Source: an uncultured Pseudomonadota bacterium
Lineage (GTDB): Bacteria; Myxococcota_A; UBA796; SXON01
DNA: 64,000 nt
Assembly: GCA_903844155.1 (NCBI GenBank)
Contig: CAIMSU010000259.1
Coordinates: 15,808 to 79,807 of the forward strand
Direction: 5' to 3'
The position numbers and the translations under genes were made by a program. The notes under the pieces were generated by a model that worked only from the letters and a program-made list of their open reading frames with translations, ran no database searches and was not told the origin of the DNA. Below, piece after piece: positions 1 through 64,000 of this stretch. Position 1 is the stretch's first letter. Every line of letters begins with the position of its first letter.

Positions 1-1384
1 CGCGCCACCGGTGCTCCTCCGTCCCAAGGTCAAACGTCTTCCCGTTCCGCGCCTCGATCACGCCGACGCGGCGCTGATGATCGGCCCACAGCGCCACCCT
101 CGGCGCGAGCCAGGCGGCGTCTTTTGGCCCTTCCCCCTCCCAGCCCAGCCGTCCCCACAACGTCTCGCTGTCGGTGCCCCCGTAGTTCCCAAGCGGTCGC
201 CCGTCCTGCGTGAACCCCTCGTGGTACACGCGGTGCCCCACGTACCAGCGAAACGTATCGTCCATCAACCGGCTGAATTCCCCGTTCACCGTGACCGGTC
301 CGACAGCAACCTCGCCGCCGTAGATGTTCGCGACACCCGCCAGCGACGGGTACGGGATCCCGAACGCCTTGCGCGCGATGACGTCCTCGCCGCCGTACTG
401 CCAGTAGCCCTCGGCATGGCGGATCGGCACGTCGGGCAGCCACTTCTGGACGGGGAGGTTGATGCGGAAGTCGAGCGCGACGAGCTCGTCCTGGTCGGGG
501 AGCAGCAGGTTCGGGTCGTTGTAGATGTGCGGCTCGGTCGGAATGATGAGCTGCCCGATGTTCGCGGGCGGGCGACCCTCGCCGCCGAACAGCGTCATCC
601 GCGTGACGCCAAGCTCCAGCTCGGGGATCGGCAGCCAGCGCGCATCGCCGACCATCAAGCCCACGTTGTTCCAGTCGCCGCGCGGCTCGCCGAGCCAGCC
701 CACCTGCAATTCGCCGCGTAGACGGCCGAGGTAGCGGAAGACCCAGGGCAGCCTCCCCTCCCCCGACACCGTGCCCATCCAGGGCGGCACCGCGTTGTCC
801 GTCAACGTGAGCGACCCATGGCGCGAGGGCCCGAACCACCGGTCCTCCCGTCCAAACCCCACCGTCAACCCGCCAACGTGCACGCCCGCCCAGATGTTCT
901 TCACGTCAATGAGCCCGTCGACCGCCGCGCCGTCCGTGGTCAGAAAACCGGTCCGGATCCAGGGCGTCGCCCGCACCTCCACCGGCCCCCAAACGAGGAG
1001 GCCCGCGGTCGAGAGCTGGGGCGTGAAGCCGCCGGGCTCCTCCTCGCCGCCATTGTTCTCGGGCACCCCGTCGCCGACGGAGAGGTGCAGCTTCGGTTCA
1101 ATCAGGTAGAACGCGCCCTTTGACCAGCCGGCCAGCGGGGTCACCGCGCCGTCGAGCGCCACCACAAGCGGATCGTCGATTGGCGCGCCGAGCAGCCTGT
1201 CGACGGCGTCGTCGCGGGCAGCGGCGTCCGACTCGATCTGGCCGGAGGTCTGGTCGATGGCGAGGGGGTCGGCGTGAGCTGGTGCGGGTCCAAGCGCACC
1301 CAGGACCACCACGGTCAGGCCGCAACATGCCGTCGCAGCGCAGCGGTTCGGGCGACGTGCATCAGCGGCAGGCATCGCGCGCAT
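1..1384 (-). CDS. wzi: Capsule assembly Wzi-family outer-membrane protein (3' end runs off window)
   Basis: Manual translation (absent from the ORF track because there is no stop in the window): frame open from ATG 1384 to base 1. Signal-like N-terminus; GFGREDRWFGPSRHGSLTLTDNA resembles the Wzi GR-x-x-x-W-x-GP-x-x-x-GSL-x-L-S/T-x-NA motif; many amphipathic beta-strands. Confidence 0.7.
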   Translation of the reverse strand, partial: MRAMPAADARRPNRCAATACCGLTVVVLGALGPAPAHADPLAIDQTSGQIESDAAARDDAVDRLLGAPIDDPLVVALDGAVTPLAGWSKGAFYLIEPKLHLSVGDGVPENNGGEEEPGGFTPQLSTAGLLVWGPVEVRATPWIRTGFLTTDGAAVDGLIDVKNIWAGVHVGGLTVGFGREDRWFGPSRHGSLTLTDNAVPPWMGTVSGEGRLPWVFRYLGRLRGELQVGWLGEPRGDWNNVGLMVGDARWLPIPELELGVTRMTLFGGEGRPPANIGQLIIPTEPHIYNDPNLLLPDQDELVALDFRINLPVQKWLPDVPIRHAEGYWQYGGEDVIARKAFGIPYPSLAGVANIYGGEVAVGPVTVNGEFSRLMDDTFRWYVGHRVYHEGFTQDGRPLGNYGGTDSETLWGRLGWEGEGPKDAAWLAPRVALWADHQRRVGVIEARNGKTFDLGTEEHRWR

Positions 1385-1399
1385 GGTAGCTTGGCATCG

Positions 1400-2305
1400 A
1401 TGCCGGTGCCCGATCTCCTCCCCGCGGCCTGGCGCCCACTGCCGGCGGAGGGGCCGCCGCCGATTGCGCTGCACGCCCAGCTCCAGGCCATCGGCTGGGA
1501 CTACGGCGACCGCCTTGCCGAGCTGGAGGAGGAGACGATGGGGGGGCGCACCGCCAGCCCCGTGTTCGGCCAGACAGTCGCGCAGGCCGACATCTACTGG
1601 CGCTTGAGGGACGCGACCGGGCGCGGCTCCTGGCTCCCGGACGACGCAGCCACCACCTGGCGCGACACCGCCCTCGCCGGCAGCCTGCTCGCCGTCAACA
1701 AGCTCGTCGACGAGACGGTCGCGCGCGCCCCGCAGATCGAGACGATTCGCACCGCGCTCGACCTCGTCGCCAACCCAAACCTCTCGCTCGCCCTCCCAAA
1801 AGGACGAAACGCGACATTCGGGCATGAGACCGGCGGCGAGAACGCGCGAAAGGTGGCCGCCCAGGAGCTGCAGCAGGCGCCCGACCCGAACGGCCGGGGC
1901 CGACCAATGGTCCCGAAGGTCAACTTCGGCCTCAACTGGAGCACGCGCGCGTCCGACGCACCCCCCGGCACGCCGTTTCTGGAGTACGGCGCGTGGATTT
2001 CAACGACCAGCATCGGGATCAGCAACTTCCGGGCGGACTATGACCTGCTGCACTCCGCCTGGTCGCTGACCGGCCGTGAGAAGCTGGCACGCGGCATCTT
2101 CCTGGTCGCGACCGCTCGCAGTGACACGAAGGCGCCGACCGCATCTGCGTGGACCGCGGGGCTGATGTGGACCCCGCCCTGGACCCTCGGCTGGACCTTG
2201 CGCGCCGACCGAAAGCAGACGTTTGACCTGAACCCGGACGTCACCTGGACCGTCTCGCTCGTCGGCGAAGAGCACACCGCGACGCCCCGCGGCGTACTCT
2301 ACTGA
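1400..2305 (+). CDS. Hypothetical protein, possible beta-rich C-terminal region
   Basis: ORF 1274..2305; ATG 1400 (MPVPDLLP) avoids overlap with wzi; aromatic-rich alternating strands in the C-terminal half. Confidence 0.6.
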   Translation: MPVPDLLPAAWRPLPAEGPPPIALHAQLQAIGWDYGDRLAELEEETMGGRTASPVFGQTVAQADIYWRLRDATGRGSWLPDDAATTWRDTALAGSLLAVNKLVDETVARAPQIETIRTALDLVANPNLSLALPKGRNATFGHETGGENARKVAAQELQQAPDPNGRGRPMVPKVNFGLNWSTRASDAPPGTPFLEYGAWISTTSIGISNFRADYDLLHSAWSLTGREKLARGIFLVATARSDTKAPTASAWTAGLMWTPPWTLGWTLRADRKQTFDLNPDVTWTVSLVGEEHTATPRGVLY

Positions 2306-3120
2306 CCGGGGAGGGCGCCCAGCTTCGTCCGGGCCTCCAGGAACTCGTCCTGCGTGTCCACGGCTGAGCGCCAGCGGTACAGCATCATCGGCTGCACCTT
2401 CATCAACGCGACGATCTGCCGCTGCGCCAGCGCCGATTCGCGGTGCAGCCACCACGCCAGCAGCTTGCGGTCGCGCGCGCCCCCCCGCGAGGCGGTGAGG
2501 ATGGTGCTCGGATGGACGCCGGTGTACCGGGCGACGAAGAGGAGCGCGACTTGCGCCTCGGCCTCCAGGAAGACGTCGTCCCCAAGCGACTCCTTCGCGC
2601 CGCTGTCCCGGTGGTCGGCGCAGTAGCGCACAAATCCGTCCCAACCGCCGTAGTGGGCGAGCAGGCGCTCGGGCTTGAGCCACGCGGGCCGGTCGTCGCC
2701 ACGCCATGCCGAATGGCTCGTCTCCCGACCGCGGTGGAGCTGCTCCACGTCGGTGAACCGTGGCACGGCGGTCGCGTGGATGTAGAACGGCAGGTACTCA
2801 AGGTGCGCGGCGTTCGTGACGGGCCGACGCCAGGAGGGCCGAACAAAGATTGGGCCGCGCTCGCCTTCGATCGCATTGCGGAAGCGGGCGAGCGGCGCCA
2901 GGACGTCGCGGAGGGCCTGCCCAAGCTCCTGCTCGTCTGGCGTCGCGACGAGCAGGTGCGCGTGGTTGGGCGCGAGCGCGTAGGCGGCGACGCTGCAGCC
3001 ACGGCGCGCGAACTGATCGCAGCGGGCGAGAAAATCGTCCCGCAGGACCGCGTCCCGGAACACCGGCACATCATGCGCTGCTTTGATGCCTACGTGGACG
3101 TACGTGGGGTCGTCAGTCAT
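2299..3120 (-). mobile_element. REP-associated tyrosine transposase (RAYT, IS200/Y1 HUH superfamily) with C-terminal HTH-like extension
   Basis: AYALAPNHAHLLV (HUH motif), YIH (catalytic Tyr position), VFRD..RDDFL, G-P-IF, and WLKPERLLAHYG all follow the RAYT pattern; extra ~90-aa helical C-terminus. Confidence 0.8.
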
Positions 3121-3187
3121 GGGATCTCCACCCGCCCGCTATCCCACCGTTACAATCCTCGGCGTGCATTTCGGCACGACCGGCCCC

Positions 3188-4609
3188 TCAGATCGCCATG
3201 CCGTAGAGCCCGTAGAGCATCATCTTCGGGTTGATGGTCTTCAGGTCGATGAGCTGCTTGCGGACTTGATCGTAGCGCATGTAGAACCGACGCAGGCCGT
3301 AGCTCTGCATCTGGATGAGCAGCTCCGGGTCGTAGCCTTCGGGGTGGTAGATGAGGCGGTCGGCGTCGGGGTTGAACGTTGTGTAGTTCTCCCAGTCATC
3401 GCGGAACAGGGTCTTCTGCCACTGGTCCTCGAACAGCTTGGACCCCGGAAAGGGCACGGTGATCGCGAACTTTGCAAAATCGAGCTTGAGGTCGACGGCA
3501 AACTCGATCGTCTCCTTCGTCATCTCCGGCGTCTCGCCCGGCATGCCGATCATGAAGAGCCCGACGGTCTGGATGCCGGCCTTGCGGGCGTTCTCCACGC
3601 CCCAACGCACCTTTTCGGTGGTGAGGTTCTTGTTGACGTTGCCGAGCAGCATGTCGACGCCCGACTCGATGCCGATGAGCACGCGGCGACAGCCGCCTTC
3701 GTACATCGTGCGGCACGTCTCGGCGTCGAGGCGGTCCGCGCGCGTCTCGGAGAGCCACACGCACTTTTGATCGAGCTTGCGACGGACCAGTTCCTCGCAG
3801 AAGGGCGTGAGATCCTTCAGCACGAGCGGGAAGATCGGGTCGACGAGGCCGATCTGCTTCACGCCGTAGCGGTCGACGAGGTACTCGTACTCGTCGACGA
3901 TCTTGATGGGATCGCGACGGCGATACACCTTGCCCGAGTGCAGCAGGCTGCAGTAGTCACATCGGTAGGGACAACCTCGTGAACCCGTCATCGTCAGGAT
4001 GGGCTTGTCCATGTCCGCGAACGGCAGCAGGCCGTAGCGGTGGTAGGGCGTCAGGTCCCAGGCCGGGTAGGCGAGCGAATCGAGATCGCGGCGTAGCGCG
4101 CGCGTTTTGTTCGTCACCGGCTCGCCGTGGACGCCCGCCCGGCGGTCCATCCACGTCAGCCCGTCGACCTTGGAGAAGTCGGTCTCGCCCGACTCCAGCG
4201 CGGCGACCAGCTCGGTGATGGTGTCCTCGCCGTCGTGATGGACCACGAAATCGGCCGAGCCGGCGCGCAGGATGTCCTTGGCGAACACGTCCGCGTGGAC
4301 GGCGCCCCAGACGATCTTCACGTTCGGCAGGACGAGGCGGATGGCCTTGGCCAGCAGCTCGCAGGTCGGCGCGCTTGGCGTCAACACGGTCATGCCGACG
4401 AGGTCGGGCGCGAACCGCTTGGCCCGCTCGACGACCTGTGCGCCGCTGAGCTTTTCGGCGAACATGTCGATGAAGCGGGTCTGCACGCCGGCGGCCACGA
4501 GCGCGCCCGCGATGTAGGCGATGCCCGTCGGGGGCATTGGCTCAAGCAAACTGGCAAAGCGGCCGAGCTTCGCCATGTTCATCGCGGGGTTTATGAGGAG
4601 AACGCGCAT
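3188..4609 (-). CDS. Cobalamin-binding radical SAM protein (class B methyltransferase/BchE-like)
   Basis: N-terminal B12-binding domain (PPTGIAYIA...), GCPYRCDYC cluster motif, GIESG, FMIGMPGET. Confidence 0.9.
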   Translation of the reverse strand: MRVLLINPAMNMAKLGRFASLLEPMPPTGIAYIAGALVAAGVQTRFIDMFAEKLSGAQVVERAKRFAPDLVGMTVLTPSAPTCELLAKAIRLVLPNVKIVWGAVHADVFAKDILRAGSADFVVHHDGEDTITELVAALESGETDFSKVDGLTWMDRRAGVHGEPVTNKTRALRRDLDSLAYPAWDLTPYHRYGLLPFADMDKPILTMTGSRGCPYRCDYCSLLHSGKVYRRRDPIKIVDEYEYLVDRYGVKQIGLVDPIFPLVLKDLTPFCEELVRRKLDQKCVWLSETRADRLDAETCRTMYEGGCRRVLIGIESGVDMLLGNVNKNLTTEKVRWGVENARKAGIQTVGLFMIGMPGETPEMTKETIEFAVDLKLDFAKFAITVPFPGSKLFEDQWQKTLFRDDWENYTTFNPDADRLIYHPEGYDPELLIQMQSYGLRRFYMRYDQVRKQLIDLKTINPKMMLYGLYGMAI

Positions 4610-4661
4610 TCAGGGCTCCAGAGCCGCCGCGGGAAATGCGCGGGCGGAGCGCGCCAGATGG

Positions 4662-5204
4662 CTAGGGGGCGACGGTGTACGGCGTCTCGCTGGAGCCCGA
4701 AACCCCATCCGCAGCCGTCACATAGAGGTAGACCTGATAGCCCACGCTCGTGTCCGAGACCGTCAGGTAGAAGAACAGGATTCCCGTCTGCGTGTCGATG
4801 ATCGCGTCGGTCGCCGTGGGATTCTGGTCCACGATCCCGAGCGTCGCCGTGGAGATCGACGTCGCACCCGTGGAGTCGAGCAGGTTGTAGGTCTCGGTGC
4901 CTCCGACCAGCAACGTGGCGTCCGCTGTGCTCCAGGTCGACGTGCAGTCGATGACCTTCCCGATCTGGGGCTCGGTCTGGAAGGTGCAGCTCGAGCTCAC
5001 GGGTGTCATCCCGCTGCCCTGATGGAGGCTGGTGTCCAGGGGCGCCAGGCCCGTGTCGCCCGAATCCGAGCCCGTCCCAGTGTCCGGTCCGCTCCACACA
5101 GTGCCAGACGCGTAGTGCGTGCCGAGGCCGCTCCACGAGTGGGTCTGGGCGTTGGAGCAGGCCAACATCGGGAGGAGGACGAGGAGTGCCGGAGAGATGC
5201 GCAT
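4662..5204 (-). CDS. Hypothetical Ser/Thr-rich lipoprotein
   Basis: ATG 5204 gives MRISPALLVLLPMLAC (lipobox-like); GTGSDSGDTG linker followed by a beta-rich domain. Confidence 0.7.
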   Translation of the reverse strand: MRISPALLVLLPMLACSNAQTHSWSGLGTHYASGTVWSGPDTGTGSDSGDTGLAPLDTSLHQGSGMTPVSSSCTFQTEPQIGKVIDCTSTWSTADATLLVGGTETYNLLDSTGATSISTATLGIVDQNPTATDAIIDTQTGILFFYLTVSDTSVGYQVYLYVTAADGVSGSSETPYTVAP

Positions 5205-5290
5205 CGAGACCACCGGTGTACGAGGGGACCGGCCAAAGATACCACACTCTGGCGACGAGTTCACCCCGGATGCGCCCGGGTGCGCCTCGA

Positions 5291-6604
<1,314 letters not shown>

Positions 6605-6618
6605 CTAACCCGCCCCCG

Positions 6619-6650
6619 CCCGTCTCAGAAACGCCCTACGCGATTCTGAG
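6619..6650 (+). repeat. REP-like palindromic repeat, copy 1
   Basis: cccgtctcagaaacgccctacgcgattctgag is identical over 32 nt to 37218..37249; stem ctcagaa/ttctgag plus cgc/gcg, loop cctac. Confidence 0.85.
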
Positions 6651-6805
6651 CCGCGGACATAAATTGTCCGGGGCGGTCTGGCTTTAGGCTATTGGATCCG
6701 GCGCTTTGGTTAAGCGCGGTGCCGCCGGGCCTCCGCCGGCTTTTCACTCCCTTGTCACCGTCGCGCGCCAACTGGGGTAAAATCAGGCGCTCCGCGGTGA
6801 TCTCC

Positions 6806-8956
6806 ATGCGCCCCGTTCGACCGTCCGCCCTTCGCCTCGTCGCCCCGGCCGTCGTCCTCCTCGCCCTGAGCGCGCCCGCCGTAGCAAAAACGCTCACGCC
6901 TGCGTCGACCACCGTCCCAGCGTCCTCCACGACCGTCCCCCTCTACGGCGGCGTCGAGGCGACCGACCCCTTCCTCTACGTCGAGGCGCAAGGCTCCGGC
7001 CTGCCCGTCCTCCTCCGCATCGACGCGTCCGGCGCCGCCGTACACCTCTCCAAGGCCGCCGCTGACCGCCTCGGGTTGACGCCGTCCAAGGCGACGACGC
7101 GCGCGAACGCCACGCTCCCGTCCCTGCAGATCGGCTCGGTGACCCTGTCCAATGTCGAGGTCTGGGTCGACGACAGCGTCGCCCCGGCAGGCACCCTCCC
7201 GGTGGACGGGTCGATCGGGCTGCTCGCGTTTCCGAACGTGTCGTGGGCAGTCACGCCGTCGACGGGGACGGTCACCGTTGCGCCGAACTCGGGCGGCGCT
7301 GCGCTTCTGGCGGCGATTCCCCTGCCCCCCGTAAGCGAGCCCGACGCGGGGCACCTCGCCACTGAGACCCTGCGGGTCGGGGGCAACCCGGTCACCCTCG
7401 GTCCCAAGCTCGGCTTTCCGATGGACGTCTCCGGGGTCCCACTCCGGCTGGACTGGGCGACGACGCGCTTGGAGACCAACGTGAGCGGCGAGGTCGACGG
7501 TACCTCCGAGGCGCTGACGCGCTCAAAACGGCCTTTGAAGCACGCAACACCCCTTCCTCCGGCGCCGACGAGCTGGAGCAGCGCCGTTCGCGTGGAGGCG
7601 CGCATGGTCAGCGGGGTGCCGACGAACGTCCATCGTGCGGGGGAGGGAGCGGACTGGTTGGTCGACGGGGCGGACGGCTATGCGGGCATCGACGTCGCCC
7701 AGCACTTCGACCTCGCGCTCGACAACGGCGCTCACAAGGCCGCGATCGCGCTCAGCACCGGCGTCACGAAAGCCGACTACGGCGACCTCCTCGAAGCCCG
7801 CCTGAACGCCGCGATCGCCGCCGCCGGCCCCGCCGCACCCACGTCCGGCCCGCCCTCCCCCGCTGAAAAGAAGCGCCTCACCGCGCTTGCCGCCTACGCC
7901 GACTTCCTGGAGGCGCGCGCCCGGTCGGCGGACGCCCTCGCCCTGCGCAAGGAGGTCGCCGAGGCCACGCCCGACGTCTGCGACGGGTGGTTGGCCTATG
8001 GGACGACCCTGCTGGCGGCCTCGCACCCGAAAGAAGCCGCGGACGCCCTTGCAAAGTCGCAGACCCTCTACGCGCCCTGGGCCGCCCGTACGCCCGCCGA
8101 ACGGACCGAGATCCAGAGCGACAAGGCGAGCGCCGAGAAGCACGGCACCTGGACCGGAATCGAGCCCCAACCCAACGCCTGCTACGTCGCCACCGGCCGA
8201 CTCGCGGCGGCAAAGCTGATTTTGCACGACTACGCCGGCATCTCGGACCTGTACGGGCAGCTCGACCTCGACGCCGGGCTCGCCCGGATCGCCGGCACTG
8301 CAGCGCTCGCCCAGGGCAACCGGGACGAGGCGCAAGCGCGCTTCCGGCAGGCGCAAAAGCTCCACGGCGTGGGCGAGGACGACGGCGCCCGCATCGGCCT
8401 CTACCTCGCCTACCGCGCGTCCAATCCGACCCTTGCAGCCGAGGAAGTGTCCGCGTCAAAATATCAGTTTGACGGGCACACCGACCCCCTTACCCTCGGC
8501 ATCTGGGCGGCGGACGTTCGGGCCCATGGCGACGCCGTCGCCCCCCTGCGCGCCCTCGCCGACGCCCATCCCACCGACCCCGTCCTCCTCGCCGCGCTCG
8601 TGGCGGAGGAGCGCCGCACCGGCACGACTGGGGCTGACGACGACGCGCTCGCCGCGCTGCGTGCCTTTGACCTCGCGCTGGAGGACGCTCCGCGCGACGG
8701 CCGACTTTGGGCGGACTACGCCCTCTTTCTCGTCGCCGAGCACAAGAACGACGAGGCGGGCAAGGCGGCGGACCTCGCCCTGATCTTCGCCCCCAACGCC
8801 GGCGAGACCTGGTACGCCGCGTCCACCGCCGTCGCCGCCGGGATCACGGTCCACGACGGTGGGGCAACGATCGCGCCCGAGCAGGTCGCTGCCACGCTCA
8901 AGCACGCGGGTGTCGTCGGCTACGACAACCCGGCCTACGCGTTGTTGGGCTTGTAA
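6806..8956 (+). CDS. Secreted protein: tandem aspartyl-protease-like domains (degenerate) plus TPR-like repeats
   Basis: Signal peptide from ATG 6806; LLRIDASGAA...DGSIGL and PLRLDWATT...DGYAGID resemble retropepsin lobes; Ala-rich helical repeats in the C-terminal half. Confidence 0.7.
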   Translation: MRPVRPSALRLVAPAVVLLALSAPAVAKTLTPASTTVPASSTTVPLYGGVEATDPFLYVEAQGSGLPVLLRIDASGAAVHLSKAAADRLGLTPSKATTRANATLPSLQIGSVTLSNVEVWVDDSVAPAGTLPVDGSIGLLAFPNVSWAVTPSTGTVTVAPNSGGAALLAAIPLPPVSEPDAGHLATETLRVGGNPVTLGPKLGFPMDVSGVPLRLDWATTRLETNVSGEVDGTSEALTRSKRPLKHATPLPPAPTSWSSAVRVEARMVSGVPTNVHRAGEGADWLVDGADGYAGIDVAQHFDLALDNGAHKAAIALSTGVTKADYGDLLEARLNAAIAAAGPAAPTSGPPSPAEKKRLTALAAYADFLEARARSADALALRKEVAEATPDVCDGWLAYGTTLLAASHPKEAADALAKSQTLYAPWAARTPAERTEIQSDKASAEKHGTWTGIEPQPNACYVATGRLAAAKLILHDYAGISDLYGQLDLDAGLARIAGTAALAQGNRDEAQARFRQAQKLHGVGEDDGARIGLYLAYRASNPTLAAEEVSASKYQFDGHTDPLTLGIWAADVRAHGDAVAPLRALADAHPTDPVLLAALVAEERRTGTTGADDDALAALRAFDLALEDAPRDGRLWADYALFLVAEHKNDEAGKAADLALIFAPNAGETWYAASTAVAAGITVHDGGATIAPEQVAATLKHAGVVGYDNPAYALLGL

Positions 8957-10170
8957 GCGCCAGTCTCGGGCAGCAACGCTGTCCCGACGCCGGCGGCCGC
9001 GAGACAGCCGACGAGCAGGATCACGGCACCCTCCCAGTTGCCCATCGCGCCGCTCATCCACACCATCACCATCATGACCACGACGCCGCCGCCGTTGCCG
9101 GCCATCATCAACAAGCCCGTCGCCGCTCCCGCGAGCGCCTGACCCGCGAGCGCGGTCCCGACGTCAAGCAGCAGCGCGAACGCCGGCAGGAAGAAGAAGC
9201 CTTGCAGGCCCGCTGTGACCATGATGACCGTGAAATTCGTGCTGTGGCACATCGGCCACAGCGTCCCGATGGCCGCGATGACGCTGAGGATGATGAACGG
9301 CTTGCGTCGCCCCGTCTTCTCGGCGAACAAGGGGATGATGCCCGCGCCGACGATGCCGCCGACGATCAGCACACCGCCGACGTAGCCAGCCTGCACCTCG
9401 GTGACGCCGTTGGGGCGAAGGATGAGGTCAATCCACGCGGTCAGGCCGTTGAAGTACCCGAGGCCGAGGAAGGTGATGCCGAACAGCAGCACGAGGGGGC
9501 GAGAAGTCAGCAGCGGGCGCAGGTTTTCGATGACGCCGGCTTCGGGCGGGAGCGGCACGGTGTTGTTCGGGTTGGTGCGGATGAGCGCGAGCGAGAGACC
9601 GGCGATGGCGGCGGAGATCACCGTCCAACCAACCATTGCGCCTTGCATCCCCCAAGCGTCGACCATCGGCGGCGTCGCCGCGAGGCCTGCGGCCATGCCA
9701 ATGAACATGCCGGCCGTGCCGAGGCCGGTCGCGCTCACCACCTCGTCGGCCGCGAACCAGTCGAGCACGAGCTTGGTGATGCCGTTGACGGCGAAGGGCT
9801 GGGCGATGGCCATGCCCGTTTGCGCAGCGACGAGCAGCCAGAAGCCGCCGGTCTCGGGCATGCAGACGATGCGAAGCGCGGCGGAGATCGCCATGATCAC
9901 GGCGGAGAGGCTGATCGCATAGGGGTAGCCTTTCTTGTCGGTGAGCACGCCGGCGGGGATCGAGAGGAAGACGTACAGGAGCGGGAACACCAGCATCAAC
10001 AGGCCAGCGGTCGCGTCGTCCACGTGGTAGTCGGCGGAGATCGTGGGCAAGAGCGGCGCGAAGTTGAGCCAGAGCGCCTGCGAGAGCCCGGCGACGAGCA
10101 TGAACACGCCAAGGACGAGCCAGCGGCGGGCGGATGGGGCGGCGGCGGGCGCGGGACTGGACAAGAGCAC
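8935..10170 (-). CDS. MFS transporter
   Basis: About 12 hydrophobic segments; MFS motif A-like GVLTDKKG and AEKTGRRKP. Confidence 0.9.
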   Translation of the reverse strand: MLLSSPAPAAAPSARRWLVLGVFMLVAGLSQALWLNFAPLLPTISADYHVDDATAGLLMLVFPLLYVFLSIPAGVLTDKKGYPYAISLSAVIMAISAALRIVCMPETGGFWLLVAAQTGMAIAQPFAVNGITKLVLDWFAADEVVSATGLGTAGMFIGMAAGLAATPPMVDAWGMQGAMVGWTVISAAIAGLSLALIRTNPNNTVPLPPEAGVIENLRPLLTSRPLVLLFGITFLGLGYFNGLTAWIDLILRPNGVTEVQAGYVGGVLIVGGIVGAGIIPLFAEKTGRRKPFIILSVIAAIGTLWPMCHSTNFTVIMVTAGLQGFFFLPAFALLLDVGTALAGQALAGAATGLLMMAGNGGGVVVMMVMVWMSGAMGNWEGAVILLVGCLAAAGVGTALLPETGAYKPNNA

Positions 10171-10252
10171 TCCGGGGAAACCGGCGGGTAACCGGGTGCA
10201 CCGCCCTCGCGGCCGCGCGCGGATGCGACCGCGCGATTTTCCCCGTCAACCC

Positions 10253-10323
10253 ATGATCCAGAACCGCCCTCTGCGGTTCTGGATCATCATGATCCAAAAG
10301 CGCCCTCTGCGGTTCCGGATCAT
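10253..10323 (+). repeat. Tandem pair of 35-nt hairpin repeats, same core as 6619/37218
   Basis: 10253..10287 is a perfect 15-bp stem (atgatccagaaccgc/gcggttctggatcat) with loop cctct; 10289..10323 is a variant copy; cgtc lies at 10244..10247. Confidence 0.85.
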
Positions 10324-10342
10324 CCGCCGGATAGGCAGCGGC

Positions 10343-11140
10343 ATGCGCCTCCTCGACCCAGACGGCTGGTCCGCGCCTCCTCGCCTTGCGGGGTGGGGAC
10401 CGAAAGAGCTGGCGTTATACGCCGATGCCATCGACCTCCCCTCCCGGTCGGCCCCGGTGACCTTCCTCGCCACGCTCGCCTTCCGCTGCGCCGGTCCGCT
10501 CCTCACCCGCATCGCCGGCGAGCGCACCCGCGCCATCATCGGCGGCAGCGCCGTCCACATCCTCTCCCCCCTCCCGGACGTCGGCACGCTCACGCTCGAG
10601 CGCACCGCCCGCGTCTACGCCCTCGGCGCGCTCGGCATCGCCGATCTCGAATTCCGCTTCCTGTCCGGCGACGGCCTCGTCGGCGCCGCCGCCCTCCAGA
10701 TCTGGTTCCCCGGCGAGGGCCGCCCGGGCTTCACCGCCCCGCCCCGAACGCCTCGCCCACTCACCCCACAGCGCCCGCCAGACTGGTCCGTCGACGTAGC
10801 GACTGCCCCCGATCAGGCCCGCCGCTACGCGCGCTGCGGCGACTCCAACCCGCTCCACAGCGATCCCGCCGTCGCGGCGCTCCACGAATTCACGGAAGGC
10901 CGCCCGATCCTCCACGGATTGTGCACGTTCGGGCTCGTCGGCCGCGCCATCGCGACCGCCCGCAACGCGCCGCTCGCCAGCCTCTCCGCCCGCTTCGCCC
11001 GCCCCGTCTGGCCCGGCGACACCCTGCGCATCTCCGGCTGGAACGACGCTGAGCACTGCCTCGTTCGCGCCCGGACCCTCGAGCGCCCCGACGACGATGT
11101 GTTGACAGCGGCACGCGCCACGCGTGCGCAACCCGGTTAG
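10343..11140 (+). CDS. MaoC/hydratase-2 family dehydratase
   Basis: YARCGDSNPLH hydratase-2 motif, PILHGLCTFG, RFARPVWPGD; ATG 10343. Confidence 0.85.
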   Translation: MRLLDPDGWSAPPRLAGWGPKELALYADAIDLPSRSAPVTFLATLAFRCAGPLLTRIAGERTRAIIGGSAVHILSPLPDVGTLTLERTARVYALGALGIADLEFRFLSGDGLVGAAALQIWFPGEGRPGFTAPPRTPRPLTPQRPPDWSVDVATAPDQARRYARCGDSNPLHSDPAVAALHEFTEGRPILHGLCTFGLVGRAIATARNAPLASLSARFARPVWPGDTLRISGWNDAEHCLVRARTLERPDDDVLTAARATRAQPG

Positions 11141-11162
11141 TTGATCTTCGGAGATCCACCAC

Positions 11163-12206
11163 ATGGCCGACGAAAAGCGCTACGAGATGCTCTGGGACTG
11201 CTCGCGGTGCGACACGCCAAAGCTCCTGGGCATGAGCCATCGGAACTGTCCGAATTGTGGCTCGCCACAGGACCAGACCAGGCGCTACTTCCCCAAGGAC
11301 GAGGACAAGGTGGCCGTCGAGGATCACCCGTTCGTCGGCGCCGACAAGGCATGCAAGGGGTGCGACGCCCCGAACGCCGCGAGCGCCCAATTCTGCGTGT
11401 GCTGTGGCGCTTCGCTGGAGGGAGCCGGGCCGGTGGTTGTGCGGGCAACGCAGTCGGACCAGACGGGCGGCTTTGGAGCAGACTCGGCGAAGGCGGCGAC
11501 GGACGAACAGCGCACGCAGAAGCTGGCGGATCGCGCGGCAAAGGACGCACCCGCGCCTGCCCCCAGTCGGGCGCTGCCGATGCTCGCGGGCGGCGGAATC
11601 CTCGCGATCATCGGGCTCGTCGTCGTGCTGGCCCTGGTGTTCGTGTTCTGGAAGAAGGACGCGGCGGTGACGGTGAGCAGCCACGCCTGGTCGCGGGAGA
11701 TCGCGGTTGAAGCCTTCAAACCCGTGAGCGACTCCGCGTGGAAGGAGTCGGTGCCCGCTGGCGCGCGCGACGTCGCGTGCGTGGCCGCACAACAGTCGAC
11801 GAACAAGGTGCCGGACGGCCAGGACTGCCACAAGGAGCGCAAGGACAACGGCGATGGCACGTTCACGGAGGCGCAGAAGTGCGAGCCGAAATTCAAGGAC
11901 GAGCCAGTGATGGGCCAGAAGTGCAGCTTCACCGTGGACCGTTGGGTTCAGGCCCGTACGGCCAGCGCCGCAGGGACATCGCTCACCCCCGCGCCGGCCT
12001 GGCCCGCGACCAACATCGCCGCCGGCGAGCGCGAGGGCGCCCGTACGGAGAAGTACACCGTGAACTTCACCGCCGGCACAAAGTCGCTTTCGTGCGACGT
12101 CGCCCAGGACAAGTGGGCGAACGTCCCGGACGGCTCAACGTGGAAGGCGCCTGTCGGGGTTCTGTCCGGATCGATCGACTGTACAGCGATGCAACCGGCG
12201 GGCTGA
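11163..12206 (+). CDS. Double zinc-ribbon single-pass membrane protein
   Basis: Four CxxC motifs (CSRC, CPNC, CKGC, CVCC), one TM helix and a Cys-containing extracytoplasmic domain. Confidence 0.8.
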   Translation: MADEKRYEMLWDCSRCDTPKLLGMSHRNCPNCGSPQDQTRRYFPKDEDKVAVEDHPFVGADKACKGCDAPNAASAQFCVCCGASLEGAGPVVVRATQSDQTGGFGADSAKAATDEQRTQKLADRAAKDAPAPAPSRALPMLAGGGILAIIGLVVVLALVFVFWKKDAAVTVSSHAWSREIAVEAFKPVSDSAWKESVPAGARDVACVAAQQSTNKVPDGQDCHKERKDNGDGTFTEAQKCEPKFKDEPVMGQKCSFTVDRWVQARTASAAGTSLTPAPAWPATNIAAGEREGARTEKYTVNFTAGTKSLSCDVAQDKWANVPDGSTWKAPVGVLSGSIDCTAMQPAG

Positions 12207-12214
12207 CCGGGCCC

Positions 12215-14044
12215 TTACGGCCACGCCGTCGCGAGGTTCTGGGCGTTGATCCCGCCCCAGCCCGTCGGATAATCCCAGCCGCTCTGGGCATAGTGGTTCG
12301 CGCCCGAGCCCCGCGTGACGTCCCGGAAGCTGGCCTGCACCGCGCTGTCCGTGTAGAGCACCGGATTGAGGAAGCCCATGAGCGGCTTCCCGTTGGCGAT
12401 GCGGTAGCTGTCTGCGTCCGCGATGGCGCCAGCAAACACGGGAGAGGAGAACGACGTGCCTTCGTACTCGTACCACGCGCCGATGTAGTAGACCCAGTAG
12501 GCATTCCCGGCTGAGGCCGAGACGTCGGTGACGGCGCGGGTCGTCCCGTCCGTCGTGATCCCGCTCTGCCAATCCGGCTTGTCGAAGCTCTTGGTATCGC
12601 CCTCGCCGCCGTACCAGGGGTACTCGTCATTCACGCGGGTGCCGGACATGTCGAGAACGGTGCCGCCAACGCAGGTGACGTAGGGGCTGGAGCACGGGAT
12701 GTCGGTCCCACCGGAGTCGCCGCTCGCCGCCGCCAGCGTGATCCCGAGCGACGCGCCCTCCATCGCAGCCTCGTCATACTGGTCGCGGACAAGCTTCGGC
12801 TCGCTGTCCTCGCGATGGGCGAAGGAGTCCGTGATGATGTCCACCTCGTCGAGCCCGATGGCCTCGTTGAAATCGTACACCATCGACGTGTTGCGGGAGT
12901 CCGGCCCCACGTAGACCTTCAGGTCCGCGCCCGGTGCGAGCCCGCCGGACCAGCTCACGTCCACCGTTGCCTCGACGTTGCGGGTTGGCGGGTCCTCCAT
13001 CGTGTACTGCACGGTCGGATCGTCGCGGGTGATGCCCGTAGACGTCCAGAATGACTCCAGATCAAGGTACTTGAACATGCCGCCGATGGTCACGCCGAGG
13101 CGGACCCCGGAGCCGTCATACCCGGCGTCCCAGAGCGACTTCACGCCATAGGCGTTTGCCAGGTCCGTTGGCTGGAAGGCACCGCCGCCAGGCGAACTGC
13201 TCTCCACGCTCCCCACCTCGTTCGGCAGCGGCCCGGGGTCCACGGGGTAGTCCGCGGTGATGATGCCGTTGGTGATGTCCGCCACAAAGCCGGGCAACGT
13301 GAAGGTGTCGACCGTGCAGTACACCATGACGGGCGGGTCCATCGACTCCGGGTTCACGCGGCTGCAGTCGTGCAGGGTGGTGTTGAAGGCGGTGTTGAAC
13401 TGCCCGACCGTGCCGCTGAACTGGATCAGGAGCCGGTTGGTGGCCTCGTAGTTGACCGAGAACCCTTCGTATTCCAGGTAGTCGTGGATCAGACTGAAAT
13501 CACTCGCGGTCGGCGCGTAGCTGTCGACCCAGGCGTTCGCGCTGGGGTAGTTCCGGTACTCCCCGCTGGTCGGGTCGCTCCAGGCCTTGAGGTTGTTCGC
13601 GAGGACGTCCGCGTTGCGCAGCGGGAAGCCGATCAGCGACCGGAATTCGGCGCTGCTGTCGGCCGCGCCTTCGTCCGTGTACACCCCCGAAAGCGGGCTT
13701 GGAAGGCCGTCCGAGTTGGAAACCGGGTTCCACTGGTCGGCCGGGATCTGGTCGAGGGACGTGTACCCGCTGCCCGAGTCGTGCGTGGAGCCGGAGTCAT
13801 CGCCGATCGGGCCCGACGTGTCATGCACCTGCGAGTCGTGGCCGTGCGAGTCGAGGTTCTTGCCGATGCTGGTGTCGCTGCCATCCTTGAGCCGCTTGTT
13901 CACGCATCCCGCCGACATTGCGAGGAGCAGGGGTACGCCGACAACGGCGAGGAGCCGGGCGGATTTCAGGCCGAAGCGCGCTGGGGTCAAGACAATCTCC
14001 ACGTCGCCCGTAGCGTAGCGCTGAACAGGCCCCGGCGTCCACAT
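12215..14044 (-). CDS. S53 (sedolisin/kumamolisin) serine peptidase lipoprotein, paralog 1
   Basis: EATVD (Glu/Asp), AASGDSG, GTSFSSP catalytic Ser, C-terminal Ca-site-like GWDYPTGWG; activation prodomain; start uncertain. Confidence 0.9.
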   Translation of the reverse strand: MWTPGPVQRYATGDVEIVLTPARFGLKSARLLAVVGVPLLLAMSAGCVNKRLKDGSDTSIGKNLDSHGHDSQVHDTSGPIGDDSGSTHDSGSGYTSLDQIPADQWNPVSNSDGLPSPLSGVYTDEGAADSSAEFRSLIGFPLRNADVLANNLKAWSDPTSGEYRNYPSANAWVDSYAPTASDFSLIHDYLEYEGFSVNYEATNRLLIQFSGTVGQFNTAFNTTLHDCSRVNPESMDPPVMVYCTVDTFTLPGFVADITNGIITADYPVDPGPLPNEVGSVESSSPGGGAFQPTDLANAYGVKSLWDAGYDGSGVRLGVTIGGMFKYLDLESFWTSTGITRDDPTVQYTMEDPPTRNVEATVDVSWSGGLAPGADLKVYVGPDSRNTSMVYDFNEAIGLDEVDIITDSFAHREDSEPKLVRDQYDEAAMEGASLGITLAAASGDSGGTDIPCSSPYVTCVGGTVLDMSGTRVNDEYPWYGGEGDTKSFDKPDWQSGITTDGTTRAVTDVSASAGNAYWVYYIGAWYEYEGTSFSSPVFAGAIADADSYRIANGKPLMGFLNPVLYTDSAVQASFRDVTRGSGANHYAQSGWDYPTGWGGINAQNLATAWP

Positions 14045-14062
14045 GTCCCCGATCCCCGTTCC

Positions 14063-15688
14063 TCAGGGCAGCGACGCCGTCAGCGCCTCGGCGTTCATCG
14101 TCCCCCACCCCGTCGGATGGTCCCAGCCCGGGCCCGCCGGAAACTGCTCGCTGCCCGTCGCGGTGACGTCGCGAAACGACGCTTGCACCGTCGCATCCCC
14201 ATAGAGCAGCGGGTTGAGGTAGCCCGTACCCGGCAAGCCGTGCGCCAACCGCCAGCCCGCCACGACCGCATCGCAGCCTGCGAACACGGGCGAGGCGAAG
14301 GAGGTCCCCATGTAGACCTCCCAGTTCCCCAGGTAGTACACGTAGAACTCGTTCCCGCCGGATGACGCGACGTCGTTCACCGCCCGCGTCGCGCCCGATG
14401 GCATCACGCCCAATTGCCATTCGGGAACGCCGAACGTGGCGCTGTCCCCCGTTCCCGAGTCCGCCCACGCGAATTCACCCGTCACGCGGCCGTCGGACAT
14501 CGTGAGCGTGGTCCCGCCGACGCACGTCACGTACGGGCTGTCGCACGGAACGTCAACCCCTGCGGTGTCCCCGCTCGCGGACGAGATGGTGATGCCAAGG
14601 GCTGCGCCTTCGGCGGCGCTCTCGTCGTAGGCAATCCGGAGCAGGTCCGGCTCCGAGTCCTCCCGGTGCGCGAAGGAGTCGCTGAGCACGTCCACGCCGC
14701 CCTCAGCGATGGCCTCGTTGAAGGTGTAGAGGAGGCTTGTGTTTCGCGAATCCGGCCCCGCGTAGGCGATGAGGTCGGCGCCCGGCGCCATCGCTCCCGA
14801 CCAGCTCACGTCCAGCGTCGCCTCGGCGTTGCGCGAGGGTACCGGCTCCATCGTTTGGATGACGACAGGATCAGCCCGGGTGATCCCGTTGGACATCCAA
14901 AAAGTCCCAACATCGTTGAACTTGAACATGCCCCCGATCACCAGCCCAAGCCGCGCGCCCTCGCCGTGGTAGCCCTCCGCCGAGAGGGGGGCCACACCGT
15001 AGGCTGTGGCGAGATCGGCCGGCGTGTAGGCTTCACGCCCCGCAGGTGGGTCATCCACGACGCTCCCAGCTTCGCCCGGCAATGGGCCCTGGTCGGGGGG
15101 CAGGTCGGCGGTGACGACGCCGGTCACGCGCGAGGCGATGTCCGTTGGCAGCCCCATCGTGCCGAGGGTGCAGTAGACCGGAATGGGGTCGCCACCCTGC
15201 TGCGGGTTGTCCCGGTTGCAGACGGGCAGGTTTGTCGCGAAGGCCGCATTGAAGTCCCCGACCGAACCCGTGAATTCAAGGAGCAGGCGGTTGGGCGCCA
15301 CGCGGGCAACGGTGAACCCGGCGCCCGTCAACCAGTCCGACACATACGCGACGTCCGTCTCGGTGGGGGCGTAAGCATCGGTCCACGCCGAGGGCGTCGG
15401 GTACCGTCGGAAGTTGGGATCCGAGGGGTCGGCGGAGGAGCGGATCTGCTCGGCGAGCGCGTCTTCGTTGCGCAGCGGGAAGCCCATCAGCGCCCGGAAT
15501 TCGTCACTCTCGGGCGCGGCCCCCTCGTCCGTGTAGACGCCTGTGAGGGGCTGGGCGAGGGCATCCGAGCTGGTCCTGGGCACATCATCGATCCCAAGGC
15601 CGCCGGGACCAGAGTCCGCGCCGGTGATGTCACGCCGACACGCAGGGGCCAGCAACGCAAAGGCCAAGGGGAGAATTCGAGAGCGCAT
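14063..15688 (-). CDS. S53 serine peptidase lipoprotein, paralog 2
   Basis: EATLD, SASGDT, GTSFASP, GWDHPTGWG; lipobox-like LLAPAC after ATG 15688. Confidence 0.9.
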   Translation of the reverse strand: MRSRILPLAFALLAPACRRDITGADSGPGGLGIDDVPRTSSDALAQPLTGVYTDEGAAPESDEFRALMGFPLRNEDALAEQIRSSADPSDPNFRRYPTPSAWTDAYAPTETDVAYVSDWLTGAGFTVARVAPNRLLLEFTGSVGDFNAAFATNLPVCNRDNPQQGGDPIPVYCTLGTMGLPTDIASRVTGVVTADLPPDQGPLPGEAGSVVDDPPAGREAYTPADLATAYGVAPLSAEGYHGEGARLGLVIGGMFKFNDVGTFWMSNGITRADPVVIQTMEPVPSRNAEATLDVSWSGAMAPGADLIAYAGPDSRNTSLLYTFNEAIAEGGVDVLSDSFAHREDSEPDLLRIAYDESAAEGAALGITISSASGDTAGVDVPCDSPYVTCVGGTTLTMSDGRVTGEFAWADSGTGDSATFGVPEWQLGVMPSGATRAVNDVASSGGNEFYVYYLGNWEVYMGTSFASPVFAGCDAVVAGWRLAHGLPGTGYLNPLLYGDATVQASFRDVTATGSEQFPAGPGWDHPTGWGTMNAEALTASLP

Positions 15689-15927
15689 CCGGGTTCCAGC
15701 AGCTCCCCGCAGCGTACCGCAGGCGGTCGCCCACCCGCCAGCGAAAGCGCTTGCCGGGAGGCTCACTAGCGTTTATCGCAAACGCTCGCGCGTTGCCAGA
15801 GAACGCGATCGCCCCCCACAAGTCCTGTCGTTTCCGTCAGATCTGAAGACGCCGACCGTCCGACGTTTTCGCAGGCCACACGCCGTCAATCGGTGTTAGG
15901 GTGGAGGAAGGAGTGTGACGCTTTCCC

Positions 15928-17325
15928 ATGCCGCCTGATGCGCCAATCCCCGGGACCGTAGCGGATGCTGCTTCCCCGCGCGATTCCGGTCATCCGGGGC
16001 GGAGGCCGGCGCGCTACCGAACCGTTGGATCCCTGGGCCGCGGCGGCACCGCCGAGGTCTCACTCGTGTAGGATCAAGCTGGCGCGTACTACGCGAGAAA
16101 GCTCGTGCCACTCCCTGTCGGCGACGCACGGGCTCGCGCGCGGGTGATGGCGGAAGGCCTCGTTCTCCGCTCCCTCTCCCACCCCAACATCGTGCGGGTG
16201 CACGACGTGTACGAGGAGGACGACACCCTGAACCTGGTCCTCGACTACGTGGAGGCCGGCTCGCTGTCCGAGCGGCTGGGTGCGGGGCCGATCCCGGAGG
16301 ACGAAGCTGTCGTGCTGATCTGCGAGGTGCTTGGCGCGCTCGCCGCATGCCACGCTGCGGGGGTCGTGCACCGGGACGTGAAGCCGGGCAACATCCTGAT
16401 CTCAGCGGACGGGACAACCCGCCTCGTTGATTTCGGCATCGCGAAGGCAGAGAGCGGTGAGCTTACGCGGACGGGCGAGGCCCTCGGCACCTGGGCGTTC
16501 ATGGCCCCGGAGCAGCGGCTCGACAGCCGGCGGGTCGACGCGCGCGCGGACGTGTACGGCGCAGGCGCCACGCTCTACACCATGCTCACCGGAGAGCCCC
16601 CGTTTGACCTTGCAAACCCGGTGCTCTCCGAGGATCGGATCGCCCGCCTTTCACCCCGGATGGCGGGGGTGGTGCGTCGCGCCACCAACGCCCGGCCCGA
16701 GGGGCGCTGGCCGAGCGCGCTGGCGATGCGGGAGGCGCTGCTCGGCCTGGAGGTCCCGTTCGCCGCCGAGGAGCCGAGCGTCGCCGACGCACCCAGGCCC
16801 GCGCTCGCCAATCCAAGGCGTTGGGTCACGAGCACCCTGGCCACCGTCGTCGGCATCGCGGTCATCGCCCTCGCCGCGGCGCACAACGTCACGAGCCCCG
16901 CCCCATTCGCGCCCGCCCCAGCGCCTCCCGCGCCCGCCGTCCTCGTCGCCGATCCGACGCCGCTCACGGCCCTGCCCGCCGTCGTGGCGGCAAAGGCGCC
17001 CCCGGCCCCGCACGCCGCCGCAAAGGCAGGAGCCGCCGTCGCCTCGCCTGGCCCCTCCCTCGCCTCACCCGCCCCCGCGCTCGCCGCCGTGGACGCACCT
17101 TCGCCCGCCGCCCCCGTGCGCACCGTGGTGAACAGCCTCCCATGGAGCGAGGTCGAGATCGACGGGCAGCCCGTCGGCCGCACGCCGTGGCGCGGAGACC
17201 TGGCGGCCGGGCCACATCGCATCCAGCTCACAACCGGCGATGGACGGACATCCGAGTCCACCACGAGCGGGTCGGAATCCACGGTCTGCTGGGATTTTTC
17301 CCGACAAGGTCGGTGCGCGCCGTGA
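15928..17325 (+). pseudogene. Ser/Thr protein kinase with TM and PEGA domain, interrupted by in-frame TAG at 16069..16071
   Basis: ATG 15928 after a purine-rich RBS-like tract; reads RYRTVGSLGRGGTAEVSLV*DQAGAYYARK in frame with HRDVKPGN, DFG, APE; PEGA-like VNSLPWSEVEIDG...TP at the C-terminus. Kinase identity is secure; pseudogene status is not. Confidence 0.75.
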
Positions 17326-18407
17326 GCTTCCTTGCTGCCGCAGCGTTGGTGATGGCCGTCTTCGCCGGTCCAGCCCTGGCCGCGCCAGGGGCGTCCATCC
17401 CCCTCGCGTCGCTGCTCTCGGCGACCGCGCCAACGCTCGGCGGGCCGGGCCAGCTCACCGCGTGCACGGACCGGGCAGCCCCATCCGACCGTCTCACCGC
17501 CGAGGTCGCCGCGGCAGAGCACGCGCTGACCTTCGTCGACACACCCGGGGCGCTCACCCACCTCGACACCGCCGAGGCCCTGCTCCCCTGCCTCGCCGAA
17601 CCGCCTTCCTCCTCCGTGCTCGCGCGCGCCGCTTTCCTCCGCGGGATCGCCGACCCGCCCCACGCGGTGGCCGCGTTCGCCGAAGCCCACGCCCGCCGGC
17701 CAGACCTGGTCTGGGACGAGACCTTTCCTCCCGAAGCCCGCGCCGCGTTCGAGCAGGGGCGCGTCGACGCCGCCGCCCTCCGCCCCGCCAGCCTTGCCAT
17801 CGTCCCCGACCCCCCGCCCGGCACGCCCTGGGTGGATGGACGCCAGGCGATGATCGACCGCGGCCGGCTGGACCTCGCGCCGGGTCGCCGCCTCATCCAG
17901 TCCGCGGGGCCGCGCTGGGAGAGCGTCGTGCTCACGGTGGCGTCGGGGGACCGGCCGCTGCTGCTGCGCGCGGACGCGATCGCGGGGCACGAAGAGGAGC
18001 TGTTGGCGGACGGACAGCGTCGTGCAGCCCTCGCGCACGCCCTTGCGAGCACGCTTCCCTCCGGCGCGCCCGTCACTGTGAGCGGGGTTCACGGCACCTG
18101 GTCCCTCGTGGTGGGCGAGGATTGGGAGCGAGTGAGCGCCGCGCGGCCTGCAGGGCGGGTGCTGGCGTTGGCCGGGGCGAGCCTCCTCGCAGCGTCCGCC
18201 GCGGTCGGTGCCGGGAGCCTGATCGGGTTTGAGGCCGACCGGCAGCGGATGCTGACGGCCACGAGCTTCAGCGATGCGGAGGCGGACCAGCGCGCGGGGA
18301 ATGCCGCCGGCAAGGGAGTACAACTCGGCGAATGGGGAGGCGCAACGGGGGCAGCCCTGATCGGCGCCGGGCTGCTGCTCCAACTTCACTGGGGCGCTGC
18401 GCGATGA
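17322..18407 (+). CDS. Hypothetical secreted/membrane protein with PEGA-like segment
   Basis: GTGA overlap with the kinase stop; signal-like N-terminus; PWVDG...LDLAPG; two C-terminal hydrophobic segments. Confidence 0.7.
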   Translation: MSFLAAAALVMAVFAGPALAAPGASIPLASLLSATAPTLGGPGQLTACTDRAAPSDRLTAEVAAAEHALTFVDTPGALTHLDTAEALLPCLAEPPSSSVLARAAFLRGIADPPHAVAAFAEAHARRPDLVWDETFPPEARAAFEQGRVDAAALRPASLAIVPDPPPGTPWVDGRQAMIDRGRLDLAPGRRLIQSAGPRWESVVLTVASGDRPLLLRADAIAGHEEELLADGQRRAALAHALASTLPSGAPVTVSGVHGTWSLVVGEDWERVSAARPAGRVLALAGASLLAASAAVGAGSLIGFEADRQRMLTATSFSDAEADQRAGNAAGKGVQLGEWGGATGAALIGAGLLLQLHWGAAR

Positions 18408-20047
18408 CCCTCATCTGGCTCATGATCGCGTGCGCCCCAACACTCACGCTCCCCCGGCGCGAGGACGATCCGAACGACGACTGGGACGGCGATGGCTTGA
18501 CCGAGAACGAGGGCGACTGCAACGACGGGGATGCCACGGTCACGAACACGCTCTACTACGCAGACGCCGATGGCGACGGCTATGGCGCCATGCCGCCCAC
18601 GGACTCGCTGGACTCCGCATCCGAGATCGTTTCCATCACGGCGTGCGTGCAGCCGGTGCACTTCGCCGGTAGCCATGACGACTGCGACGATTACAACGCC
18701 GCGGTCCACCCCCACGCGCAGGAGATCTGTGGCAACGGCATTGACGACAACTGCGACAACGACGCGCAATGCGACGTCCCCGCCACGAGCGCGACACCGC
18801 TGGTGGCTGCCTCAGCGGGCGACCTCGCGGGGGCGGCGCTGGCGTCCTGGACCGACCTGCAGGGGGTGGAAAACCTCCTCGTGGGGGCGCCGGGCGCGGG
18901 TGCGGTGTTCATCGTGCCGGTTTCGGGGGCTGGGGCCCTGGTGAACCTTGAGGCGGCGCCCTCTGTGCTGCAGTCCGGGGGCATCGGCGACGAGTTCGGT
19001 AAGTCTGTGGCTGTCTTCGACCCCGGGACGGGGGTAGACACCTTCCTCGTGGGCGGGCCCGGACGAGACGGAGGCCCCGGCGGCGCGTGGCTCTATTCGA
19101 GCGCATCGCTGCCCGGTGTGGTTGTCGCGCCGTCGGCGTCCTGGACCGGGGCAGCCTACGAGCACGCCGGGTCCCAGGTCACGTCGATCCAGAGCGCGAC
19201 CGGGCGGGACGCCGTCATCGCATCGATGGGCGATGACACGCACGCCGGGGCCGTCTACATCGTGCCGAGCGCCCCGAACCATGACGAGAACCTGAAGTCC
19301 GCCGCCATCTTCACGGTCCTTATGGACGCGCCGGGAGAGCATCCCGCCGTGGCCGGGCTCTCCGATGGCCTCGGCGACAGCCTGTTCGTGGGGGTGGCGA
19401 GCCTCGGCACAGTCTACGAGTACAGCACCAACCCGCCCTTCCAGGGGCAGGCCGTCCCGCTGGTGGACGCCGCGGAGTCCACCCTCCCCGGTCGGGCGTC
19501 GGACGCGTTTGGCACGACGGTGGTGGCGATCGGTGACGTGAACGGCGATGGCTACGATGATATCGCGGTCGGCGCTCCGGACTCCGACGACGGCTCGATG
19601 GACCACGGCAGCATCGGCGTCGTCGCGGTCTACGCGGGCGCGTTCGAGGCGCCCGTGCTGCCAGAACCGCTCGTCCGGATCACAGGGGCGGACGCGCACA
19701 CCCATCTCGGCGCGAGCATCGCCCCCGCCGGCCGGCCGACGGACAGCCTGTACGCCGCGTTCATCATCGGCGCCGGCGCTACCGACTGCGACTCCACACC
19801 TGACCCCGCCGCGGCCTGGCTCGTGGAGGGGCCCTACCCTGCAGCCGGCGCGACGATCAGCATCGGCGACCAGACCGCGGGTAACCTCACCGGCTTCGCG
19901 CGCGGGACGGATCCCTGTGGGGGTCTGGGCACCGCCGTCGCCGGCGACACCCAAGGGGCGGGTTGGGTGGCCGCCGGCGACGCTGTCGACGGCAGCGACG
20001 GGCGAGGCGAGCTCCTCCTCTTCCCCGGCCCCTGGAGCGGCTCATGA
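18404..20047 (+). CDS. Lipoprotein with putative metal-binding (MopE-like) repeats and FG-GAP repeats
   Basis: ATGA overlap; DWDGDG..GDCND, DCDD..HP.A.E.CGNGIDDNCD; FG.TVVAIGDVNGDGYDDIAVGAP. Confidence 0.85.
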   Translation: MTLIWLMIACAPTLTLPRREDDPNDDWDGDGLTENEGDCNDGDATVTNTLYYADADGDGYGAMPPTDSLDSASEIVSITACVQPVHFAGSHDDCDDYNAAVHPHAQEICGNGIDDNCDNDAQCDVPATSATPLVAASAGDLAGAALASWTDLQGVENLLVGAPGAGAVFIVPVSGAGALVNLEAAPSVLQSGGIGDEFGKSVAVFDPGTGVDTFLVGGPGRDGGPGGAWLYSSASLPGVVVAPSASWTGAAYEHAGSQVTSIQSATGRDAVIASMGDDTHAGAVYIVPSAPNHDENLKSAAIFTVLMDAPGEHPAVAGLSDGLGDSLFVGVASLGTVYEYSTNPPFQGQAVPLVDAAESTLPGRASDAFGTTVVAIGDVNGDGYDDIAVGAPDSDDGSMDHGSIGVVAVYAGAFEAPVLPEPLVRITGADAHTHLGASIAPAGRPTDSLYAAFIIGAGATDCDSTPDPAAAWLVEGPYPAAGATISIGDQTAGNLTGFARGTDPCGGLGTAVAGDTQGAGWVAAGDAVDGSDGRGELLLFPGPWSGS

Positions 20048-21639
20048 CGCGGGAGGGGCTGGTCGCGGCGGTCTGCAGATCCACCGAGCGCGAGGACGCA
20101 GGGCAGATCGTGCTCCGAGAGGTCATTGCCGAGGTACAACGGCACCTTCCAGTCGGGGCCCGGGCGCTGCGCGGTCTGTTCCTTCATCGCCCATCGCGGG
20201 GTCCCACCTTCGTGGTCGTCGAGCCCGGGGCGGGCGCGAGCGTGCTCCCAAGCGCCACCGCCTGGCGCTGGGTATCCGCAGTAAACGCGCCGATCCTCAT
20301 GGATGTGGCGCTCAAGCGGGTCTCCGTCGCCGGCGGTGAGCAGCTCTCCGACGCCCCCGATGAGTTCCTCAGCAACGCCAACCTGCTCGGACGCGGCGCC
20401 ACCCATGTCCTGGCCGTGCCACTCACCGCCCGGGGCGCGCGGCCGGACGGGATGGTCTGCGTGGAGGTCGATTGCCGCGAGCGCATCGGCACCGCCTTCG
20501 CCGAGTTGGACGGGACCGCCCCAACCATTGCGCTCTGGGTCGCAGCGGCGGCGCCCCTCGCCCTGCTCCTGCCCATGGGCGGCACCTCCCCCGAGGATCC
20601 GCTGCTACCGGTCCTCGGCACGGCGATGACCGGGGTCCGTTCCACGCTCGCTGTCTTCGCGGGGCTCGACGAGACGCTCCTGCTGCGCGGGCCCACCGGC
20701 ACTGGGAAGTCGCACCTGGCCCGGTGGTGCCACGCGCACTCGCGCAGGGCCTCCGGGCCGTTTGAGGCGGTTCACCTCCACGCCGTGCCTTCCGAGCTCC
20801 GAGAGGGCGAGCTGTTCGGGTGGCGCCGCGGAGCGTTCACCGGTGCGATGCGCGACCACGTCGGCGCGGCCGCACGGGCCGAGGGCGGAACCCTGTTCAT
20901 CGACGAGATCGACAAGCTCCCGCTCGCGGCGCAGGGCAAGCTGCTCCGCCTGCTGGACGAGCGCCGGTACACGCCCCTCGGCGACGGTCGCGAGCGCACC
21001 GCCAGCGTCCGCTTTGTGGTGGCAACGAACGTGGATCTCGAGGAAGAGGTTCGGGAAGGCAGGTTCCTCGTCGACCTCTACTACCGGGTGAACGTGCTTC
21101 CGATCGAGGTGCCCGCGCTGGCAACTCGCCGCGACGAGATCGGCCGCTGGGCGCGGTACCAGATCGCGGATGTGCGCGGGCGGCACGACGGTGGCCCCGC
21201 GGAGCTGTCTGATGGCGCAGAGGCCCTGCTGACGCAGCAATCATGGCCGGGCAACCTTCGGCAACTGCACAGTGTGGTGCTTCGCGCGTGGGCGTTCGCA
21301 CGGGCCGTCGCGGCCACGGCGGTCCAGGAGGACCACGTTCGCCGGGCGCTCTTGCTTGAGCCAGGATCAAGCTCGTCGCTGGCACCTTTTCTTCGTGCCG
21401 CGGATGCCCTCGTGGACGCGTCGATCCGCGGGGTGGAAGCAGGGAGGCCACCCCTGCCGCTCGAGCTGGCGGAGGCGTTCACCGGGCTGGTGCTGGCGTC
21501 CGCGGCGGAGCGGCTCGGGGGTGAGCGCGAGGCGTTCCTGCACTTTGGCCTGGAGGAACGCACCAAAGGTGGGAACCACCTGAAGACGTGGCGACGGGAG
21601 CAGGAGCGCGTCGCGGCGTTGAAGCGGGCGCTGGGGTAG
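20044..21639 (+). CDS. Sigma-54-dependent transcriptional activator with N-terminal GAF-like domain
   Basis: Walker A GPTGTGKS, GAFTGA, LFIDEI, DLYYRVN, WPGNLRQL; atypical C-terminal HTH region. Confidence 0.92.
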   Translation: MTREGLVAAVCRSTEREDAGQIVLREVIAEVQRHLPVGARALRGLFLHRPSRGPTFVVVEPGAGASVLPSATAWRWVSAVNAPILMDVALKRVSVAGGEQLSDAPDEFLSNANLLGRGATHVLAVPLTARGARPDGMVCVEVDCRERIGTAFAELDGTAPTIALWVAAAAPLALLLPMGGTSPEDPLLPVLGTAMTGVRSTLAVFAGLDETLLLRGPTGTGKSHLARWCHAHSRRASGPFEAVHLHAVPSELREGELFGWRRGAFTGAMRDHVGAAARAEGGTLFIDEIDKLPLAAQGKLLRLLDERRYTPLGDGRERTASVRFVVATNVDLEEEVREGRFLVDLYYRVNVLPIEVPALATRRDEIGRWARYQIADVRGRHDGGPAELSDGAEALLTQQSWPGNLRQLHSVVLRAWAFARAVAATAVQEDHVRRALLLEPGSSSSLAPFLRAADALVDASIRGVEAGRPPLPLELAEAFTGLVLASAAERLGGEREAFLHFGLEERTKGGNHLKTWRREQERVAALKRALG

Positions 21640-21650
21640 ACCACCGGGCG

Positions 21651-22517
21651 ATGTCCTTCCCCGTCGAGATCCTCACACTGACCGCAAACGCGCTCGAATT
21701 CGCATGTCTGTCGCAAGGCAACGGGCCGCTCGTCGTCCTGCTGCACGGCTTCCCGGACCGGGCCGACTCCTGGCGCCCGGTGATGGAAGGGCTCGCCAAC
21801 GCCGGTTTTCGCGCCGTCGCGCCGTACATGCGCGGCTATTACCCCTCCGCGATCCCCGTGGACGGCGACTACCGCATGCCTACGCTCGGGCGAGACGCCA
21901 TCGCGATCGCGCGCGCCCTGCTCAACCCGGGCGAGACCGCCACCGTCGTCGGTCACGACTGGGGTGCGACCGCTGCTTTCGCCGCTGCAAACCTCGCGCC
22001 TGACGTGTACACGCGCCTCTGCGCGCTCGCAATCCCGCACCCGCGCATCGTCAACCCGTCGCTCGAGCTGATCCGCCGCGCACCGCACTTCGCGCTGTTC
22101 CAGCTTGGCCCCTACGCACGCTGGTACACACGCCGCAACAACCTCGCCTACATCGCCTACCTGTACCGCTACTGGTCACCCACCTGGCCGGACCCGAGCG
22201 AGCACATCCGGGCGATCCAGGAGGATTTTCGACGGCCCGGCCGACTGGAGGCCGCGCTGTCCTACTACGCCCAGATATCGGACAGTCTGCGACGGAACGA
22301 GGCCAACCGGGCCATCCGCGCCATCACCTCCCAACCTACACTGCTGCTGGTCGGCGATGACGACGGCGCGCTGCGGTACGCGACGGACTTCAAGGGGATC
22401 GAAGAGTGCTTCACCGGGCCGCTGGAGATCGTGCATGTGCCGAAGGCAGGGCATTTTGTCGCTGCCGAGCAGCCGGAGGCGGTGCTCGCAGCCCTTGTGC
22501 CGTTCCTACGCCGATGA
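21651..22517 (+). CDS. Alpha/beta hydrolase (epoxide hydrolase-like)
   Basis: HGFP oxyanion motif, GHDWG Asp nucleophile, C-terminal GHF. Confidence 0.9.
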   Translation: MSFPVEILTLTANALEFACLSQGNGPLVVLLHGFPDRADSWRPVMEGLANAGFRAVAPYMRGYYPSAIPVDGDYRMPTLGRDAIAIARALLNPGETATVVGHDWGATAAFAAANLAPDVYTRLCALAIPHPRIVNPSLELIRRAPHFALFQLGPYARWYTRRNNLAYIAYLYRYWSPTWPDPSEHIRAIQEDFRRPGRLEAALSYYAQISDSLRRNEANRAIRAITSQPTLLLVGDDDGALRYATDFKGIEECFTGPLEIVHVPKAGHFVAAEQPEAVLAALVPFLRR

Positions 22518-23650
22518 CTCGGTCGCTCCGGCTGTGCGTACTCGTCGCCGTCGTCGGGTGCGAGGGGGCGAAGGCACCGGCGACGGGCGACCACGCGCTC
22601 ACGGTCACAGCCGGCTTTGGCGGCGGACAGTATGCCGCGGGAGACGTCGTCCGCGTGTGGTCGGGCCTCAATCCGCAGACCTCCTACCTTGCGGACTGGC
22701 ACGCCACGCTCGCCGATCCGGGTGAGTGGAATTCGACATTCACGATGCCCGACGCCGACACGACGCTGACGGCCACCGTATCCGGGCCCGGGAGTGAGCT
22801 TTACAACCAGACGATCGTAGGTTTTGATCGGCCTGTACTCGGATGGCGACCCACCACGCCACGCGGCATCGTCCTGTTCTTCCACGGCGCGTCCTACAAT
22901 CGCACCGAGATCCAATCCAACGCGGGCGCCTACCTATCCAACCGCTTGATGGCCGACGGGTATGCCGTCGTCGCCATCGACTCGACCGACGCCAGCACGG
23001 CCGGAATCGGGGGTTGGAACGACGATCCCACCGACCCCAACAACGCCGACCTCGTCGCTGTCTCACAGCTCGTCGCCGCCGTACGGACAGACTGGAGCAT
23101 CCCCGCCACAACGCCCGTCATCGCGATGGGTATGTCGAGCGGCGGCCAATTCGCGCACGCCGTCGGCCTCGCGCTCCCGGCTCAGGCGGTCGTCGCGTTC
23201 TGCGCGCCCGGCCGCTCGACCACGCTCGCCGCCACGACCGCGCCAACCGCCTGGTTCCTCGCCGACAAAGACTCGGTCTGGCCGACCGGTGCGGCTGACA
23301 CCACCACCTCCTCCGCGGCGATGACCGCCCGTGGCGTCGCCACGTCTGTCAACGTCCACCCCGCCACGCCCCTCTACGATCAGCGCTTTGAGCGTGTGAC
23401 GGGTGTCAGTGCGACCCAATCCAAAGCGATCGCCGACGAGCTCCGCGCCGACGGCTTTGTCGATGCCGACGACAACTGGCTCGTCTCGGGCATGACCGTC
23501 ACCGCCGCGTTCCCCCTCGCCTCGCTCTCGGGCCTGTCAGCGGACCAGCAGACCGCCGTGGACGCCGAGGTCGAGATCATGGCCGCCGAGCATGAATTGT
23601 ACGATGATTACGCGAACCGGATGTTGACCTTTCTCGATTCGAGGTTCTGA
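22514..23650 (+). CDS. Lipoprotein alpha/beta hydrolase (esterase-like)
   Basis: ATGA overlap; lipobox-like VAVVGC; FHG and GMSSGG nucleophile elbow. Confidence 0.75.
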   Translation: MTRSLRLCVLVAVVGCEGAKAPATGDHALTVTAGFGGGQYAAGDVVRVWSGLNPQTSYLADWHATLADPGEWNSTFTMPDADTTLTATVSGPGSELYNQTIVGFDRPVLGWRPTTPRGIVLFFHGASYNRTEIQSNAGAYLSNRLMADGYAVVAIDSTDASTAGIGGWNDDPTDPNNADLVAVSQLVAAVRTDWSIPATTPVIAMGMSSGGQFAHAVGLALPAQAVVAFCAPGRSTTLAATTAPTAWFLADKDSVWPTGAADTTTSSAAMTARGVATSVNVHPATPLYDQRFERVTGVSATQSKAIADELRADGFVDADDNWLVSGMTVTAAFPLASLSGLSADQQTAVDAEVEIMAAEHELYDDYANRMLTFLDSRF

Positions 23651-23671
23651 GGCTGGAGGCTGGAGGCTGGA
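23651..23671 (+). repeat. Heptamer tandem repeat (GGCTGGA)x3
   Basis: Directly follows the TGA at 23648..23650. Confidence 0.8.
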
Positions 23672-23800
23672 GGACCGCCCCGCTGACAGTGGCGACCAGC
23701 CCCCTCGCGCGCTCCTTTGGGCGACTGCTCCGCATCGCGGCGGCGGCGCGGGCGACGGGCGGCATCCTGGGTTTACCCGCTCCGAAGCCGGGGAGATTGA

Positions 23801-23929
23801 ACCGCCAAGGCCGCCAAGGCCGCCAAGAAGGAGCAGCGGGGGGTTCCACCGACTGTGCCGCCGTCCGTCCGGGGAAGTCTTTTGGTTCTCCTTGGCGAAC
23901 TTGGCGTCTTGATCTTCTTCCTTGGCGGT
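23801..23929. repeat. 129-nt inverted-repeat (MITE/REP-like) element built from CGCCAAG-containing units
   Basis: Terminal inverted repeat accgccaagg / ccttggcggt; left arm has three 9-nt ccgccaag(g/a) units; right arm has three cttggcg units. Confidence 0.75.
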
Positions 23930-24118
23930 AAATTCTTCCCCGACGACCGTCAAAGTGTTGCCGTGAGGTTGTGGTGTCCCCCGCCGATCCCGGCGCTCGG
24001 CGAACCCCCCTCACGGCCGCCCTTCGCGGGCGTCCTCCGTGGGCGGGCTCCGCCGCCTGAACGCCTTGCCGGCGTTCGCCGTCGCAGTGCTCCGGCCGGA
24101 TGAGGGCTGACCCCGAAC

Positions 24119-26707
24119 CTACAGTGCCACCACCTCCTCCCCAACATACACCGCCACCTTCCGCACACACACATCCTCCAACCCAAGCAGCCGGACAATC
24201 TCCTTCGCCTTGCCCGGTTTGCCGCCGACGTCGACGGTCCGGAGCCGGACGGTCCCGTCCGCGGACTGCGAAAGGGAGCGGATCATCGCGCGTACATCCA
24301 CGTCGACGAGGCCGCTGGCCGCCTTGCTCTTTCGGGTGAGCAGGATGCGTTCGCTTTGCAAGACAACGTCGATCCGCTCGCGGATGTCCGGCGCGCCGAC
24401 GATCTCGAATTCGGCGCCATCCACCACGCCCATCAGCGACGGCGCCTTCCGGTCGACCTCCACGCCGCCATAGACCTCAAAGCCGGGCGGCACGGTCGCG
24501 CGCACGCGGGTGACGAGGTCGGGGACCGGTTCCGCTGTCGTGAGGAACAAATCCAGGAATTCCGCCGTGCTCTCCTCGCCTACAGCGAGCGCGGATGAGA
24601 ACGAGAGCCGTGGAAGCGGGTGAAACCCCTGGCTGTACGCGACGGGCACTTTGGCCCTTCGCAACGTCCGGATCCACGCGGTCTGCAGCTCCAACTGCGA
24701 GAGCAGGCGCGCGTCGCCCACGCGACCGACATGGAGGCGGATGCGGCGTACGGGATCGTGGTTGGTTCCTTCGTTGCTGGGCTTCGATGTCACCGGCGGC
24801 GTCGGTCGCTCAAACGTCTTCTCCGCTTTGGCGCCCTCGATGTTGTCGCGCAGCATGCTCGCGCAGAGCGGTCGGAGCACGTCGATGACCCCGCACCGGT
24901 GACACTTGGAGTGCCGACAGTCCTCCGCATGCTTCAGTAGGGTCGCCCGCTCCCAGTCGGCCTGGAACCACGACTTGGGGACGTGGATGTCGATGTGGTC
25001 CCACGGCAGGCGCTCGTCCAGGGCGCGCTCACGCAGGGCGTCCTTCACGTCAAAGCCGATCGCGCGGATCGCCTTGTCCCAAGCCGGAAAGTCGAGATGC
25101 TCGCTCCAGGCGTCGAACCGGGCGCCGTTGCGGAACGCCGCCTCGATGAGGTCGCCAGCGCGCCGGTCCGAGCGCGAGACGAGCCCTTCAAGGAACGTCT
25201 CCTCGGGGTGGTGTCGTCCGAACTTCACGCCTTTCATCGTCTTGAACCGGTCGCCTAGGATGCGCTGGCGACGGTCCGTCTCGTACATGTCGATCTGTTC
25301 GGCCCACTGGAAGGGCGTGAACGGCTTCGGCACGAAGGTTGACACTCCCGTTCGGACCATCGCCGCAGGCTGATGAGCGCGGCCAGCACGCACGGTCCGC
25401 TGTGCGAGATCCGCGATCGCGAGGATGTCGTCATCCCGTTCGGTTGGCAAGCCAATCATGAAGTAGAGCTTCACGTGAAGCCAGCCTTTCTGGAAGGCGG
25501 ACGACGACATCTGGATGAGCTCCTCGTCCGGGATCCACTTGTTGATCACCGCGCGCAGGCGCGGGCTCGCGGCCTCGGGCGCGAATGTCAGCCCGGTACG
25601 CCGCGTCTCGGCCACCATGTCGGCCAGCTCCACCGAAAAGCTGTCCAGCCGCAGCGACGGGAGTGACACCGAGACATTCCTTGGCTTGGCAATGCGGACA
25701 GACTGGTCGACCATCGCCTTCACGCGCGAGTAGTCGCAGGTGGAGAGCGAGACGAGCGAGACGTCGTCGTAGCCCGTCGCGTCGAGCGTTTGTTCAAGGA
25801 GAACGCCGAGATCGGGCAGCGATCGCTCGCGGACGGGGCGTGTGGTCATCCCCGCCTGACAGAACCGGCAGCCCTGGGTGCAGCCGCGCAGGACCTCCAG
25901 CGACACGTGGTCGTGCACCTGCTCGGTGAACGGAACGATCGTCTTGACCGGAAAACTCGCCACGTCCAACGCCGCGGTCGTCCGCTTCACGATCTTCTGC
26001 GCATCGACCGGCGGCCGGATGGAGCCGTCTGGCAGCGTCTCCATCGGGTAACGGGATGGCACGTAGATCCCCGGGATCTTCGCGAACGCGTCCAGCCGTG
26101 CTTCTCGCCCGTGCACCGTCCGGAACACCTCGGCGATCTCCACGACGATGTCCTCACCGTCGCCGATGACGAAGAAGTCCATGAACGGCGCCAGAGGCTC
26201 GGGATTGAACACGGCCGGCCCGCCGGCAAACGTGAGCGGGTCCCCCTCGCGGCGGTCCTTCGTGCGCAGCGGCAGACCGGCGAGGTCGATGACGTTCAGG
26301 ATGTTCGTGAACGTGAGCTCGGATTGCAGGGTGAAGCCGATGCCGTCGAACTGATCGAGGGGGTCCTTGGATTCGAGCGCGAAGAGCGGGAGGCGCTCGC
26401 GTCGGAGGACGGCTTCGAGGTCCTTCGCAGGCGCGTAGACACGTTCGGCCCAGACATCCTTAATCTTGTTGAGGATGCCGTACAGGATGTGGAGGCCGAG
26501 GTTGCCGAGCCCGATGTCATAGAGATCCGGGAAGCACAGCGCGAGGCGGACGTTCATTTTACCGGCGTCGAGCGCGACGTGCTTGTGGACGCTGTTGACC
26601 TCATTTCCGAGGTACCGGCTTGGCTTTTCGACGGTCGGGAGCAGGCGCGCGAGCGAGGCGGGCATCGGGCGGGTTGCGGGTGCTCCGGTGGGCGACGAAG
26701 GGGTCAT
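24119..26707 (-). CDS. TIGR03960-type B12-binding radical SAM fused to TIGR03936/DUF2344 radical SAM-linked domain
   Basis: VEKPSRYLGNE, FPDLYDIG, GCTQGCRFC, FAPEA, STFVPKPFTPFQW; C-terminal AYSQGFHPLPRLSF domain; start could be 26665. Confidence 0.92.
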   Translation of the reverse strand: MTPSSPTGAPATRPMPASLARLLPTVEKPSRYLGNEVNSVHKHVALDAGKMNVRLALCFPDLYDIGLGNLGLHILYGILNKIKDVWAERVYAPAKDLEAVLRRERLPLFALESKDPLDQFDGIGFTLQSELTFTNILNVIDLAGLPLRTKDRREGDPLTFAGGPAVFNPEPLAPFMDFFVIGDGEDIVVEIAEVFRTVHGREARLDAFAKIPGIYVPSRYPMETLPDGSIRPPVDAQKIVKRTTAALDVASFPVKTIVPFTEQVHDHVSLEVLRGCTQGCRFCQAGMTTRPVRERSLPDLGVLLEQTLDATGYDDVSLVSLSTCDYSRVKAMVDQSVRIAKPRNVSVSLPSLRLDSFSVELADMVAETRRTGLTFAPEAASPRLRAVINKWIPDEELIQMSSSAFQKGWLHVKLYFMIGLPTERDDDILAIADLAQRTVRAGRAHQPAAMVRTGVSTFVPKPFTPFQWAEQIDMYETDRRQRILGDRFKTMKGVKFGRHHPEETFLEGLVSRSDRRAGDLIEAAFRNGARFDAWSEHLDFPAWDKAIRAIGFDVKDALRERALDERLPWDHIDIHVPKSWFQADWERATLLKHAEDCRHSKCHRCGVIDVLRPLCASMLRDNIEGAKAEKTFERPTPPVTSKPSNEGTNHDPVRRIRLHVGRVGDARLLSQLELQTAWIRTLRRAKVPVAYSQGFHPLPRLSFSSALAVGEESTAEFLDLFLTTAEPVPDLVTRVRATVPPGFEVYGGVEVDRKAPSLMGVVDGAEFEIVGAPDIRERIDVVLQSERILLTRKSKAASGLVDVDVRAMIRSLSQSADGTVRLRTVDVGGKPGKAKEIVRLLGLEDVCVRKVAVYVGEEVVAL

Positions 26708-26753
26708 GCGAGCGGGTATCCCCGCCCACGTTGGGCGGGGGTATGCTGTCATC

Positions 26754-27106
26754 ATGGCCTTCACCGTTCGTAACCCCGCTGACGTCCTCGCCGAGCAGGC
26801 GGCCCGTGTGCGCCGAAAGTGGTGGGCGGCCGACCCGGTCCCGCGCCGCCTGCAAGCCTGCTCGCGCTCGTCGCGATGGCCGGGGTCGCGTGGTTCTGGC
26901 TTGGCGGCTGGGCCCGCGAGCGCCGTGCGGACGCCCGCGCCCGGCAGGGGGCCTCACTCCCCGGCTTGACCTACGATCGTGGCGCCGCCAGGCAGCTCTC
27001 ACGGCGAAGGAGCTACGCGCGACCGCCCCCAAACCGCGCGCCGGCGCTCACCACTACGCGGGTTCAAGGGGCAAACACCAACGGAATCTCCCCGACCCCA
27101 ACATGA
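26754..27106 (+). pseudogene. Small membrane protein, apparently frameshifted near 26857
   Basis: MAFTVRNPAD...RRLQA in one frame continues as LLALVAMAGVAWFWLGG in another if one C is added at caagcctgc. Confidence 0.4.
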
Positions 27107-28422
27107 ATCGGCCCAATCGAACGCACCTCGTCGTTCGGCGTCTGGCCGTTGTGATCGCGGTCGAAGACCAACCGAAAAATGGCGTCCTTCACGGTGATGT
27201 CGAGGGAGACGGTCGAGCCGCTGCCCGACGGGAGGCGGATGCTCTGGAGCGGGGCGCCGTTCGGGTCTTCGACGACGAGGATGAGGTCGCTGTCGGTGTT
27301 TGCACCGGGGGCGGTCACGCGCGCGCTGTGTGTAGGCGCCGACGGGTCCTTGCCGTGGCCCTCAAAGGGGTCCACGTAGATTTCGTGCGGCGATGCCGAC
27401 GACGGGATCAGCGCGTTGGCAGGCCAGTTTTCCGTGTTCAAGGCTGACTCGACAGCGTCGGCGAGCAGCCGGTGACCGAGCACGGTGGGGTGCATCTGGT
27501 CCAAGAACAGCGCGTCCTCCCCTCGCCCGCTCGCCGCGACGATCGCCGGAAAGTCGACGATCGGCACCCCGTGGCGTGCAGCGGCGTCCTGCATCACCTT
27601 TCGATAGGGCCCCCAGGCCGGATCGGGGGACAGCGGGTGGACGTCCTCCCGGTTGGCGAGCAGCAGGAAGATGACGCCTGCGCCGTGCTCTTTCGCGCGC
27701 GCGCAGAGCGTGTCGAGGTTGTCGGCGTAGTCGTTGATGGCGACGCGTCGCTTGCCGGACTTGGGCCCCTCGCCGCCCATCGTCCAACCTACAGTGCGGG
27801 CGTGGGCCTGTGCGGGGCCGACGCGGATCTGCCAGTCGAGCCAACGGAACAGCGCCGAGTGCGACAGGAGCACGCGGGCCCGATAGGCAGGCGACTGCGC
27901 AAAACCAGCGTAGCTGGCGAGCAGTTCACGGTCGACGAAGTCGTCGAAGTTGTTGTCCGACCAGAGGTTCCCGATGACGAGAAGGTCGGGGTCCAGCGAC
28001 CAACCCCGCATGTCAAGCATGTTGAGTGTCTGGAACGTCGACCAGCCGGGCGTGGCGCCGTCGACGACGTCAACGCTGATCTCCTTCTGCATCAAGCTGG
28101 AGAAGACCTCGTCGTCGCCGACACCGAAGCCGTACACACTGGAGTCGCCGAGTGTCATGATCCGGTGGCCGTTGCGCGGTCCCCGGTCTCTGTCGCGGAA
28201 GCCGAGCGCGTTGACGTGCACCGGCTGCCCGTGCTCGACGCGATCGCCAGGGCGAAGCTGCCAGAGAAGCCAGGCGTCGCCCTCAAGGGTGATGGTCTCG
28301 GCGGCGGGCGTCCCTGCCGGGACCCGCGGGTCGGGCGGTGGAAACACCCGAAACAGCACCTCCCAGCCCAACACAACCGCGCACCCCACCGCCAGCGCGA
28401 GCCAGCGACGCCGACTCCTCAC
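27064..28422 (-). CDS. SGNH/GDSL hydrolase with N-terminal membrane anchor
   Basis: LGDSSVYG, block III Asn (WSDNN), DQMHP. Confidence 0.9.
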   Translation of the reverse strand: MRSRRRWLALAVGCAVVLGWEVLFRVFPPPDPRVPAGTPAAETITLEGDAWLLWQLRPGDRVEHGQPVHVNALGFRDRDRGPRNGHRIMTLGDSSVYGFGVGDDEVFSSLMQKEISVDVVDGATPGWSTFQTLNMLDMRGWSLDPDLLVIGNLWSDNNFDDFVDRELLASYAGFAQSPAYRARVLLSHSALFRWLDWQIRVGPAQAHARTVGWTMGGEGPKSGKRRVAINDYADNLDTLCARAKEHGAGVIFLLLANREDVHPLSPDPAWGPYRKVMQDAAARHGVPIVDFPAIVAASGRGEDALFLDQMHPTVLGHRLLADAVESALNTENWPANALIPSSASPHEIYVDPFEGHGKDPSAPTHSARVTAPGANTDSDLILVVEDPNGAPLQSIRLPSGSGSTVSLDITVKDAIFRLVFDRDHNGQTPNDEVRSIGPIHVGVGEIPLVFAP

Positions 28423-29615
28423 CGACGCGCCGGCCCCGTGCCGCCCTCGTCGACGTCCAGCGTCCCGTACAGATGCAGGGCGTCATCGAGGCCTCGCGCG
28501 TCTGTGGCGACCGCGCGCAGCCGGACACCCGCGACGTTCTGTTGGGTCTGCGCGGGCAAGCTCTGGTCCATTGCGGTCACGATCGCGTCGAGGATCCGGG
28601 ATTCAAACAACGCCGCGAGGGGATCGACGAGCAGCGCGCCGGGACTGCTCGCCGTCTCCTTCGCCGTTTTTGCCTCAAACGTCAGCTTCGAGCGGCCGTC
28701 CGCCTTCACGCCAATGTCACCGACAACCTCGTAGTCCCGGTACCAACCCCGCCCCACGAGCCGCCAGAGCCGCAGCTCCAGCGTGAACGCGGACCCGTCG
28801 ACCACCAGGCCCCGGGGATCGGCGGCAACGTCCATCGCCAGCGTCCCCGCCTGGTAAGCAGCGCGACGGGCGATGCCGCTGATCACCGACTCCGACATCG
28901 CCACTTCCACGCCGCTCGTGGGGGAGGGCAAGGCGCGCAGCGGGCTCGCGCCCGGCACATCGCTCAGGATCTCGATCGCGAGCCGATCCGGCGTCGCCGA
29001 TAGGCGCATGTCCCGGACTGGGAGCGCCCCTTTGTCGAGCGTCGCGACGCGGATCGGCGGCAACTTGTTCGCGATCGTCTGCCGCAGCCACTCCTGGACG
29101 GGCCCGGAGGCGTTCACGCGCAGGTTCCCAAGCGACGGCACGTCCACCGTCAGGCTCTCGATCCGGTTCGGCCGAACGTCGACCTCGTTCCCGTTGTGGA
29201 TCGACGCCGCGAGGATGGCGCTGGCTGCCGCCGAGATCGGCACGCTCCCGCTCGCCGGCCCCGCTTCCCAGCGCGCCTGCCCCTCCAGCGCGATCTGCAC
29301 CGAAAAGCAGGCGGCGCAATCCGTGGTCAGCGCGATCTTGACGCTCTTGACCTCCAATTGCGGCGTGAGCGTGGCCTGGATCCCGAGCGGCAATGGAAGC
29401 TGGATCGCTGGATGATCGGCCGAAAGCGCGGTGCGGATCACCTTGCGCAGCGCCAACGCAAGCTCGGGGGCGGCGATGGCGACCGCGGCGTCGGGCTTCC
29501 AGTTTGGCGGGACGCCCGTGGCCACCGCCAACGCGGAGACGCGCTCGGTCGCGTACAGCTTCGTGACGTCGGGCGTGCAGCCGAGCAGCAGGATCGGCAG
29601 GAGGAGGCCAGACAC
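28419..29615 (-). CDS. Hypothetical lipoprotein
   Basis: Lipobox LLLGC; stop overlaps the SGNH GTG start; long beta-strands in two halves. Confidence 0.75.
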   Translation of the reverse strand: MSGLLLPILLLGCTPDVTKLYATERVSALAVATGVPPNWKPDAAVAIAAPELALALRKVIRTALSADHPAIQLPLPLGIQATLTPQLEVKSVKIALTTDCAACFSVQIALEGQARWEAGPASGSVPISAAASAILAASIHNGNEVDVRPNRIESLTVDVPSLGNLRVNASGPVQEWLRQTIANKLPPIRVATLDKGALPVRDMRLSATPDRLAIEILSDVPGASPLRALPSPTSGVEVAMSESVISGIARRAAYQAGTLAMDVAADPRGLVVDGSAFTLELRLWRLVGRGWYRDYEVVGDIGVKADGRSKLTFEAKTAKETASSPGALLVDPLAALFESRILDAIVTAMDQSLPAQTQQNVAGVRLRAVATDARGLDDALHLYGTLDVDEGGTGPARR

Positions 29616-29669
29616 GGGCGGTGACTAATCCGGATTCGGGGGGGATGCTCCCCCGGGTTACGCTACAGG

Positions 29670-30881
29670 GTGCCCGAGACCGAAGACCCCGTAGCTGCGC
29701 TGCTGGCCCCGCAACTGCCGGTGCGCGCGGCCGCGGCCCGGGACCTTGCCGTCATGGGCTCGCCGGAGCACCTCGACCTGCTCGTCGCCCGGGCGACCGA
29801 CGACCCCTCACCCGGCGTGCGTCTCGGATGTGCCGCAGCGGCCGCGGACATCCTCTCGCGCCACCGCCTCGGCCCCGCCGCCGACGCCGTCCCGGCAGCA
29901 CACCGCGCCGCCCTCCTCCTCGCCGTCGCCAGGGCCGACCCCTCGCACAACGTCGGACTCTTCCAGGTCTGCGGCACCCTGGGCACGGAGGCCGCGATCA
30001 ACCGCATCCTCATCGGCCTGCGGGACCCTCGCTCGGATGTACGCGCAGGCGCGATCGTTGGGGTGATGCGCCTCGCGGAGAGCGCCGGTGCCCCGGAGAA
30101 CCTGGAATCCCGCCTTGTACCCCTGCTGAAGGGCGACCGGGTCCGCCCGGAGACGCAGGCCGAGCTCGCAGGCGTGTACGCGAACCTTGGCTACTGGAGT
30201 GCGCTGGATGGCGCCCGTCGCCTCGCCGAGAGCGCCGCCAAGCGGGTCGCGCTGGTAGCGACGGAGGCGGTCGCCCGCCTCGCGCGCCCGCCTGGGCCCG
30301 ACGGGCTCTGGGTCGACCTGGACGTAGACGCCGGGGAGGTGCGCCCAGACGCCCGCCCGGTCGCGCTGGTGGCGACGGTCGGGGATCGCGTCTACACCGT
30401 GTCGTTGGCGGAGCCCGGGGGCGTAGGGGTGACAACGCGGCCAGACCGGGTCCGACATCTGGTGCTGCGTCGCCCCGGCTCAAAGGAGCCGGCCACGGAG
30501 GTCCTCCAGCTCGCCACCCGCACATTGTGGGCGCAGGACGCCGATGAACAGGTGGAGTTCGGCGACGCGCTCGTTCGCGCCGGGGCGTGGTCGACAATCC
30601 GCGCGGTCGACCCGGTCCTCCCGGCAACCGCGTCCACTTTCCGTTTGCGAGGCGCTGCGGCGTTCACGGCGGGCGCGAACGACGAGGCCCTGGTGGCGCT
30701 AAAGGCCGCCACCGACATGAAAAAATGCCCGGTGGACGCCTGGTACTACTACGGATCGGCCCTGGCGCGTGGGGGCCAGTCAGACGCCGCCCGGGAGTCG
30801 CTGGAGCGGTACGTCGCGCGGGCGCCCAAGAAGGGGTCGTTGCTGCCGCAGGCACGCGCAGCCCTGGGCAGCCTCGGGTAG
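29670..30881 (+). CDS. HEAT-repeat/TPR protein
   Basis: DPSPGVRLGCA and DPRSDVRAGA HEAT-like repeats; C-terminal DAWYYYGSALARGG TPR-like motif. Confidence 0.75.
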   Translation: MPETEDPVAALLAPQLPVRAAAARDLAVMGSPEHLDLLVARATDDPSPGVRLGCAAAAADILSRHRLGPAADAVPAAHRAALLLAVARADPSHNVGLFQVCGTLGTEAAINRILIGLRDPRSDVRAGAIVGVMRLAESAGAPENLESRLVPLLKGDRVRPETQAELAGVYANLGYWSALDGARRLAESAAKRVALVATEAVARLARPPGPDGLWVDLDVDAGEVRPDARPVALVATVGDRVYTVSLAEPGGVGVTTRPDRVRHLVLRRPGSKEPATEVLQLATRTLWAQDADEQVEFGDALVRAGAWSTIRAVDPVLPATASTFRLRGAAAFTAGANDEALVALKAATDMKKCPVDAWYYYGSALARGGQSDAARESLERYVARAPKKGSLLPQARAALGSLG

Positions 30882-30884
30882 GGC

Positions 30885-31229
30885 CTACAGGGGTTCTACC
30901 GGCGCTACGTCGTCCTCGTCGTCGTCCTCATCGTCGTCCGGGTCCCAGTCATCGTCATCGTCGCCGTCGTCCGAGGCGTCGTCGTCGTCGTCTTCGTCGA
31001 ACTCCTCCTCGGCCTCGTCGTCGAGATCGTCAAGGTCGTCGTCCATGTCCTCATCACCGATGTCCGCGGACTCGTCCGTGTCCTCGTCGTCGACGTCGTC
31101 GTCCTCCAGGGCGTCGTCGTCAAAATCATCGTCGTCAAAAGCGTCGTCTCCCGGAGCGGGCGGGTCCGGAGGCGCCGCGTGGACGGGCCATTTCGGGGCG
31201 AGGAGGGCGACAGGGGCGGGGGTCGGCAT
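30885..31229 (-). CDS. Small, extremely acidic (Asp/Glu-rich) protein
   Basis: GGAG RBS-like site upstream of TTG-ATG; Pro/Ala head followed by an ~80-residue D/E tract; regular GAC/GAG codon usage. Confidence 0.6.
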   Translation of the reverse strand: MPTPAPVALLAPKWPVHAAPPDPPAPGDDAFDDDDFDDDALEDDDVDDEDTDESADIGDEDMDDDLDDLDDEAEEEFDEDDDDDASDDGDDDDDWDPDDDEDDDEDDVAPVEPL

Positions 31230-31248
31230 CAAGCTGCTCCGGACGGAT

Positions 31249-31956
31249 TCATATCCCGGCGTGCTCGTCGAGGAAGCGCAGCGCGCGTGCCCAGGCGAGC
31301 TCGGCCGCGTCGCGCTGGTAGCCGGGCCGGTTCGGGTTCATGAACGCGTGCGGGCAGGCCGGATAACGGAAGACCTGGGCCGGAAAAGACCGTCCGGCGA
31401 GCCGCTGCTCAAGGAGGTCGACGTGGCCGGGCGGGGCAACGGGGTCTTCGGCGCCGTAGTGGCACTGGAGCGGGCAGCCGAGGCCGGCGATGAGATCGAG
31501 AGGTTGCACCGGCTTGTTCGGGCTGGTCCCAGCGTAGACGATCCGGCCGTAGAACTCGACTGCGCCCGCGAGCCCCGGGAGCGTGCAGGCGGCCATGCGC
31601 GCGTAGAGCCCGCCGATGCAAAACCCCATGATGAACCTGGGTAGATCTGGAGGGAGCTGGGCGAGCGCGGCCCGGACGTCCGCGAGCGCCTCGGAGTCCA
31701 CGGTGGCCTCAACCGCGGCCATCACGCCGCTCGGGCCCGCAAGATCCAGCTTTCGTCCTTCGCTTCCCCCTCCTCGAGCCGTCCGCCACCACAGGTCGGG
31801 CATAACGACGTCAAAGCCCTCGTCCGCCAGTCGCCGCGCCCACCCGCGCAGCGCGTCGTCGACACCCCAGATCTCTGGCACGAGCACCACGCCCCCGCGC
31901 GTCGAAACATCCGACGTGCTCGTGATCTTCTCCATCGTGCCCGGTCCTGACGGCAT
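31249..31956 (-). CDS. Dienelactone hydrolase family protein
   Basis: EIWG, GFCIGG Cys nucleophile, GAEDP Asp, HAF His. Confidence 0.92.
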   Translation of the reverse strand: MPSGPGTMEKITSTSDVSTRGGVVLVPEIWGVDDALRGWARRLADEGFDVVMPDLWWRTARGGGSEGRKLDLAGPSGVMAAVEATVDSEALADVRAALAQLPPDLPRFIMGFCIGGLYARMAACTLPGLAGAVEFYGRIVYAGTSPNKPVQPLDLIAGLGCPLQCHYGAEDPVAPPGHVDLLEQRLAGRSFPAQVFRYPACPHAFMNPNRPGYQRDAAELAWARALRFLDEHAGI

Positions 31957-31958
31957 GA

Positions 31959-34900
31959 ATGTGGAGTATCCTGTCGCCGATGCGCTCGGTGCTGCGCCAC
32001 CACGAGCCTCCGCAACCGGCCCGGCGATGGCAGGGCCGTCTCCCCATCCTCCTCCTGTTCGCCTCCACCGGCGTCGCCCGCGGCGCCACGGGCGGTCCTT
32101 CCGCCGCAAACCTCGTCTACACCGACTCCGCGGAGCCCGGCGGCCCGACCCACGAGTGGCTCGACGCGACTGGAGGCGATTCCATCGTCCTCGGCGACGA
32201 CGACAGCGCCCCGGTCACCCTCCCCTTCGCCTTCTCCTTCGCCGGTAGTTCCTACTCCAGCGCGACCGTCTCCTCCAACGGCGTCCTCTACTTTGCCGGC
32301 ACCGACACGGACGGCACCACCACCGACCCGAACGGCGCCTGCCCCACAGCCGCGGGCTGGACCGGCATCGCCGTGTTCCAGGACGACCTGGCCGCCAGCA
32401 CCGTGCACACCCGCACGTTCGGCCGCTACCCAGATAGAACCTTTGTTGTTTCATGGGACACCCTGCAGCCTGTCGGAAGCCCGTCCGCCGGTCGCGCGCA
32501 GCTCTGGCTGCTGGAGGGCCGCAACGAGGCCGTCATCGTGCTGGACGACCTCACGTTCGGGGATGCCGGCCACAATGGCGGCGCCAGCGCGTTCATCGGG
32601 GCGGCAGCGGCGGGCGACGGGCTCGCGTACACGTGCGCGGGGGGCGTGCCCGACGGCACCAGCGTCTGGATGGGCGACGAGACCTCGCGGCCGGGGCGGA
32701 TCAACATCCGCACGGACGAGCTGGGCGCGCCGTGGGGGGGCGACATCGACTTTGCCTACGCGGGAACCTCGGTCGCCGCGGGCGACGTGAACGGGGATGG
32801 CGTGGATGATGCGCTGGTTGGCGCGAAGGATCGCGGCTACGGGCAGGCGTATTTGATGCAACGACCGTGGACCGCGGGGACGTTTGACGGGGCCGACGCC
32901 GTCTTCTCCGGCAAGGCCTCGGGCGACGCGTTCGGCACCACGGTGCTGCTCGACGACGTCGATGGCGACGGGCTGGCTGACGCGATCATCGGGGCGCCGT
33001 CCAACGACGATGCGGGCACGAACAAGGGCAAGGTCTACGCCTGGCTCGGCGGCGCGCTCAACGGCAGCTATGCAGCTTCTACCGCTGATTTCACGGCGAA
33101 CGGCGATGCGTCCGACCGCCCGGTCGCCGGCACGTCGCTCTGCGCGAACGCGGACGTGGATGGCGATGGCTACGCGGACCTGCTCGTCGGCGCCCCGGAC
33201 TCGGACCTCGGCGCGACAAATGCTGGTTCCACCTACGTCTACTTCGGACCGCTGGCCGCGGGGAGCCCGACCGCCGGTGCGACGCTCTACTCGGCGACCG
33301 CGTCCGACCGGTTCGGAACGAAGGTTGCGGCCGGGGATCTCGATGGCGACGGCAAGGCCGAGCTGATCGTGTCCTCGCCGCAGAACGACGGCACGGCGTC
33401 GGACGCGGGGGTGGTGTACGTGTACTCGGGCGGGAGTTGGTCAGGTTCCAACGAGGCGACGGCGTCGGCCGACTGCACGTGGAAGGACACCACCGCGTCC
33501 GATCGCTTCGGCTCCTCGCTCCTGGCCGCGGACATCGACGGTTCCGGCGCCCTCGACCTGATCGCGGGCGCTCCGTACGGCAATGGTGCGGCCTCCGACG
33601 CCGGCTATGTCTGGGTGCTCTACGACCCCGGGCTGGGCGGCTGCGAGACGACGACCGCGTCGGCCGATGCTGCCGTCAACGGCATCGCGGCCTCGGCGAA
33701 CCTCGGGATGCAGCTCGCCGCCGGGGACATCGATGGCGACGGCGTCGACGACCTGGTGATCAGCGCCACGAACGGCAAGACCGACGCGGCGGGCGGGGGC
33801 ATCGTCTACGTGTTCACCACGCCGCCCTGGGGGGCGGTCTCGGCTGACGATGCCGACCACGTCGTGCTCGGCGAGTCGACCGGCGGCGCGTTCGGAACCG
33901 GCATCGCGGTCGCGAAGGACGACGACCCGTGGCCAACGCTGCTCGGGACAGCGCCCTACGCCAACGGCTCGCACACGGCGGAGGGCGCGCTCTATTCCTG
34001 GGCGTACACCCCGGACTTTCTGGACGACGACGCCGACGGGTTCGTGGACGTTGGCGCAGGCGGCAACGACTGCAACGACAGTCAGGCCAGCGCCTACCCC
34101 GGAGGGCGCGACGTTTCGGACGGCGGCACCGGATCCGACAACGTGGATGGGGATTGTGACGGTTGGACCGATGGTGTCATCATCGCCCGCGCGGACGAGG
34201 ATGGTTTTGACTACGATCTGGCCGACCTCGGGTACTCCGGCGGTGGTGCGCCGCACACGTTCGATTTCGAGAGCTATGCGGCCGCGGATCTGCTTGGCGA
34301 CTACGTCGGCGACAAGGCGACGCTGTCCTTCTCGCGCGCCGTGTATGCGAGCGACGACGTTTTCGGCACCTTCCCCGACGGTAATATTGGCGCTTCGTTC
34401 GCCCCGGATGTGTACACCGGCATCACGATGAGCTCGACGAGCCCCATCGAGGCGATGTCGTTCTCGCTCCTCGACCCCAACGACACGTTCACGCTCACCG
34501 CGACCGGCTCCGACGGCACCATCACCTTCAATTTCGCCGACAGCGCCAATGACCGCACGGGCGGCAGCTACCACGGCTTCTCCTTCGCTTTTCCCGTCGA
34601 CTCGGTCACGCTCACGCCAGCCGGGGGCGACGGTTTTGGCCTTGACGACATCGCGATCCTCTACGCGACCGAGACCGACCACGACGGCGACGGCTACACC
34701 GAGGACAGCGGCGACTGCGACGACAACCGCGCGGACGTCAACCCGAGCCAGCCCGAGCTGATGGGCGACGGCATCGACAACGACTGCGACGGTGTGATCG
34801 ACGGCGGCGAGGCGGTCGCGTACACCGACGAGGCCACGTGGTTCGCGGCATCCGGCATCGCGGTCGAGCAGAAGATCGACTTTGAACGCCTGTCAGCCAC

Positions 34901-37190
34901 CGATTCGCTGACCACCCAGTACGTCGACCTTGGCGCGCAGTGGGACGCCGGGGCCCTTGGAGCGCGCGACATCGACGGCACCCCTCCCATCGACACCATC
35001 GCCGCCTCGGACGACGGCGGCACGCTCGTCACGTACTTTGAGGTCCAGCAGCCGGCGGTCGGGTTCTACCTGCTGAACGGGAGTGGCACATTCACCGTGG
35101 AGGCCTATCTACACGGTGTATTGTCCTACACAACGGCCATCACCCCCTCGACCGACGACCAATTCGTCGGCATCGACTACGACTACGAGGTGGACGAGAT
35201 CCACATCGTCCCGCCGACTGCAGGGGACGGAACCCCTGACCTCTATGGCATCGACAACCTCGTCTACTCGGCGCTGAGCCTGGACGACAAGGATGGCGAC
35301 GGACAGACCGCGGCAGAGGGCGACTGCAACGACAGCGACCCCACGGTGTACACCGGTGCGACAGACACGCCCTACGACGGCGTCGACTCCAACTGTTCGT
35401 CGTGGGACACCAATACAAGCAACGACAATGACTACGATGCCGATGGCGACGGGTATGCGTCGAGTGCGTACGGCGGGACGGACTGCAATGACAGCAACGC
35501 CGCCGTGAACCCGGACGCGACCGAGACCTACTACGACCGCGTCGACCAGAATTGTGACGGTCAGAACGACTACGACTCCGACGGCGACGGGTATGTCTCA
35601 CAGGCCTGGGGCGGCACGGACTGCAACGACAGTAGCTCGGCTGTCAGCCCGGACGCGACCGAGACCTACTACGACGGCGTCGATCAGAATTGCGATGGTC
35701 AGAACGACTACGACTCCGATGGCGACGGCTACGTCAGCGCCGCCTACGGTGGCACCGACTGCAACGACGGGTCCGCGACGACCAACCCGGACGCGACCGA
35801 GATCCCCTACGACGGCATCGACGAGAACTGCTCCGGCGGCAGTGTCATCGACGACTACGACGCGGACGGCGACGGCTATGTCTCGGCAGCCTATGGAGGA
35901 ACGGACTGCCGCGATGACGTCGCCAGCGCCTACCCGCATGCCCCCGGGGAGATCTGCTACGACGGCATCGACACCGATTGCGACGGGGCCAGCGACTATG
36001 ACTGCGATGGCGACGGCTACGACTCGATCGACTACGGGGGGACCGACTGCGACGACTCCGACGACACGATAAATCCAGGCGCAACCGACATCATGGGTGA
36101 CGGCATCGACTCCAACTGCGACGACGCGCCCGACTACGACTTTGACGGCGATGGCTTTGATGACATGGCCGACGGCGGCACCGACTGCGATGACACCAAC
36201 CCAGACATCTACCCGGGTGCGGTGGATGACTGTTACGACGGCATCGACGCGGATTGCGCGGGCGACGACGATTTTGACTGCGACAAGGACGGCGACGACT
36301 CGGATCTGTACGGCGGCGGCGACTGTGCCGATGACAACCCCGAGATCTCGTCGTTGATGGAAGATTTTCCCTACGACGGCGTCGACATGAACTGCGACGG
36401 TCTGGATGACTACGACGCCGATGGCGACGGCCACGACTCGATCTGGTACGGCGGCGATGACTGTAACGATGACGACGCGACCATCCACCCCGGTGCTGTG
36501 GACGCCTGCTACGACGGCATCGACAGCGACTGCGACAGCACTTTCAGCGACGACGACTGCGATCACGACGGCTACGCGATCCTGACGGCCTCCGACGCGC
36601 CTGACGACCCGACGAAGGACTGCGACGACACCGACGCGACCGTCCACCCCGGCGCGACCGAGATCGCCGGCGACGGCATCGACCAGGACTGCTCTGGCGC
36701 CGACCTGTGCTCCGACTGCGATGGCGATGGGCACGTGGACGTTGCCTACGGCGGCGACGATCCCGATGACACCGACCCGAACGTGTACCCCGGTGCGCCC
36801 GGCTCGGACTCGGGGGTCGACAGCGGCGAAACGGACAGTGCCCGAAGCGACACCGCAGCCGCGGGCGACACCGCCCGCTCGGACACTGCCCGCTCCGACA
36901 CTGCGCGCGACTCGGGGGGCGGCGATGCGGACACGGACACCGATTCAGACACAGACACTGACGCAGACGCGGACACCGACACGGACTCCGACACCGCCAC
37001 AGACACAGACACCAGCGCCAACGCCGACTCTGGCGACTGGCTGCCGGACTCCGGGTACGACACCGGGCCCTACCTGACGAACGTCACCGTCACGCCGACG
37101 GGGACGTGCGGTTGTGCTAGCGGCGGGGATTCGGCTGGGTTCGCGGGGCTGCTCCTCGCGCTGGCGATCACCAGAAAACACCGGTCGTAA
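31959..37190 (+). CDS. Large surface protein: NIDO-like domain, 7 FG-GAP repeats, ~13 MopE-like metal-binding repeats, MYXO-CTERM-like anchor
   Basis: LGDDD..V.LPF.F.F...Y....VSSNG N-domain; seven FG-GAP-type blades; repeated DxDGDG..DC.D..P.A.E..YDG.D.NC; C-terminal CGCASGG + hydrophobic helix + RKHRS. Start may be 31980. Confidence 0.9.
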   Translation: MWSILSPMRSVLRHHEPPQPARRWQGRLPILLLFASTGVARGATGGPSAANLVYTDSAEPGGPTHEWLDATGGDSIVLGDDDSAPVTLPFAFSFAGSSYSSATVSSNGVLYFAGTDTDGTTTDPNGACPTAAGWTGIAVFQDDLAASTVHTRTFGRYPDRTFVVSWDTLQPVGSPSAGRAQLWLLEGRNEAVIVLDDLTFGDAGHNGGASAFIGAAAAGDGLAYTCAGGVPDGTSVWMGDETSRPGRINIRTDELGAPWGGDIDFAYAGTSVAAGDVNGDGVDDALVGAKDRGYGQAYLMQRPWTAGTFDGADAVFSGKASGDAFGTTVLLDDVDGDGLADAIIGAPSNDDAGTNKGKVYAWLGGALNGSYAASTADFTANGDASDRPVAGTSLCANADVDGDGYADLLVGAPDSDLGATNAGSTYVYFGPLAAGSPTAGATLYSATASDRFGTKVAAGDLDGDGKAELIVSSPQNDGTASDAGVVYVYSGGSWSGSNEATASADCTWKDTTASDRFGSSLLAADIDGSGALDLIAGAPYGNGAASDAGYVWVLYDPGLGGCETTTASADAAVNGIAASANLGMQLAAGDIDGDGVDDLVISATNGKTDAAGGGIVYVFTTPPWGAVSADDADHVVLGESTGGAFGTGIAVAKDDDPWPTLLGTAPYANGSHTAEGALYSWAYTPDFLDDDADGFVDVGAGGNDCNDSQASAYPGGRDVSDGGTGSDNVDGDCDGWTDGVIIARADEDGFDYDLADLGYSGGGAPHTFDFESYAAADLLGDYVGDKATLSFSRAVYASDDVFGTFPDGNIGASFAPDVYTGITMSSTSPIEAMSFSLLDPNDTFTLTATGSDGTITFNFADSANDRTGGSYHGFSFAFPVDSVTLTPAGGDGFGLDDIAILYATETDHDGDGYTEDSGDCDDNRADVNPSQPELMGDGIDNDCDGVIDGGEAVAYTDEATWFAASGIAVEQKIDFERLSATDSLTTQYVDLGAQWDAGALGARDIDGTPPIDTIAASDDGGTLVTYFEVQQPAVGFYLLNGSGTFTVEAYLHGVLSYTTAITPSTDDQFVGIDYDYEVDEIHIVPPTAGDGTPDLYGIDNLVYSALSLDDKDGDGQTAAEGDCNDSDPTVYTGATDTPYDGVDSNCSSWDTNTSNDNDYDADGDGYASSAYGGTDCNDSNAAVNPDATETYYDRVDQNCDGQNDYDSDGDGYVSQAWGGTDCNDSSSAVSPDATETYYDGVDQNCDGQNDYDSDGDGYVSAAYGGTDCNDGSATTNPDATEIPYDGIDENCSGGSVIDDYDADGDGYVSAAYGGTDCRDDVASAYPHAPGEICYDGIDTDCDGASDYDCDGDGYDSIDYGGTDCDDSDDTINPGATDIMGDGIDSNCDDAPDYDFDGDGFDDMADGGTDCDDTNPDIYPGAVDDCYDGIDADCAGDDDFDCDKDGDDSDLYGGGDCADDNPEISSLMEDFPYDGVDMNCDGLDDYDADGDGHDSIWYGGDDCNDDDATIHPGAVDACYDGIDSDCDSTFSDDDCDHDGYAILTASDAPDDPTKDCDDTDATVHPGATEIAGDGIDQDCSGADLCSDCDGDGHVDVAYGGDDPDDTDPNVYPGAPGSDSGVDSGETDSARSDTAAAGDTARSDTARSDTARDSGGGDADTDTDSDTDTDADADTDTDSDTATDTDTSANADSGDWLPDSGYDTGPYLTNVTVTPTGTCGCASGGDSAGFAGLLLALAITRKHRS
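35281..36800 (+). repeat. Intragenic tandem repeats, ~138-nt (46-aa) period
   Basis: ccggacgcgaccgag recurs at 35511, 35649 and 35787 (138-nt spacing); about 10 contiguous units plus one partial. Confidence 0.9.
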
Positions 37191-37217
37191 GCCAACTCCT
37201 GCCGCACCTACAAGCCC

Positions 37218-37249
37218 CCCGTCTCAGAAACGCCCTACGCGATTCTGAG
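37218..37249 (+). repeat. REP-like palindromic repeat, copy 2 (may also act as a terminator between convergent genes)
   Basis: Identical to 6619..6650; the stem here extends to ccccc-cgtctcagaa / ttctgagacg-aggggg. Confidence 0.85.
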
Positions 37250-37348
37250 ACGAGGGGGAAAATGGGGAGCGAGAAGCGAAGAAAGAGCAGGATGTTTGAG
37301 GCAAAGGCAAACCGACTCAACAGTCGCTTTGTTGTGCCCGCTGCCGCG

Positions 37349-38197
37349 CTACCGCCCGTTCCTCGCCGACCACCCCGGGTCGACGAGTTCAATCGACATC
37401 GCCGACGGCTCGTGCCCAGGATCACAACGGTATTTCGTGAAGTCGGTGACGCCCGCGTCACGCAGCACGTCCTCGTCCAGCCACGCGCGGAACGAGCACT
37501 TACGCGGGTCCCGCGAGAGCAATTCCACCGTCGCATCCGAGAGGATGTCGGGCGTGCGCCATTCGGCGTCGTCCCCCATGCCAAGGTTCACGGTCGCGGC
37601 GGTCTTGATTGCGGTGACGGGCCAGAGCGCGTGGGCGGCGATGCCGTTCGACTTCTCCTCGGCGTCGATGGCCATCGCGAGGATGGTCATGCCAAGCTTT
37701 GAGACGAGGTAAGGACCTTTTCCCGGCGCAGCGGCAGCGTTGATGGGCGGCGACATCATCAGCACGTGCCCGCCCCCGGCGGCGCGCATGTGCGGGATCG
37801 CGGCGCGTGAAATCGCGAACGCGGCCCGGACGTTCACCGAAAACACCAGGTCAAACTTCTTCTGTGACCACTCGGCCACCGGCGACCAGAAGATCGCCCC
37901 GGCGTTGTTGATGACCGCATCGACCCGTCCAAAACGCTTGACCGAGGCTTCGATGACGCCCGTGCACTGTTCGGCGTCCCGAGCGTCGAACGGCACGACG
38001 AGCGCCTGCCCACCCGCGGCCTCGACCGCTCGCGCCGTGTCGTGCAACGTCCCCGGCAATCGCGGGTCCGGGTCGACGGTCTTGGCCGCCAACACCAGCT
38101 TCGCCCCCTCCCGCGCGCACGCGACCGCGCACGCCTCGCCAACGCCCCGGCTCGCACCTGTGATCACCACGACCTTCCCCTGCATCCGTCCTGCCAT
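37349..38197 (-). CDS. Short-chain dehydrogenase/reductase (HSDL2-like)
   Basis: TGASRGVG, NNAG, YLVSK catalytic YxxxK, ALWP.TAI.TAA. Confidence 0.92.
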   Translation of the reverse strand: MAGRMQGKVVVITGASRGVGEACAVACAREGAKLVLAAKTVDPDPRLPGTLHDTARAVEAAGGQALVVPFDARDAEQCTGVIEASVKRFGRVDAVINNAGAIFWSPVAEWSQKKFDLVFSVNVRAAFAISRAAIPHMRAAGGGHVLMMSPPINAAAAPGKGPYLVSKLGMTILAMAIDAEEKSNGIAAHALWPVTAIKTAATVNLGMGDDAEWRTPDILSDATVELLSRDPRKCSFRAWLDEDVLRDAGVTDFTKYRCDPGHEPSAMSIELVDPGWSARNGR

Positions 38198-38226
38198 CGT
38201 CGCTCCCGATTGAGGCATCGCCCCAG

Positions 38227-38904
38227 CTAGTTGTCCCAGTTGACCGGCTTTCCCCCTGCCCCTCCGCCCTCATGCACCGCGAACCGTCGCGCTACCTGAG
38301 CGCGCTGGCGCTGGTTGCGGAATCGTCGCAGGCCACCTTGATCGATGTACTGGAACACGAAGACGGAGAGCCAGGCGGCGACGGACGCCCAGGTGACATT
38401 CCCCGGCATGAACGCCAGCCAGAGCAGCGCGTAGACACCAGAGCCCCACGCCATCCAGATCGCCGGGACCGGCAGCACGAACATCAGCAGGACCTGCGCG
38501 TCTCCCGCGTAGAAGCCGAACAAGCTGATGAGCGCGAGCAGGAGCGGCTCGTAGCCGACGTACATCGTGCTCGGCAGCGGGGTGAACGCGAGCAAAAGGA
38601 GCGTGCTGACGACGATGCCCGCCCACGTCGCCAGCACCGCGTACGCGAGCTTCCGATTGCCCAGCACCCGCTGCGTCATGCCGACGAGGAAGAAGATGCC
38701 GACCCACCCGAACGCCGCGGTCTTCGGGTCCGGGCCCGTCAGCAGGAACGCCGTCAACGGCTGCCAGGGCATGAAGCCGCCGCCGAACGGAAGCCACGCA
38801 AACAACCGATAGAGCAGCATCCCGGTCGCCAACTGCGCGATGTAGATCAGGAAGCTCACGATCAGCAGCGTGCGCGAGAGCGGGGTGAAGTTCTGCTGAA
38901 GCAT
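38227..38904 (-). CDS. Rhomboid-fold membrane protein lacking catalytic Ser/His
   Basis: WQPLTAFLL, E/Q-R-x-x-G loop and LLMFVLPV match rhomboids; GASG position reads GYEP; no C-terminal catalytic His. Confidence 0.7.
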   Translation of the reverse strand: MLQQNFTPLSRTLLIVSFLIYIAQLATGMLLYRLFAWLPFGGGFMPWQPLTAFLLTGPDPKTAAFGWVGIFFLVGMTQRVLGNRKLAYAVLATWAGIVVSTLLLLAFTPLPSTMYVGYEPLLLALISLFGFYAGDAQVLLMFVLPVPAIWMAWGSGVYALLWLAFMPGNVTWASVAAWLSVFVFQYIDQGGLRRFRNQRQRAQVARRFAVHEGGGAGGKPVNWDN

Positions 38905-38928
38905 CGCCTCTCCCTCTATCGCGCCGGA

Positions 38929-39648
38929 TCAGCCCGAGACCATCACCCCATCACGGTAGAACGCCAGATCGTTGACGTACTTGTTGTACTGCGAGTTGTC
39001 CATCAGGATGACGATGAGGGTGTTGACGGTGCCGGGGACGGCGTTGTCGAGCGGCCAGGATCCGCTCCCGTTCAACGAGATCTGCCCGAGGATCGCGTCG
39101 TTGACGACGACCTCGATGCCGTCGTCGACGGTCCCGGAGCTGATCTGGTAACGGCTGGGGTCGTCGGAGGCGTCGAGCCAGAAGTCACAGAGGATGTAGC
39201 TGAAGCTCGCCTCGGTGAAGGTGGGGATCGTGCTGTCGCTGGTGAAGGTGAGCGGGCCGCTGACGGGCGTCGGCGCGCCTGCACGGCCGATGACATAAGA
39301 GCGGAGGTTGGCGAAATCGGCGACCGGGTCCGCGCTGCCGATCATGCCGTGGGCGCCGGACGGCTCGTACCAGTAGCCGTCCGGATCACCGTAGTCCGTG
39401 ACGGCGTGGTTGGGGTCGGACTGGGTGTCGTACGGATCGTCCGAGTCGACGATGTACCAGCCGGTGCTGAAGCCATCGAAGGGCGGGCCGGAGTCGGGGG
39501 CGCTGTCGCCGACGGAGGAGTCTGCGGCGTAGTTCGCGCCCTTTGGGTCGGACCCAGGGCTGACATAGGCCTGATCGGAGCACGCGGAGAGCACGAGCAG
39601 GCAGGCGACACCGGCGAGGAGGGCGATCTCGGTGAGGGTGGGGGGCAT
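38929..39648 (-). CDS. Hypothetical lipoprotein with jelly-roll-like C-terminal domain
   Basis: Lipobox LVLSAC after ATG 39648; VDDGIEVVVND...NTLIVILMD resembles carbohydrate-binding jelly rolls. Confidence 0.7.
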   Translation of the reverse strand: MPPTLTEIALLAGVACLLVLSACSDQAYVSPGSDPKGANYAADSSVGDSAPDSGPPFDGFSTGWYIVDSDDPYDTQSDPNHAVTDYGDPDGYWYEPSGAHGMIGSADPVADFANLRSYVIGRAGAPTPVSGPLTFTSDSTIPTFTEASFSYILCDFWLDASDDPSRYQISSGTVDDGIEVVVNDAILGQISLNGSGSWPLDNAVPGTVNTLIVILMDNSQYNKYVNDLAFYRDGVMVSG

Positions 39649-39744
39649 GACCACGCGGCAAGCAAGAAGCGAGCCAACAACGCTCACGTTCAAACGCCGG
39701 GAAAACGTAGACTCCGGCGATGACTGGGGCAGCGGTGTCTCAAA

Positions 39745-40656
39745 ATGGTGGGATGTCGATGCCCCAACGCGGCGTTCCACCCGAGCGCACCTCGCCCGTG
39801 CCCGCAGAACCGGCTACCCGCGCGCCGTGTCCCTACGCCGCGCCTCCTTCCCACGCTGCACCGAACCTTGTCGTTCAGCCTCTTGATCACGGTGCTCTGC
39901 GCGCTCGCCGCAGCACATCCGGGCGTCCACAAGGCCTCCGCGCATCCGGCGCCCGAGATCCTCGGGCAGCGGCTCGACATCGCGGTCATCGACCGATCCA
40001 TCGAGACCGACTGCCGCGAGGGCGACTCGTCGGATTGTGGCTACTACCTCGAGGTCAAGTACACCGCAGAGGTCCCCGAGCGTCGCGTCCTGTCCGAAGT
40101 AGCGATGGACGCCCAGAATGGCGGGGACCAGAAGCAGTACGCGGCGCGCCGGCTTGTGGAGCTGGCTGGCGGGCTCCGCGTGCGCTGGCAAGGCGCGGCC
40201 CTGGCCCTCCCTTCCGTTGAGGTCGAGCACGCAGCCCGCAATGGCGAACCTGGCTTCCTCGAGTTCCATGTCCTGCTGTACGGCCCGCTCCCGAGCCTGG
40301 GCGGCAAGCTCGAGGTCCAGAACGGAAACTACCCAGACGACCAGTGCTTTTACGCCACCAGCGTCAGCGTCCCCGGCTCCTACGTCGTCACCCAGACCTC
40401 GCTCGGTCACGTCGTCGACGGCCTGCTCCGCGACAGCACGCACGGCGCCTGGACAAAGAAGGATGAAGCCAGGGAGTTTTCGATGACGCTGCGTCCTGCC
40501 GGCTATTGGGAAGAGCGCGACGGCGACCTTCCGTTGCCCGAGCGGATGGCGGGCTTGCAGACGCTGTCGGCGCCAAAGTGGGTGTGGGCGGCCGGAAGTA
40601 CCGCGATCGCGTTGGCGGGCGGGCTGGCGTTCTGGCGCCTGCGGGCACGGGCATGA
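39745..40656 (+). CDS. Hypothetical secreted protein with C-terminal membrane anchor
   Basis: Signal-like LITVLCALAAAHP, C-terminal TM helix + RLRARA; stop overlaps murJ ATG; true start probably downstream of 39745. Confidence 0.65.
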   Translation: MVGCRCPNAAFHPSAPRPCPQNRLPARRVPTPRLLPTLHRTLSFSLLITVLCALAAAHPGVHKASAHPAPEILGQRLDIAVIDRSIETDCREGDSSDCGYYLEVKYTAEVPERRVLSEVAMDAQNGGDQKQYAARRLVELAGGLRVRWQGAALALPSVEVEHAARNGEPGFLEFHVLLYGPLPSLGGKLEVQNGNYPDDQCFYATSVSVPGSYVVTQTSLGHVVDGLLRDSTHGAWTKKDEAREFSMTLRPAGYWEERDGDLPLPERMAGLQTLSAPKWVWAAGSTAIALAGGLAFWRLRARA

Positions 40657-42539
40657 GCGAGGTGCGCGCCGAGACCCGCAGCGGCGGGACCGCCACGGCG
40701 CTGGTGGGCGCGGCCAACGCGATCGGGCGGATCACAGGAATGGTCGCGGAGATGGTCATGTCGGCGGTGTTCGGCGTGGGGATGGCGACAGACGCCTACT
40801 ACGCCGCCATCCGCATCCCCCAGCTTCTACGCGAGCTTCTGGCCGAGGGCAGCCTGCAGAACGCGTTCGTGCCGGCGTTCTCCGAGGCGAACGAAAAGGA
40901 GGGAGTTGACGGGGCCTGGCGGCTGGCGAGCGCCTTCCTCGGGGTGCTGCTCATGGTCCTCGGCGGGACCGTCGTCATCTTCTGGCTCGGGGCCCCCTGG
41001 CTTGTGCGGCTGATGGCCGAAGGATTCACCGACAACGCCGAGAAGTACGCGCTCACCATCGCCCTGACGCGCTGGCTCTCGCCCTTCCTCGTCGGCCTCT
41101 CCCTCGCTGGTTTCGTAGCGGCGATGCTGAACGTTCGCGGCAAATTCTTCTGGCCAGCGATGGCACAGAACGCGTTCAACCTGCTGATCATCGCGGGGGC
41201 GCTCGGATCGGCCCGGTTCTCGGCGGCGACGGGGCTGCCTGCCATCGTGGCCGTCGCCATCGCCACGACGCTCTCGGGGTTCGTCCAGCTCGCGGTGACG
41301 GCACCTGCGCTCTGGCGGGAAGGCTTCCGCTTTCGCCCCACGCTGGGCGGGCATCCCGGCCTCGGACGAATGCTCCGATACCTGGGTCCGGCGATCATCG
41401 GCATATCAACCGTGCAGTTCAACCTGGTGGTCGAAAACCAGTGGGCCAGCGACTACGGCGACGGCCCGGTGACCTGGCTGATAAAAAGTTTTCGTCTCGT
41501 CCAAATTCCGCTCGCCGTGTTCAGCGGGAGCGTGGCAACCACGGCGTTGGCGGCGGTTTCTCGCCATGTTGCGCGGGGTGAGGATCGGGAGGTCGGCGAC
41601 GAGGTCGCGCGGGCCCTGACGCTCAACACCGCGCTGGTGCTGCCCTGCGGCGTCGCGTTCTTCGTGCTCGCCCAGCCGCTGGTCGCGCTGTTGTTTCAGC
41701 GCGGCGCCTTCACCGCCACCGACACGCTGAACACCGCGAACATGCTGCAGATGTACGCGCTCGCGGTGCTCGGCATCTGCACCCAGCGTCTCGCGGTGCC
41801 CCTCTACTACGCCCTCGGTGACCCAAAGACCCCGATGCGCCTGTCGATTGGCGCGATGCTGGCGAAGATCCCCGTGATCCTGCTGCTCACCCACGGCTTC
41901 GGGCTCGGTGTGGAGGCGCTCCCCCTCTCGCACGCGATCACCGTGAGCGGCGAGTGTGTCTTCCTCGCCTGGTTCCTACGGGATCGCGTGGCGGGCCGGA
42001 AAATGTTGCGCGAACACGTGAAAATTGCTGTCGCCTCAGCGGCGCTTGGGCTGACGGCCTGGGTGACGCGCGACCATTTGCCCGTGATCGCCGTGTGCGC
42101 AGTGGCGGCCGCCGTGTACCTCGCCATCGCCATTCCGTCCGGTGCGTTGAAGCTTGACTTTCTCCGGGCGCTCCGGGGAAACCCGGGGCTGCCACCGAGC
42201 GTGGACCGGGAGACGGAGGAGGCGCTCCGGGCGCTCGCGGCTGGCGGGATGATCGTCGAGGACGCCGACGGCGTCGGAGTCGTAGACCCGACCGGCGACC
42301 GGTCCTGGCGGCTCGGGGCGAGCGACGGTGCCCTCATCGCCGTCCCCTCGACCCCAGGTGGCCCCGGGATCGGCCCAGCCACGAGCGTCTCGGCCATCCT
42401 ACGTCCGGGCCGTCCGCCGCGCGTGGTCGGCCTTGTGGTCACGACGGCGGGCCCGGAGCGGGGGTGGCATGCTGACGGCAACGTCCTGGTCGAGGGGGCG
42501 ACGCCGGGGCCGAGAATTCCGGTCGGCGGCGCCGCGTAG
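40653..42539 (+). CDS. murJ: MurJ/MviN lipid II flippase with C-terminal extension
   Basis: FG.GMATDAY...RIP.LLRELLAEGSLQNAFVP, RL.QIPL.VF, LFQRGAFT, FYALG-like YYALGDPKTP. Confidence 0.9.
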   Translation: MSEVRAETRSGGTATALVGAANAIGRITGMVAEMVMSAVFGVGMATDAYYAAIRIPQLLRELLAEGSLQNAFVPAFSEANEKEGVDGAWRLASAFLGVLLMVLGGTVVIFWLGAPWLVRLMAEGFTDNAEKYALTIALTRWLSPFLVGLSLAGFVAAMLNVRGKFFWPAMAQNAFNLLIIAGALGSARFSAATGLPAIVAVAIATTLSGFVQLAVTAPALWREGFRFRPTLGGHPGLGRMLRYLGPAIIGISTVQFNLVVENQWASDYGDGPVTWLIKSFRLVQIPLAVFSGSVATTALAAVSRHVARGEDREVGDEVARALTLNTALVLPCGVAFFVLAQPLVALLFQRGAFTATDTLNTANMLQMYALAVLGICTQRLAVPLYYALGDPKTPMRLSIGAMLAKIPVILLLTHGFGLGVEALPLSHAITVSGECVFLAWFLRDRVAGRKMLREHVKIAVASAALGLTAWVTRDHLPVIAVCAVAAAVYLAIAIPSGALKLDFLRALRGNPGLPPSVDRETEEALRALAAGGMIVEDADGVGVVDPTGDRSWRLGASDGALIAVPSTPGGPGIGPATSVSAILRPGRPPRVVGLVVTTAGPERGWHADGNVLVEGATPGPRIPVGGAA

Positions 42540-42556
42540 GCGAGGCCGAGGGCCGG

Positions 42557-43255
42557 TCAACCGGCGACGAGCAACCCGCTGGAGAGGCGCACGACGCGAT
42601 CGAACCGGGCGGCGAGGTCCATGGCGTGGGTGACCACGATGAGCGTGACGCCGCGCTCCTTCTGGACCTCCCGCAACAGCCCGATGACGTCGGCCGCTGT
42701 GCCGGGATCGAGGTTGCCGGTGGGCTCATCGGCGAGGAGGAGGACGGGGTCCATCACCAGCGCGCGGGCGAGGGCCACGCGCTGTTGTTCGCCGCCGGAG
42801 AGCTCACCAGGGCGATGCTGCAGGCGTTGTTCCAGCCCCACGCGAACGAGCAGGGCGCGTGCCCGGGCCCTCGCGGCCGGGAGCGGCTCACGGGCGATCA
42901 ACGCCGGCATCGCGACGTTGTCCAGCGCCGTCTGGTCGGGGAGGAGGTGGTGGAATTGGAAGACGAGGCCGACGTCGCGGTTCCGGAAGCGGTCCAACTC
43001 AGCCCGCGAGACGGTCGAGCGCGCGACGCCGGAGACGACAACGTCGCCGCGAGTGGGGGGCTCGAGCGCCGCGAGAATATGGAGGAACGTCGATTTTCCG
43101 GACCCGGATTGGCCGACGAGGGCGACGGCCTCGCCCGTGCCGACGGCCATGCTCGCGCCCCGGAGGACGTCGATCTGTTGCCCCCCCTTGTGAAAGGTCC
43201 GCCAAAGCTCACGGACCTCCAGGGACGCACCTCCCCTGCCCTGGGCCTCACTCAT
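42557..43255 (-). CDS. lolD: Lipoprotein-releasing ABC transporter ATP-binding subunit
   Basis: GQSGSGKST, VFQFHHLLPD, PGELSGGEQQR, LADEPTGNLD; adjacent to lolC/E. Confidence 0.92.
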   Translation of the reverse strand: MSEAQGRGGASLEVRELWRTFHKGGQQIDVLRGASMAVGTGEAVALVGQSGSGKSTFLHILAALEPPTRGDVVVSGVARSTVSRAELDRFRNRDVGLVFQFHHLLPDQTALDNVAMPALIAREPLPAARARARALLVRVGLEQRLQHRPGELSGGEQQRVALARALVMDPVLLLADEPTGNLDPGTAADVIGLLREVQKERGVTLIVVTHAMDLAARFDRVVRLSSGLLVAG

Positions 43256-44552
43256 AGCGGAGCCCCTCGACCGGATCCAGCCGGCTCGCCTTCCACGCCG
43301 GGTAGATCGTAGCCGCAAACGAGATCAACAGCGAGCCGACCACCACAGCAACCACGTTGATCGGCTCCACCACGACCGGCAGCGAGTCCAGGTAGTAGAC
43401 GTTCGTGTCCAGCGGAAACTTGTATCGCTGGAGGAACGCGCACCCAAGCAAGCCAAGCACGGTCCCAAGCACCGTCCCCACCACTCCGACGATGCTGCCC
43501 TCCAAAACGAACACCGTCCGGATCATCCGGTCCGTCGCCCCGATCGCCTTCAGGATGGCGATCTCCCGCGCCCGCGTGATCACCATGACGATCAGGTTCG
43601 TGACGATGCCGACGCCCGCTACGGTGATGATCTGCGCGAGGATCAGCCCCATCACGTACTTCTCCAGCTTCAGCGCGCTGAACAGCGAAGCGTTCACCGT
43701 CAGCCAGTTCTTGGTGTAGAACGGGTAGCCCAGCCTGGCCTCCGCGTCTGCGGCCACGTTCGGCGCGTCGTACACGCGATCGTTGGAGAGACGCGCCTCG
43801 ATCGCCGTGACGCTGTTGCCAATCTCTGTGAAGCTCTGGGCGTCGGGTATGGTGACGTAGGACCACTTCGTGTCGTACTCGTAGAACCCGGTGTAGAAGA
43901 TCCCGGCCACGCGAAAAGTCGTGGTCTTGGCGATCGGCACACCGAACGCCCCGACCCCGCCACCAACCGGGTTGATGACGTAGATCTTGTCTCCCGGGTA
44001 CACCTTGAGCGAGTCGGCCAGCTCACTTCCAAGGAGAATCCCAGGAAAATGCTCGGTGTCCCCAAGGTCCTGGGCAAGCGCGGGGGGCGGGTCGTGCAGC
44101 GTGTCGAGGATGTGCTGCCGCTCCTCCTTGCCTGATGGCGTCCCAAGCGAACCCGTCTTGATGCTCGAGACGATGTCGGTCACAGTGGGGGTGAGGAGCG
44201 GGTCAACTCCCTTGAGCACCGCTCCGGCCGTCGCAAACTGCGACCGCATCATCACCTCGCTGTACACAAAGGGGCTCGCCGCGATGACGCCCGGGGTCTC
44301 CTTGACGACCTTCACAGCCGCGTCCGGGTCGGCGATGCTCCCCTCATAGGAGAGTACGACCACATGCGCGTTGAAGCCAAGGATCTTGTCCCGCAAATCC
44401 CCCTCGAAACCCTGCATCACCGCGAGCACGATGATCAGCATCTGCACGCCCAGCGTGATGCCGAGCACCGAAAGGATCGCGATCAAGCTCACACCTGCGT
44501 CCTGCCTGCGCGATCGCAGGTGCGACCACGCGACGAGGAATTCAAACCGCAT
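43248..44552 (-). CDS. lolE: Lipoprotein-releasing ABC transporter permease LolC/E
   Basis: LIIVLAVMQGFE.DLRDKILG, LFSALKLEK, REIAILKAIG, YYLDSLP, LDPVEGLRYE. Confidence 0.93.
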   Translation of the reverse strand: MRFEFLVAWSHLRSRRQDAGVSLIAILSVLGITLGVQMLIIVLAVMQGFEGDLRDKILGFNAHVVVLSYEGSIADPDAAVKVVKETPGVIAASPFVYSEVMMRSQFATAGAVLKGVDPLLTPTVTDIVSSIKTGSLGTPSGKEERQHILDTLHDPPPALAQDLGDTEHFPGILLGSELADSLKVYPGDKIYVINPVGGGVGAFGVPIAKTTTFRVAGIFYTGFYEYDTKWSYVTIPDAQSFTEIGNSVTAIEARLSNDRVYDAPNVAADAEARLGYPFYTKNWLTVNASLFSALKLEKYVMGLILAQIITVAGVGIVTNLIVMVITRAREIAILKAIGATDRMIRTVFVLEGSIVGVVGTVLGTVLGLLGCAFLQRYKFPLDTNVYYLDSLPVVVEPINVVAVVVGSLLISFAATIYPAWKASRLDPVEGLRYE

Positions 44553-46135
44553 CAGCCCGCGGTCTCAGTTCCGCCCGACGCCGGGCGACGTGTGGGGAAC
44601 AGGATGACGTCGCGGATGCTGCGGGAGTTCGTGAGCAACATGACGAGCCGGTCGATGCCCAGGCCCTCGCCGGCGGTCGGCGGGAGCCCGAACGAGAGCG
44701 CGTCGATGTAGTCGGCGTCAAAGTGCATCGCCTCTTCGGCGTCCTTGCCCTTCAGTCGTGCCTGGTCGGCGAAGCGCGCAGCTTGATCCTTGGGATCGTT
44801 GAGCTCGTTGAACCCGTTGGCGATCTCACGCCCCGCGATGAAGAGTTCAAACCGGTCCGCGAGCGTTGGGTCAGCGTCGTTGCGGCGCGCCAGCGGGCTG
44901 ATCTCAATCGGGAAATGGGTGACGAACGTGGGTTGGGTGAGGTGCTTCTCGACGTCCATGTCGAAGATCTTCTCCCAGAACCGACCAAGCGTGGGGGGGA
45001 TGTGGTCGGGGTTGAAGTCGGGGTGTTTCCGACCATAGGCCGCCGTCAGGCTCCCCATCTCACTGACGTCGGCAATCGTCACTGGCGCGAACCCGTCGAC
45101 GCTCAACCCCTCGGCGATGAGCGAGGCATAGCTTCGCCGAGCCCACTGTCCCCCGAATTCCAGCGTGAGTGTCTCGCCCTCGCGCACCTCGAACGCCACT
45201 GTCGTTCCGCCGAAAAGCGTTGTCACCAGGCCCTGGACCAGGGCCTCCGTCCGCTCCATCAACCCCTCCCACGTCTGCCAAGCCTCGTAGAACTCAAGCA
45301 TCGTGAACTCGGGATTGTGCGTCTGATCGATGCCCTCGTTGCGGAAGTTCCGGTTGATCTCAAAGACCCGCTCCATGCCGCCGACCACGAGCCGCTTGAG
45401 GTAAAGCTCGGGGGCCACACGCAAGTAGAGGTCCAGGTCCAAGGCGTTGTGATGGGTGACGAACGGCCGCGCGGTCGCACCGCCGGGGATGACGTGCATC
45501 ATCGGCGTCTCCACCTCCACAAAACCGTCTGCCTCAAAGTAGCGGCGGATGTAGCTCACGATCATCGACCGCTTCAGGAAGACCGCCCGCGACTCCTCGT
45601 TCACGAAGAGGTCCACGTAGCGCTGCCGTTGGCGCGCCTCCGGGTCCGAGAGTCCGTGAAACTTGTCCGGCAACGAGCGCACACACTTGGTCGCCAGCCG
45701 CAGGGCCCGCACGTGCACCGAAAGCTCGCCCGTGCGCGTACGCATCAGGCCGCCCTGCACCCAAACGATGTCGCCGAGGTCCAGCTTCTTCCAGAGCGCG
45801 AACGCCTCCTCGCCCACGTCGTCCTTCTTCACGTAGATCTGGATCCGTTCGGTGCGGTCGAGCACGCGCCCAAACCCCGCCTTCCCCATCTCGTTCTTGA
45901 ACATCAGCCGACCGCCGAACACGAACCCGTCGCCCAACGGCGCGAGATCGATGCGCTCGGGCGGCGTTTCCCGTTCGGCCCGCGCCGCGGCCAGTACGGC
46001 CGCCTCGTACGCCTCTGCGTCCTCGCGGATCTGCCGCGCGGTGTGGCTCACCGCGAAGCCGTGTGGCCAGGGCGCGATGCCATCGGCCGCGAGCTGCTCG
46101 GCCTTCGCCAGGCGGGTGGGGTCAAACTCGTACAT
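44552..46135 (-). CDS. lysS: Lysine--tRNA ligase (class II)
   Basis: GRLMFKNEMGK, RQRYVDL, GGATARPF.THHNALD, FRNEG...HNPEFT, GLGIDRLVMLLT. Confidence 0.99.
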   Translation of the reverse strand: MYEFDPTRLAKAEQLAADGIAPWPHGFAVSHTARQIREDAEAYEAAVLAAARAERETPPERIDLAPLGDGFVFGGRLMFKNEMGKAGFGRVLDRTERIQIYVKKDDVGEEAFALWKKLDLGDIVWVQGGLMRTRTGELSVHVRALRLATKCVRSLPDKFHGLSDPEARQRQRYVDLFVNEESRAVFLKRSMIVSYIRRYFEADGFVEVETPMMHVIPGGATARPFVTHHNALDLDLYLRVAPELYLKRLVVGGMERVFEINRNFRNEGIDQTHNPEFTMLEFYEAWQTWEGLMERTEALVQGLVTTLFGGTTVAFEVREGETLTLEFGGQWARRSYASLIAEGLSVDGFAPVTIADVSEMGSLTAAYGRKHPDFNPDHIPPTLGRFWEKIFDMDVEKHLTQPTFVTHFPIEISPLARRNDADPTLADRFELFIAGREIANGFNELNDPKDQAARFADQARLKGKDAEEAMHFDADYIDALSFGLPPTAGEGLGIDRLVMLLTNSRSIRDVILFPTRRPASGGTETAG

Positions 46136-46141
46136 GCGGCC

Positions 46142-47248
46142 TCAAGTCCTCGGGATGTCGAACGTGTCGTAGACGAACGCGAAGTCCTTCTGGATCCGCT
46201 CTTTTGTAAGGCCATACTCCGCAAGGTTGTACTCGTGCTCGGACTTGCGCGTCCGTTGGCTGCGGGCGGTCTCGTCGATCACACGCTCCAATTCTGGCGA
46301 GAGGGGCTGGCCGATGAACGCGCAGATCTGCCGCATCTCCACATCAAAGTCCTCCATCAGGCGATGGTAGCGCACCACGTAGACCCGCTCGGCCGGCAGT
46401 TGGCCGGCCACGTAGGCGTCGTGAAAGCGCTTGTAGAGCTGCAGACTGCCGAGGTAGATCCGCTCGAAGTACCGTGCACGCGACTCGGGCGAGGCCTTGT
46501 CCCAGGGGAGCGCGTTCTTCAGCACGCCCGCGAGCAGGGACATGCCGCTGGGGATGACATTGACCGGGTCCCGCACCATGTAGAGGAACTTCCCTTCGGG
46601 GAACGCCGTAAGTGCAGCCTGGGGGCGGAGCGCCATCGAAAAAAGCTTCGCGACGTTCCGGTCCGCCATCCCGCCGCCCCGCCGATACCAGAGCAGGTTC
46701 CGCTTCAGGCAGTCCCTCAACCAGTTGAAGTCGCGGGGGCTGTGGACCATCAGCTCGGCTTCGAGGATCGGCATGTGGTCGGTCTCGTCCCAGGCCAGAA
46801 AATACCCGTACAAAAAGAGACCGTCGACGAACCGGAAGAAGGAGAGGACGTCGTCCGTCTCGACGGAGCTCAGCGAGGTGGGATGTGCCTTGGAAGCATG
46901 AAAACGGGCGGGCGAGATGTGCTCGAGGAGCGGGATGAAGGGGCGGACGAGGACGCGCGCCGTGAGGTAGGGAAAGAGCAACTGCCAGAGCTGGAACCCG
47001 ACTCCGAGCTTCTGGTCGACCATGAAGCGATGCAGGAAGGTCGTGCCAGATCGCGGATTTCCGACGATGAAGACGGGCGCGCCCAACGGCGTCTCTCGCC
47101 AGCCCGGATGGAAGACGGCGTCCGCCGCGCGCGCGCAGGCGCCGAAGGCCCGGTTGACGCCGAGCATCGTGAAAATGAAGATTGGACGCGGCGAGAAGCC
47201 GAACGTCCGGTTGACGATACCCTGCACGAGACGGAGGCGAGCGAACAT
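46142..47248 (-). CDS. Sulfotransferase family protein
   Basis: PAPS-binding VFIVGNPRSGTTFLH and YMVRDP...S motifs; ATG 47248. Confidence 0.88.
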   Translation of the reverse strand: MFARLRLVQGIVNRTFGFSPRPIFIFTMLGVNRAFGACARAADAVFHPGWRETPLGAPVFIVGNPRSGTTFLHRFMVDQKLGVGFQLWQLLFPYLTARVLVRPFIPLLEHISPARFHASKAHPTSLSSVETDDVLSFFRFVDGLFLYGYFLAWDETDHMPILEAELMVHSPRDFNWLRDCLKRNLLWYRRGGGMADRNVAKLFSMALRPQAALTAFPEGKFLYMVRDPVNVIPSGMSLLAGVLKNALPWDKASPESRARYFERIYLGSLQLYKRFHDAYVAGQLPAERVYVVRYHRLMEDFDVEMRQICAFIGQPLSPELERVIDETARSQRTRKSEHEYNLAEYGLTKERIQKDFAFVYDTFDIPRT

Positions 47249-47630
47249 CGGGCGCGGGCTATCGCGCGCACCCCACCGGATCGAGCGCGCTGCCCCTGCT
47301 TCGGGAGATTGACGCGGACGCCGCGCCGTGCGACGTTTGACGCGCAGGCGTCTTCGACGCCTCCGCTTTTTCCCGCGCCTCCCGCGCACCTCGCCCTCTC
47401 GCACATCCACCCTCACCCGAACCCCGGCCCTGTTGTCCACCGCGTTGTAGCGGTCGTGACCGAGACCCTGGAGCCTCCCTCGTGGTCCCCTTCCTGCCCC
47501 ACCGCCCCGCACCCGCGCACCGCGCGTCCGTCAACGGACGTCGCGGGGGACGCGCTGGGCCCGTGCCCCTGGCAGAGATGGCCGCGTCGCTCCCCCCCTC
47601 GTCACGCACGGCGGCCGCCTGGAGATCCTC

Positions 47631-49184
47631 TTGGGCACCGAAATTCTCGTCAATTCCACCGGCAAGGAAACCCGCGTCGCGCTGATGGAAGGCTCGCAGC
47701 TCTCCGAGCTGCACATCGATCGCGGCGTGGACCGCGGCTACGTCGGAAACGTCTACCTCGGAAAGGTCGTCCGCGTGCTTCCCGGCATGCAAGCGGCCTT
47801 TGTTGACGTTGGCATGGAGCGGGCCGCGTTCCTGTACGTCGGCGACATCTACCCGCAGTTCCTCGACGGCAAGAACCACGACGACGACGCGGACGACGAC
47901 GACGGCCCAGACCGCGGCCTCGACGAAGACGCGACCGTCGCGGAGGAGGGCCTGCCCCGCGGGGCCCCACGCCCCGGGCAACCTGCGATCCAGGATCTGC
48001 TGACGGAAGGCCAGGAGATCGTGGTCCAGGTCGCGAAGGACCCCATCGGCACGAAGGGCGCGCGCGTCACCACGCACATCACCCTCCCGGGCCGCTACCT
48101 CGTGTTCATGCCGACGGTCGACCACGTCGGCATCTCCCGTCGCATCGACCGGGACCGTGAGCGTCGGCGTTTGCGCGATTTCATCGAGAAGAGTCGCCCG
48201 AAGGGCGCCGGCTTCATCGTCCGCACCGTCTGCGCGACGCAGACCAACGCAACGCTGAAGACCGACATGAACTACCTTGTCGCAACCTGGGAAAAGATTC
48301 AGGCGGCGGCGACCACGAAAAAGGCCCCCGCGCCGTTGCACCTCGACCACGGCCTTGTGCTCCGCATCGTCCGGGACGCGTTCCACGAGGACGTGGACCG
48401 GATGGTCGTCGACAACCCGAAGCTTTTTGAGGAAGTGCAGGAATTCATGGTCGAATTCAGCCCCGAGCTCAAGGAGAAGGTGCACCTGTACCGGGGTGCC
48501 GAGCCGATGTTCGACAACTTTGGCGTCGAGGACGAGATCACGCGCGCGACTTCCCGGCGTGTGTGGCTGAAGAGCGGCGGCTACCTCGTCATCGACCAGA
48601 CCGAGGCGCTGACCGCGATCGACGTCAACTCGGGCAAATTCGTCGGTACGGCGAGCCTGGAGGAGACGACGCTGCGCGTGAACATGGAGGCGGTCAAGGA
48701 GATCGTCTACCAGCTCCGCCTCCGAAACATCGGCGGCATCATCATCCTCGACCTCATCGACATGGACAAGGAGCAGAACCGGGACAAGGTGTTCCGCGCG
48801 CTCGAGGAGGAGTTGAAGAAGGACCGCGCGCGCACGAACGCCCTGAAGATCTCCGAGCTCGGCCTGGTGCAAATGACGCGAAAGCGCGTGCAGGAGGACC
48901 TCGTCCGCTACCTTTCCGAGCCCTGCCCGACGTGCGAGGGCCGCGGGAACATCAAGTCGCGGCAGACGATCTGCTACGAGGTGTTCCGCGAATTGCAGCG
49001 CGAATCAACGCGCTCGCTGGCCGCGGCCACCCTGTACGTGAACGTGCACCCCAGCGTCGCGGACATGCTTTATGGCGAGGAGTTCAGCGTCTTCGAAGCG
49101 GTTGAGGCCAGGCTCGCGCGCAAGATCGTCGTCCGGGCGCTGCAGCACATGCACCAGGAGAAGTTCGAGGTTTACTCACGATAA
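47631..49184 (+). CDS. rng: Ribonuclease G/E family (Rne/Rng)
   Basis: GNVYLGKV.RVLPGMQAAFVD, QV.KDPIG.KGAR, TEALTAIDVNSG, LRNIGGIIILD.IDM, CPTCEGRG; TTG start. Confidence 0.95.
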   Translation: MGTEILVNSTGKETRVALMEGSQLSELHIDRGVDRGYVGNVYLGKVVRVLPGMQAAFVDVGMERAAFLYVGDIYPQFLDGKNHDDDADDDDGPDRGLDEDATVAEEGLPRGAPRPGQPAIQDLLTEGQEIVVQVAKDPIGTKGARVTTHITLPGRYLVFMPTVDHVGISRRIDRDRERRRLRDFIEKSRPKGAGFIVRTVCATQTNATLKTDMNYLVATWEKIQAAATTKKAPAPLHLDHGLVLRIVRDAFHEDVDRMVVDNPKLFEEVQEFMVEFSPELKEKVHLYRGAEPMFDNFGVEDEITRATSRRVWLKSGGYLVIDQTEALTAIDVNSGKFVGTASLEETTLRVNMEAVKEIVYQLRLRNIGGIIILDLIDMDKEQNRDKVFRALEEELKKDRARTNALKISELGLVQMTRKRVQEDLVRYLSEPCPTCEGRGNIKSRQTICYEVFRELQRESTRSLAAATLYVNVHPSVADMLYGEEFSVFEAVEARLARKIVVRALQHMHQEKFEVYSR

Positions 49185-49933
49185 TTGGCGTCGACGCCGT
49201 ACCACCGCCCGATCATGGCGCGCTCAGCAGTAGTGATCCCGGCCTGCAGCGCGGCTGCCAACGCGCCCGCGAGCGTGATCGCGGCAAAACACAGGTCCGT
49301 CCGCGCCGACCGCGCCGAGTAGACGACGAGCTGCCCCAGCGTGGGCGGCACGCCGTTTGACCCGACGAACTCGCCGATGATGGCGCCGATGACCGCGAGC
49401 CCGGCTGCAACGCGTAAACCGGCGAACAACGCCGGGAGTGCCGCGCGGAGGCGCAGGTCGAGCAGCACCTGCAGGGGCGAGGCGCCGTACAGCCGCAAGA
49501 GGTCCACCTGGTCCTGCGAGGGCGCCAGAAACCCCGTCCGCCCTGCCGAATGGATGGGGTAGATGCTTGCGACGAACGCCGTGGCCACAGCGACCGGCAG
49601 GCCGTAGCCGAGCCAGATCACGAGCAGCGGCGCGATTGCGACGATGGGGACGACCTGGAAGGCCAGCAGCCAGGGCGCGAGGAGCGCGCGACCAAAGCGG
49701 GAAGAATGGTCGATCATCGCCGTGAGTAGACCGACCGCGATTGCCAGCCCCAGCCCAGCCAGGGATGCCATGGCGGTCTGCGAGGCGGCCCCCAGAAGGC
49801 GAGTGCGCTCCGTCCAGAGGGCGATCGCGACCGCGTCGGGTGAGGCGAGCAGCAGCGGCCCGGCCCGATTCGCGAGGATCTCCCAGGCGAGCATGGCGAA
49901 GATGCCGCCAAGCAGGGCTTCAGACCGCTTCAA
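49172..49933 (-). CDS. NitT/TauT-family ABC transporter permease
   Basis: FQVVPIVAIAPLL, L.LYGAS..Q....LRL..ALP, AIIGEF. Confidence 0.9.
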   Translation of the reverse strand: MKRSEALLGGIFAMLAWEILANRAGPLLLASPDAVAIALWTERTRLLGAASQTAMASLAGLGLAIAVGLLTAMIDHSSRFGRALLAPWLLAFQVVPIVAIAPLLVIWLGYGLPVAVATAFVASIYPIHSAGRTGFLAPSQDQVDLLRLYGASPLQVLLDLRLRAALPALFAGLRVAAGLAVIGAIIGEFVGSNGVPPTLGQLVVYSARSARTDLCFAAITLAGALAAALQAGITTAERAMIGRWYGVDANYRE

Positions 49934-50606
49934 CGCTTGCCCCAGCGAGCGCCGCCAGAAGCGCAGCCTCCGTCAGATCGGACGTTCGGCCGTCGAGCAC
50001 GACCCGCGTTGGCGGGCCGACCAGCGCGACCACGCGGTCCGCGAGCTTCAATGCCTCCCCGAGGTCGTGCGTCACCATCAGCACGGTCCAGCCTTCCGCC
50101 CGCGCAACGGCGAGGAAATCCGCCTGTACAGCTCGGCGAGTGATCCCGTCCAACGCGGAGAAGGCCTCGTCGAGGAAAACGACTTCGGGGCGGGAGTAGA
50201 GGGCGCGGGCGATGCTGGCCCGCATCCGCTGACCGCCGGAGAGGGCATTCGGCAGCCTGCGCGCGTGAGCGGCCAGGCCGAGGCGGGCGAGGATGGGACC
50301 GGCGTCATCATCCGCCTCGCCCATCGACCGATACCGACCTGGCAATCGGACATTCTCCTCCAGCGTGAGCCATGGGAGGAGGGCGTGGTCCTGAAACACG
50401 AACGCCCGACGCTTCGGGACGCCGGAGATCACGCCCGCGGTAGGCTCACGAAGGCCCGCGATGAGGCGTAGCAGGGTGCTTTTGCCGCACCCGGAGGCCC
50501 CGACGAGCGCCGTGATCTCGGCGGGGGCGAAGGAGAGCGTCAACCCGGCGATGATCGCGGTGCCATCCACCTCGTAGCGGAGATCGGTCACGCCGACATG
50601 AAACAT
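49920..50606 (-). CDS. NitT/TauT-family ABC transporter ATP-binding protein
   Basis: GASGCGKST, FQDHALLPW, LSGGQRMR, LDEAFSALD, VTHD; ATG overlaps the folE TGA (TGATG). Confidence 0.92.
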   Translation of the reverse strand: MFHVGVTDLRYEVDGTAIIAGLTLSFAPAEITALVGASGCGKSTLLRLIAGLREPTAGVISGVPKRRAFVFQDHALLPWLTLEENVRLPGRYRSMGEADDDAGPILARLGLAAHARRLPNALSGGQRMRASIARALYSRPEVVFLDEAFSALDGITRRAVQADFLAVARAEGWTVLMVTHDLGEALKLADRVVALVGPPTRVVLDGRTSDLTEAALLAALAGASVEAV

Positions 50607-51136
50607 CACGCCGGCCCCAGCAGCCCCGCCACTGTCTCCGGATCCGGTCCCGCAAACGCCATGGTCTCGACCTCGCCCGGGCTCCGCGGTCCCCGCATCT
50701 CCATGCACATGTGGCGCGCGCGGAGCCGCACGACGACCGGCGCGAGGAGCGCGGCCGCGAGGTGCTGGGCGACCTGCTCGCCAACACGCTCCTGCAGCTG
50801 CGGTTGACGGCTGAAGTGCTGCAAGACGCGCGGGACGGCACCGAGGCCGATCAGCCGGCCGCGTGGGAGAAAGCCGACGTCTGCCGTGCCGAAGAACGGG
50901 AGGAGGTGGTGCACGCAGAGCGCGTGGAACGGAACCCCACGAAGCACCACGGGCCCGAACGATGGCGTCGCCAACACCTCCAACGCGGGCCCCTCCCCCT
51001 TCGGCCCATATGCCCGCAGCACCTCCAGCCAACGCGCGGCAGTGCCATCGCCCTCGGGGTCGCGCGAGTAGCCGAGCGCGTCGAGGACGGCCTGCACGTG
51101 CCGCTCGAGGTCGTCGCTGGCGGGAATCGCGTTCAC
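50606..51136 (-). CDS. folE: GTP cyclohydrolase I-like protein (divergent FolE)
   Basis: LCVHHLLPFFG, RQPQLQER, HMCMEMRG; GTG start at 51136. Confidence 0.85.
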   Translation of the reverse strand: MNAIPASDDLERHVQAVLDALGYSRDPEGDGTAARWLEVLRAYGPKGEGPALEVLATPSFGPVVLRGVPFHALCVHHLLPFFGTADVGFLPRGRLIGLGAVPRVLQHFSRQPQLQERVGEQVAQHLAAALLAPVVVRLRARHMCMEMRGPRSPGEVETMAFAGPDPETVAGLLGPA

Positions 51137-51205
51137 CCCGCCGAGATAACGCGAGCGGCCCCGGCCGTGTTTTCCGGATAAAGCGCAGCCCCTCCAGAGC
51201 ACGCC

Positions 51206-54109
51206 ATGTCCCGCGACCGTCTCCTCCCCGAGCTGCCCCCCCAGGACTCTTTTGCACGGCGCCACATCGGCACGCGCGACGAGGATGAGCGCGCCATGCT
51301 CGCCGCCCTCGGCGTGCCCAGCCTGGACGCCCTCATCGCCCAGACCGTCCCCCAGAACATCCGCAGCGCCCGACCCCTGAACGTCCCCGAGGCGGCCTCC
51401 GAGCGCGACGCTGTTGCCGAACTATCGGCGATGATGGCAAAGAACCAGGTCCTCACGAGCTACATCGGGATGGGCTACCACGACACCGTGACACCCCCGG
51501 TGATCCTGCGGAACGTCCTTGAAAATCCGGGCTGGTACACGCAATACACGCCCTATCAGGCGGAGATCTCGCAGGGCCGCATGGAGGCGCTGCTCAACTT
51601 CCAGACCATGGTCTGCGACCTGACCGGCCTCCCCGTCGCCAACGCCTCGCTGCTCGACGAGGGAACGGCAGCGGCCGAGGCGATGAGCATGAGCTTCGGC
51701 ATCTCGGCTGCGGCGCAGGAACGAGGGGCAACCGCCTTTTTCATCTCCCGTCGCTGCCATCCGCAAACCATCGCGGTCGTCCGCACCCGGGCCGCCGCTC
51801 TCGGCCTCTCCGTGCTCGTCGGCGACCCGGCGACGTACGATTTTGGCACGGCGATCTTCGGGGCGCTCCTGCAATACCCAGGGACGGACGGTGCGATCGA
51901 GGACTACGCCGAGTTCGTCGAGAAGGTGCATGCCGCGGGCGCGCTCGTCACGATGGCGACCGACCTGCTCGCGCTCACGCTCCTGCGTCCGCCCGGTGAG
52001 CTTGGCGCCGACATCTGCGTCGGTTCCGCCCAGCGCTTTGGCGTGCCGTTCGGCTACGGCGGGCCCCACGCCGCGTTCTTCTCCACGCGCGACGAGCACA
52101 AGCGGCACATGCCCGGCCGGCTCATCGGGGTGAGCATCGACGCGCAGGGAAAGCCCGCCTTGCGCCTCGCATTGCAGACCCGCGAGCAGCACATCCGGCG
52201 CGACAAGGCCACGTCCAACATCTGCACCGCGCAGGTATTGCTGGCGGTGATGGCGTCGATGTACGCGGTCTGGCACGGCCCCGAGGGCCTCACGCGCATC
52301 GCAAAGCGCGTGAACGGGCTTGCACGCGCGCTCGCGGGCGGGCTGAACCGGCTCGGCTGCCCGACCCGGCACCCGCATCGCTACTTCGACACCGTCGCCG
52401 TCAAGGTGAAGTCGGCGTCCGCCGTCTTGAGCCTCGCTCGCGATGCCGGCTACAACCTCCGCGACCTGTCGGACAGCGCCGGCAACGCCGTCGGCATCGC
52501 GCTTGACGAGGCGACCACCAGCGCGGACATCGCCGCCCTGCTCCGGGTCTTTGCCCGCTCCGTCGGCCGCGATTCGCTGGGCTTTGACATCGCCAGCACG
52601 TCGGCGCCCGAGGACCTCGGCCCCTTCGCCCGGACCAGCACCTTCCTGACCCACCCCGTGTTCCACGCGCACCGCACCGAGCACGAGATGCTCCGCTATA
52701 TCCACAAGCTTGAAAGCAAGGATCTCTCGCTGACCACCTCGATGATCCCGCTCGGCTCCTGCACGATGAAGCTGAACGCGACGAGCGAGATGATCCCGGT
52801 CACCTGGAACACGGTCGGCGGCATTCACCCCTTTGCACCTGCCGATCAGGCCCGCGGCTACCAGGAGATGTTCAAGCAGTTGGAGGCCTGGCTCTCGGAC
52901 ATCACTGGGTTCGCCGCTACCTCCCTGCAGCCCAACGCGGGTAGCCAGGGCGAGTATGCCGGCCTGCTCGTGATCCGGCGCTACCAGGAGGCGCGTGGGC
53001 AGGGCCATCGAAACGTGTGCTTGATCCCCGCGAGTGCCCACGGCACCAACCCGGCGAGCGCCGTGATGGCGGGCATGAAGGTGGTCGTCACCAAATGCGA
53101 CACGTCAGGAAACATCGACCTTGCGGACCTGCGCGCGAAGGCGCAGGAGCACAGCGCCAACCTCACTGCGTTCATGGTGACCTACCCGTCGACCCACGGC
53201 GTCTTTGAGAGCGCGATCAAGGACATCTGCGCGATCATCCACGAACATGGCGGCCAGGTGTACATGGACGGCGCGAACATGAACGCGCAGGTCGGCCTGT
53301 CCAGCCCCGGCGGCATCGGCGCGGATGTCTGCCACTTGAACCTCCACAAGACCTTCTGCATCCCCCACGGCGGCGGGGGTCCAGGTATGGGCCCGATTTG
53401 CGTGGCCAGCCACCTCGCCCCCTATCTGCCCGGGCACCCCGTGATCCCGACCGGGGGCACCACCGCGATCGGCCCGATCAGCGCGGCGCCGTGGGGCTCA
53501 GCGTCGATCCTGCCCATCCCGTGGGCCTACATTCGCATGATGGGGCCTGACGGACTGAAGCGGGCCACAGAGATCGCAATTCTCAACGCGAACTACATGG
53601 CGCACCGCCTCGCCCCGCATTTTCCCGTGCTTTACACGGGCGAAAACGGGCGCGTCGCGCACGAGTGCATCGTGGATGTGCGCCAGCTCAAGGCCGGCAG
53701 CGGCGTGGAGGTGGAGGACATCGCCAAGCGCCTGATGGACTACGGTTTCCATGCGCCAACCATCAGTTTTCCCGTCGCCGGGACGATGATGATCGAGCCC
53801 ACCGAGTCCGAGTCCAAGGCCGAGATCGACCGGCTGTGCGATGCGCTCATCGCCATTCGCGGTGAGATTACCAAGGTCGAGGCGGGCGAATGGTCGAGAA
53901 CGGACAATCCGTTCAAGAACGCCCCGCACACGTGTGAGATCGTGGTCGCGGACGAGTGGACGCACCCGTACTCGCGCACAACAGCGGCGTTCCCGGCGCC
54001 CTGGGTCAAGGCGAACAAGTTCTGGCCGACGGTCTCCCGCATCAACAATGTGTACGGCGACAGAAACGTTGTTTGTACCTGCCCACCGGTCTCGGAGTAC
54101 GAGCAGTAG
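51206..54109 (+). CDS. gcvP: Glycine dehydrogenase (glycine cleavage P protein)
   Basis: [59 protein letters not shown]. Confidence 0.99.
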
Positions 54110-54119
54110 GCCGTCAGAC

Positions 54120-54644
54120 ATGAGCGTTGCGGGCGGGCTGCGGATCGCCGCGTTGCTGGCGTTGGCGGCGTACAACCTCGCGACATTCCACGACACTCTG
54201 GTGGAGTGGGCGCCGGACCACGCCGCCGACGCCTGGCGAGAAGCACCGGCCTGGATCAAACGGCGTCTCATGACCGGCGTCGAAGACTGGCCGGCGAACT
54301 GGCGAATGTTCACATTCAAGGACACGACCCAGGTGTTCGTGGACTTTGAGGGGCAGACAGCCGACGACGGCGACCACTGGCAGCGGCTCCCGATGGAGCG
54401 CTGGTTGCCGGCGCGCTGGGAGAGCGGATTCCGCTGGGACAAGGGGAACTACAACAACGCCGAGGCGCAGCGGGGATGGCTGCGGGTCGCGTGTGCGCGC
54501 GCGAACGAGGAGGCGTACCGCGCGACGCCGATGGTGCGCACGCGGGCGGTCGTGGTGCACTGGCGAAAGACCACCGGGCAGGCCTGGCAGCCCGAGAAGG
54601 ACCGTTCCGAGAAGGTTCTTGGGGAGATGGCGTGTCGCCGATGA
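54120..54644 (+). CDS. Membrane-anchored partner of HTTM protein (SdpA/DUF5819-like)
   Basis: N-terminal TM helix, NWRMFT motif; stop overlaps the HTTM gene ATG (ATGA). Confidence 0.65.
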   Translation: MSVAGGLRIAALLALAAYNLATFHDTLVEWAPDHAADAWREAPAWIKRRLMTGVEDWPANWRMFTFKDTTQVFVDFEGQTADDGDHWQRLPMERWLPARWESGFRWDKGNYNNAEAQRGWLRVACARANEEAYRATPMVRTRAVVVHWRKTTGQAWQPEKDRSEKVLGEMACRR

Positions 54645-56113
54645 GCGCCGTCCGAACGACCACGGCGCTCTGGGGCACCGTGCTGGCGTTGACATGGGTG
54701 CAACGCGCGAGCGGGCTGGAGGAGACGCGGTCGACGGCCGGGGTCATGGTCGACGGGTCGATCCCGATGGCGACGTGGTTGCCGCTCTCGCCGACGGCGG
54801 CGTGGGGGCTGTGGGCGGTGACGGTCGTCGGAGCGGTCGGGGCGGTGATCCTGACGATGTTCGCGAGCGGGCGGGCGAGGTGGGTGCTGCGCGCCTGCGT
54901 GCTTGGCGCGACGATGGGCGCGCTGGTGCTGAACCTGGAGGAGGGGCTCAACCTGCGGGCGTACGATCGCCTCCTGGGGTGGGAGGGCCTGGCGCTGCTG
55001 CTGGCGACGGGTACGGGAGTTGGCTCGGACGAGGATCCCCGGACGTCCGCCGGGTTTGCCCGGTACTTCCTGCTCGTGGTCTACGCGGGGCTCTACGGCT
55101 CGACGGGCTGGCTGAAGATGCTGCTGGAGCCCGGTTGGGAGCGGGGCGGGACGCTCGCGAACTTCCTGGTGGACACCAGTTTTGGGCTCCGGCCGTTTGG
55201 GACCTGGGTGAGCGCCAACCCCGCGCTGCTCTCGCCCGCTGGCTGGATGACGGTCGCGTTTGAGACGTCGTTTCCGTTTCTCGTGTGGTTTCGGCCCACC
55301 CGACGGGCGCTGCTGCCAGTGGGTTTCCTGATGCACGCTGGCATCTTTGCGTTGATGAACGTGGGGCCGTTCTCGCTGGTCGCGGTCGCTGGGTACCCAC
55401 TGCTGCTCGGCGAGAGGGACTGGCAGGAACTATCGGCGATGATCGAGCGAAGACGGCTGGTCTGGCCGATCGCGGGCGCCGTGGCGACCTGGGGCGCGCT
55501 CATCGCGGTGCCGCTGGCCTCGCCGCTGCTGATCCCGCGCCACGACGCGCCTTTTCAGCCCTCGGACCCCGCGATTCGCGCGGCGATCGTCGCTGCGCTC
55601 AGAAGCCCGACGCCGCTCCCCGGTCCGGAGCACGCCCCCATGCTGACCGCCCCGCTGAACCCGAAGACCGCGGGAGAGCGCGCTGCTGTCGCGGTCCTCA
55701 CCGTCTTTGCCGCCCTGCGCCCCGACGTCGACGTCGGCCTGAGCGACGAGACCCACCCCCATTGTGTGCGCCTCGCCTCGCTCGGGCGGATGTCAGTTGT
55801 CCCAGGTACGCAGCGCTGGCCGGGATTGTGGGTCTGGATCCTGCCAACTGAGGGGGACTTCCTGACCGGGCGGATGACGGCGCCTGACGACACCGACCTC
55901 GTCTACGCCTGCCTGATCCAGGGCGGGGTGCCCTTTGTCGATACCAGCCGGGTTTTCAGCGACGGGGAACGCTACACCCTCACCGACACCGGCTCCTACC
56001 GCTCCCCCGCCCGCGACCCCGCCCACACCGACGACATCGACCTCCTCGACCTCGACAGCCTCGCGCGCGTGGTCAAGGCGTTGGAGTGCTACACCGCCCC
56101 CCACCAGATGTGA
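54641..56113 (+). CDS. HTTM-domain membrane protein fused to a degenerate M28-peptidase-like domain
   Basis: YGSTGWLK, W..G..L, FE.SFPFLVWFRPTR, MHAGI...MNVG.FS (HTTM); C-terminal PGTQRWP..LP..GDF and TDTGSYRSP..D..D.LD..SLARVV. Confidence 0.8.
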   Translation: MSAVRTTTALWGTVLALTWVQRASGLEETRSTAGVMVDGSIPMATWLPLSPTAAWGLWAVTVVGAVGAVILTMFASGRARWVLRACVLGATMGALVLNLEEGLNLRAYDRLLGWEGLALLLATGTGVGSDEDPRTSAGFARYFLLVVYAGLYGSTGWLKMLLEPGWERGGTLANFLVDTSFGLRPFGTWVSANPALLSPAGWMTVAFETSFPFLVWFRPTRRALLPVGFLMHAGIFALMNVGPFSLVAVAGYPLLLGERDWQELSAMIERRRLVWPIAGAVATWGALIAVPLASPLLIPRHDAPFQPSDPAIRAAIVAALRSPTPLPGPEHAPMLTAPLNPKTAGERAAVAVLTVFAALRPDVDVGLSDETHPHCVRLASLGRMSVVPGTQRWPGLWVWILPTEGDFLTGRMTAPDDTDLVYACLIQGGVPFVDTSRVFSDGERYTLTDTGSYRSPARDPAHTDDIDLLDLDSLARVVKALECYTAPHQM

Positions 56114-56117
56114 GCCC

Positions 56118-57290
56118 TCACCCCGTCGCCTTCAGCTCCGAAACCGGCTTCTTCAGGTGGCGAACGCCGCGTTTCAGCCCGTCGACCGTCAGTGGGAACA
56201 TCTTCACCGTCGCGCCGATGGCATTGACGGTCGGGTGGTCCCAGAAGCGCTCGGGGTCGGGGTTCAGCCAGATGCTCGCTGGGCACTTCCGCTCGAACAA
56301 CTTGATGTTCTCGAGCCCGTTCGGCCCTTCGTTGCCCCAGCCGGAGGAGAACAGCTCCCAGGGGGCCATCGACGCGTCGCCCACCCAGACGACCCGGTGC
56401 TCGGGCGTGAGCTCACGCAGGACTTCGGCCGTCGGCTTGCGGTCAAAGGTCGCGTAGTCGCGGTAGAGGTAGCGGTAGGGACAATTGTGAAAGTACCACG
56501 CCTCAAACGTCTTGAAGGTCTTGAGCTCGTTGGCAGCTGTGAACAAGCGGGAGACGAGCGAGGCGTGCGGCTCCATCGACCCGCCGGCGTCCATCAGCAG
56601 AACGATCCGCATCCTGTTGATGCGCTCGGGGCGCTCGGCCAGCTCGATCTCTCCGGCGTTCTGGCAGGTCTTCTCGATGGTCAGCGGCAGATCCAACTTG
56701 CTGGAGCCCTCACGCACGAAGTTTCGTAGCGCTCGTAGCGCGACCTTGAAATCCCGCACGTCCAACGTCATGTCCGTGCGGTAGCCCTGCCACTTGCGCT
56801 CCTCGGCCACCGCCACGGCCCCTCCGCCCCCGCCTTTTCCGCCAACCCGCACCCCGTTCTGCGCGCGCCCGCTGTTCCCAAACGGCGACGTCCCGCCCGT
56901 CCCGATCCAGTGACTCCCCCCGTCATGCCGCTCCTTCTGCTCTTTCAGCCGCTTCTCGTACTCCTTGAGCAATTCCTCCATGCTCCCAAACCCGGCACCG
57001 ACCTTGTCGCCCTCCATCTTCTTCGGGTCTTCCAACGCCGCTTGCAGCCATTCCGCGAGCTTCTGCTTGAAGTCCTCGGGCATCTCCATCCCCCGGAACG
57101 TCGCGGCAAAAGCGATGTCGTAGGCGTCAAAATGGGCCTCGTTGTGGACGAGCACCGTGCGGCCAAGTTTGTAGACGCCGTCGAGGTCGCTGGCGAGCCC
57201 GAGCTTCAGCCCGTCCAGAAATCGCAGCCACTCCCCGATTCCAACGCCGAGCTTTTGCGCGCGCAGGTTGTAGAGGAGGGAGAGCAGCAC
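56118..57290 (-). CDS. VWA-domain protein (CoxE-like), MoxR partner
   Basis: HWIGTGGTSPFG..G, LMDAGGSM MIDAS, FHNC.Y, VGDASMAPWEL, IWLNP; GTG at 57290. Confidence 0.9.
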   Translation of the reverse strand: MLLSLLYNLRAQKLGVGIGEWLRFLDGLKLGLASDLDGVYKLGRTVLVHNEAHFDAYDIAFAATFRGMEMPEDFKQKLAEWLQAALEDPKKMEGDKVGAGFGSMEELLKEYEKRLKEQKERHDGGSHWIGTGGTSPFGNSGRAQNGVRVGGKGGGGGAVAVAEERKWQGYRTDMTLDVRDFKVALRALRNFVREGSSKLDLPLTIEKTCQNAGEIELAERPERINRMRIVLLMDAGGSMEPHASLVSRLFTAANELKTFKTFEAWYFHNCPYRYLYRDYATFDRKPTAEVLRELTPEHRVVWVGDASMAPWELFSSGWGNEGPNGLENIKLFERKCPASIWLNPDPERFWDHPTVNAIGATVKMFPLTVDGLKRGVRHLKKPVSELKATG

Positions 57291-57291
57291 C

Positions 57292-58143
57292 TTATCTGCC
57301 CGGCCGGTGGGGTCGCGCGAGGTCGAGGTCGGCCTCCTGCTTGAGGAGCACGCCCGCAAAAGGGAACTTCGCGGTGATGTCTTCCGGCTTCACGCCCATG
57401 CGCGAGAGCACGGTCAGCCAGTCGATGAGCTCGCTGGTGGTCGGCTTCTTGCGCAGGCCGTCCTGGCGACGAAGGGCGTAGAACCGGGCGAAGGCGGCGT
57501 CCAACAGGGATTCTGGGAGGCCCGGGAGGTGAACGTCGACGATCCGGCGCATCCGGTCCTTGTCGGGGAACGCGATGTAGTGGAACAGGCAGCGACGAAG
57601 GAATGCGTCTGGCAGCTCCTTCTCGGCGTTCGACGTGATGATGACGATGGGGCGTTGTCTGGCCCGGATCGTCTCGTCCAGCTCCACGACGTGGAACGCC
57701 ATCTCGTCCAACTCACGGAGCAGGTCGTTGGGAAACTCCAGGTCCGCCTTGTCGATCTCGTCGATGAGCACGACCTCTTGAACGTCCGAGGTGAACGCCT
57801 GCCCGAGCACGCCGAGCCGGATGTACCGACGCAGATCCTTGACGTCCCCATCCTGGAACCGGGCATCGTTGAGCCGCTGCACGACGTCGTAGGTGTAGAG
57901 CCCGTCGATCGCCTTGGTCGTGGACTTGATCGACCAGACGCGGAGGGGCTTTCCGAGCGATTCAGCGACAGCGGCCGCGAGCAGCGTCTTGCCCGTCCCC
58001 GGCTCGCCCTTGACCAGCAGCGGGCGGGCGAGGACGATCGCGGCGTTCACATCGGCCAGCAGGCTCTCGTCGGCGATGTAGCGGGAGGACCCGGCAAAGG
58101 ACGCGGTGGGTGACGCGGGGGAGGGAGAGGAGGGTTCGGACAT
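57292..58143 (-). CDS. MoxR-family AAA+ ATPase
   Basis: GEPGTGKT, LIDEIDKAD.EFPNDLL.EL, ITSN.EKELPDAFLRRC. Confidence 0.93.
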   Translation of the reverse strand: MSEPSSPSPASPTASFAGSSRYIADESLLADVNAAIVLARPLLVKGEPGTGKTLLAAAVAESLGKPLRVWSIKSTTKAIDGLYTYDVVQRLNDARFQDGDVKDLRRYIRLGVLGQAFTSDVQEVVLIDEIDKADLEFPNDLLRELDEMAFHVVELDETIRARQRPIVIITSNAEKELPDAFLRRCLFHYIAFPDKDRMRRIVDVHLPGLPESLLDAAFARFYALRRQDGLRKKPTTSELIDWLTVLSRMGVKPEDITAKFPFAGVLLKQEADLDLARPHRPGR

Positions 58144-58181
58144 CGCGCCGGGTCTATCACCGGTCGGTCCCCGACGGTCGC

Positions 58182-59846
58182 TCAGTTCCCGCCGGTCTCG
58201 CAGCGCTGATCGGCCTCCGAGCACCGCACATGCACGGTTGCGCCGGCCGCCACGTTCAGCGTCGTCGTCGCCATCTGCCCATTCGCGAAGGTCGCCCGGA
58301 GGAAGTACGACCCCGCCGCAATCGGCCCCGGCGGGAACGTGGTGCCGTCACGCGCAACAAGGACGACGCTGGTCGCGTCACCATGCATGGCGTCGGTGCC
58401 AGACTTCACGGTGACAAGCGTGTGCGCCCCGGTTGGCGATCCCGACTGGGTGTTCACGATCAAGGAGGAAGGAGGGGGTGAAGGCGCCGGTCCGAGGGCC
58501 GGGGCGGAGGCAACCACGGTCCCTGGCGACGCGGAGTCCAGCCCGACCCAGATCGCCACCCCGAGCCCGATCACGACGACCGCCGCGAGCACGACGAGGC
58601 CAGCGCCTGCCGCACCGAACAGCTGCGCCCGGGGAGCAACGGCCGGCGGAGGCTCGGACCGGTTGACCCGGGGCGCGGAGGCCCTGCTCGCCGGCGAACG
58701 CGACGTGCGGCGGGTCTCCACAGGGTCGAGCTCCAATGAGACCGAGGAGGCAGCCGGGCGGGACGTTGGCCGGGCGAGGTTCGGTGGTTTTGACGCACCC
58801 TTTCCGTCTGCGGCGAGGATGGAATCGCCAACGGCGTACGTGGCGCCCCCACCGCTCCGGCCAGCAGCGTCGCCCCCCGATCCCGCCGTTCCACCCCCGG
58901 AAGTTGGCCGCAAGGACCTCGCCGGGCCCACGCTCGCCGAGGCCGCTGTCCGCGCTCGCGTCCCCGTGGTCTCCTGCGAGGTAGCAACGCCGACGGTACC
59001 CCCGTCCATCAGCGTCAGCAGCGTCCCGCAGTCCGGCACGCGCTCATCGCGGTTCGAAGCGAGACACGCCCGGATCGTCGCGGAAATGTGCGCGGGTAGC
59101 TCCGGCACAATCACCTCGACGGGCGTGTACCGTCCGTCCGCAAGCGCGGCGAAGATGCTCAGCACGTCTGGCCCGTCAAACGGCGACCGCCCCACGATCA
59201 GCTCGTAGTAGATGCACCCCAACGCGAAGATGTCCGTGCGCTGGTCAACGTTCTTCGCGTCCCGGATCTGCTCCGGCGACATGTAGGCGGGCGTGCCCAT
59301 CGCCACTCCGGACCGCGTCCGGCTCACGCCCCCCTCGTTCTCCATCAGGATCTTGGCGAGCCCGAAGTCCGCGACCTTGGGGACGAGAACGCCATCCGCC
59401 GTCTCGAGGAGCACGTTGCCGGGCTTCAGATCCCGGTGGATCAACCCATGCTTGTGCGCGCGCGCCACGCCAGCGACGATCCCGCGGAACAGCCGCTCGG
59501 CCTCAGGCAACGTTGGCGCCTCCCCCCGCACCGAGAGGTCGTCCAACCACACGTCCAACGACGGCCCAGCGACGAACTCCATCAGCAGCCCCGGCGCCCC
59601 GTCGACGCTGATGACGTCGGTCACGGCGACGATGTTGGGGTGCCGAAGCGAGGCCTGAAGTCGCCCCTCCTGGACCAGGCGGTCACGGACGGAAGGGTTC
59701 TGGACCTTGAGCACCTTCAAGGCGTGCAAGGTGCCCAGCGTGTTGTGCCGAACGCGGAAAACCTGCGCCATGCCGCCCGACCCGAGCTCCTTTTCGACGG
59801 TGTACCGGTCGACGACGCGGCCGAGCTCGAGGACGGTGTCGCTCAT
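58182..59846 (-). CDS. Ser/Thr protein kinase with TM and small C-terminal domain
   Basis: LGSGGMAQV, ALK, HRDLKPGN, DFG, GTPAYMSPEQ; TM helix near the C-terminus. Confidence 0.95.
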   Translation of the reverse strand: MSDTVLELGRVVDRYTVEKELGSGGMAQVFRVRHNTLGTLHALKVLKVQNPSVRDRLVQEGRLQASLRHPNIVAVTDVISVDGAPGLLMEFVAGPSLDVWLDDLSVRGEAPTLPEAERLFRGIVAGVARAHKHGLIHRDLKPGNVLLETADGVLVPKVADFGLAKILMENEGGVSRTRSGVAMGTPAYMSPEQIRDAKNVDQRTDIFALGCIYYELIVGRSPFDGPDVLSIFAALADGRYTPVEVIVPELPAHISATIRACLASNRDERVPDCGTLLTLMDGGTVGVATSQETTGTRARTAASASVGPARSLRPTSGGGTAGSGGDAAGRSGGGATYAVGDSILAADGKGASKPPNLARPTSRPAASSVSLELDPVETRRTSRSPASRASAPRVNRSEPPPAVAPRAQLFGAAGAGLVVLAAVVVIGLGVAIWVGLDSASPGTVVASAPALGPAPSPPPSSLIVNTQSGSPTGAHTLVTVKSGTDAMHGDATSVVLVARDGTTFPPGPIAAGSYFLRATFANGQMATTTLNVAAGATVHVRCSEADQRCETGGN

Positions 59847-59915
59847 CGAGGGGAGTGCTGGGAGGACGGGAAAGGGAGCATCACAGGCCTCCTTCAAGCT
59901 ACCACGCCGGCGGCC

Positions 59916-60446
59916 TCAAGACCGGGGCGATGCCCACGCCCGCGAGACCGCCCAGCCGTTCAGTGCTCCAACGAGGTTCAACCCGCAGTCCTTCAGGTCG
60001 ATGAACCGGGCGGAGCGCACCGTGTCCAGCCACGCCCACTGCACCGCCTCGTCGCAAAAGCCAAGGAAGACCGTCAGGTAGAACGCCTGGCGTGGGTTCA
60101 GCACCCGCGCCCACAGGAAGTAGACGGCGGCGTACTGGACGAGATGGACCGCCTCGGCGTTGGTGACGAAATTCGCCGCCGCGACCACGTTGGCGAGCAG
60201 CACGATCAGCGCGGTCCGAAGCCCCAGCCGCCGCCCCACCCACGTCAGCCCCAGCGCCAGGAGGGGCACAAAAAGCGCAGCCTCGCCCCGCTGCAACGAC
60301 CCGAAGCCCCAGGTCGCCGCCATCCACGCCCAGAACTCCTGAGCGTAGTGGTGCGCGCCAACGTTTCCGAACCAGAACACCCCCGCGAGCCCGGCGCCAA
60401 CCCGAAGGTCGGCCGCGAGTCGGGCTGGGGGCCGGCCGGTGGACAT
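59916..60446 (-). CDS. VanZ-like family membrane protein
   Basis: HLVQYA...., GFCDE.VQ, R..DLKD...N..G. Confidence 0.75.
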   Translation of the reverse strand: MSTGRPPARLAADLRVGAGLAGVFWFGNVGAHHYAQEFWAWMAATWGFGSLQRGEAALFVPLLALGLTWVGRRLGLRTALIVLLANVVAAANFVTNAEAVHLVQYAAVYFLWARVLNPRQAFYLTVFLGFCDEAVQWAWLDTVRSARFIDLKDCGLNLVGALNGWAVSRAWASPRS

Positions 60447-60529
60447 CCTCCCTTCTACCCGTCCAACGCCCGCCCCGCTGGTCCCCCGCCGGGATACGCC
60501 CGCGCACCTGCCTACCCCGAGCCTGCCCT

Positions 60530-62026
60530 TTGGAAGCGAACCTCTGCGTATTGATTGATTTTGAGAACATCGGCACGGGCTGCGACAAGGAGGGGCTCGG
60601 CGTCTTCGACGTCCGCATGGTCATGCGCCGGTTGAAGGACAAGGGGCGCATCCTCGTCTCCCGCGCGTACGCGGACTGGACGCGATGGTCCAGGTTCAAG
60701 CAGGATCTTATCTTCAGCGGCGTGAACATGATGGAGTTGACGGCGCACGGGATGGGGGCCAAGAACCGCGCCGACATCGCCCTGGTGGTCGACGCCATGG
60801 AGATCGCCTACACCCGCGATTACATCGACACCTTCGTCATCCTCTCGGGCGACAGCGACTTCACGCCGCTGGTCATGCGCCTCAAGGAGCTCAACAAGCG
60901 CGTGATCGGCCTCGGAACGAAAGGATCGACGAGCCGGCTCATCGCCGAGACCTGTGACGAGTTCATGTTCTACGACACCCTGCGCCGCGAGGGTCACACC
61001 CAGCCGATGAACAGCCCCGAGGGCGGGGACGAGGGCTCGCTCACGCGAGACGAGGCGTTTGAGCTGCTCATTGAGACGCTTGAGAACCAGGCTCGGGAGG
61101 ACGCCGCCCCCATCCACGCGAGCATCCTCAAGACCTCGATGAAGCGCAAGGCGCCGACGTTCTCGGAGGTCGACCTCGGCTTTCGCACGTTCGCCATCTT
61201 CCTGGAGACCGCGCAGGATCGCGGCCTCGTCCGGTTGTTCCGCGACGATCGTGCGGGGGGCTACCGCGTCGAATTGCCCAGGGAGGAGAGGCCGTCTGCG
61301 CCGAGCTCGCAGGGGCCCACGGGTGAGGGCGAACGCCGGCTGCTCGGTCGGTTGACGGAGCTTGGCTGCGACATCGGGACGCTCGGGGACCGCGCGTGGG
61401 TGACCGACCAGCTCGTCGCAGCGTGCCAGGAGCGCGCGCGCCGCGGCCGGACCTGCGCCGTCGAGTACCTGATCGGCGATCTGCTTCGTCGCGCTCGCAC
61501 AGAGCGGACGTCCATCCCCCCGCGCGTGGTGAAGGGCGTGTTGAACGCGCTGCTTCGGGCGGGCACCTTCCGGACACCCGAGGGCGAAGCTGCCCGAACA
61601 GCGACCGCCCCGTTCCAGCCTCCGGACAGCGCGGATGTCCTTCGCCAGCGCCTGACGGTGTACGCGCGTGCTGCGCTCGCGGAGGCGGGCGATGTGCTCG
61701 ACGCCAGCACGATCATCGAGGTGTTCGGCACAGGCGCGCCGCGTCGGGAGGTACCGGTCGATGCCCGCGCCAACGAAGGGGCGACAAGCGAGCCCCCGGC
61801 CGAGCCGCTGGTCGACCCAGAGACGACCGCCGAAGACCCCGCTGACGTCGTCCCAGCGCCGAGGCGGCGACGCCGGCGCCGTCGGAAGAGCAGCGACGCC
61901 GCCGGATCCACCACCGGGGACGGCGAGGCAGAAACAGGCGACTCGACCACGCCGGACGACGAGCCTCCCCACGCCGAGGACCGGAACGCCCTGTTCCCGG
62001 CCGATCCGATCCCCCAGAGCGAGTAG
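60530..62026 (+). CDS. NYN-domain (LabA/DUF88) ribonuclease-like protein with LOTUS/OST-HTH and extra C-terminal domain
   Basis: IDFENI, AYADW, KNRADIALVVDAM, SGDSDF; FSEVDLGFRTF..FL (LOTUS-like); Arg-rich tail; TTG start. Confidence 0.9.
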   Translation: MEANLCVLIDFENIGTGCDKEGLGVFDVRMVMRRLKDKGRILVSRAYADWTRWSRFKQDLIFSGVNMMELTAHGMGAKNRADIALVVDAMEIAYTRDYIDTFVILSGDSDFTPLVMRLKELNKRVIGLGTKGSTSRLIAETCDEFMFYDTLRREGHTQPMNSPEGGDEGSLTRDEAFELLIETLENQAREDAAPIHASILKTSMKRKAPTFSEVDLGFRTFAIFLETAQDRGLVRLFRDDRAGGYRVELPREERPSAPSSQGPTGEGERRLLGRLTELGCDIGTLGDRAWVTDQLVAACQERARRGRTCAVEYLIGDLLRRARTERTSIPPRVVKGVLNALLRAGTFRTPEGEAARTATAPFQPPDSADVLRQRLTVYARAALAEAGDVLDASTIIEVFGTGAPRREVPVDARANEGATSEPPAEPLVDPETTAEDPADVVPAPRRRRRRRRKSSDAAGSTTGDGEAETGDSTTPDDEPPHAEDRNALFPADPIPQSE

Positions 62027-62032
62027 GCCTGG

Positions 62033-64000
62033 GTGGCTGAGAACACGGCCAGCGCGCGCACTCCGAGGGTGCACCTGCTCCTCCCGCCGCTCACCCAGCT
62101 CAACACCCCGTACCCATCGACCGCGTACCTCGCGCGCAGCCTGGCCGGCCATGGCATCCTCGCGAACCAGGCCGACCTCGGCCTCGCGCTGGTACTGCGC
62201 CTCTGCTCCCGTGACGGGCTGACGGCCCTTTTCGCCGCGTTGGATGAACGAGACGACCTCGAGCCGGCCGCCTGGCGGGCGCTCGCCCTGCACAGGCAGC
62301 ACGTCGCCGCCATCGACGGCGTCATCCGGTTCCTGCAGGGCCGGGATCGCGGCCTTGGACCTCGCATCCTCGACTCCCCCTTCCTCCCCAGGACTCCCCG
62401 GTTGGACCGCGCTGCACAAGCCGGTGAGCTCGCCCAGTTCGGCCCCCTCGCGGTAGACGACGCAGCGCGCCGCCTCGCCACGCTTTATCTCGCGGATATC
62501 GCCGATCTCTGGGCCCTCATCGACCCAGGCTTCGCGCTGTCACACTACCAACGCCACCTCGCGACGGGCCCCGTCTCCTTCGATGGGTTGGCCGACCGAC
62601 TGTCGCAGTCCTCGCTCACTGACACACACCTCGACACGCTCGTCGCCGAGCTTGATGTCGTCGCTGGCGACGTGGTCGGCGTGTCCGTCCCCTTTCCCGG
62701 GAACCTGTACGGTGCGCTGCGCATCGGGCGGGCACTGCGCACGCGTGGCGCCACTGTTCTGCTTGGCGGCGGGTATGTCAACACCGAGCTTCGCGACGTC
62801 GATGAGCCCAGGCTCTGGGCATTTGCCGACGGACTGTGCTTCGACGATGGTGAGGGCCCGCTCCTCTCCTGGTTGCGTTGGGTGGCGGGCGACGGACCCG
62901 ACACCCGACACCGGACCCTGACCCCCACCGGTCGCCTCGACAACCCGCACCAGGACGAGCCCGCTGCGTGTGGCGCGCGCTATGGCAACCTGCCCCTCGC
63001 GGATTACCTTCAGTTGGTGGACAGCCTAAATCCTACTCACCGGCTGTGGGGGGACGGACGGTGGAACAAGCTGACGATCGCCCACGGTTGCTACTGGAAG
63101 AAGTGCTCGTTCTGTGACATCCAGCTCGACTACATCGCCGGATACCGGCCAAACCGTGCGGAGGCGCTCGCGGACGCCATGCAGGAGCAGGTGGCAGAGA
63201 CGGGGCAATCCGGGTTTCACCTCGTGGACGAGGCGATCCCGCCGCGCGGGCTTCGGGACCTCGCGCTGGTGATCCTGGAGCGCGGGCTGACGGTGAGCTT
63301 CTGGGGGAACATCCGCTTTGAGAGCACCTGGACGCCGGATCTCGCGCGCCTCTGCGCGCACGCGGGGCTGATCGCGGTGACGGGGGGCCTGGAGGTTGCG
63401 AGCCCACGGCTGTTGGCGACAATGCAGAAGGGGGTCACGGTCGAGCAGGTAGCCAGGGCTGCCCTTGCTTTTCAGGGCGCTGGGGTGCGGGTTCACGCCT
63501 ACCTGATGTATGGGTTCCCAACACAGACGGATCAGGAGAGCATCGACGCCATGGAGGTCGTGCGCCAGATGTTCGCCTGCAAGGTCCTGGATTCGGCCTT
63601 CTGGCACCGCTTTGTGCTCACCGAGCACTCAGGGATGAGCGCGAACCCGAACGCCTGGGGCATGATCGTTACGCCCCGCGCGCAGCGGGTGTTCGCGCGA
63701 AACGACCTCACCCACGAAGACCCGCGGGGCGGCGACCACGACGCATTCGACGGCCCGCTCGCCACCGCTCTCAACGCCTGGATGCGCGGCGAGGACATCG
63801 ATCGGCCCGTCGGACACTGGTTTGAGAGGGTGGTACCCGCGTCCACCCTCCCGCCGGGTCACGTCGCGGCGCTCCTCGAACCCCACCCAGCGCCGCTCGA
63901 TGGACGGCTGATCTGGGTTGGTGGCGACGTTCTCGACGATCGCGGCATGGCGCTCAACCACGTCGACGGGGTCGAACGAATCCGGGGTCCCCGAGCGGCT
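62033..64000 (+). CDS. B12-binding radical SAM protein (3' end runs off window)
   Basis: Manual translation, open from GTG 62033 to the window end: PLTQLNTPYPSTAYL, SVPFPGNLYGA, GGGYVNTELR, HGCYWKKCSFCD, HAYLMYGFP. Confidence 0.92.
   Translation, partial: MAENTASARTPRVHLLLPPLTQLNTPYPSTAYLARSLAGHGILANQADLGLALVLRLCSRDGLTALFAALDERDDLEPAAWRALALHRQHVAAIDGVIRFLQGRDRGLGPRILDSPFLPRTPRLDRAAQAGELAQFGPLAVDDAARRLATLYLADIADLWALIDPGFALSHYQRHLATGPVSFDGLADRLSQSSLTDTHLDTLVAELDVVAGDVVGVSVPFPGNLYGALRIGRALRTRGATVLLGGGYVNTELRDVDEPRLWAFADGLCFDDGEGPLLSWLRWVAGDGPDTRHRTLTPTGRLDNPHQDEPAACGARYGNLPLADYLQLVDSLNPTHRLWGDGRWNKLTIAHGCYWKKCSFCDIQLDYIAGYRPNRAEALADAMQEQVAETGQSGFHLVDEAIPPRGLRDLALVILERGLTVSFWGNIRFESTWTPDLARLCAHAGLIAVTGGLEVASPRLLATMQKGVTVEQVARAALAFQGAGVRVHAYLMYGFPTQTDQESIDAMEVVRQMFACKVLDSAFWHRFVLTEHSGMSANPNAWGMIVTPRAQRVFARNDLTHEDPRGGDHDAFDGPLATALNAWMRGEDIDRPVGHWFERVVPASTLPPGHVAALLEPHPAPLDGRLIWVGGDVLDDRGMALNHVDGVERIRGPRAA

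Follow-up and report, generated by a model that had tools for sequence, protein, structure and literature searches.

A long HTH-bearing RAYT-like gene in a Myxococcota genome and its probable partner, a dispersed family of 63-nt inverted doublets

Introduction

When a gene for a divergent RAYT-type HUH protein stands with no intact hairpin beside it, is it an orphan nuclease, or does it have a repeat family of its own? The question is raised by a gene at 2299-3120 (minus strand) of a stretch of 64,000 nucleotides, here called the window, which comes from a fragmented metagenome-assembled genome (MAG; 8.13 Mb in 375 contigs). An initial annotation had described the product as a RAYT-type nuclease with altered signature residues and no flanking REPs, either acting in trans, with dispersed hairpins at 6619, 10253 and 37218 as candidate substrates, or repurposed for a host role. 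Here we follow up that description through the fold and family of the protein, the repeats around it and its relatives, and the history of the locus. Our conclusion is that the gene is probably a long, helix-turn-helix (HTH)-bearing member of TnpA_REP subclass 2.1, the TIRYT type, and the single-copy, vertically inherited partner of a family of 63-nt repeats.

Results

Gene and neighbourhood

The ORF at 2299-3120 starts with ATG, encodes 273 aa on the minus strand and is a real gene: codon-position GC supports the frame, and the high third-position GC is what would be expected of a gene in a genome of 69% GC. Its TAG stop codon (2299-2301) lies in a 7-nt overlap with the stop codon of a convergent ORF (1274-2305), which itself has coding GC3 and for which a family match was sought and none found. 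Upstream of the HUH gene is a co-oriented gene for a B12-binding radical SAM protein (3188-4609, 473 aa), and 67 nt (3121-3187, minus strand) separate the radical SAM stop codon from the HUH start codon. The overlap and the 67-nt gap had been given in the initial annotation and our coordinates agree with them, as does our ORF check with its statement on tnpB: no tnpB-like ORF adjoins the HUH gene. An Rfam scan around the gene returned nothing. Scans of the same region for promoters and terminators gave no candidate site in the spacer 3121-3187, and it is therefore possible that the HUH gene is co-transcribed with the radical SAM gene.

Fold and family

Searches with the window protein alone were uninformative, so that profiles built from its homologues were needed. 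The protein falls far under the curated cut-offs of both NF047646 REP_Tyr_transpos (17.5 bits against a cut-off of 80; E=0.003) and PF01797 Y1_Tnp (13.2 bits against a cut-off of 23; E=0.1), has only weak matches to HTH models (HTH_23, E 0.11, and HTH_Tnp_1), gives no matches in a sequence search of the PDB, and finds only three relatives in a word-indexed homologue search. An exhaustive profile search recovered 1470 cluster representatives at E<=1e-3, mostly of 270-330 aa; distant members of this family clear the PF01797 Y1_Tnp cut-off and have weak C-terminal matches to Bac_DnaA_C, HTH_23 or HTH_24. When a profile of 60 family sequences is compared with the PDB, positions 34-140 match E. coli TnpA_REP (4ER8, E 4e-6) and positions 206-300 match chains of DnaA domain IV (2HCB, 1L8Q, 1J1V and 3PVP, E 7e-6 to 1e-4).

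An AlphaFold2 model built from the same 60-sequence alignment (mean pLDDT 91) divides the protein into two domains. The N-terminal HUH (Y1 transposase-like) domain, residues 1-176 (2593-3120, minus strand), is modelled with the beta-alpha-beta-beta-alpha-beta-alpha order of secondary structure found in IS200/RAYT enzymes; the top Foldseek match of the model is 4er8_A (E 2.6e-5, TM 0.63 on target), and the next 29 matches are IS200/IS605 TnpA chains, including those of ISDra2 and IS608. The C-terminal ~90 aa (residues ~182-269; 2314-2577, minus strand) are modelled as five helices at pLDDT of at least 90 and, by profile and model, form an HTH domain resembling DnaA domain IV. Fold, motifs and the profile match to 4ER8 all back the initial description of a divergent RAYT-type HUH protein, and the C-terminal helical extension of ~90 aa that was part of that description is confidently modelled, at pLDDT of ~90 or more. 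An HUH nuclease fold joined to a DnaA-IV-like HTH domain is the architecture of TnpA_REP subclass 2.1/TIRYT.

Active-site residues

The family alignment and a profile alignment to 4ER8 place the HUH motif at H53-A54-H55 (2956-2964, minus strand) and the putative catalytic residue at Tyr113, in FYIH (2782-2784, minus strand), confirming that HUH (NHAH) and Tyr (YIH) are kept, as had been annotated. Of the 144 other representatives with a residue in the HUH columns (five have a gap), 142 have His, and the column of Tyr113 is Tyr in 146 of 149. In the model Tyr113 lies within helix 104-117, and it aligns with Y115 in the YIYINP motif of 4ER8. Shortly after the Tyr, the family has a conserved Ser motif (Ser in 141 of 149 representatives), which in the window protein is S135 in ETSHSAW.

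What sets the window copy apart is the pair T117-A118 (2767-2772, minus strand), which by the family alignment replaces a near-invariant Asn-Pro; the window protein has no YxxxNP, the motif with Asn four residues past the Tyr. Asn stands at the position of T117 in 147 of 149 other representatives, and both exceptions are also without the HUH motif and the Tyr. Dead derivatives (P0079 and P0085) occur in the family. Where the window copy has Thr117, three close orthologues (~72% identical) and the four paralogues in the same genome retain Asn, and N117T together with P118A is found in the window copy only, among 150 representatives. A second window-specific change, M50A, affects a position conserved at 96%. 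The protein also has IKA for NRG and FVRPS for FRGRF of the family, and RG>KA and FRGRF>FVRPS are common to all four members of the orthogroup (72-80% identical), which marks them as old changes. All the residues listed in the initial annotation (RG to KA, QGRY/F to VRPSW and NP to TA) are indeed present, NP to TA alone being specific to this copy. In E. coli TnpA_REP, N119 is a ligand of the catalytic metal along with H59 and H61 (PMC3479197). Judged from the alignment, the window copy has kept the predicted nucleophile and two predicted metal ligands and carries a substitution at the third.

A 63-nt repeat family as partner

The spacer 3121-3187 folds no better than shuffled sequences (z = -0.44) and holds no intact hairpin, and to this extent the initial annotation was right that the gene lacks flanking REPs or hairpins. 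In part it was wrong: the spacer does hold an exact repeat arm, at 3147-3172 (minus strand), 27 nt upstream of the start codon, and the orthologues of the gene are flanked by repeats on both sides. We uncovered the arm through the tail of a hairpin beside the orthologue L001 (...GGGGTGAGCGATGTAACGG), which was searched for in the window's own genome. On the gene strand the segment reads GAAATGCACGCCGAGGATTGTAACGG, an exact copy of the 26-nt arm, with exact recurrences of this 26-mer at C15 and C108; the 21-nt core of the arm is exact at four loci, the window included. It is a single arm (a REP singlet, 'B type') of a family of 63-nt inverted doublets, the left half of which is GT[TG]ACAATCCTC(A/C)TCCCGCATTTCGTATC, followed by a loop of ~5 nt and by the right half, GATACGAAATGCGGGA(T/G)GAGGATTGT[AC]AC, with repeat termini GTTACAATCCTC....

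The family comprises ~75 arms at ~46 loci in the genome, its copies frequently lying at contig ends, and all 26 complete copies are identical in length. It is heterogeneous in sequence: a second arm type (…GAAATGCACGCCGAG…) is freely mixed with the first, and of the 75 arms 7 share the commonest 21-nt sequence. Near-perfect copies fold at about -31 kcal/mol, with z of about -10 to -11. Covariation between the two arms of the palindrome was sought and none rose above shuffled controls, so the elements resemble REPIN-style doublets of independent arms and not one selected stem, and we claim selection on the hairpin no further than the consensus shows. The heterogeneous arms and this lack of covariation give no sign of recent mobility of the family. 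A loose regular expression for a logo of the repeat flanks was swamped by false matches and was dropped.

Two lines of evidence tie the 63-nt family to the gene. The first is adjacency in three genomes. The window gene has its one arm on the 5' side only, with no 63-nt arm 3' of the gene; the orthologue in the sister MAG (L001, GCA_009692605.1) stands between two long hairpins, full palindromes homologous to the 63-nt family, and the orthologue in a third genome (L015, protein P0003) likewise stands between full palindromes of the family. The second is co-occurrence. We searched 25 genomes for a degenerate arm pattern with at most 3 mismatches (reversed-pattern controls had 0 matches) and obtained 48 matches in the window's genome (G000), 6 in the sister genome G001 and 0 in the 23 other relatives, three of which belong to the same genus; G000 and G001 are exactly the genomes, of the 25, with an orthologue at least 72% identical. 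On this adjacency in three genomes and co-occurrence in two of 25 rests the assignment of the 63-nt family as partner repeat of the window gene. With a partner family, and an arm of it directly beside the gene, the locus is an ordinary member of a known system and no orphan.

Paralogues and the other hairpins

The genome has five paralogues, 32-40% identical to one another, and each of the other four has a dispersed palindrome family of its own directly beside it. The C182 paralogue (C182:8247-9068), whose closest relative elsewhere is only 42% identical at the protein level, is bracketed by GTCTCAGAAACGCCCTACGCGATTCTGAG elements in inverted orientation, which lie ~35-60 nt from either end of the gene. 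Of the 24-25 copies in this family, two are the hairpins of the window at 6622 and 37221 (those annotated at 6619 and 37218); the family is restricted to G000, and absent from the sister genome G001, which has the orthologue of the window gene. The two hairpins proposed as substrates therefore go with another paralogue, and the third proposed substrate, at 10253, comes from another small family, with ~7 loci. The co-occurrence of gene and hairpin that the initial annotation had looked to is seen for the 63-nt family, which tracks the orthologue in two of 25 genomes, and not for the 6622 type. As for the remaining paralogues, C113b has members of the CCGGATCTGAGCAGCTCAGATCCGG family on both sides, and C113a and C268 have one family member each, on the 3' side.

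The pairing of such genes with repeats extends beyond this genome. Homologues that are 41-44% identical (in G004, and P0005 on a metagenome contig) have yet another family on both sides, and the distant relatives L006, L008 and L009 have plain terminal inverted repeats of 30-33 nt at both gene ends, an arrangement known from TIRtrons; the repeats begin GGGGTC... in L006 and GGGGAC... in L009.

Residence and selection

Each of the three genomes has one orthologue, and in all three it adjoins the same radical SAM gene (rSAM472, ~472-473 aa). On its other side, in two of the three genomes, are the same genes for a HAD hydrolase and a 551-aa radical SAM protein. The window's genome is rearranged on this far side and carries its 551-aa radical SAM gene on contig C294. 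In G001 an inversion affects the HUH gene only, with identical neighbours on either side. Three pairwise comparisons give dN/dS of 0.17-0.25 for the HUH gene, at dS of 0.95-1.2, and neighbouring genes have dN/dS of 0.01-0.10 at dS of 0.5-1.0. Relative-rate tests found no acceleration on the window branch (p>0.2). Xenologous replacement had been suspected, since the neighbours are 96-99% identical and the HUH protein ~72%, and dS of the same order speaks against it. The dN/dS of ~0.2 and the synteny in three genomes show that the gene is maintained. It has descended vertically under moderate constraint, and the earlier characterization of the nuclease as stably resident holds up on both synteny and dN/dS, with three genomes sharing the same locus.

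Discussion

The likeliest account of the locus, and one that we hold with reasonable though not full confidence, is that of a subclass 2.1/TIRYT enzyme inherited in single copy with the 63-nt family. By analogy with its relatives, such an enzyme might work as follows. An HUH domain, with its predicted His-x-His metal site and nucleophilic Tyr on helix alpha-D, is fused to a putative DNA-binding domain like DnaA domain IV, and the protein would bind 63-nt repeats folded as single-stranded DNA hairpins, for example at the replication fork, as in the model for E. coli TnpA_REP. Cleavage would take place beside the arms through a 5'-phosphotyrosine intermediate, and the strands would be rejoined, on the paradigms of the E. 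coli enzyme and IS608; doublets could thereby be maintained or moved in trans. Action in trans, which the initial annotation had raised, would fit this scheme, in which the enzyme serves dispersed repeats like other RAYTs. The window locus itself may be an eroded form of the ancestral arrangement, with one 5' arm left and the 3' repeat gone. A change from Asn to Thr at a metal-ligand position, in a locus eroded in this way, suggests that the catalytic rate of the window copy may be reduced, though the gene is under purifying selection.

The same change could be taken further, to mean that the window copy is catalytically crippled and is either nearing loss or kept for DNA binding, as a regulator or protector of repeats, in which case the 46 repeats would be fossils or would be serviced by another paralogue. 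N117T and P118A are unique among 150 representatives, the Asn corresponds to the metal ligand N119 of the E. coli enzyme, and the other family members without the Asn are clearly dead enzymes; yet the HUH motif and the Tyr are intact here, and Thr would still make an oxygen ligand available. Compared with the orthologues, the window gene has no 3' repeat left and only one half of the 5' one, but C113a and C268 are also one-sided, and a one-sided flank alone is therefore no sign of decay. A crippled copy would also be in keeping with the second window-specific change, M50A, with the diversity of the 63-nt family and with the existence of dead derivatives (P0079 and P0085), whereas the absence of acceleration on the window branch (p>0.2) and the dN/dS of ~0.2, which covers that branch, argue against one. 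On balance we think a crippled copy unlikely, and repurposing for a host role, one of the two possibilities first annotated, stands as a minority reading only, prompted by the unique loss of the metal-ligand Asn.

Two other identities for the enzyme have much less to commend them. It is very improbable that the hairpins at 6619, 10253 and 37218 are its cognate substrates. They do belong to repeats dispersed in this genome, the 6622 type in 24-25 copies and the 10253 type at ~7 loci, but the 6622 type flanks the C182 gene on both sides in inverted orientation and is missing from G001 where the orthologue is present, and the family that goes with the window gene and its orthologues is another one, that of 63 nt. 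Nor do we give any real credence to a transposase of an autonomous IS200/IS605-type insertion sequence. The single copy per orthogroup, with paralogues merely 32-40% identical, the same chromosomal locus in three genomes, the lack of tnpB and a size about twice that of an IS200 TnpA, with an HTH domain added, all oppose a reading to which the Y1 HUH fold, and the IS200/IS605 TnpAs among the structural matches, would otherwise lend themselves.

Probably, then, the gene is the partner of the 63-nt family, and all of its features fit a known kind, that of RAYT/TIRYT enzymes. Departures from that kind can be imagined: the window copy could be a RAYT nuclease in the course of turning into a DNA binder that does not cut and, separately, inversion of the gene as a cassette between its flanking palindromes could couple its expression to the radical SAM operon or uncouple it, acting as a slow switch of repeat mobility. 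We consider such novelty rather improbable. What is corrected is the reading of the gene as an orphan nuclease, for it has its own repeat partner, and the general picture of RAYT/REPIN systems is unchanged. Several observations do go slightly beyond the literature cited here, namely genes of the subclass 2.1 type, with an HTH domain, that have long palindromic, REPIN-like dispersed partners; the presence in a Myxococcota genome of five divergent HTH-bearing RAYT-like genes, each paired with a distinct palindromic repeat family; the inversion of a gene in place between genomes; and a copy in which the Asn ligand alone is gone. They bear on the question of whether subclass 2.1/TIRYT enzymes service dispersed repeats at all, and the unique change from Asn to Thr offers a handle on the importance of the third metal ligand in this class of enzymes.

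The closest known systems are those of subclass 2.1, which Quentin et al., 2018 (PMC6006769) equate with the TIRYT/TIRtrons of Di Nocera et al., 2013 (PMC3733652). With these the window gene shares a long protein (~270-330 aa) in which a Y1 HUH domain is followed by a C-terminal domain of the Bac_DnaA_C/HTH_23/HTH_28 type, a conserved Ser past the Tyr helix (here S135), flanking repeats, inverted or self-complementary, of a kind able to build dispersed families of moderate abundance (one arm beside the window gene, full palindromes beside its orthologues), and the possibility of several distinct gene-repeat pairs in one genome. Self-complementary TIR families had already been seen by Di Nocera et al., 2013 (PMC3733652), and Quentin et al., 2018 (PMC6006769) report no REP-like sequences near subclass 2.1 genes. 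In contrast to what is known of the subclass, the flanking repeats here are long palindromes that recur by the dozen at dispersed sites, the repeat of the window orthogroup has no GGGGWSAS motif such as many TIRs carry, and the window copy is without the invariant Asn-Pro.

In structure the window protein matches E. coli TnpA_REP (YafM, 4ER8; Messing et al., 2012, PMC3479197) best, with the HUH motif and the Tyr of alpha-D in alignment, and the E. coli enzyme too is the product of a single-copy gene with a genome-wide family of hairpin repeats. It is only 12% identical to the window protein, however, and at 165 aa has no HTH domain, whereas the window protein has 273 aa and an HTH domain; its C-terminal tail with E161 and its ligand H123 are not conserved in the window protein, in which its N119 is replaced by Thr. 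The repeats differ as well, E. coli REPs being ~35 nt long with a GTAG guide and those described here being 63-nt inverted doublets with GTNAC ends. IS200/IS605 TnpAs (IS608 and ISDra2) share the catalytic fold and, presumably, the chemistry on single-stranded hairpins, but they are dimers of ~130-155 aa subunits without the HTH domain of the window protein, and they belong to multi-copy mobile elements with defined ends and often a tnpB, which is not the case here. The 63-nt family can also be compared with the REPINs of Pseudomonas (Bertels and Rainey, 2011; Bertels et al., 2017, PMC5581495), in which two inverted arms likewise form a doublet of fixed length, one vertically inherited RAYT goes with each REPIN population, and singlet arms are decayed forms. 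It differs from them in having an HTH-bearing enzyme from another RAYT clade, far fewer copies (~46 loci) and two arm sequence types that mix freely.

Orientation and neighborhood of the HUH gene

The gene for the HUH protein, a relative of RAYT/TIRYT-type Y1 transposases, was compared at three loci: positions 2299-3120 of the window, 10001-10804 of L001 in the sister genome G001, and 2075-2905 of L015 in a third genome. In G001 it is inverted relative to both the L015/L016 genome and the window genome. Since its two neighbors are nevertheless the same in G001 and the L015/L016 genome, namely the B12-binding radical SAM gene rSAM472 (99% amino acid identity between these two genomes) and a HAD hydrolase gene (87%), the inversion suggests that the HUH gene has flipped between its flanking palindromes. 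The window has only the rSAM472 side (96%) in common with the other two genomes.

In the window, rSAM472 adjoins the HUH gene at 3188-4609 on the minus strand. It is extremely conserved (amino acid identity 96-99%, dN/dS 0.01-0.05), and the models it matches best, BchE and HpnJ, score it far below their cut-offs. Past the HUH gene, the sister genomes carry a second radical SAM gene (551 aa) together with the HAD hydrolase. Beside the HUH gene in the window lies a convergent plus-strand ORF (1274-2305) with coding GC3, for which no family match was found; its product ends in ...RGVLY at the C-terminus and looks like an outer-membrane beta-barrel protein. This ORF adjoins a Wzi-like gene on the minus strand (2-~1387), and because the two ORFs, as annotated, overlap at their 5' ends, at least one of the start codons is mis-set.

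Repeat families and inactive relatives

Copies of the 63-nt repeat, the inverted-doublet family paired with the HUH gene, lie at most a few hundred nt from the ends of contigs C15, C23, C94, C153, C156, C212, and C294. These repeats appear to break the assembly, and their copy numbers are therefore lower bounds.

The 6622-type repeat, present in 25 copies genome-wide, including those at 6622-6720 and 37221-37249, has a unit that extends beyond its hairpin: behind the hairpin stands another module, which reads GGACA-N5-TGTCC or GGACATTTTTTGGC, and approximately 25-35 nt past that lies a GGTTAG box. Most copies face a nearby start codon, and the repeat may carry a promoter or operator. Its family has the core GAAnCGCCCTnnGCGnTTC in common with a separate small family of approximately seven loci, represented at 10253-10323 by two 35-nt palindromes in tandem, ATGATCCAGAACCGCCCTCTGCGGTTCTGGATCAT; no paralogue of the HUH gene was found beside any copy of the latter.

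At 34000-36800 and 30900-31150, the window also contains 138-nt coding repeats in tandem, which encode Cys/Asp-rich modules (...DCNDxxxxxNP...DGxDxxCD...), and a long Asp-rich acidic stretch.

Among representatives of the HUH protein family, P0079 and P0085 have lost both the Tyr and the Asn along with the HUH motif, in whose place they have R-Y-E; the family therefore has catalytically dead derivatives elsewhere.

Follow-up and report, generated by a model that had tools for sequence, protein, structure and literature searches.

The four short hairpins found at three intergenic loci of the window, the 64,000-nucleotide stretch of DNA analysed here, raise the question of whether they are ordinary signals of the adjacent genes or copies of a dispersed element. 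The initial annotation had described a 32-nt exact repeat and two related 35-nt hairpins in tandem, and these sequences were recovered as it gave them: the 32-mer cccgtctcagaaacgccctacgcgattctgag is identical at 6619-6650 and 37218-37249 (type A), and atgatccagaaccgccctctgcggttctggatcat (10253-10287) and atgatccaaaagcgccctctgcggttccggatcat (10289-10323) form a direct tandem of 35 nt each, one base apart (type B). The core attributed to all four hairpins was indeed present in each of them on the plus strand, and its strict regular expression matched the window's contig (C259) at these four hairpins only. The results presented below indicate that the hairpins are very likely REP-type elements, that is, non-autonomous and presumably mobile DNA of a REP/RAYT (REPtron/TIRtron) system, in an uncultured Myxococcota genus. 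The features are as follows.

2305..3120, minus strand: Y1-HTH paralogue (33% identity to the C182 gene; match C259:18112-18915, E = 6e-33)
6619..6650, plus strand: type A hairpin (putative REP), copy 1 (sequence; covariance-model match at C259:22429; single-strand fold)
6651..6676, plus strand: box 2, second hairpin of the type A unit (25-copy alignment; fold)
10253..10287, plus strand: type B hairpin, copy 1 (sequence; covariance-model match C259:26062, E = 8e-9; fold)
10289..10323, plus strand: type B hairpin, copy 2 (sequence; covariance-model match C259:26098; fold)
37215..37258, plus strand: type A hairpin (putative REP), copy 2 (sequence; fold -19.7 kcal/mol, z = -7.7)
C182:8247-9068, minus strand, outside the window: cognate Y1-HTH gene, 274 aa (intact ORF bracketed by type A units)

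Hairpins of the window and their copies in the genome

Locus 1 lies between divergent genes for enolase and a 716-aa protein. In type A copy 1, which is found there, a CC(C)GTC tag precedes a stem in which CTCAGAA faces TTCTGAG, followed inward by an A/A mismatch and by CGC and GCG around the loop CCTAC; this copy is one of 15 exact 29-mers in the genome and is placed upstream of the enolase start codon (6580), at a distance of 39 nt. The single-strand fold of this locus consists of two adjacent hairpins, the second of which (6651-6676; box 2, ccgCGGACA-taaat-TGTCCGgggcgg) is part of the type A unit and had been missed in the initial annotation. Locus 2 separates divergent genes for an MFS transporter and a MaoC dehydratase, and here copy 1 of type B (ATGATCCAGAACCGC-CCTCT-GCGGTTCTGGATCAT) has a perfect 15-bp stem, the stem of copy 2 is more degenerate, and the MaoC start codon (10343) follows 19 nt beyond the end of copy 2. 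At locus 3, type A copy 2 sits between the convergent stops of a giant FG-GAP/MopE protein gene (37190) and a short-chain dehydrogenase (SDR) gene (37349); it has no box 2, its flanks instead extend the stem (CCCCCCGTCTCAGAA...TTCTGAGACGAGGGGG), and no T-run follows it. The contexts first reported, two divergent and one convergent, were confirmed. A separate small terminator-like hairpin is located at 37313-37326 in locus 3.

The four hairpins belong to a much larger set, since a genome-wide search with a covariance model gave 51 matches, on about 40 contigs, in this genome (G000) and 40 in a congeneric sister species (G001). The 29-mer GTCTCAGAAACGCCCTACGCGATTCTGAG occurs 24 times with at most one mismatch in the 8.13-Mb genome, whereas its reversed control does not occur at all, and the hairpins are therefore not a product of chance. 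Type A comprises 25 near-identical copies genome-wide, each a unit of about 60 nt. The unit begins with a C-rich/CGTC tag at its 5' side, followed by a 29-nt hairpin whose tip (CGC-CCTAC-GCG) is invariant and whose stem has one conserved mismatch; a second hairpin, GGACA-N5-TGTCC (box 2), usually comes next and is present after 23 of the 25 copies in the alignment. Conversely, GGWCA-N5-TGTCCGG has 18 strict matches in the genome, and 15 of them stand immediately after a type A hairpin. Type B comprises about 27 copies, more diverged than those of type A and nearer in sequence to the repeat of the sister species; it is, the tandem pair at 10253-10323 included, an older, more diverged subfamily of the superfamily to which type A belongs. 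A CGC-CCTNN-GCG core with covarying outer stems is common to all copies of both types, and all of them are intergenic (0/52 intragenic), in agreement with the location originally noted. The copy number (25 + 27) is low when compared to classical REP families, at the low end of the published range.

The initial annotation had treated a preceding CGTC, literally present at 6621, 10244 and 37220, as common to the family. This was true of type A, where CGTC stands immediately 5' of the stem in 22 of the 25 copies and its final C can pair with a 3' G, but not of type B, for which no consistent tag was found. Because CGTC precedes the stem in only 5 of the 27 type B copies, its occurrence at 10244, 5 nt 5' of the stem, is probably coincidental. 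The repeats of the sister species lack the tag, and none of the four published CGTC families was matched.

Folding and gene context of the repeats

When folded as single strands, the hairpins (29-35 nt) are much more stable than shuffled sequence (z from -4 to -9). Analysis of the hairpin alignment showed that 88.7% of the cells are paired and that 7 of the 13 stem pairs are altered on both sides, and none of 500 shuffles reached the observed covariation score. Across 32 distinct copies from the genome, two to three Watson-Crick pair types occur at each of positions 1-4, 6 and 9. The compensatory change suspected in the outer stems was thereby upheld, and the variation of stem sequence between subfamilies and species with retention of pairing points to the folded single strand, not the duplex, as the recognised object.

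Copies were found in each of the three gene contexts and pointing either way with respect to their neighbours, and no bias of strand with GC skew was seen in this fragmented assembly, in which the skew is small. Only 6 of the 52 copies lie in convergent regions (3/25 of type A and 3/27 of type B); the copies are thus not confined to convergent gene ends, and a plain terminator does not explain all of them, as had been argued from the window. Ordinary intrinsic terminators or chance GC-rich palindromes, which the convergent genes and very stable hairpin of locus 3 would suit, are already contradicted by this distribution and by the copy count of the 29-mer against its reversed control; moreover, no T-run follows the hairpins and the terminator scan does not call them. 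Such an origin is extremely improbable.

Type A is enriched in divergent promoter regions (14/25 against a background of 24%; binomial p about 7e-4), and copies lie within tens of nucleotides of the start codons of housekeeping genes such as ksgA, queG, fmt, tgt, ribF and eno. Many copies stand between the promoter region and the start codon and are therefore probably transcribed as leaders, and the two-hairpin fold is strong and conserved, so that the repeats could act mainly as RNA, either as a structured element of the 5' or 3' UTR or as a family of small RNAs, with a stabilising or attenuating effect on transcripts and only an incidental link to the transposase-like gene described below. 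REPs elsewhere are known to act on mRNA stability and translation (PMC3733652 and works cited in PMC6006769). Nevertheless, no Rfam match to the repeats was obtained even at E up to 10 (within the window, Rfam 15 gave no match at gathering score and only noise at E of at least 1 around locus 1), no U-run follows the hairpins, and their occurrence in three contexts and both orientations fits poorly with such a function. A role in RNA alone would also leave unexplained the species-specific amplification and the inverted pair around the Y1 gene, and we consider a mainly RNA-level function very unlikely.

The Y1 gene flanked by inverted repeats

Outside the window, and beyond what the initial annotation could see, the single-copy gene at C182:8247-9068 is flanked by inverted type A units at C182:8180(+) and C182:9175(-), 10 nt and 47 nt from the ORF ends, and box 2 adjoins the gene on both sides. 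The N-terminal HUH/Y1 domain of the encoded protein (H56-L-H58, with Y116 in YIPANP) is a putative single-strand DNA endonuclease, and alignment revealed that H56, H58 and Y116 are invariant among the paralogues. The AlphaFold model (pLDDT 83) had as its best PDB match 4ER8, the E. coli TnpAREP with its REP hairpin, followed by IS200, IS608 and ISDra2 TnpA, and its C-terminus matched the DnaA DNA-binding domain 3PVP (TM 0.73), which suggests a DnaA-like HTH. The profile of the protein family matched ISDra2 TnpA across the HUH motif, and relatives matched Pfam Y1_Tnp together with Bac_DnaA_C or HTH_23, as well as NCBIfam REP_Tyr_transpos (1e-13 to 1e-20). The protein itself falls below threshold (no match in Pfam; NCBIfam E = 0.012), and its assignment is based on paralogues, profile and predicted fold.

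The paralogue within the window (2305..3120) retains the NHAH and YIH motifs; no flanking inverted hairpins were found at it, and it was rejected as the cognate gene in favour of the hairpin-flanked C182 gene. Its metagenomic orthologue P0002 is flanked by inverted repeats of its own. Each of three further paralogues in this genome has at its flanks an amplified hairpin family of its own, for which 24-34 matches were obtained when both strands are counted, palindromic families scoring on both. Type B copies flank no paralogue of the C182 gene.

The distribution of the hairpins follows that of the enzyme. An orthologue of the C182 protein was found only in G000 and G001 (42% identity), being absent from G002 and G003, and the hairpin family is restricted to the same two congeneric genomes: the covariance model gave no match in G002-G004 and 0-2 weak matches in 36 other relatives. 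The G001 orthologue is flanked by GGGTAGGATCCGCCCTCCGCGGTTCCTACCC, with one copy at one end of the gene and an inverted doublet at the opposite end; this repeat, which contains GTAG paired inside the stem, has 37 copies in G001 and none in the other genomes searched, the sister-species variant numbering 37-40 copies. In a third species (G004), the hairpin that flanks the homologue is a different one, confined to that genome, where it has 19 copies. Type A was found neither in 185,579 species representatives nor in JGI metagenomes. For loci 1 and 3, none of five relatives, four of them congeners, has the hairpins in the orthologous intergenic region. The flanks in these relatives are too diverged to align, and no empty site, transposition event or presence/absence polymorphism was seen. 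Two other metagenomic contigs from the same population both carry the copy. The lineage-specific REP family proposed at the outset is thus supported by the copies and their location, by covariation, by absence from relatives and by the Y1 gene with its inverted flanks.

The same data can be read differently, with the hairpins as double-stranded cis-regulatory sites and the Y1-HTH protein as a domesticated factor whose HTH would bind the palindromes, especially box 2, at promoters; the repeats would then be retained by selection on gene expression and not by ongoing transposition. The enrichment of type A in divergent promoter regions and the closeness of copies to housekeeping start codons are in line with this, as are the C-terminal HTH, which classical RAYTs do not have, and the form of box 2, an inverted repeat of the kind bound by HTH dimers that adjoins the C182 gene on both sides. 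However, the genes downstream of the copies are functionally unrelated and the promoters of the same genes in the five relatives lack the sites, and on these grounds the repeats were not classed as sites of a transcription-factor regulon. Near-perfect identity over 29 nt within freely diverging flanks is typical of recent amplification and not of operators, the stem sequence changes between subfamilies and species while pairing stays, the HUH and Tyr residues are kept, and some copies are surrounded by convergent genes. Regulatory sites of this kind are accordingly judged unlikely.

For the REP-type elements favoured here, a mechanism can be modelled by analogy on E. coli TnpAREP and on the TnpA of IS608 and ISDra2. 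The hairpin would extrude in single-stranded DNA, the Y1 domain would recognise its shape and tip, and the enzyme would cut beside the hairpin foot, with copies then reaching new intergenic sites by excision or by copying and leaving no duplication of the target.

Relation to known systems and implications

Four of the features by which a REPtron is recognised were found here, namely a palindrome of 20-40 nt, dispersed extragenic copies, a Y1 gene with inverted flanking copies, and co-occurrence of family and enzyme; the conserved GTAG/GTGG tetranucleotide was not. Judged by motifs and domain order, the C182 protein appears to be of the HTH-bearing TIRYT/subclass 2.1 kind and not a canonical GTAG-REP RAYT. 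This kind reportedly corresponds to RAYT group 1 of Bertels et al. 2017. TnpAREP subclass 2.1, which is reported to be prevalent in delta-proteobacteria (Quentin et al., 2018; PMC6006769), is the counterpart of the TIRtrons and their TIRYT genes (Di Nocera et al., 2013; PMC3733652). The shared characters are the Y1 HUH core with a class-2 Y---NP motif (YIPANP/YIHANP) and S/T-S after the tyrosine, the C-terminal HTH related to Bac_DnaA_C/HTH_23, the occurrence of several diverged paralogues in a genome, and a gene placed between inverted repeats of about 60 nt that are partly self-complementary ("double palindromic") and belong to moderately abundant families. In contrast to that subclass, the flanking repeats are here true REP-like hairpins (5-nt loop and 13 paired positions, of which 10-12 actually pair), and for four of the five paralogues there is a separate amplified family. 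None of the 25 dispersed type A copies contains GGGGWSAS, a motif present in many TIRs; a single GGGGTGAC in the 5' leader of the C182 gene has no inverted partner and is possibly due to chance.

Like the REPIN-RAYT systems, or REPtrons, of Escherichia, Pseudomonas and Stenotrophomonas, the family consists of short imperfect palindromes scattered between genes; inverted copies flank a single cognate Y1 transposase gene, the repeat is specific to its enzyme and species, and the predicted enzyme fold is closest to TnpAREP (4ER8). Doublets in inverted orientation, with a spacer of 5 nt, are a further common trait, seen in the sister species and in type B. The family differs in that type A lacks a 5' GTAG/GTGG tetranucleotide (sought 0-2 nt 5' of the stem) and occurs mostly as singletons with an attached second hairpin, copies are in the tens and not the hundreds, and the enzyme has an extra HTH domain. 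Type A also favours divergent promoter regions and not the downstream side of genes, the opposite of published REP distributions (PMC3733652).

The CGTC superfamily is defined by an unpaired terminal CGTC (or TGTC/CCTC) at one end, and its families CGTC-1 to CGTC-4 have an 8-9-bp stem beginning with two A-T pairs, a 4-5-nt loop and a CCA tail (PMC3733652). Type A resembles them in the CGTC 5' of the stem, the 5-nt loop and a short C-rich 3' tail, but its stem has 10-11 positions with an internal A/A mismatch, the first pairs are T-A and C-G, the tail is GCC(C), and the copies are mostly single and not head-to-head dimers; type B and the repeats of the sister species are untagged. Type A also has an associated transposase-like gene. 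Comparison with IS200/IS605 and their non-autonomous derivatives (PATEs) showed a common HUH/Y1 enzyme and hairpin-defined elements, without terminal inverted repeats of the DDE kind and without target-site duplications at type A and B copies. The C182 gene is nevertheless single-copy and not a multi-copy IS, both of its ends are inverted copies of the type A unit instead of distinct left and right ends, no tnpB is present, and its tyrosine motif is Y---NP (class 2) and not Y---Q (class 1).

These results bear on two questions in the literature: whether the HTH-bearing RAYT subclass has REP-like partners, none having been found next to subclass 2.1 genes by Quentin et al. (2018; PMC6006769), and whether there is a transposase for CGTC-tagged palindromes, none having been found by Di Nocera et al. 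(2013; PMC3733652). A stronger claim, which we hold to be doubtful, is that HTH-bearing RAYTs actively mobilise true REP hairpins here, one family per paralogue, with type A as the first CGTC-tagged REP that has a transposase, targeted to or retained at promoters, and with the HTH binding box 2 and modulating housekeeping promoters. If true, the bipartite unit of REP and GGACA-N5-TGTCC would supply or modulate the promoter activity of housekeeping genes. REPs do not typically show such a preference for promoter regions, which may entail effects on expression. For annotation, the divergent promoter regions of genes such as eno, ksgA, queG and fmt are short, and the 60-nt units occupy much of them; the units should not be taken for operators or terminators. 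As REP-type elements, the hairpins would extend REP/RAYT-type systems to a new phylum, in an uncultured freshwater genus of Myxococcota. Within this one genus, species without the enzyme have no hairpins, and the Y1 enzymes and their hairpins, in families of 19-51 copies, have diverged together, with the same tip and different stems.

Hairpins in the window and across the genome

The window sequence confirmed the repeats described in the initial annotation: the same 32-mer lies at 6619-6650 and 37218-37249, and two 35-nt hairpins stand in tandem at 10253-10287 and 10289-10323. All four hairpins match, on the forward strand, the core pattern that had been proposed for them, and with a strict regular expression they are the only matches on the window's contig (CAIMSU010000259.1, here C259, of which the window covers 15808-79807). 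Their placement in two divergent and one convergent intergenic regions was borne out by ORF lists, Pfam and a metagenomic gene call.

Hairpin loci of the window (window coordinates)
Locus 1, 6619-6650: hairpin between a divergent enolase gene (start 6580, -) and the gene of a 716-aa protein (start ~6806)
Locus 2, 10253-10323: tandem hairpins between a divergent MFS transporter gene (start 10170, -) and a MaoC-like dehydratase gene (start 10343)
Locus 3, 37215-37258: hairpin between convergent genes, of a 1743-aa FG-GAP/MopE-repeat protein (stop 37190) and a short-chain dehydrogenase (SDR; stop 37349, -)

Further copies elsewhere in the genome, whose absence would have counted against the initial annotation, were found. 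Within this genome, whose Tgt protein has its best named match in 'MAG: Myxococcota bacterium' (74% identity), the search was first made with type A. Searching the whole genome (8.13 Mb, 375 contigs, 68.7% GC) with the 29-mer GTCTCAGAAACGCCCTACGCGATTCTGAG, hereafter type A, returned 15 exact and nine one-mismatch occurrences, compared to none for the reversed control; one more copy carries four mismatches. Alignment of the copies revealed a unit of about 60 nt, which opens with a C-rich stretch closed by CGTC (22 of 25 copies), continues with the hairpin and, in 23 of the 25 copies, is followed by a second hairpin, termed box 2 (CC-CTGGWCA-N5-TGTCCGGGG). The locus 3 copy is one of the two that lack box 2, and its flanks lengthen the stem to 19 pairs. 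Since 15 of the 18 strict box 2 matches in the genome lie directly 3' of a type A hairpin, box 2 belongs to the element, and its origin as a pre-existing target site was ruled out. A unit about 50 nt longer, reaching past box 2 to include the 5' leader and ribosome-binding site of a transposase gene (the 'GGAGGTTAGAGGCGG...GACGTG' motif), was also rejected: when the right flanks were locally aligned in pairs, their scores (mean 9.4) were at the level of control upstream regions (8.7 ± 3.0), indicating a total unit length of about 60 nt. As judged by eye, the main box 2 variant TGGTCAGAAAATGTCC has no -12 GC, and box 2 was discarded as a sigma-54 promoter; the minor variant TGGACATTTTTTGGCA is compatible with the TGGCAC-N5-TTGC spacing.

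Some arrangements depart from the common unit. Three type A copies also carry an inverted box 2 (TGCCAAAAAATGTCC) on the 5' side (C, contigs of the studied genome):

Copies with the order box2-REP-box2
C107:33675-33750
C341:106650-106730
C300:14700-14790

Four solo GGACATTTTTTGGCC sites were found in AT-richer intergenic DNA (C55, C117, C286, C318). Upstream of fmt (C252:16068-16330), both copies of a 130-bp direct tandem duplication contain a type A unit together with flanking non-repeat sequence; this is a local duplication and not two insertions.

A diverged subfamily, type B, is more heterogeneous and includes the tandem pair of locus 2; its core is CGC-CCTCT-GCG, and its outer arms are GCTCGGA.. 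or GATCCAGA.... The covariance model built from type A, type B and the repeat of the sister species (13 paired positions, 5-nt loop) detected 51 copies in the genome. In the seed alignment, seven of the 13 pairs were altered on both sides with pairing kept, a mismatch was conserved at position 10/22 and none of the three tip pairs varied; the covariation pattern was likewise present in 32 distinct genomic copies. Paired cells amounted to 88.7%, compared to 24-47% with slid partners, a control that remains clear even though the seed sequences were picked partly for hairpin potential and shuffle statistics lean towards structure. Type B has diverged further than type A and resembles the repeat of the sister species (GGATCCGCCCTC.GCGGATCC) more closely; it is probably the older of the two, with type A probably reflecting a recent burst.

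A candidate transposase and its paralogues

Two inverted type A units, at C182:8180(+) and C182:9175(-), surround an intact ORF outside the window, with box 2 facing the gene in both units.

C182:8247-9068 (-): 274-aa candidate Y1-HTH transposase

With this protein alone, Pfam gave no match, the best NCBIfam match was REP_Tyr_transpos (E = 0.012), a word-index protein search returned the query itself only and a related-locus search found nothing. Its identification is based on its paralogues, invariant HUH/Tyr residues, profile matches and the AlphaFold model. The genome encodes four paralogues with 33-38% identity, one of which is above the Pfam Y1_Tnp cut-off. Alignment of four intact proteins revealed that H56 and H58 (HUH motif) and Y116 are invariant, the latter within YIPANP/YIHANP, which corresponds to the class-2 'Y---NP' signature, and the profile of the paralogue alignment matched TnpA structures of ISDra2, IS200 and Sulfolobus over the HUH strand. 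The AlphaFold model (pLDDT 83) had as its top PDB match 4ER8, 'REP associated tyrosine transposase bound to a REP hairpin'; the next matches were about 28 IS200/IS608/ISDra2 chains, and the C-terminal helical domain of the model (about residues 185-274) resembles the DnaA DNA-binding domain. A HMMER search of 1.84 billion representatives returned 11,820 relatives at E <= 1e-3 and eight at E <= 1e-30; those sampled contain Y1_Tnp plus Bac_DnaA_C or HTH_23, and match REP_Tyr_transpos at 1e-13 to 1e-20.

Among the paralogues, only the C182 gene is flanked by the CGCCCTNNGCG core, and none has type B copies on its flanks. Three others are each bracketed by an amplified hairpin family of their own (counts cover both strands, and palindromic families score on both), and the fourth lies in the window.

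Paralogues of the C182 gene
C113:28359-29099 (region C113:28181-29240): GGATCTGAGCWGCTCAGATCC doublets on both sides, with TATTGACNCGTCAA-like spacers; 34 hits, both strands
C268:23807-24700 and C113:46393-47250: one with CGACGTCGTCGCTTTTG...CAAAAGCGACGTCGTCG (34 hits), the other with CTACCACAAGTGCTCTCCGCAGTTGTGGTAG-like hairpins (24 hits)
Window 2305-3120 (-): Y1-HTH (RAYT-like) gene, 33% identical to the C182 gene, NHAH and YIH motifs kept

The window paralogue is located directly downstream of a radical-SAM/B12-binding gene and no hairpins were found flanking it; its metagenomic orthologue (P0002, locus L131) carries inverted CGCTGCATTTCATATCA repeats on its flanks. In the copy at C113:46393, the protein-like stretch of the frame ends in two consecutive TGA stops. 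The 5' leader of the C182 gene contains a single GGGGTGAC (C182:9090-9100, -), about 21 nt before the ATG, which fits the GGGGWSAS motif reported for the terminal repeats of TIRYTs, the HTH-bearing kind of REP-associated transposase; it has no inverted partner and may be due to chance.

Distribution among relatives and genomic placement

The type A 29-mer was absent from 40 relatives, and type A was not found in other representative genomes or JGI metagenome contigs. Among 185,579 species representatives, the inner module GGATCCGCCCTCYGCGGATCC occurred only in 'Myxococcales bacterium Baikal-deep-G128', apart from one chance Streptomyces match. The covariance model detected 40 copies in the sister species (G001), none in three other congeners (G002-G004) and 0-2 weak hits in other relatives. 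The C182 protein and the hairpin superfamily have matching distributions across the genomes: an orthologue is present in the sister species (42% identity, E = 1e-56), no homologue was found in G002 or G003, and in G004 the homologue is no more than 31% identical. The G001 orthologue is flanked by GGGTAGGATCCGCCCTCCGCGGTTCCTACCC, whose tip is the same and whose outer arms differ but remain complementary; a single copy lies on one side and an inverted doublet (5-nt spacer) on the other. G001 contains 37 copies of this repeat, many of them in such doublets, and the other four congeners contain none. The G004 homologue has a distinct hairpin on its flanks, TGTCCGAATTTG-RAGGGGGY-AAATTCGGACA, whose 19 copies are all in that genome.

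For empty sites in relatives, a check proposed in the initial annotation, the regions orthologous to loci 1 and 3 were compared. The genes flanking loci 1 and 3 have 78-84% DNA identity in the four congeners and a further relative (G001-G005), and the repeat is missing from all five; the rest of the intergenic DNA does not align, so the insertion boundary could not be read. The locus 1 copy is present in both of two further metagenomic contigs from the source population. Mobility of the hairpins is inferred from their near-identity, species specificity and link to the enzyme.

None of 52 copies is inside a gene. According to our own rough gene calls, type A units occur in 14 divergent, eight unidirectional and three convergent contexts, while divergent regions account for 24% of the number and 22% of the length of intergenic regions (binomial p ~7e-4). 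With three of 25 type A copies between convergent genes, the family is not confined to convergent gene ends, as the initial annotation had anticipated in doubting ordinary terminators. No T-run follows the hairpins, the terminator scan called no copy, and Rfam gave no match to them. No strand bias relative to GC skew or gene-strand majority was detected in this fragmented assembly with small skew. For Y1 elements, a bias in favour of the lagging-strand template is expected. At locus 3, a small bidirectional terminator-like hairpin (CGACTCAACAGTCG, 37313-37326), with T-rich tails on both strands, separates the type A copy from the stop of the SDR gene and may be the true terminator of the convergent pair. 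The other gene of the pair (31959-37190, +) encodes the 1743-aa protein, with 10 MopE-type putative metal-binding repeats and six FG-GAP repeats; its repeat-coding DNA has more than 70 matching places per related genome.

In the main alternative reading, the HTH domain binds the repeats, which now act as promoter or operator modules; the enrichment of type A in promoter regions and the palindromic box 2 would suit it. Such a role seems improbable, however, given that the neighbouring genes are unrelated, the sites are missing from orthologous promoters and the stems covary without their sequence being kept. Genes 3' of the copies include those of a response regulator, an SDR, an amidohydrolase and several large secreted proteins, as well as tgt, ribF, queG, fmt and ksgA. 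All-against-all BLASTP revealed no related pairs among the downstream proteins, which excludes a leader shared by paralogous downstream genes.

Relation to known REP systems

The hairpins very probably represent a REP/RAYT-type system, that is, short palindromic repeats with a tyrosine transposase. The lineage-specific REP family suggested in the initial annotation is upheld by the amplified extragenic hairpins, the covariation, the flanked Y1 gene and the presence only in the studied genome and its sister species. In such a system, the Y1 HUH endonuclease would recognise the hairpin extruded from single-stranded DNA and would spread it to intergenic sites. The REP/RAYT and promoter-module readings are compatible, since mobile DNA can be co-opted once it has spread.

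In motifs and domain order, the architecture of the C182 family agrees with TnpAREP subclass 2.1 (Quentin et al., 2018; PMC6006769), which corresponds to RAYT group 1 of Bertels and largely to the 'TIRYT' of Di Nocera. REP-like sequences were not found beside subclass 2.1 genes by Quentin et al. (PMC6006769), whereas here true hairpin repeats flank the genes, with one family per paralogue. The closest precedent is provided by the TIRYT repeats, some of which are self-complementary, 'double palindromic' and moderately repeated (Di Nocera et al.; PMC3733652). Type A shares the CGTC tag with the CGTC families of REPs, for which Di Nocera et al. found no transposase, and it has a candidate enzyme; it differs from the four CGTC families in stem length, A-T first pairs and CCA tail, and was therefore not assigned to them. 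Most published REPs are found 3' of genes, in regions bounded by unidirectional or convergent ORFs (PMC3733652), so that the bias of type A towards divergent promoter regions is the opposite placement and atypical for REPs. REP/RAYT systems and TIRtrons are established kinds of element; in the literature searched, no description of them from the phylum Myxococcota was found.

Follow-up and report, generated by a model that had tools for sequence, protein, structure and literature searches.

A remodelled FolE-fold protein encoded with a NitT/TauT-type importer in Myxococcota: a candidate enzyme for imported guanine-like compounds

The triphosphate clamp of type IA GTP cyclohydrolase I (GCH-I; FolE) is formed by Arg65, Lys68, Ser135, Lys136, Arg139 and Arg185 (E. 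coli numbering). The first half-reaction of this enzyme reportedly opens the imidazole ring in a reversible manner to give a 5-formamidopyrimidine, and E. coli His179 mutants are said to halt at this formamide intermediate. Pairs of the zinc-dependent FolE and the zinc-independent, Zur-regulated FolE2 are common in bacteria. QueF, the preQ0 reductase, is the classic example of a FolE-fold protein that acts on a free 7-deazaguanine base. In the ThiXYZ/TenA/YlmB system of Bacillus halodurans, which salvages thiamine pyrimidine, the binding protein (SBP) of a NitT/TauT importer reportedly binds an aminopyrimidine and the adjoining hydrolase processes the imported base. Xanthine-riboswitch purine operons combine an NMT1/TauA-type transporter with dioxygenase and guanine-deaminase-like genes (PMC7373994). 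Known transporters of queuosine (Q) precursors are QPTR/YhhQ (PF02592) and the ECF S-component QueT/QrtT. More remain undiscovered, and untested ABC candidates have been listed (PMC11130926).

Here we analysed a locus within a 64,000-nucleotide stretch of DNA (the window), in which a FolE-like gene stands with the genes for an ABC importer. The features are as follows.

50606..51136, minus strand: FolE-like T-fold gene, 176 aa (GTG start at 51136, TGA at 50608-50606)
49920..50606, minus strand: ABC transporter ATPase gene, 228 aa (ATG at 50606-50604, TGA at 49922-49920)
49172..49933, minus strand: ABC importer permease gene, 253 aa from a TTG at 49933, SsuC/TauC/ThiX type
51137..51205, no strand: divergent intergenic region between the FolE-like gene and gcvP, 69 nt
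51206-54109, plus strand: gcvP, ATG at 51206
47631-49184, convergent with the permease gene: RNase G gene

The ORF coordinates bear out an earlier note that the three minus-strand genes overlap: the FolE-like stop and the ATPase start share the sequence TGATG, and the ATPase stop and permease start overlap by 14 nt. The second overlap hinges on the TTG start; 13 codons further on there is an ATG in the same frame. At its 3' end, the permease gene overlaps the RNase G gene by 13 nt. The gcvP gene begins on the other strand 69 nt from the FolE-like gene, as described before, and this gap must hold the promoters of both genes; no sigma-70-like match was found in it. The proposal that this adjacency reflects a folate link is not supported, and the adjacency is not conserved: close relatives have a gene for a 529-aa Amidase_2/MYXO-CTERM protein at this position, between the two genes, and the neighbors in distant relatives are quite different. 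No Rfam family was detected anywhere in the window, and the lack of a riboswitch in this search counts against the reading that we favor below.

The FolE-like protein carries a T-fold GCH-I domain (PF01227, 111.5 bits; cut-off 27), but falls below every NCBIfam FolE cut-off (106.6, 93.7, 88.8 and 75.1 bits against 162, 174, 181.6 and 202, respectively), in agreement with its description as an altered FolE paralog. Its AF2 model (pLDDT 95) has GCH-I as the top fold match, and shares the fold (TM 0.74-0.85) and Cys/His/Cys Zn site of the type IA enzymes from E. coli, Thermus (1wm9) and M. tuberculosis (9p8z). The N-terminus had been thought short, but the alignments of the model with the Thermus, M. 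tuberculosis and human chains, which have 184-190 modelled residues, extend over 168-182 columns. The part without alignment to the FolE profiles is the C-terminal helix region, which has diverged from type IA enzymes; matches end at about position 165-174 of 189.

Alignment to solved GCH-I chains (numbering checked) identified the Zn ligands as C74, H77 and C144 (E. coli C110, H113 and C181), the catalytic histidines as H76 and H142 (H112 and H179), and the guanine-anchoring glutamate as E116 (E152), which lies in QLQER, a QxQER motif that supplies the equivalents of both Gln151 and Glu152. The alignment thereby confirms that the Zn ligands, the QER Glu and the MRG Arg (R148, equivalent to R185) are retained, and that CEHH has become CVHH (V75 for E111) and GLSK has become GLGA. 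The triphosphate clamp is incomplete. Unlike type IA enzymes, the protein has G99 and A100 in place of Ser135 and Lys136, and E38 in place of Lys68, a substitution missed in the earlier note. Three phosphate-binding arginines remain (R35, R103 and R148, corresponding to Arg65, Arg139 and Arg185), and these count against the favored reading. The CVHH motif had also been taken as a mark of altered function, but it lacks diagnostic value, since CAHH occurs in unambiguous FolEs: the CAHH/GLSK proteins of acidobacteria score 233 bits, above the FolE cut-offs.

All 120 family members share C74, H76, C144 and E116, and 119 of them have H77. Gly occupies position 99 in 117 of the 120 proteins, none has Lys at position 100, and the residue at position 38 varies among Glu, Ser, Asp and Ala. 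The His179 position is occupied by Gln in 92 members and by His in the window's own protein. The clade that includes this protein (25 rows) sits on a long, well-supported branch, and its members score 107-122 bits on FolE models with cut-offs of 162-202. At E<=1e-30, a search of 1.84 billion representative proteins gave just 12 matches. The clade is a small, Myxococcota-specific branch of the GCH-I family. Public records label these proteins "GTP cyclohydrolase I", an annotation that may be wrong for the clade.

The order FolE-like gene, ATPase gene, permease gene recurs with overlapping genes in 16 loci, at 48-75% identity and in differing surroundings. This linkage is strongly clustered on the tree (4 changes, compared to a mean of 15 after shuffling) and spans a clade with 97% support and unrelated flanks; the association with the transporter is thus conserved. 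An NMT1-type SBP gene comes next in L004-L007, L012, L013, L018 and L021, and also in L096 and L097, and the ancestral operon ended with such a gene. Some clade members have no adjoining transporter and are preceded by a phosphofructokinase gene instead, and no substrate-specific partner gene occurs consistently in the operon across loci. Both observations count against the favored reading. Genes for a 2OG oxygenase and a Rieske protein are found in some relatives of the cluster.

The ATPase (PF00005, 99.9 bits) has a Walker A motif (GASGCGKST), a signature motif (LSGGQ) and a Walker B motif (VVFLDE), and lacks a C-terminal regulatory domain. Its best NCBIfam matches are nitrate, sulfonate and taurine ATPases, all under cut-off, and the permease (PF00528, BPD_transp_1, 76.8 bits) weakly matches SsuC, TauC and NtrB. 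The importer had been described as lacking a binding protein. No such gene is present in the window, but the importer does have an SBP: the genome's sole PF09084 (NMT1-type) lipoprotein is encoded on another contig (G000:C349:39955-40896), an orphan NMT1-like protein of the kind that the earlier note had suggested looking for. This SBP is 63% and 49% identical to operon-encoded SBPs, and the FolE-like proteins show corresponding identities of 58% and 51%. It is the ortholog of the operon-encoded SBPs and the cognate SBP of the importer. The nearest relative has the same orphan arrangement. With an ABC ATPase, a BPD_transp_1 permease and a cognate NMT1/SsuA/TauA-type SBP, the system has the components of a NitT/TauT-type importer. 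The structures nearest to the SBP model are ThiY with formylaminopyrimidine and a thiamin-binding SBP (TM 0.75-0.76), ahead of sulfonate binders. The best PDB match, formylaminopyrimidine-bound ThiY (3ix1), reaches only E 2.8e-6, 19% identity and TM 0.75.

GTP-phosphate residues have been lost and the gene lies in an operon with an importer; therefore, the FolE-like protein may well process an imported guanine-like base. We tentatively favor the explanation that a repurposed T-fold Zn enzyme acts on an imported, non-triphosphorylated guanine-like heterocycle, and the earlier proposal of a non-phosphorylated guanine-like substrate is a reasonable one. In the periplasm, the ThiY-like lipoprotein would capture a planar compound resembling an aminopyrimidine or a purine, and the ATPase and permease, as the cytoplasmic and membrane halves of the importer to which this FolE-fold member is joined, would take it into the cell. 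The overlapping stop and start codons would allow the FolE-like protein to be made in step with the ATPase. Glu116 (E. coli Glu152) would then bind the heterocycle, and a Zn-bound water (Cys74/His77/Cys144, with His76) would act on it. Because three of the six clamp residues are gone, the likeliest substrate would be a free base or non-triphosphorylated derivative of guanine, 7-deazaguanine, formamidopyrimidine or pterin. Overall, the interpretation in the earlier note is partly supported.

There are precedents for such an arrangement. Like the proteobacterial operons with a xanthine riboswitch (the "NMT1 motif"), which carry purine-base enzymes, the cluster combines an NMT1-like SBP with TauA-type ABC genes; unlike them, it has no riboswitch, has a FolE-fold partner in place of a dioxygenase or deaminase, and belongs to a different phylum. 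QueF is of the same superfamily, and both are short unimodular T-fold proteins of ~165 aa that have kept the base-pocket Cys and Glu and lost nucleotide phosphate binding (PMC5041015). In contrast to QueF, the FolE-like protein keeps the full Zn site and lacks the QueF motif. If the favored explanation is right, this would be a second, independent repurposing of the FolE fold after QueF, in which the metal centre was kept, the nucleotide handle removed and an importer joined. If the substrate were found, it would establish a new step in the salvage or catabolism of a base of the purine, pterin or deazapurine type, and would add a ligand class to those of the ThiY/NMT1 binding proteins.

We considered the possibility that the protein is still a working cyclohydrolase I and serves as a Zn-dependent isozyme beside FolE2. 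It might accept GTP in a re-shaped phosphate site, or use GMP or guanosine instead, and its presence in the operon would then reflect co-regulation or chance rather than action on the imported compound. FolE2 (275-297 bits) is encoded in all ten ABC-linked genomes, including the window's own, and no canonical FolE was found in these ten. Therefore, a second GTP cyclohydrolase I exists, as had been suspected, but it is FolE2 rather than the canonical FolE that had been proposed. The window genome's FolE2 (PF02649) has a C-terminal HTH domain, adjoins QueD and is likely the housekeeping enzyme. The genome thus resembles those with FolE/FolE2 isozyme pairs in encoding both a PF01227 and a PF02649 protein, and such pairs are widespread; it differs in that the substrate site of its FolE member is remodelled and the gene lies next to those of a transporter. 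Every catalytic residue, His179 included, is present in the window's protein. Moreover, in G010, G011 and G012 the paralog (L017, L020 and L022, of the same 25-row clade) is the only PF01227 match, FolE2 is absent and HPPK is present. The active-site residues of these three proteins are almost exactly those of the window's protein, except that Arg65 is replaced by Ala in L022. Three genomes outside the clade (G016, G018 and G019) likewise have single copies, which lack the Lys residues and have Gln for His179. The Lys-less proteins L030 and L033 pass the NCBIfam FolE subfamily cut-off (188 and 182 against 162 bits) and L034 falls just under it (161.5); each is the sole copy in a genome with QueC and HPPK. 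Because sole-copy paralogs occur in genomes with HPPK, the remodelled site may still make dihydroneopterin phosphate, and GTP cyclohydrolase activity may be retained in the FolE-like protein.

Against this, Lys68, Ser135 and Lys136 are all lost, and most family members have Gln at the position where mutation of the E. coli enzyme reportedly arrests the reaction at the formamide. The clade's long branch, its scores far under the FolE cut-offs, and the overlapping, co-oriented importer genes kept over deep divergence also speak against an ordinary cyclohydrolase, and incompleteness of the metagenome-assembled genomes could account for some sole-copy cases. We therefore regard retained cyclohydrolase function as possible but the less probable explanation. 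If true, it would mean that FolE does not need Lys68, Ser135 or Lys136 to work, and that some lineages also dispense with His179; the accepted model of the FolE active site would be revised. Replacement of a missing GTP cyclohydrolase II by the FolE-like protein was ruled out.

The similarity of the SBP to ThiY raises two further possibilities. The importer could take up formamidopyrimidines such as FapyG released from oxidised DNA, with the FolE-like protein running the FolE half-reaction in reverse, so that the imidazole ring is closed and guanine re-formed, or removing the formyl group. This fits the formylaminopyrimidine ligand of 3ix1, the reversible ring opening reported for FolE, the Gln at the His179 position in most clade members and the lost phosphate residues. 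However, the window's own protein has His at that position, the SBP and ThiY are only 19% identical and Fapy-related partner genes are absent, and we consider this improbable. Alternatively, the protein could replace the YlmB deformylase in salvage of the thiamine pyrimidine. The cluster resembles ThiXYZ/TenA/YlmB in having a NitT/TauT importer, a ThiY-like SBP and an adjoining hydrolase-type gene; in sequence and structure the SBP is best matched by formylaminopyrimidine-bound ThiY and a thiamin-binding SBP, and formamide hydrolysis on a pyrimidine is part of FolE chemistry. But the enzyme fold differs, TenA (PF03070) was not found in the ten ABC-linked genomes (G000-G009), and ThiC and ThiD are present, so that HMP is made de novo. 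No TPP riboswitch was detected by Rfam in the window or in three loci, and the upstream intergenic regions are only 32-112 nt at their shortest. This possibility is disfavored as very unlikely.

A sensor role, also raised in the earlier note, would make the FolE-like protein a ligand sensor without catalytic activity, or a partner that regulates the short ATPase, as in trans-inhibition of uptake. The 228-aa ATPase without a regulatory domain and the translational coupling of the two genes would suit such a function. In contrast, the near-invariance of the Zn ligands and the His112 and Glu152 equivalents in 120 members is typical of a working active site, and clade members also exist without any transporter; a sensor therefore seems highly improbable.

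Finally, the importer might take up a Q precursor (preQ0, preQ1, queuine or a related 7-deazaguanine) that the FolE-like protein converts or hands on, filling the gap left by QueC and QueF. The FolE-like protein and the nitrile reductase QueF are sister proteins that share one fold. QueC and QueF are absent from all ten ABC-linked genomes, each of which has 2-3 full-length Tgt proteins, and this combination suggests Q-precursor salvage as a testable lead. The window's genome encodes two Tgt copies that both exceed the equivalog cut-off, together with QueA (348 against 324 bits), QueE (267 bits) and a QueD-like PTPS. No QueC, QueF or YhhQ match was found by tblastn with provisional query sequences, which for YhhQ (E. 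coli query) is weak evidence. However, the whole lineage lacks QueC and QueF, including genomes without ABC linkage, and the gap therefore represents one evolutionary event rather than ten. The presence of QueD and QueE points rather to undescribed replacements of QueC and QueF, and preQ1 salvage requires no enzyme. In addition, the protein keeps its Zn site and lacks the QueF NADPH motif, PF14489 has no match in the genome at E<=0.01, and the type I ABC importer differs from known Q-precursor transporters. Thus, it is unlikely that the importer serves Q-precursor uptake, and it is equally doubtful that the ThiY-like orphan SBP, the NitT/TauT importer and the FolE-derived Zn enzyme form a new salvage system in which the enzyme supplies the form used by two preQ1-type Tgt proteins. 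If they did, this would account for Tgt and QueA without QueC and QueF in these Myxococcota. The gap accompanied by duplicated Tgt is a separate problem that the cluster makes testable. A Q gene lies nearby in only one of ~16 loci: in L013, a Tgt-methyltransferase fusion is encoded 2 kb downstream of the SBP gene.

The FolE-like protein of the window, a member of the GTP cyclohydrolase I (GCH-I) family, is encoded with both components of an ABC transporter:

50606-51136, minus strand: FolE-like gene, 176 aa from a GTG start (Pfam PF01227, 111.5 bits)
49920-50606, minus strand: ABC ATPase gene, 228 aa (Pfam PF00005, 99.9 bits)
49172-49933, minus strand: permease gene, 253 aa from a TTG start (Pfam PF00528, 76.8 bits)

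The ATPase ATG uses the A of the FolE-like TGA (TGATG), and the ATPase and permease genes share 14 nt. On the plus strand, gcvP starts at 51206, 69 nt from the FolE-like start. These overlaps and the divergent gcvP are as the earlier note described them; its interpretation, a salvage module built on an altered FolE paralog, is partly supported by the analysis below. The transporter is nearest to nitrate, sulfonate and taurine systems by NCBIfam. The permease gene also has a 13-nt 3' overlap (49172-49184) with the convergent RNase G gene (47631-49184, plus strand), and no terminator-like site was seen between the two. Gaps upstream of the cluster are as short as 32-112 nt, and no riboswitch or other known RNA reached Rfam gathering scores in the window or in the related loci L003, L004 and L006. 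The genome itself is 8.1 Mb at 68% G+C, in 375 contigs and 95.6% complete, with the window on contig C259; its relatives are labeled in records as MAGs of Myxococcota or "Deltaproteobacteria".

No FolE model in NCBIfam gives the FolE-like protein a score anywhere near its cut-off (106.6 versus 162, and 88.8 versus 181.6). The best PDB matches of its AF2 model (pLDDT 95) are all GCH-I chains, at TM 0.74-0.85 over 168-182 columns. Its N-terminus is therefore not, as had been supposed, unusually short, and it is the last ~20 residues that do not align to FolE profiles. We mapped residues by alignment to solved GCH-I chains; in the E. coli FolE sequence, used to verify the numbering, the motifs fall on the published positions. 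The Zn ligands are kept (C74, H77 and C144, corresponding to C110, H113 and C181), as are H76 and H142 (H112 and H179), Q115-E116 (Q151-E152), and R35, R103 and R148 (R65, R139 and R185). The changed residues are E111, now V75; S135-K136, now G99-A100; and K68, now E38. In the E. coli FolE structures of Nar (1995), Auerbach (2000) and Rebelo (2003), the triphosphate clamp reportedly includes K68, S135 and K136.

A search of 5.8 billion proteins yielded 219 FolE-like relatives, nearly all 165-180 aa long. Among the best 120 of these 219, C74, H76, C144, E116, R141 and E146 never vary, and 119 have H77. None has Glu at position 75, where all have Ala or Val, or Lys at position 100, where Ala, Gly, Ser or Trp is found instead. 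Gly occupies position 99 in 117, and at position 142 (His179) 92 have Gln and 28 have His. The change from CEHH to CVHH had been taken as a sign of altered function. Acidobacterial proteins with CAHH or CSHH retain GLSK and the His and exceed the FolE cut-offs (233 bits), so replacement of this Glu by Ala or Val is not diagnostic. CMEMRG was rejected as a diagnostic change for the same reason, being present in proteins above the FolE cut-offs too. Motifs and phylogeny were based on 80 loci from a scan with one genome per species. In the tree, Lys136 is lost and Lys68 usually lost throughout a 42-row clade (support 99); nested inside it on a long branch is a 25-row clade (support 97) that includes the window's protein. 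Only 12 matches at E ≤ 1e-30 were found among 1.84 billion representative proteins. This branch is small and lineage-restricted, and a literature search on the subfamily found no report.

The three-gene cluster is conserved: 16 loci with 48-75% identity and unrelated flanks have overlapping FolE-like, ATPase and permease genes in this order, which is also seen in L096 and L097. When the 80-locus tree is labeled for linkage to the ABC genes, 4 changes are needed, compared to 15 with shuffled labels. A gene for an NMT1-type (PF09084) substrate-binding protein (SBP) comes next in L004-L007, L012, L013, L018, L021, L096 and L097. It is preceded by a small 2OG-Fe(II) oxygenase gene in L004 and L005, and followed by a Rieske protein gene in L004.

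The earlier note held that the importer lacks a binding protein, and proposed a search for an orphan NMT1/THI5-like one. The window's own genome has exactly one PF09084 match, at C349:39955-40896, flanked by a PF04185 phosphoesterase gene and an ORF without annotation, and its product carries a lipoprotein signal (LILVAC). This SBP is 63% and 49% identical to the operon-encoded SBPs of L004 and L006, in parallel with the 58% and 51% identities of the FolE-like proteins. The SBP gene of the nearest relative is likewise an orphan, downstream of dnaK. These results indicate that the importer is complete and that its SBP gene has moved. Many FolE-like and SBP homologs also share longest-contig values in the homolog tables (289087, 101454, 97896 and 34982, for example), which fits co-location. 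Overall, the FolE-like protein belongs to a genuine branch derived from FolE that is conserved, rare and linked to a complete ABC importer.

Its adjacency to gcvP, proposed as a folate link, is limited to the window's own genome. An Amidase_2 gene intervenes in L003 and L010, other neighbors are found elsewhere, and we rejected a functional link. The intervening gene (L003:6415-8004) encodes a 529-aa secreted protein with Amidase_2 and CarboxypepD_reg domains and a MYXO-CTERM tail, and its stop overlaps the FolE-like start in these two closest relatives; the window lacks it here, and its best homolog in the same genome is on contig C109 (46% identity). At L004, L006, L096, L097 and most ABC-linked loci, genes for a TPR protein (~420 aa) and then a HAD phosphatase lie divergent from the FolE-like gene, 32-112 nt away. 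In the window's genome this pair is unlinked (C350:8598-10579, between a thiolase-like gene and hsp33). The TPR and HAD pair, a B12-radical-SAM HpnJ-like gene and phosphofructokinase were all rejected as functional partners, as they lie on C350 and C28 of that genome amid unrelated genes. Their recurrence is best read as inherited synteny, with a role for the HAD phosphatase still conceivable.

We then asked which other GTP cyclohydrolases these genomes encode. The FolE-like protein is the sole PF01227 match in its genome. The second GCH-I that the earlier note had called for is present, not as canonical FolE, which is absent, but as FolE2 (C366:12477-13253; 282 bits in Pfam, 259.6 versus a cut-off of 215 for the NCBIfam equivalog). 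All nine other ABC-linked genomes likewise have FolE2 and lack canonical FolE. This FolE2 carries a C-terminal HTH domain and is divergent from a QueD-like PTPS gene. Its locus (C366:12477-16725, in part L002) encodes a 388-aa protein with an XRE/HipB-type HTH, similar frames of 379-388 aa occur in related genomes, and the enzyme-regulator fusion seems unusual. A gene for RibB plus a degenerate GTP-cyclohydrolase-II-like part lies ~2.5 kb away. The FolE-like protein was rejected as a stand-in for GTP cyclohydrolase II, because PF00925 is present in 21 of 21 genomes. Four non-linked clade members with Trp100 occur beside a canonical FolE (~240 bits). However, G010, G011 and G012 (L017, L020 and L022; same clade, His179) have HPPK and no other GCH-I homolog, and the FolE-like protein is also the sole GCH-I homolog, again alongside HPPK, in G016, G018 and G019, whose proteins fall outside the clade and have Gln179. 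These six genomes represent three lineages and are hard to blame on incomplete assemblies alone, making a remodeled but working cyclohydrolase I a serious rival, though on balance we consider it rather unlikely.

Our tentative preference, held with somewhat less than even confidence, is that the FolE-like protein acts on an imported, non-triphosphorylated guanine-like heterocycle, queuosine precursors and formamidopyrimidine (Fapy) bases included. Sensor, thiamine and other roles share what probability remains. By sequence and fold, the SBP's best PDB relatives are 3ix1 (ThiY with N-formyl-4-amino-5-aminomethyl-2-methylpyrimidine) and 4nmy (a thiamin-bound SBP), followed by Thi5, SsuA, TauA and PqqT; at 19% identity this is only a lead, but the ligand may be a planar N-heterocycle and not a sulfonate. 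Thiamine-pyrimidine salvage was rejected: TenA is absent from 10 of 10 genomes, whereas ThiC and ThiD are encoded, and no TPP riboswitch was found. His179 mutants reportedly halt at the first FolE half-reaction, the reversible imidazole ring opening to a 5-formamidopyrimidine (Bracher, 1999). A Gln-179 enzyme with a ThiY-like SBP could thus interconvert Fapy bases and guanine, although we regard this version of salvage as a long shot. In xanthine-riboswitch operons, NMT1/TauA-type importers serve purine bases (PMC7373994), and the purine-base and Fapy readings both fit the chemistry. A demonstration of the queuosine or Fapy version, or of catalysis lacking the canonical phosphate clamp, would be of high interest.

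Queuosine genes offered another lead. None of the ten ABC-linked genomes has QueC or QueF, yet each encodes two or three full-length Tgt proteins. Both Tgt copies of the window's genome exceed the equivalog cut-off and read DEC...GGLSVGE, which we take to be a preQ1-type pocket by comparison with Z. mobilis Tgt. That genome also encodes QueA (348 versus a cut-off of 324), QueE (267 bits) and a PTPS with a CxxxHGH motif. Probing it by tblastn found no QueF, QueC or YhhQ, although for YhhQ, probed with an E. coli sequence, this is weak evidence. Such genomes therefore need preQ1 and lack the known route to make or import it. According to a 2024 study, more queuosine-precursor transporters await discovery, and its list of candidates includes untested ABC systems (PMC11130926). 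L013 encodes a Tgt-methyltransferase fusion 2 kb past the SBP gene. However, the QueC/QueF gap is a single lineage-wide trait, adjacency to a queuosine gene occurs in L013 only, QueD and QueE are present, and there is no obvious chemistry for a Zn hydrolase, so a queuosine-precursor system appears improbable.

Two full-length bacterial-type Tgt paralogs, both above the TIGR00430 cut-off, occur in the window's genome (C147:36097-37116 and C232:139136-140188) and also in G001-G013, G015, G017 and G020. QueC is absent from 17 of 17 such genomes and QueF from 14 of 17; the QueC-bearing relatives G014, G016, G018 and G019 have a single Tgt. In the window's genome, QueA likewise has a QueA-like paralog (C153 and C341). 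The L013 fusion (14840-16828, plus strand; 662 aa) is a third Tgt homolog with a C-terminal MnmC-type SAM methyltransferase domain (PF05430), and similar long frames occur in G004 (C192), G007 (C2) and G009 (C35). Weak QueC matches came from two adjacent WbuX-like PP-loop amidotransferase genes in the window's genome (C10:5883-7132), whose products have a high content of Lys, Asn, Ile and Tyr; such a composition, unlike the rest of the 68% G+C genome, suggests a foreign or contaminant contig.

Neighbors of transporter-less clade members were uninformative. The FolE-like gene overlaps a phosphofructokinase stop (ATGA) at L099:6928-8534 and L100:6940-8501, and the small radical SAM gene that follows it in L099 was rejected as QueE. 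In one phosphofructokinase-adjoining member, P0084, the MRG arginine is gone as well (CVELTQG).
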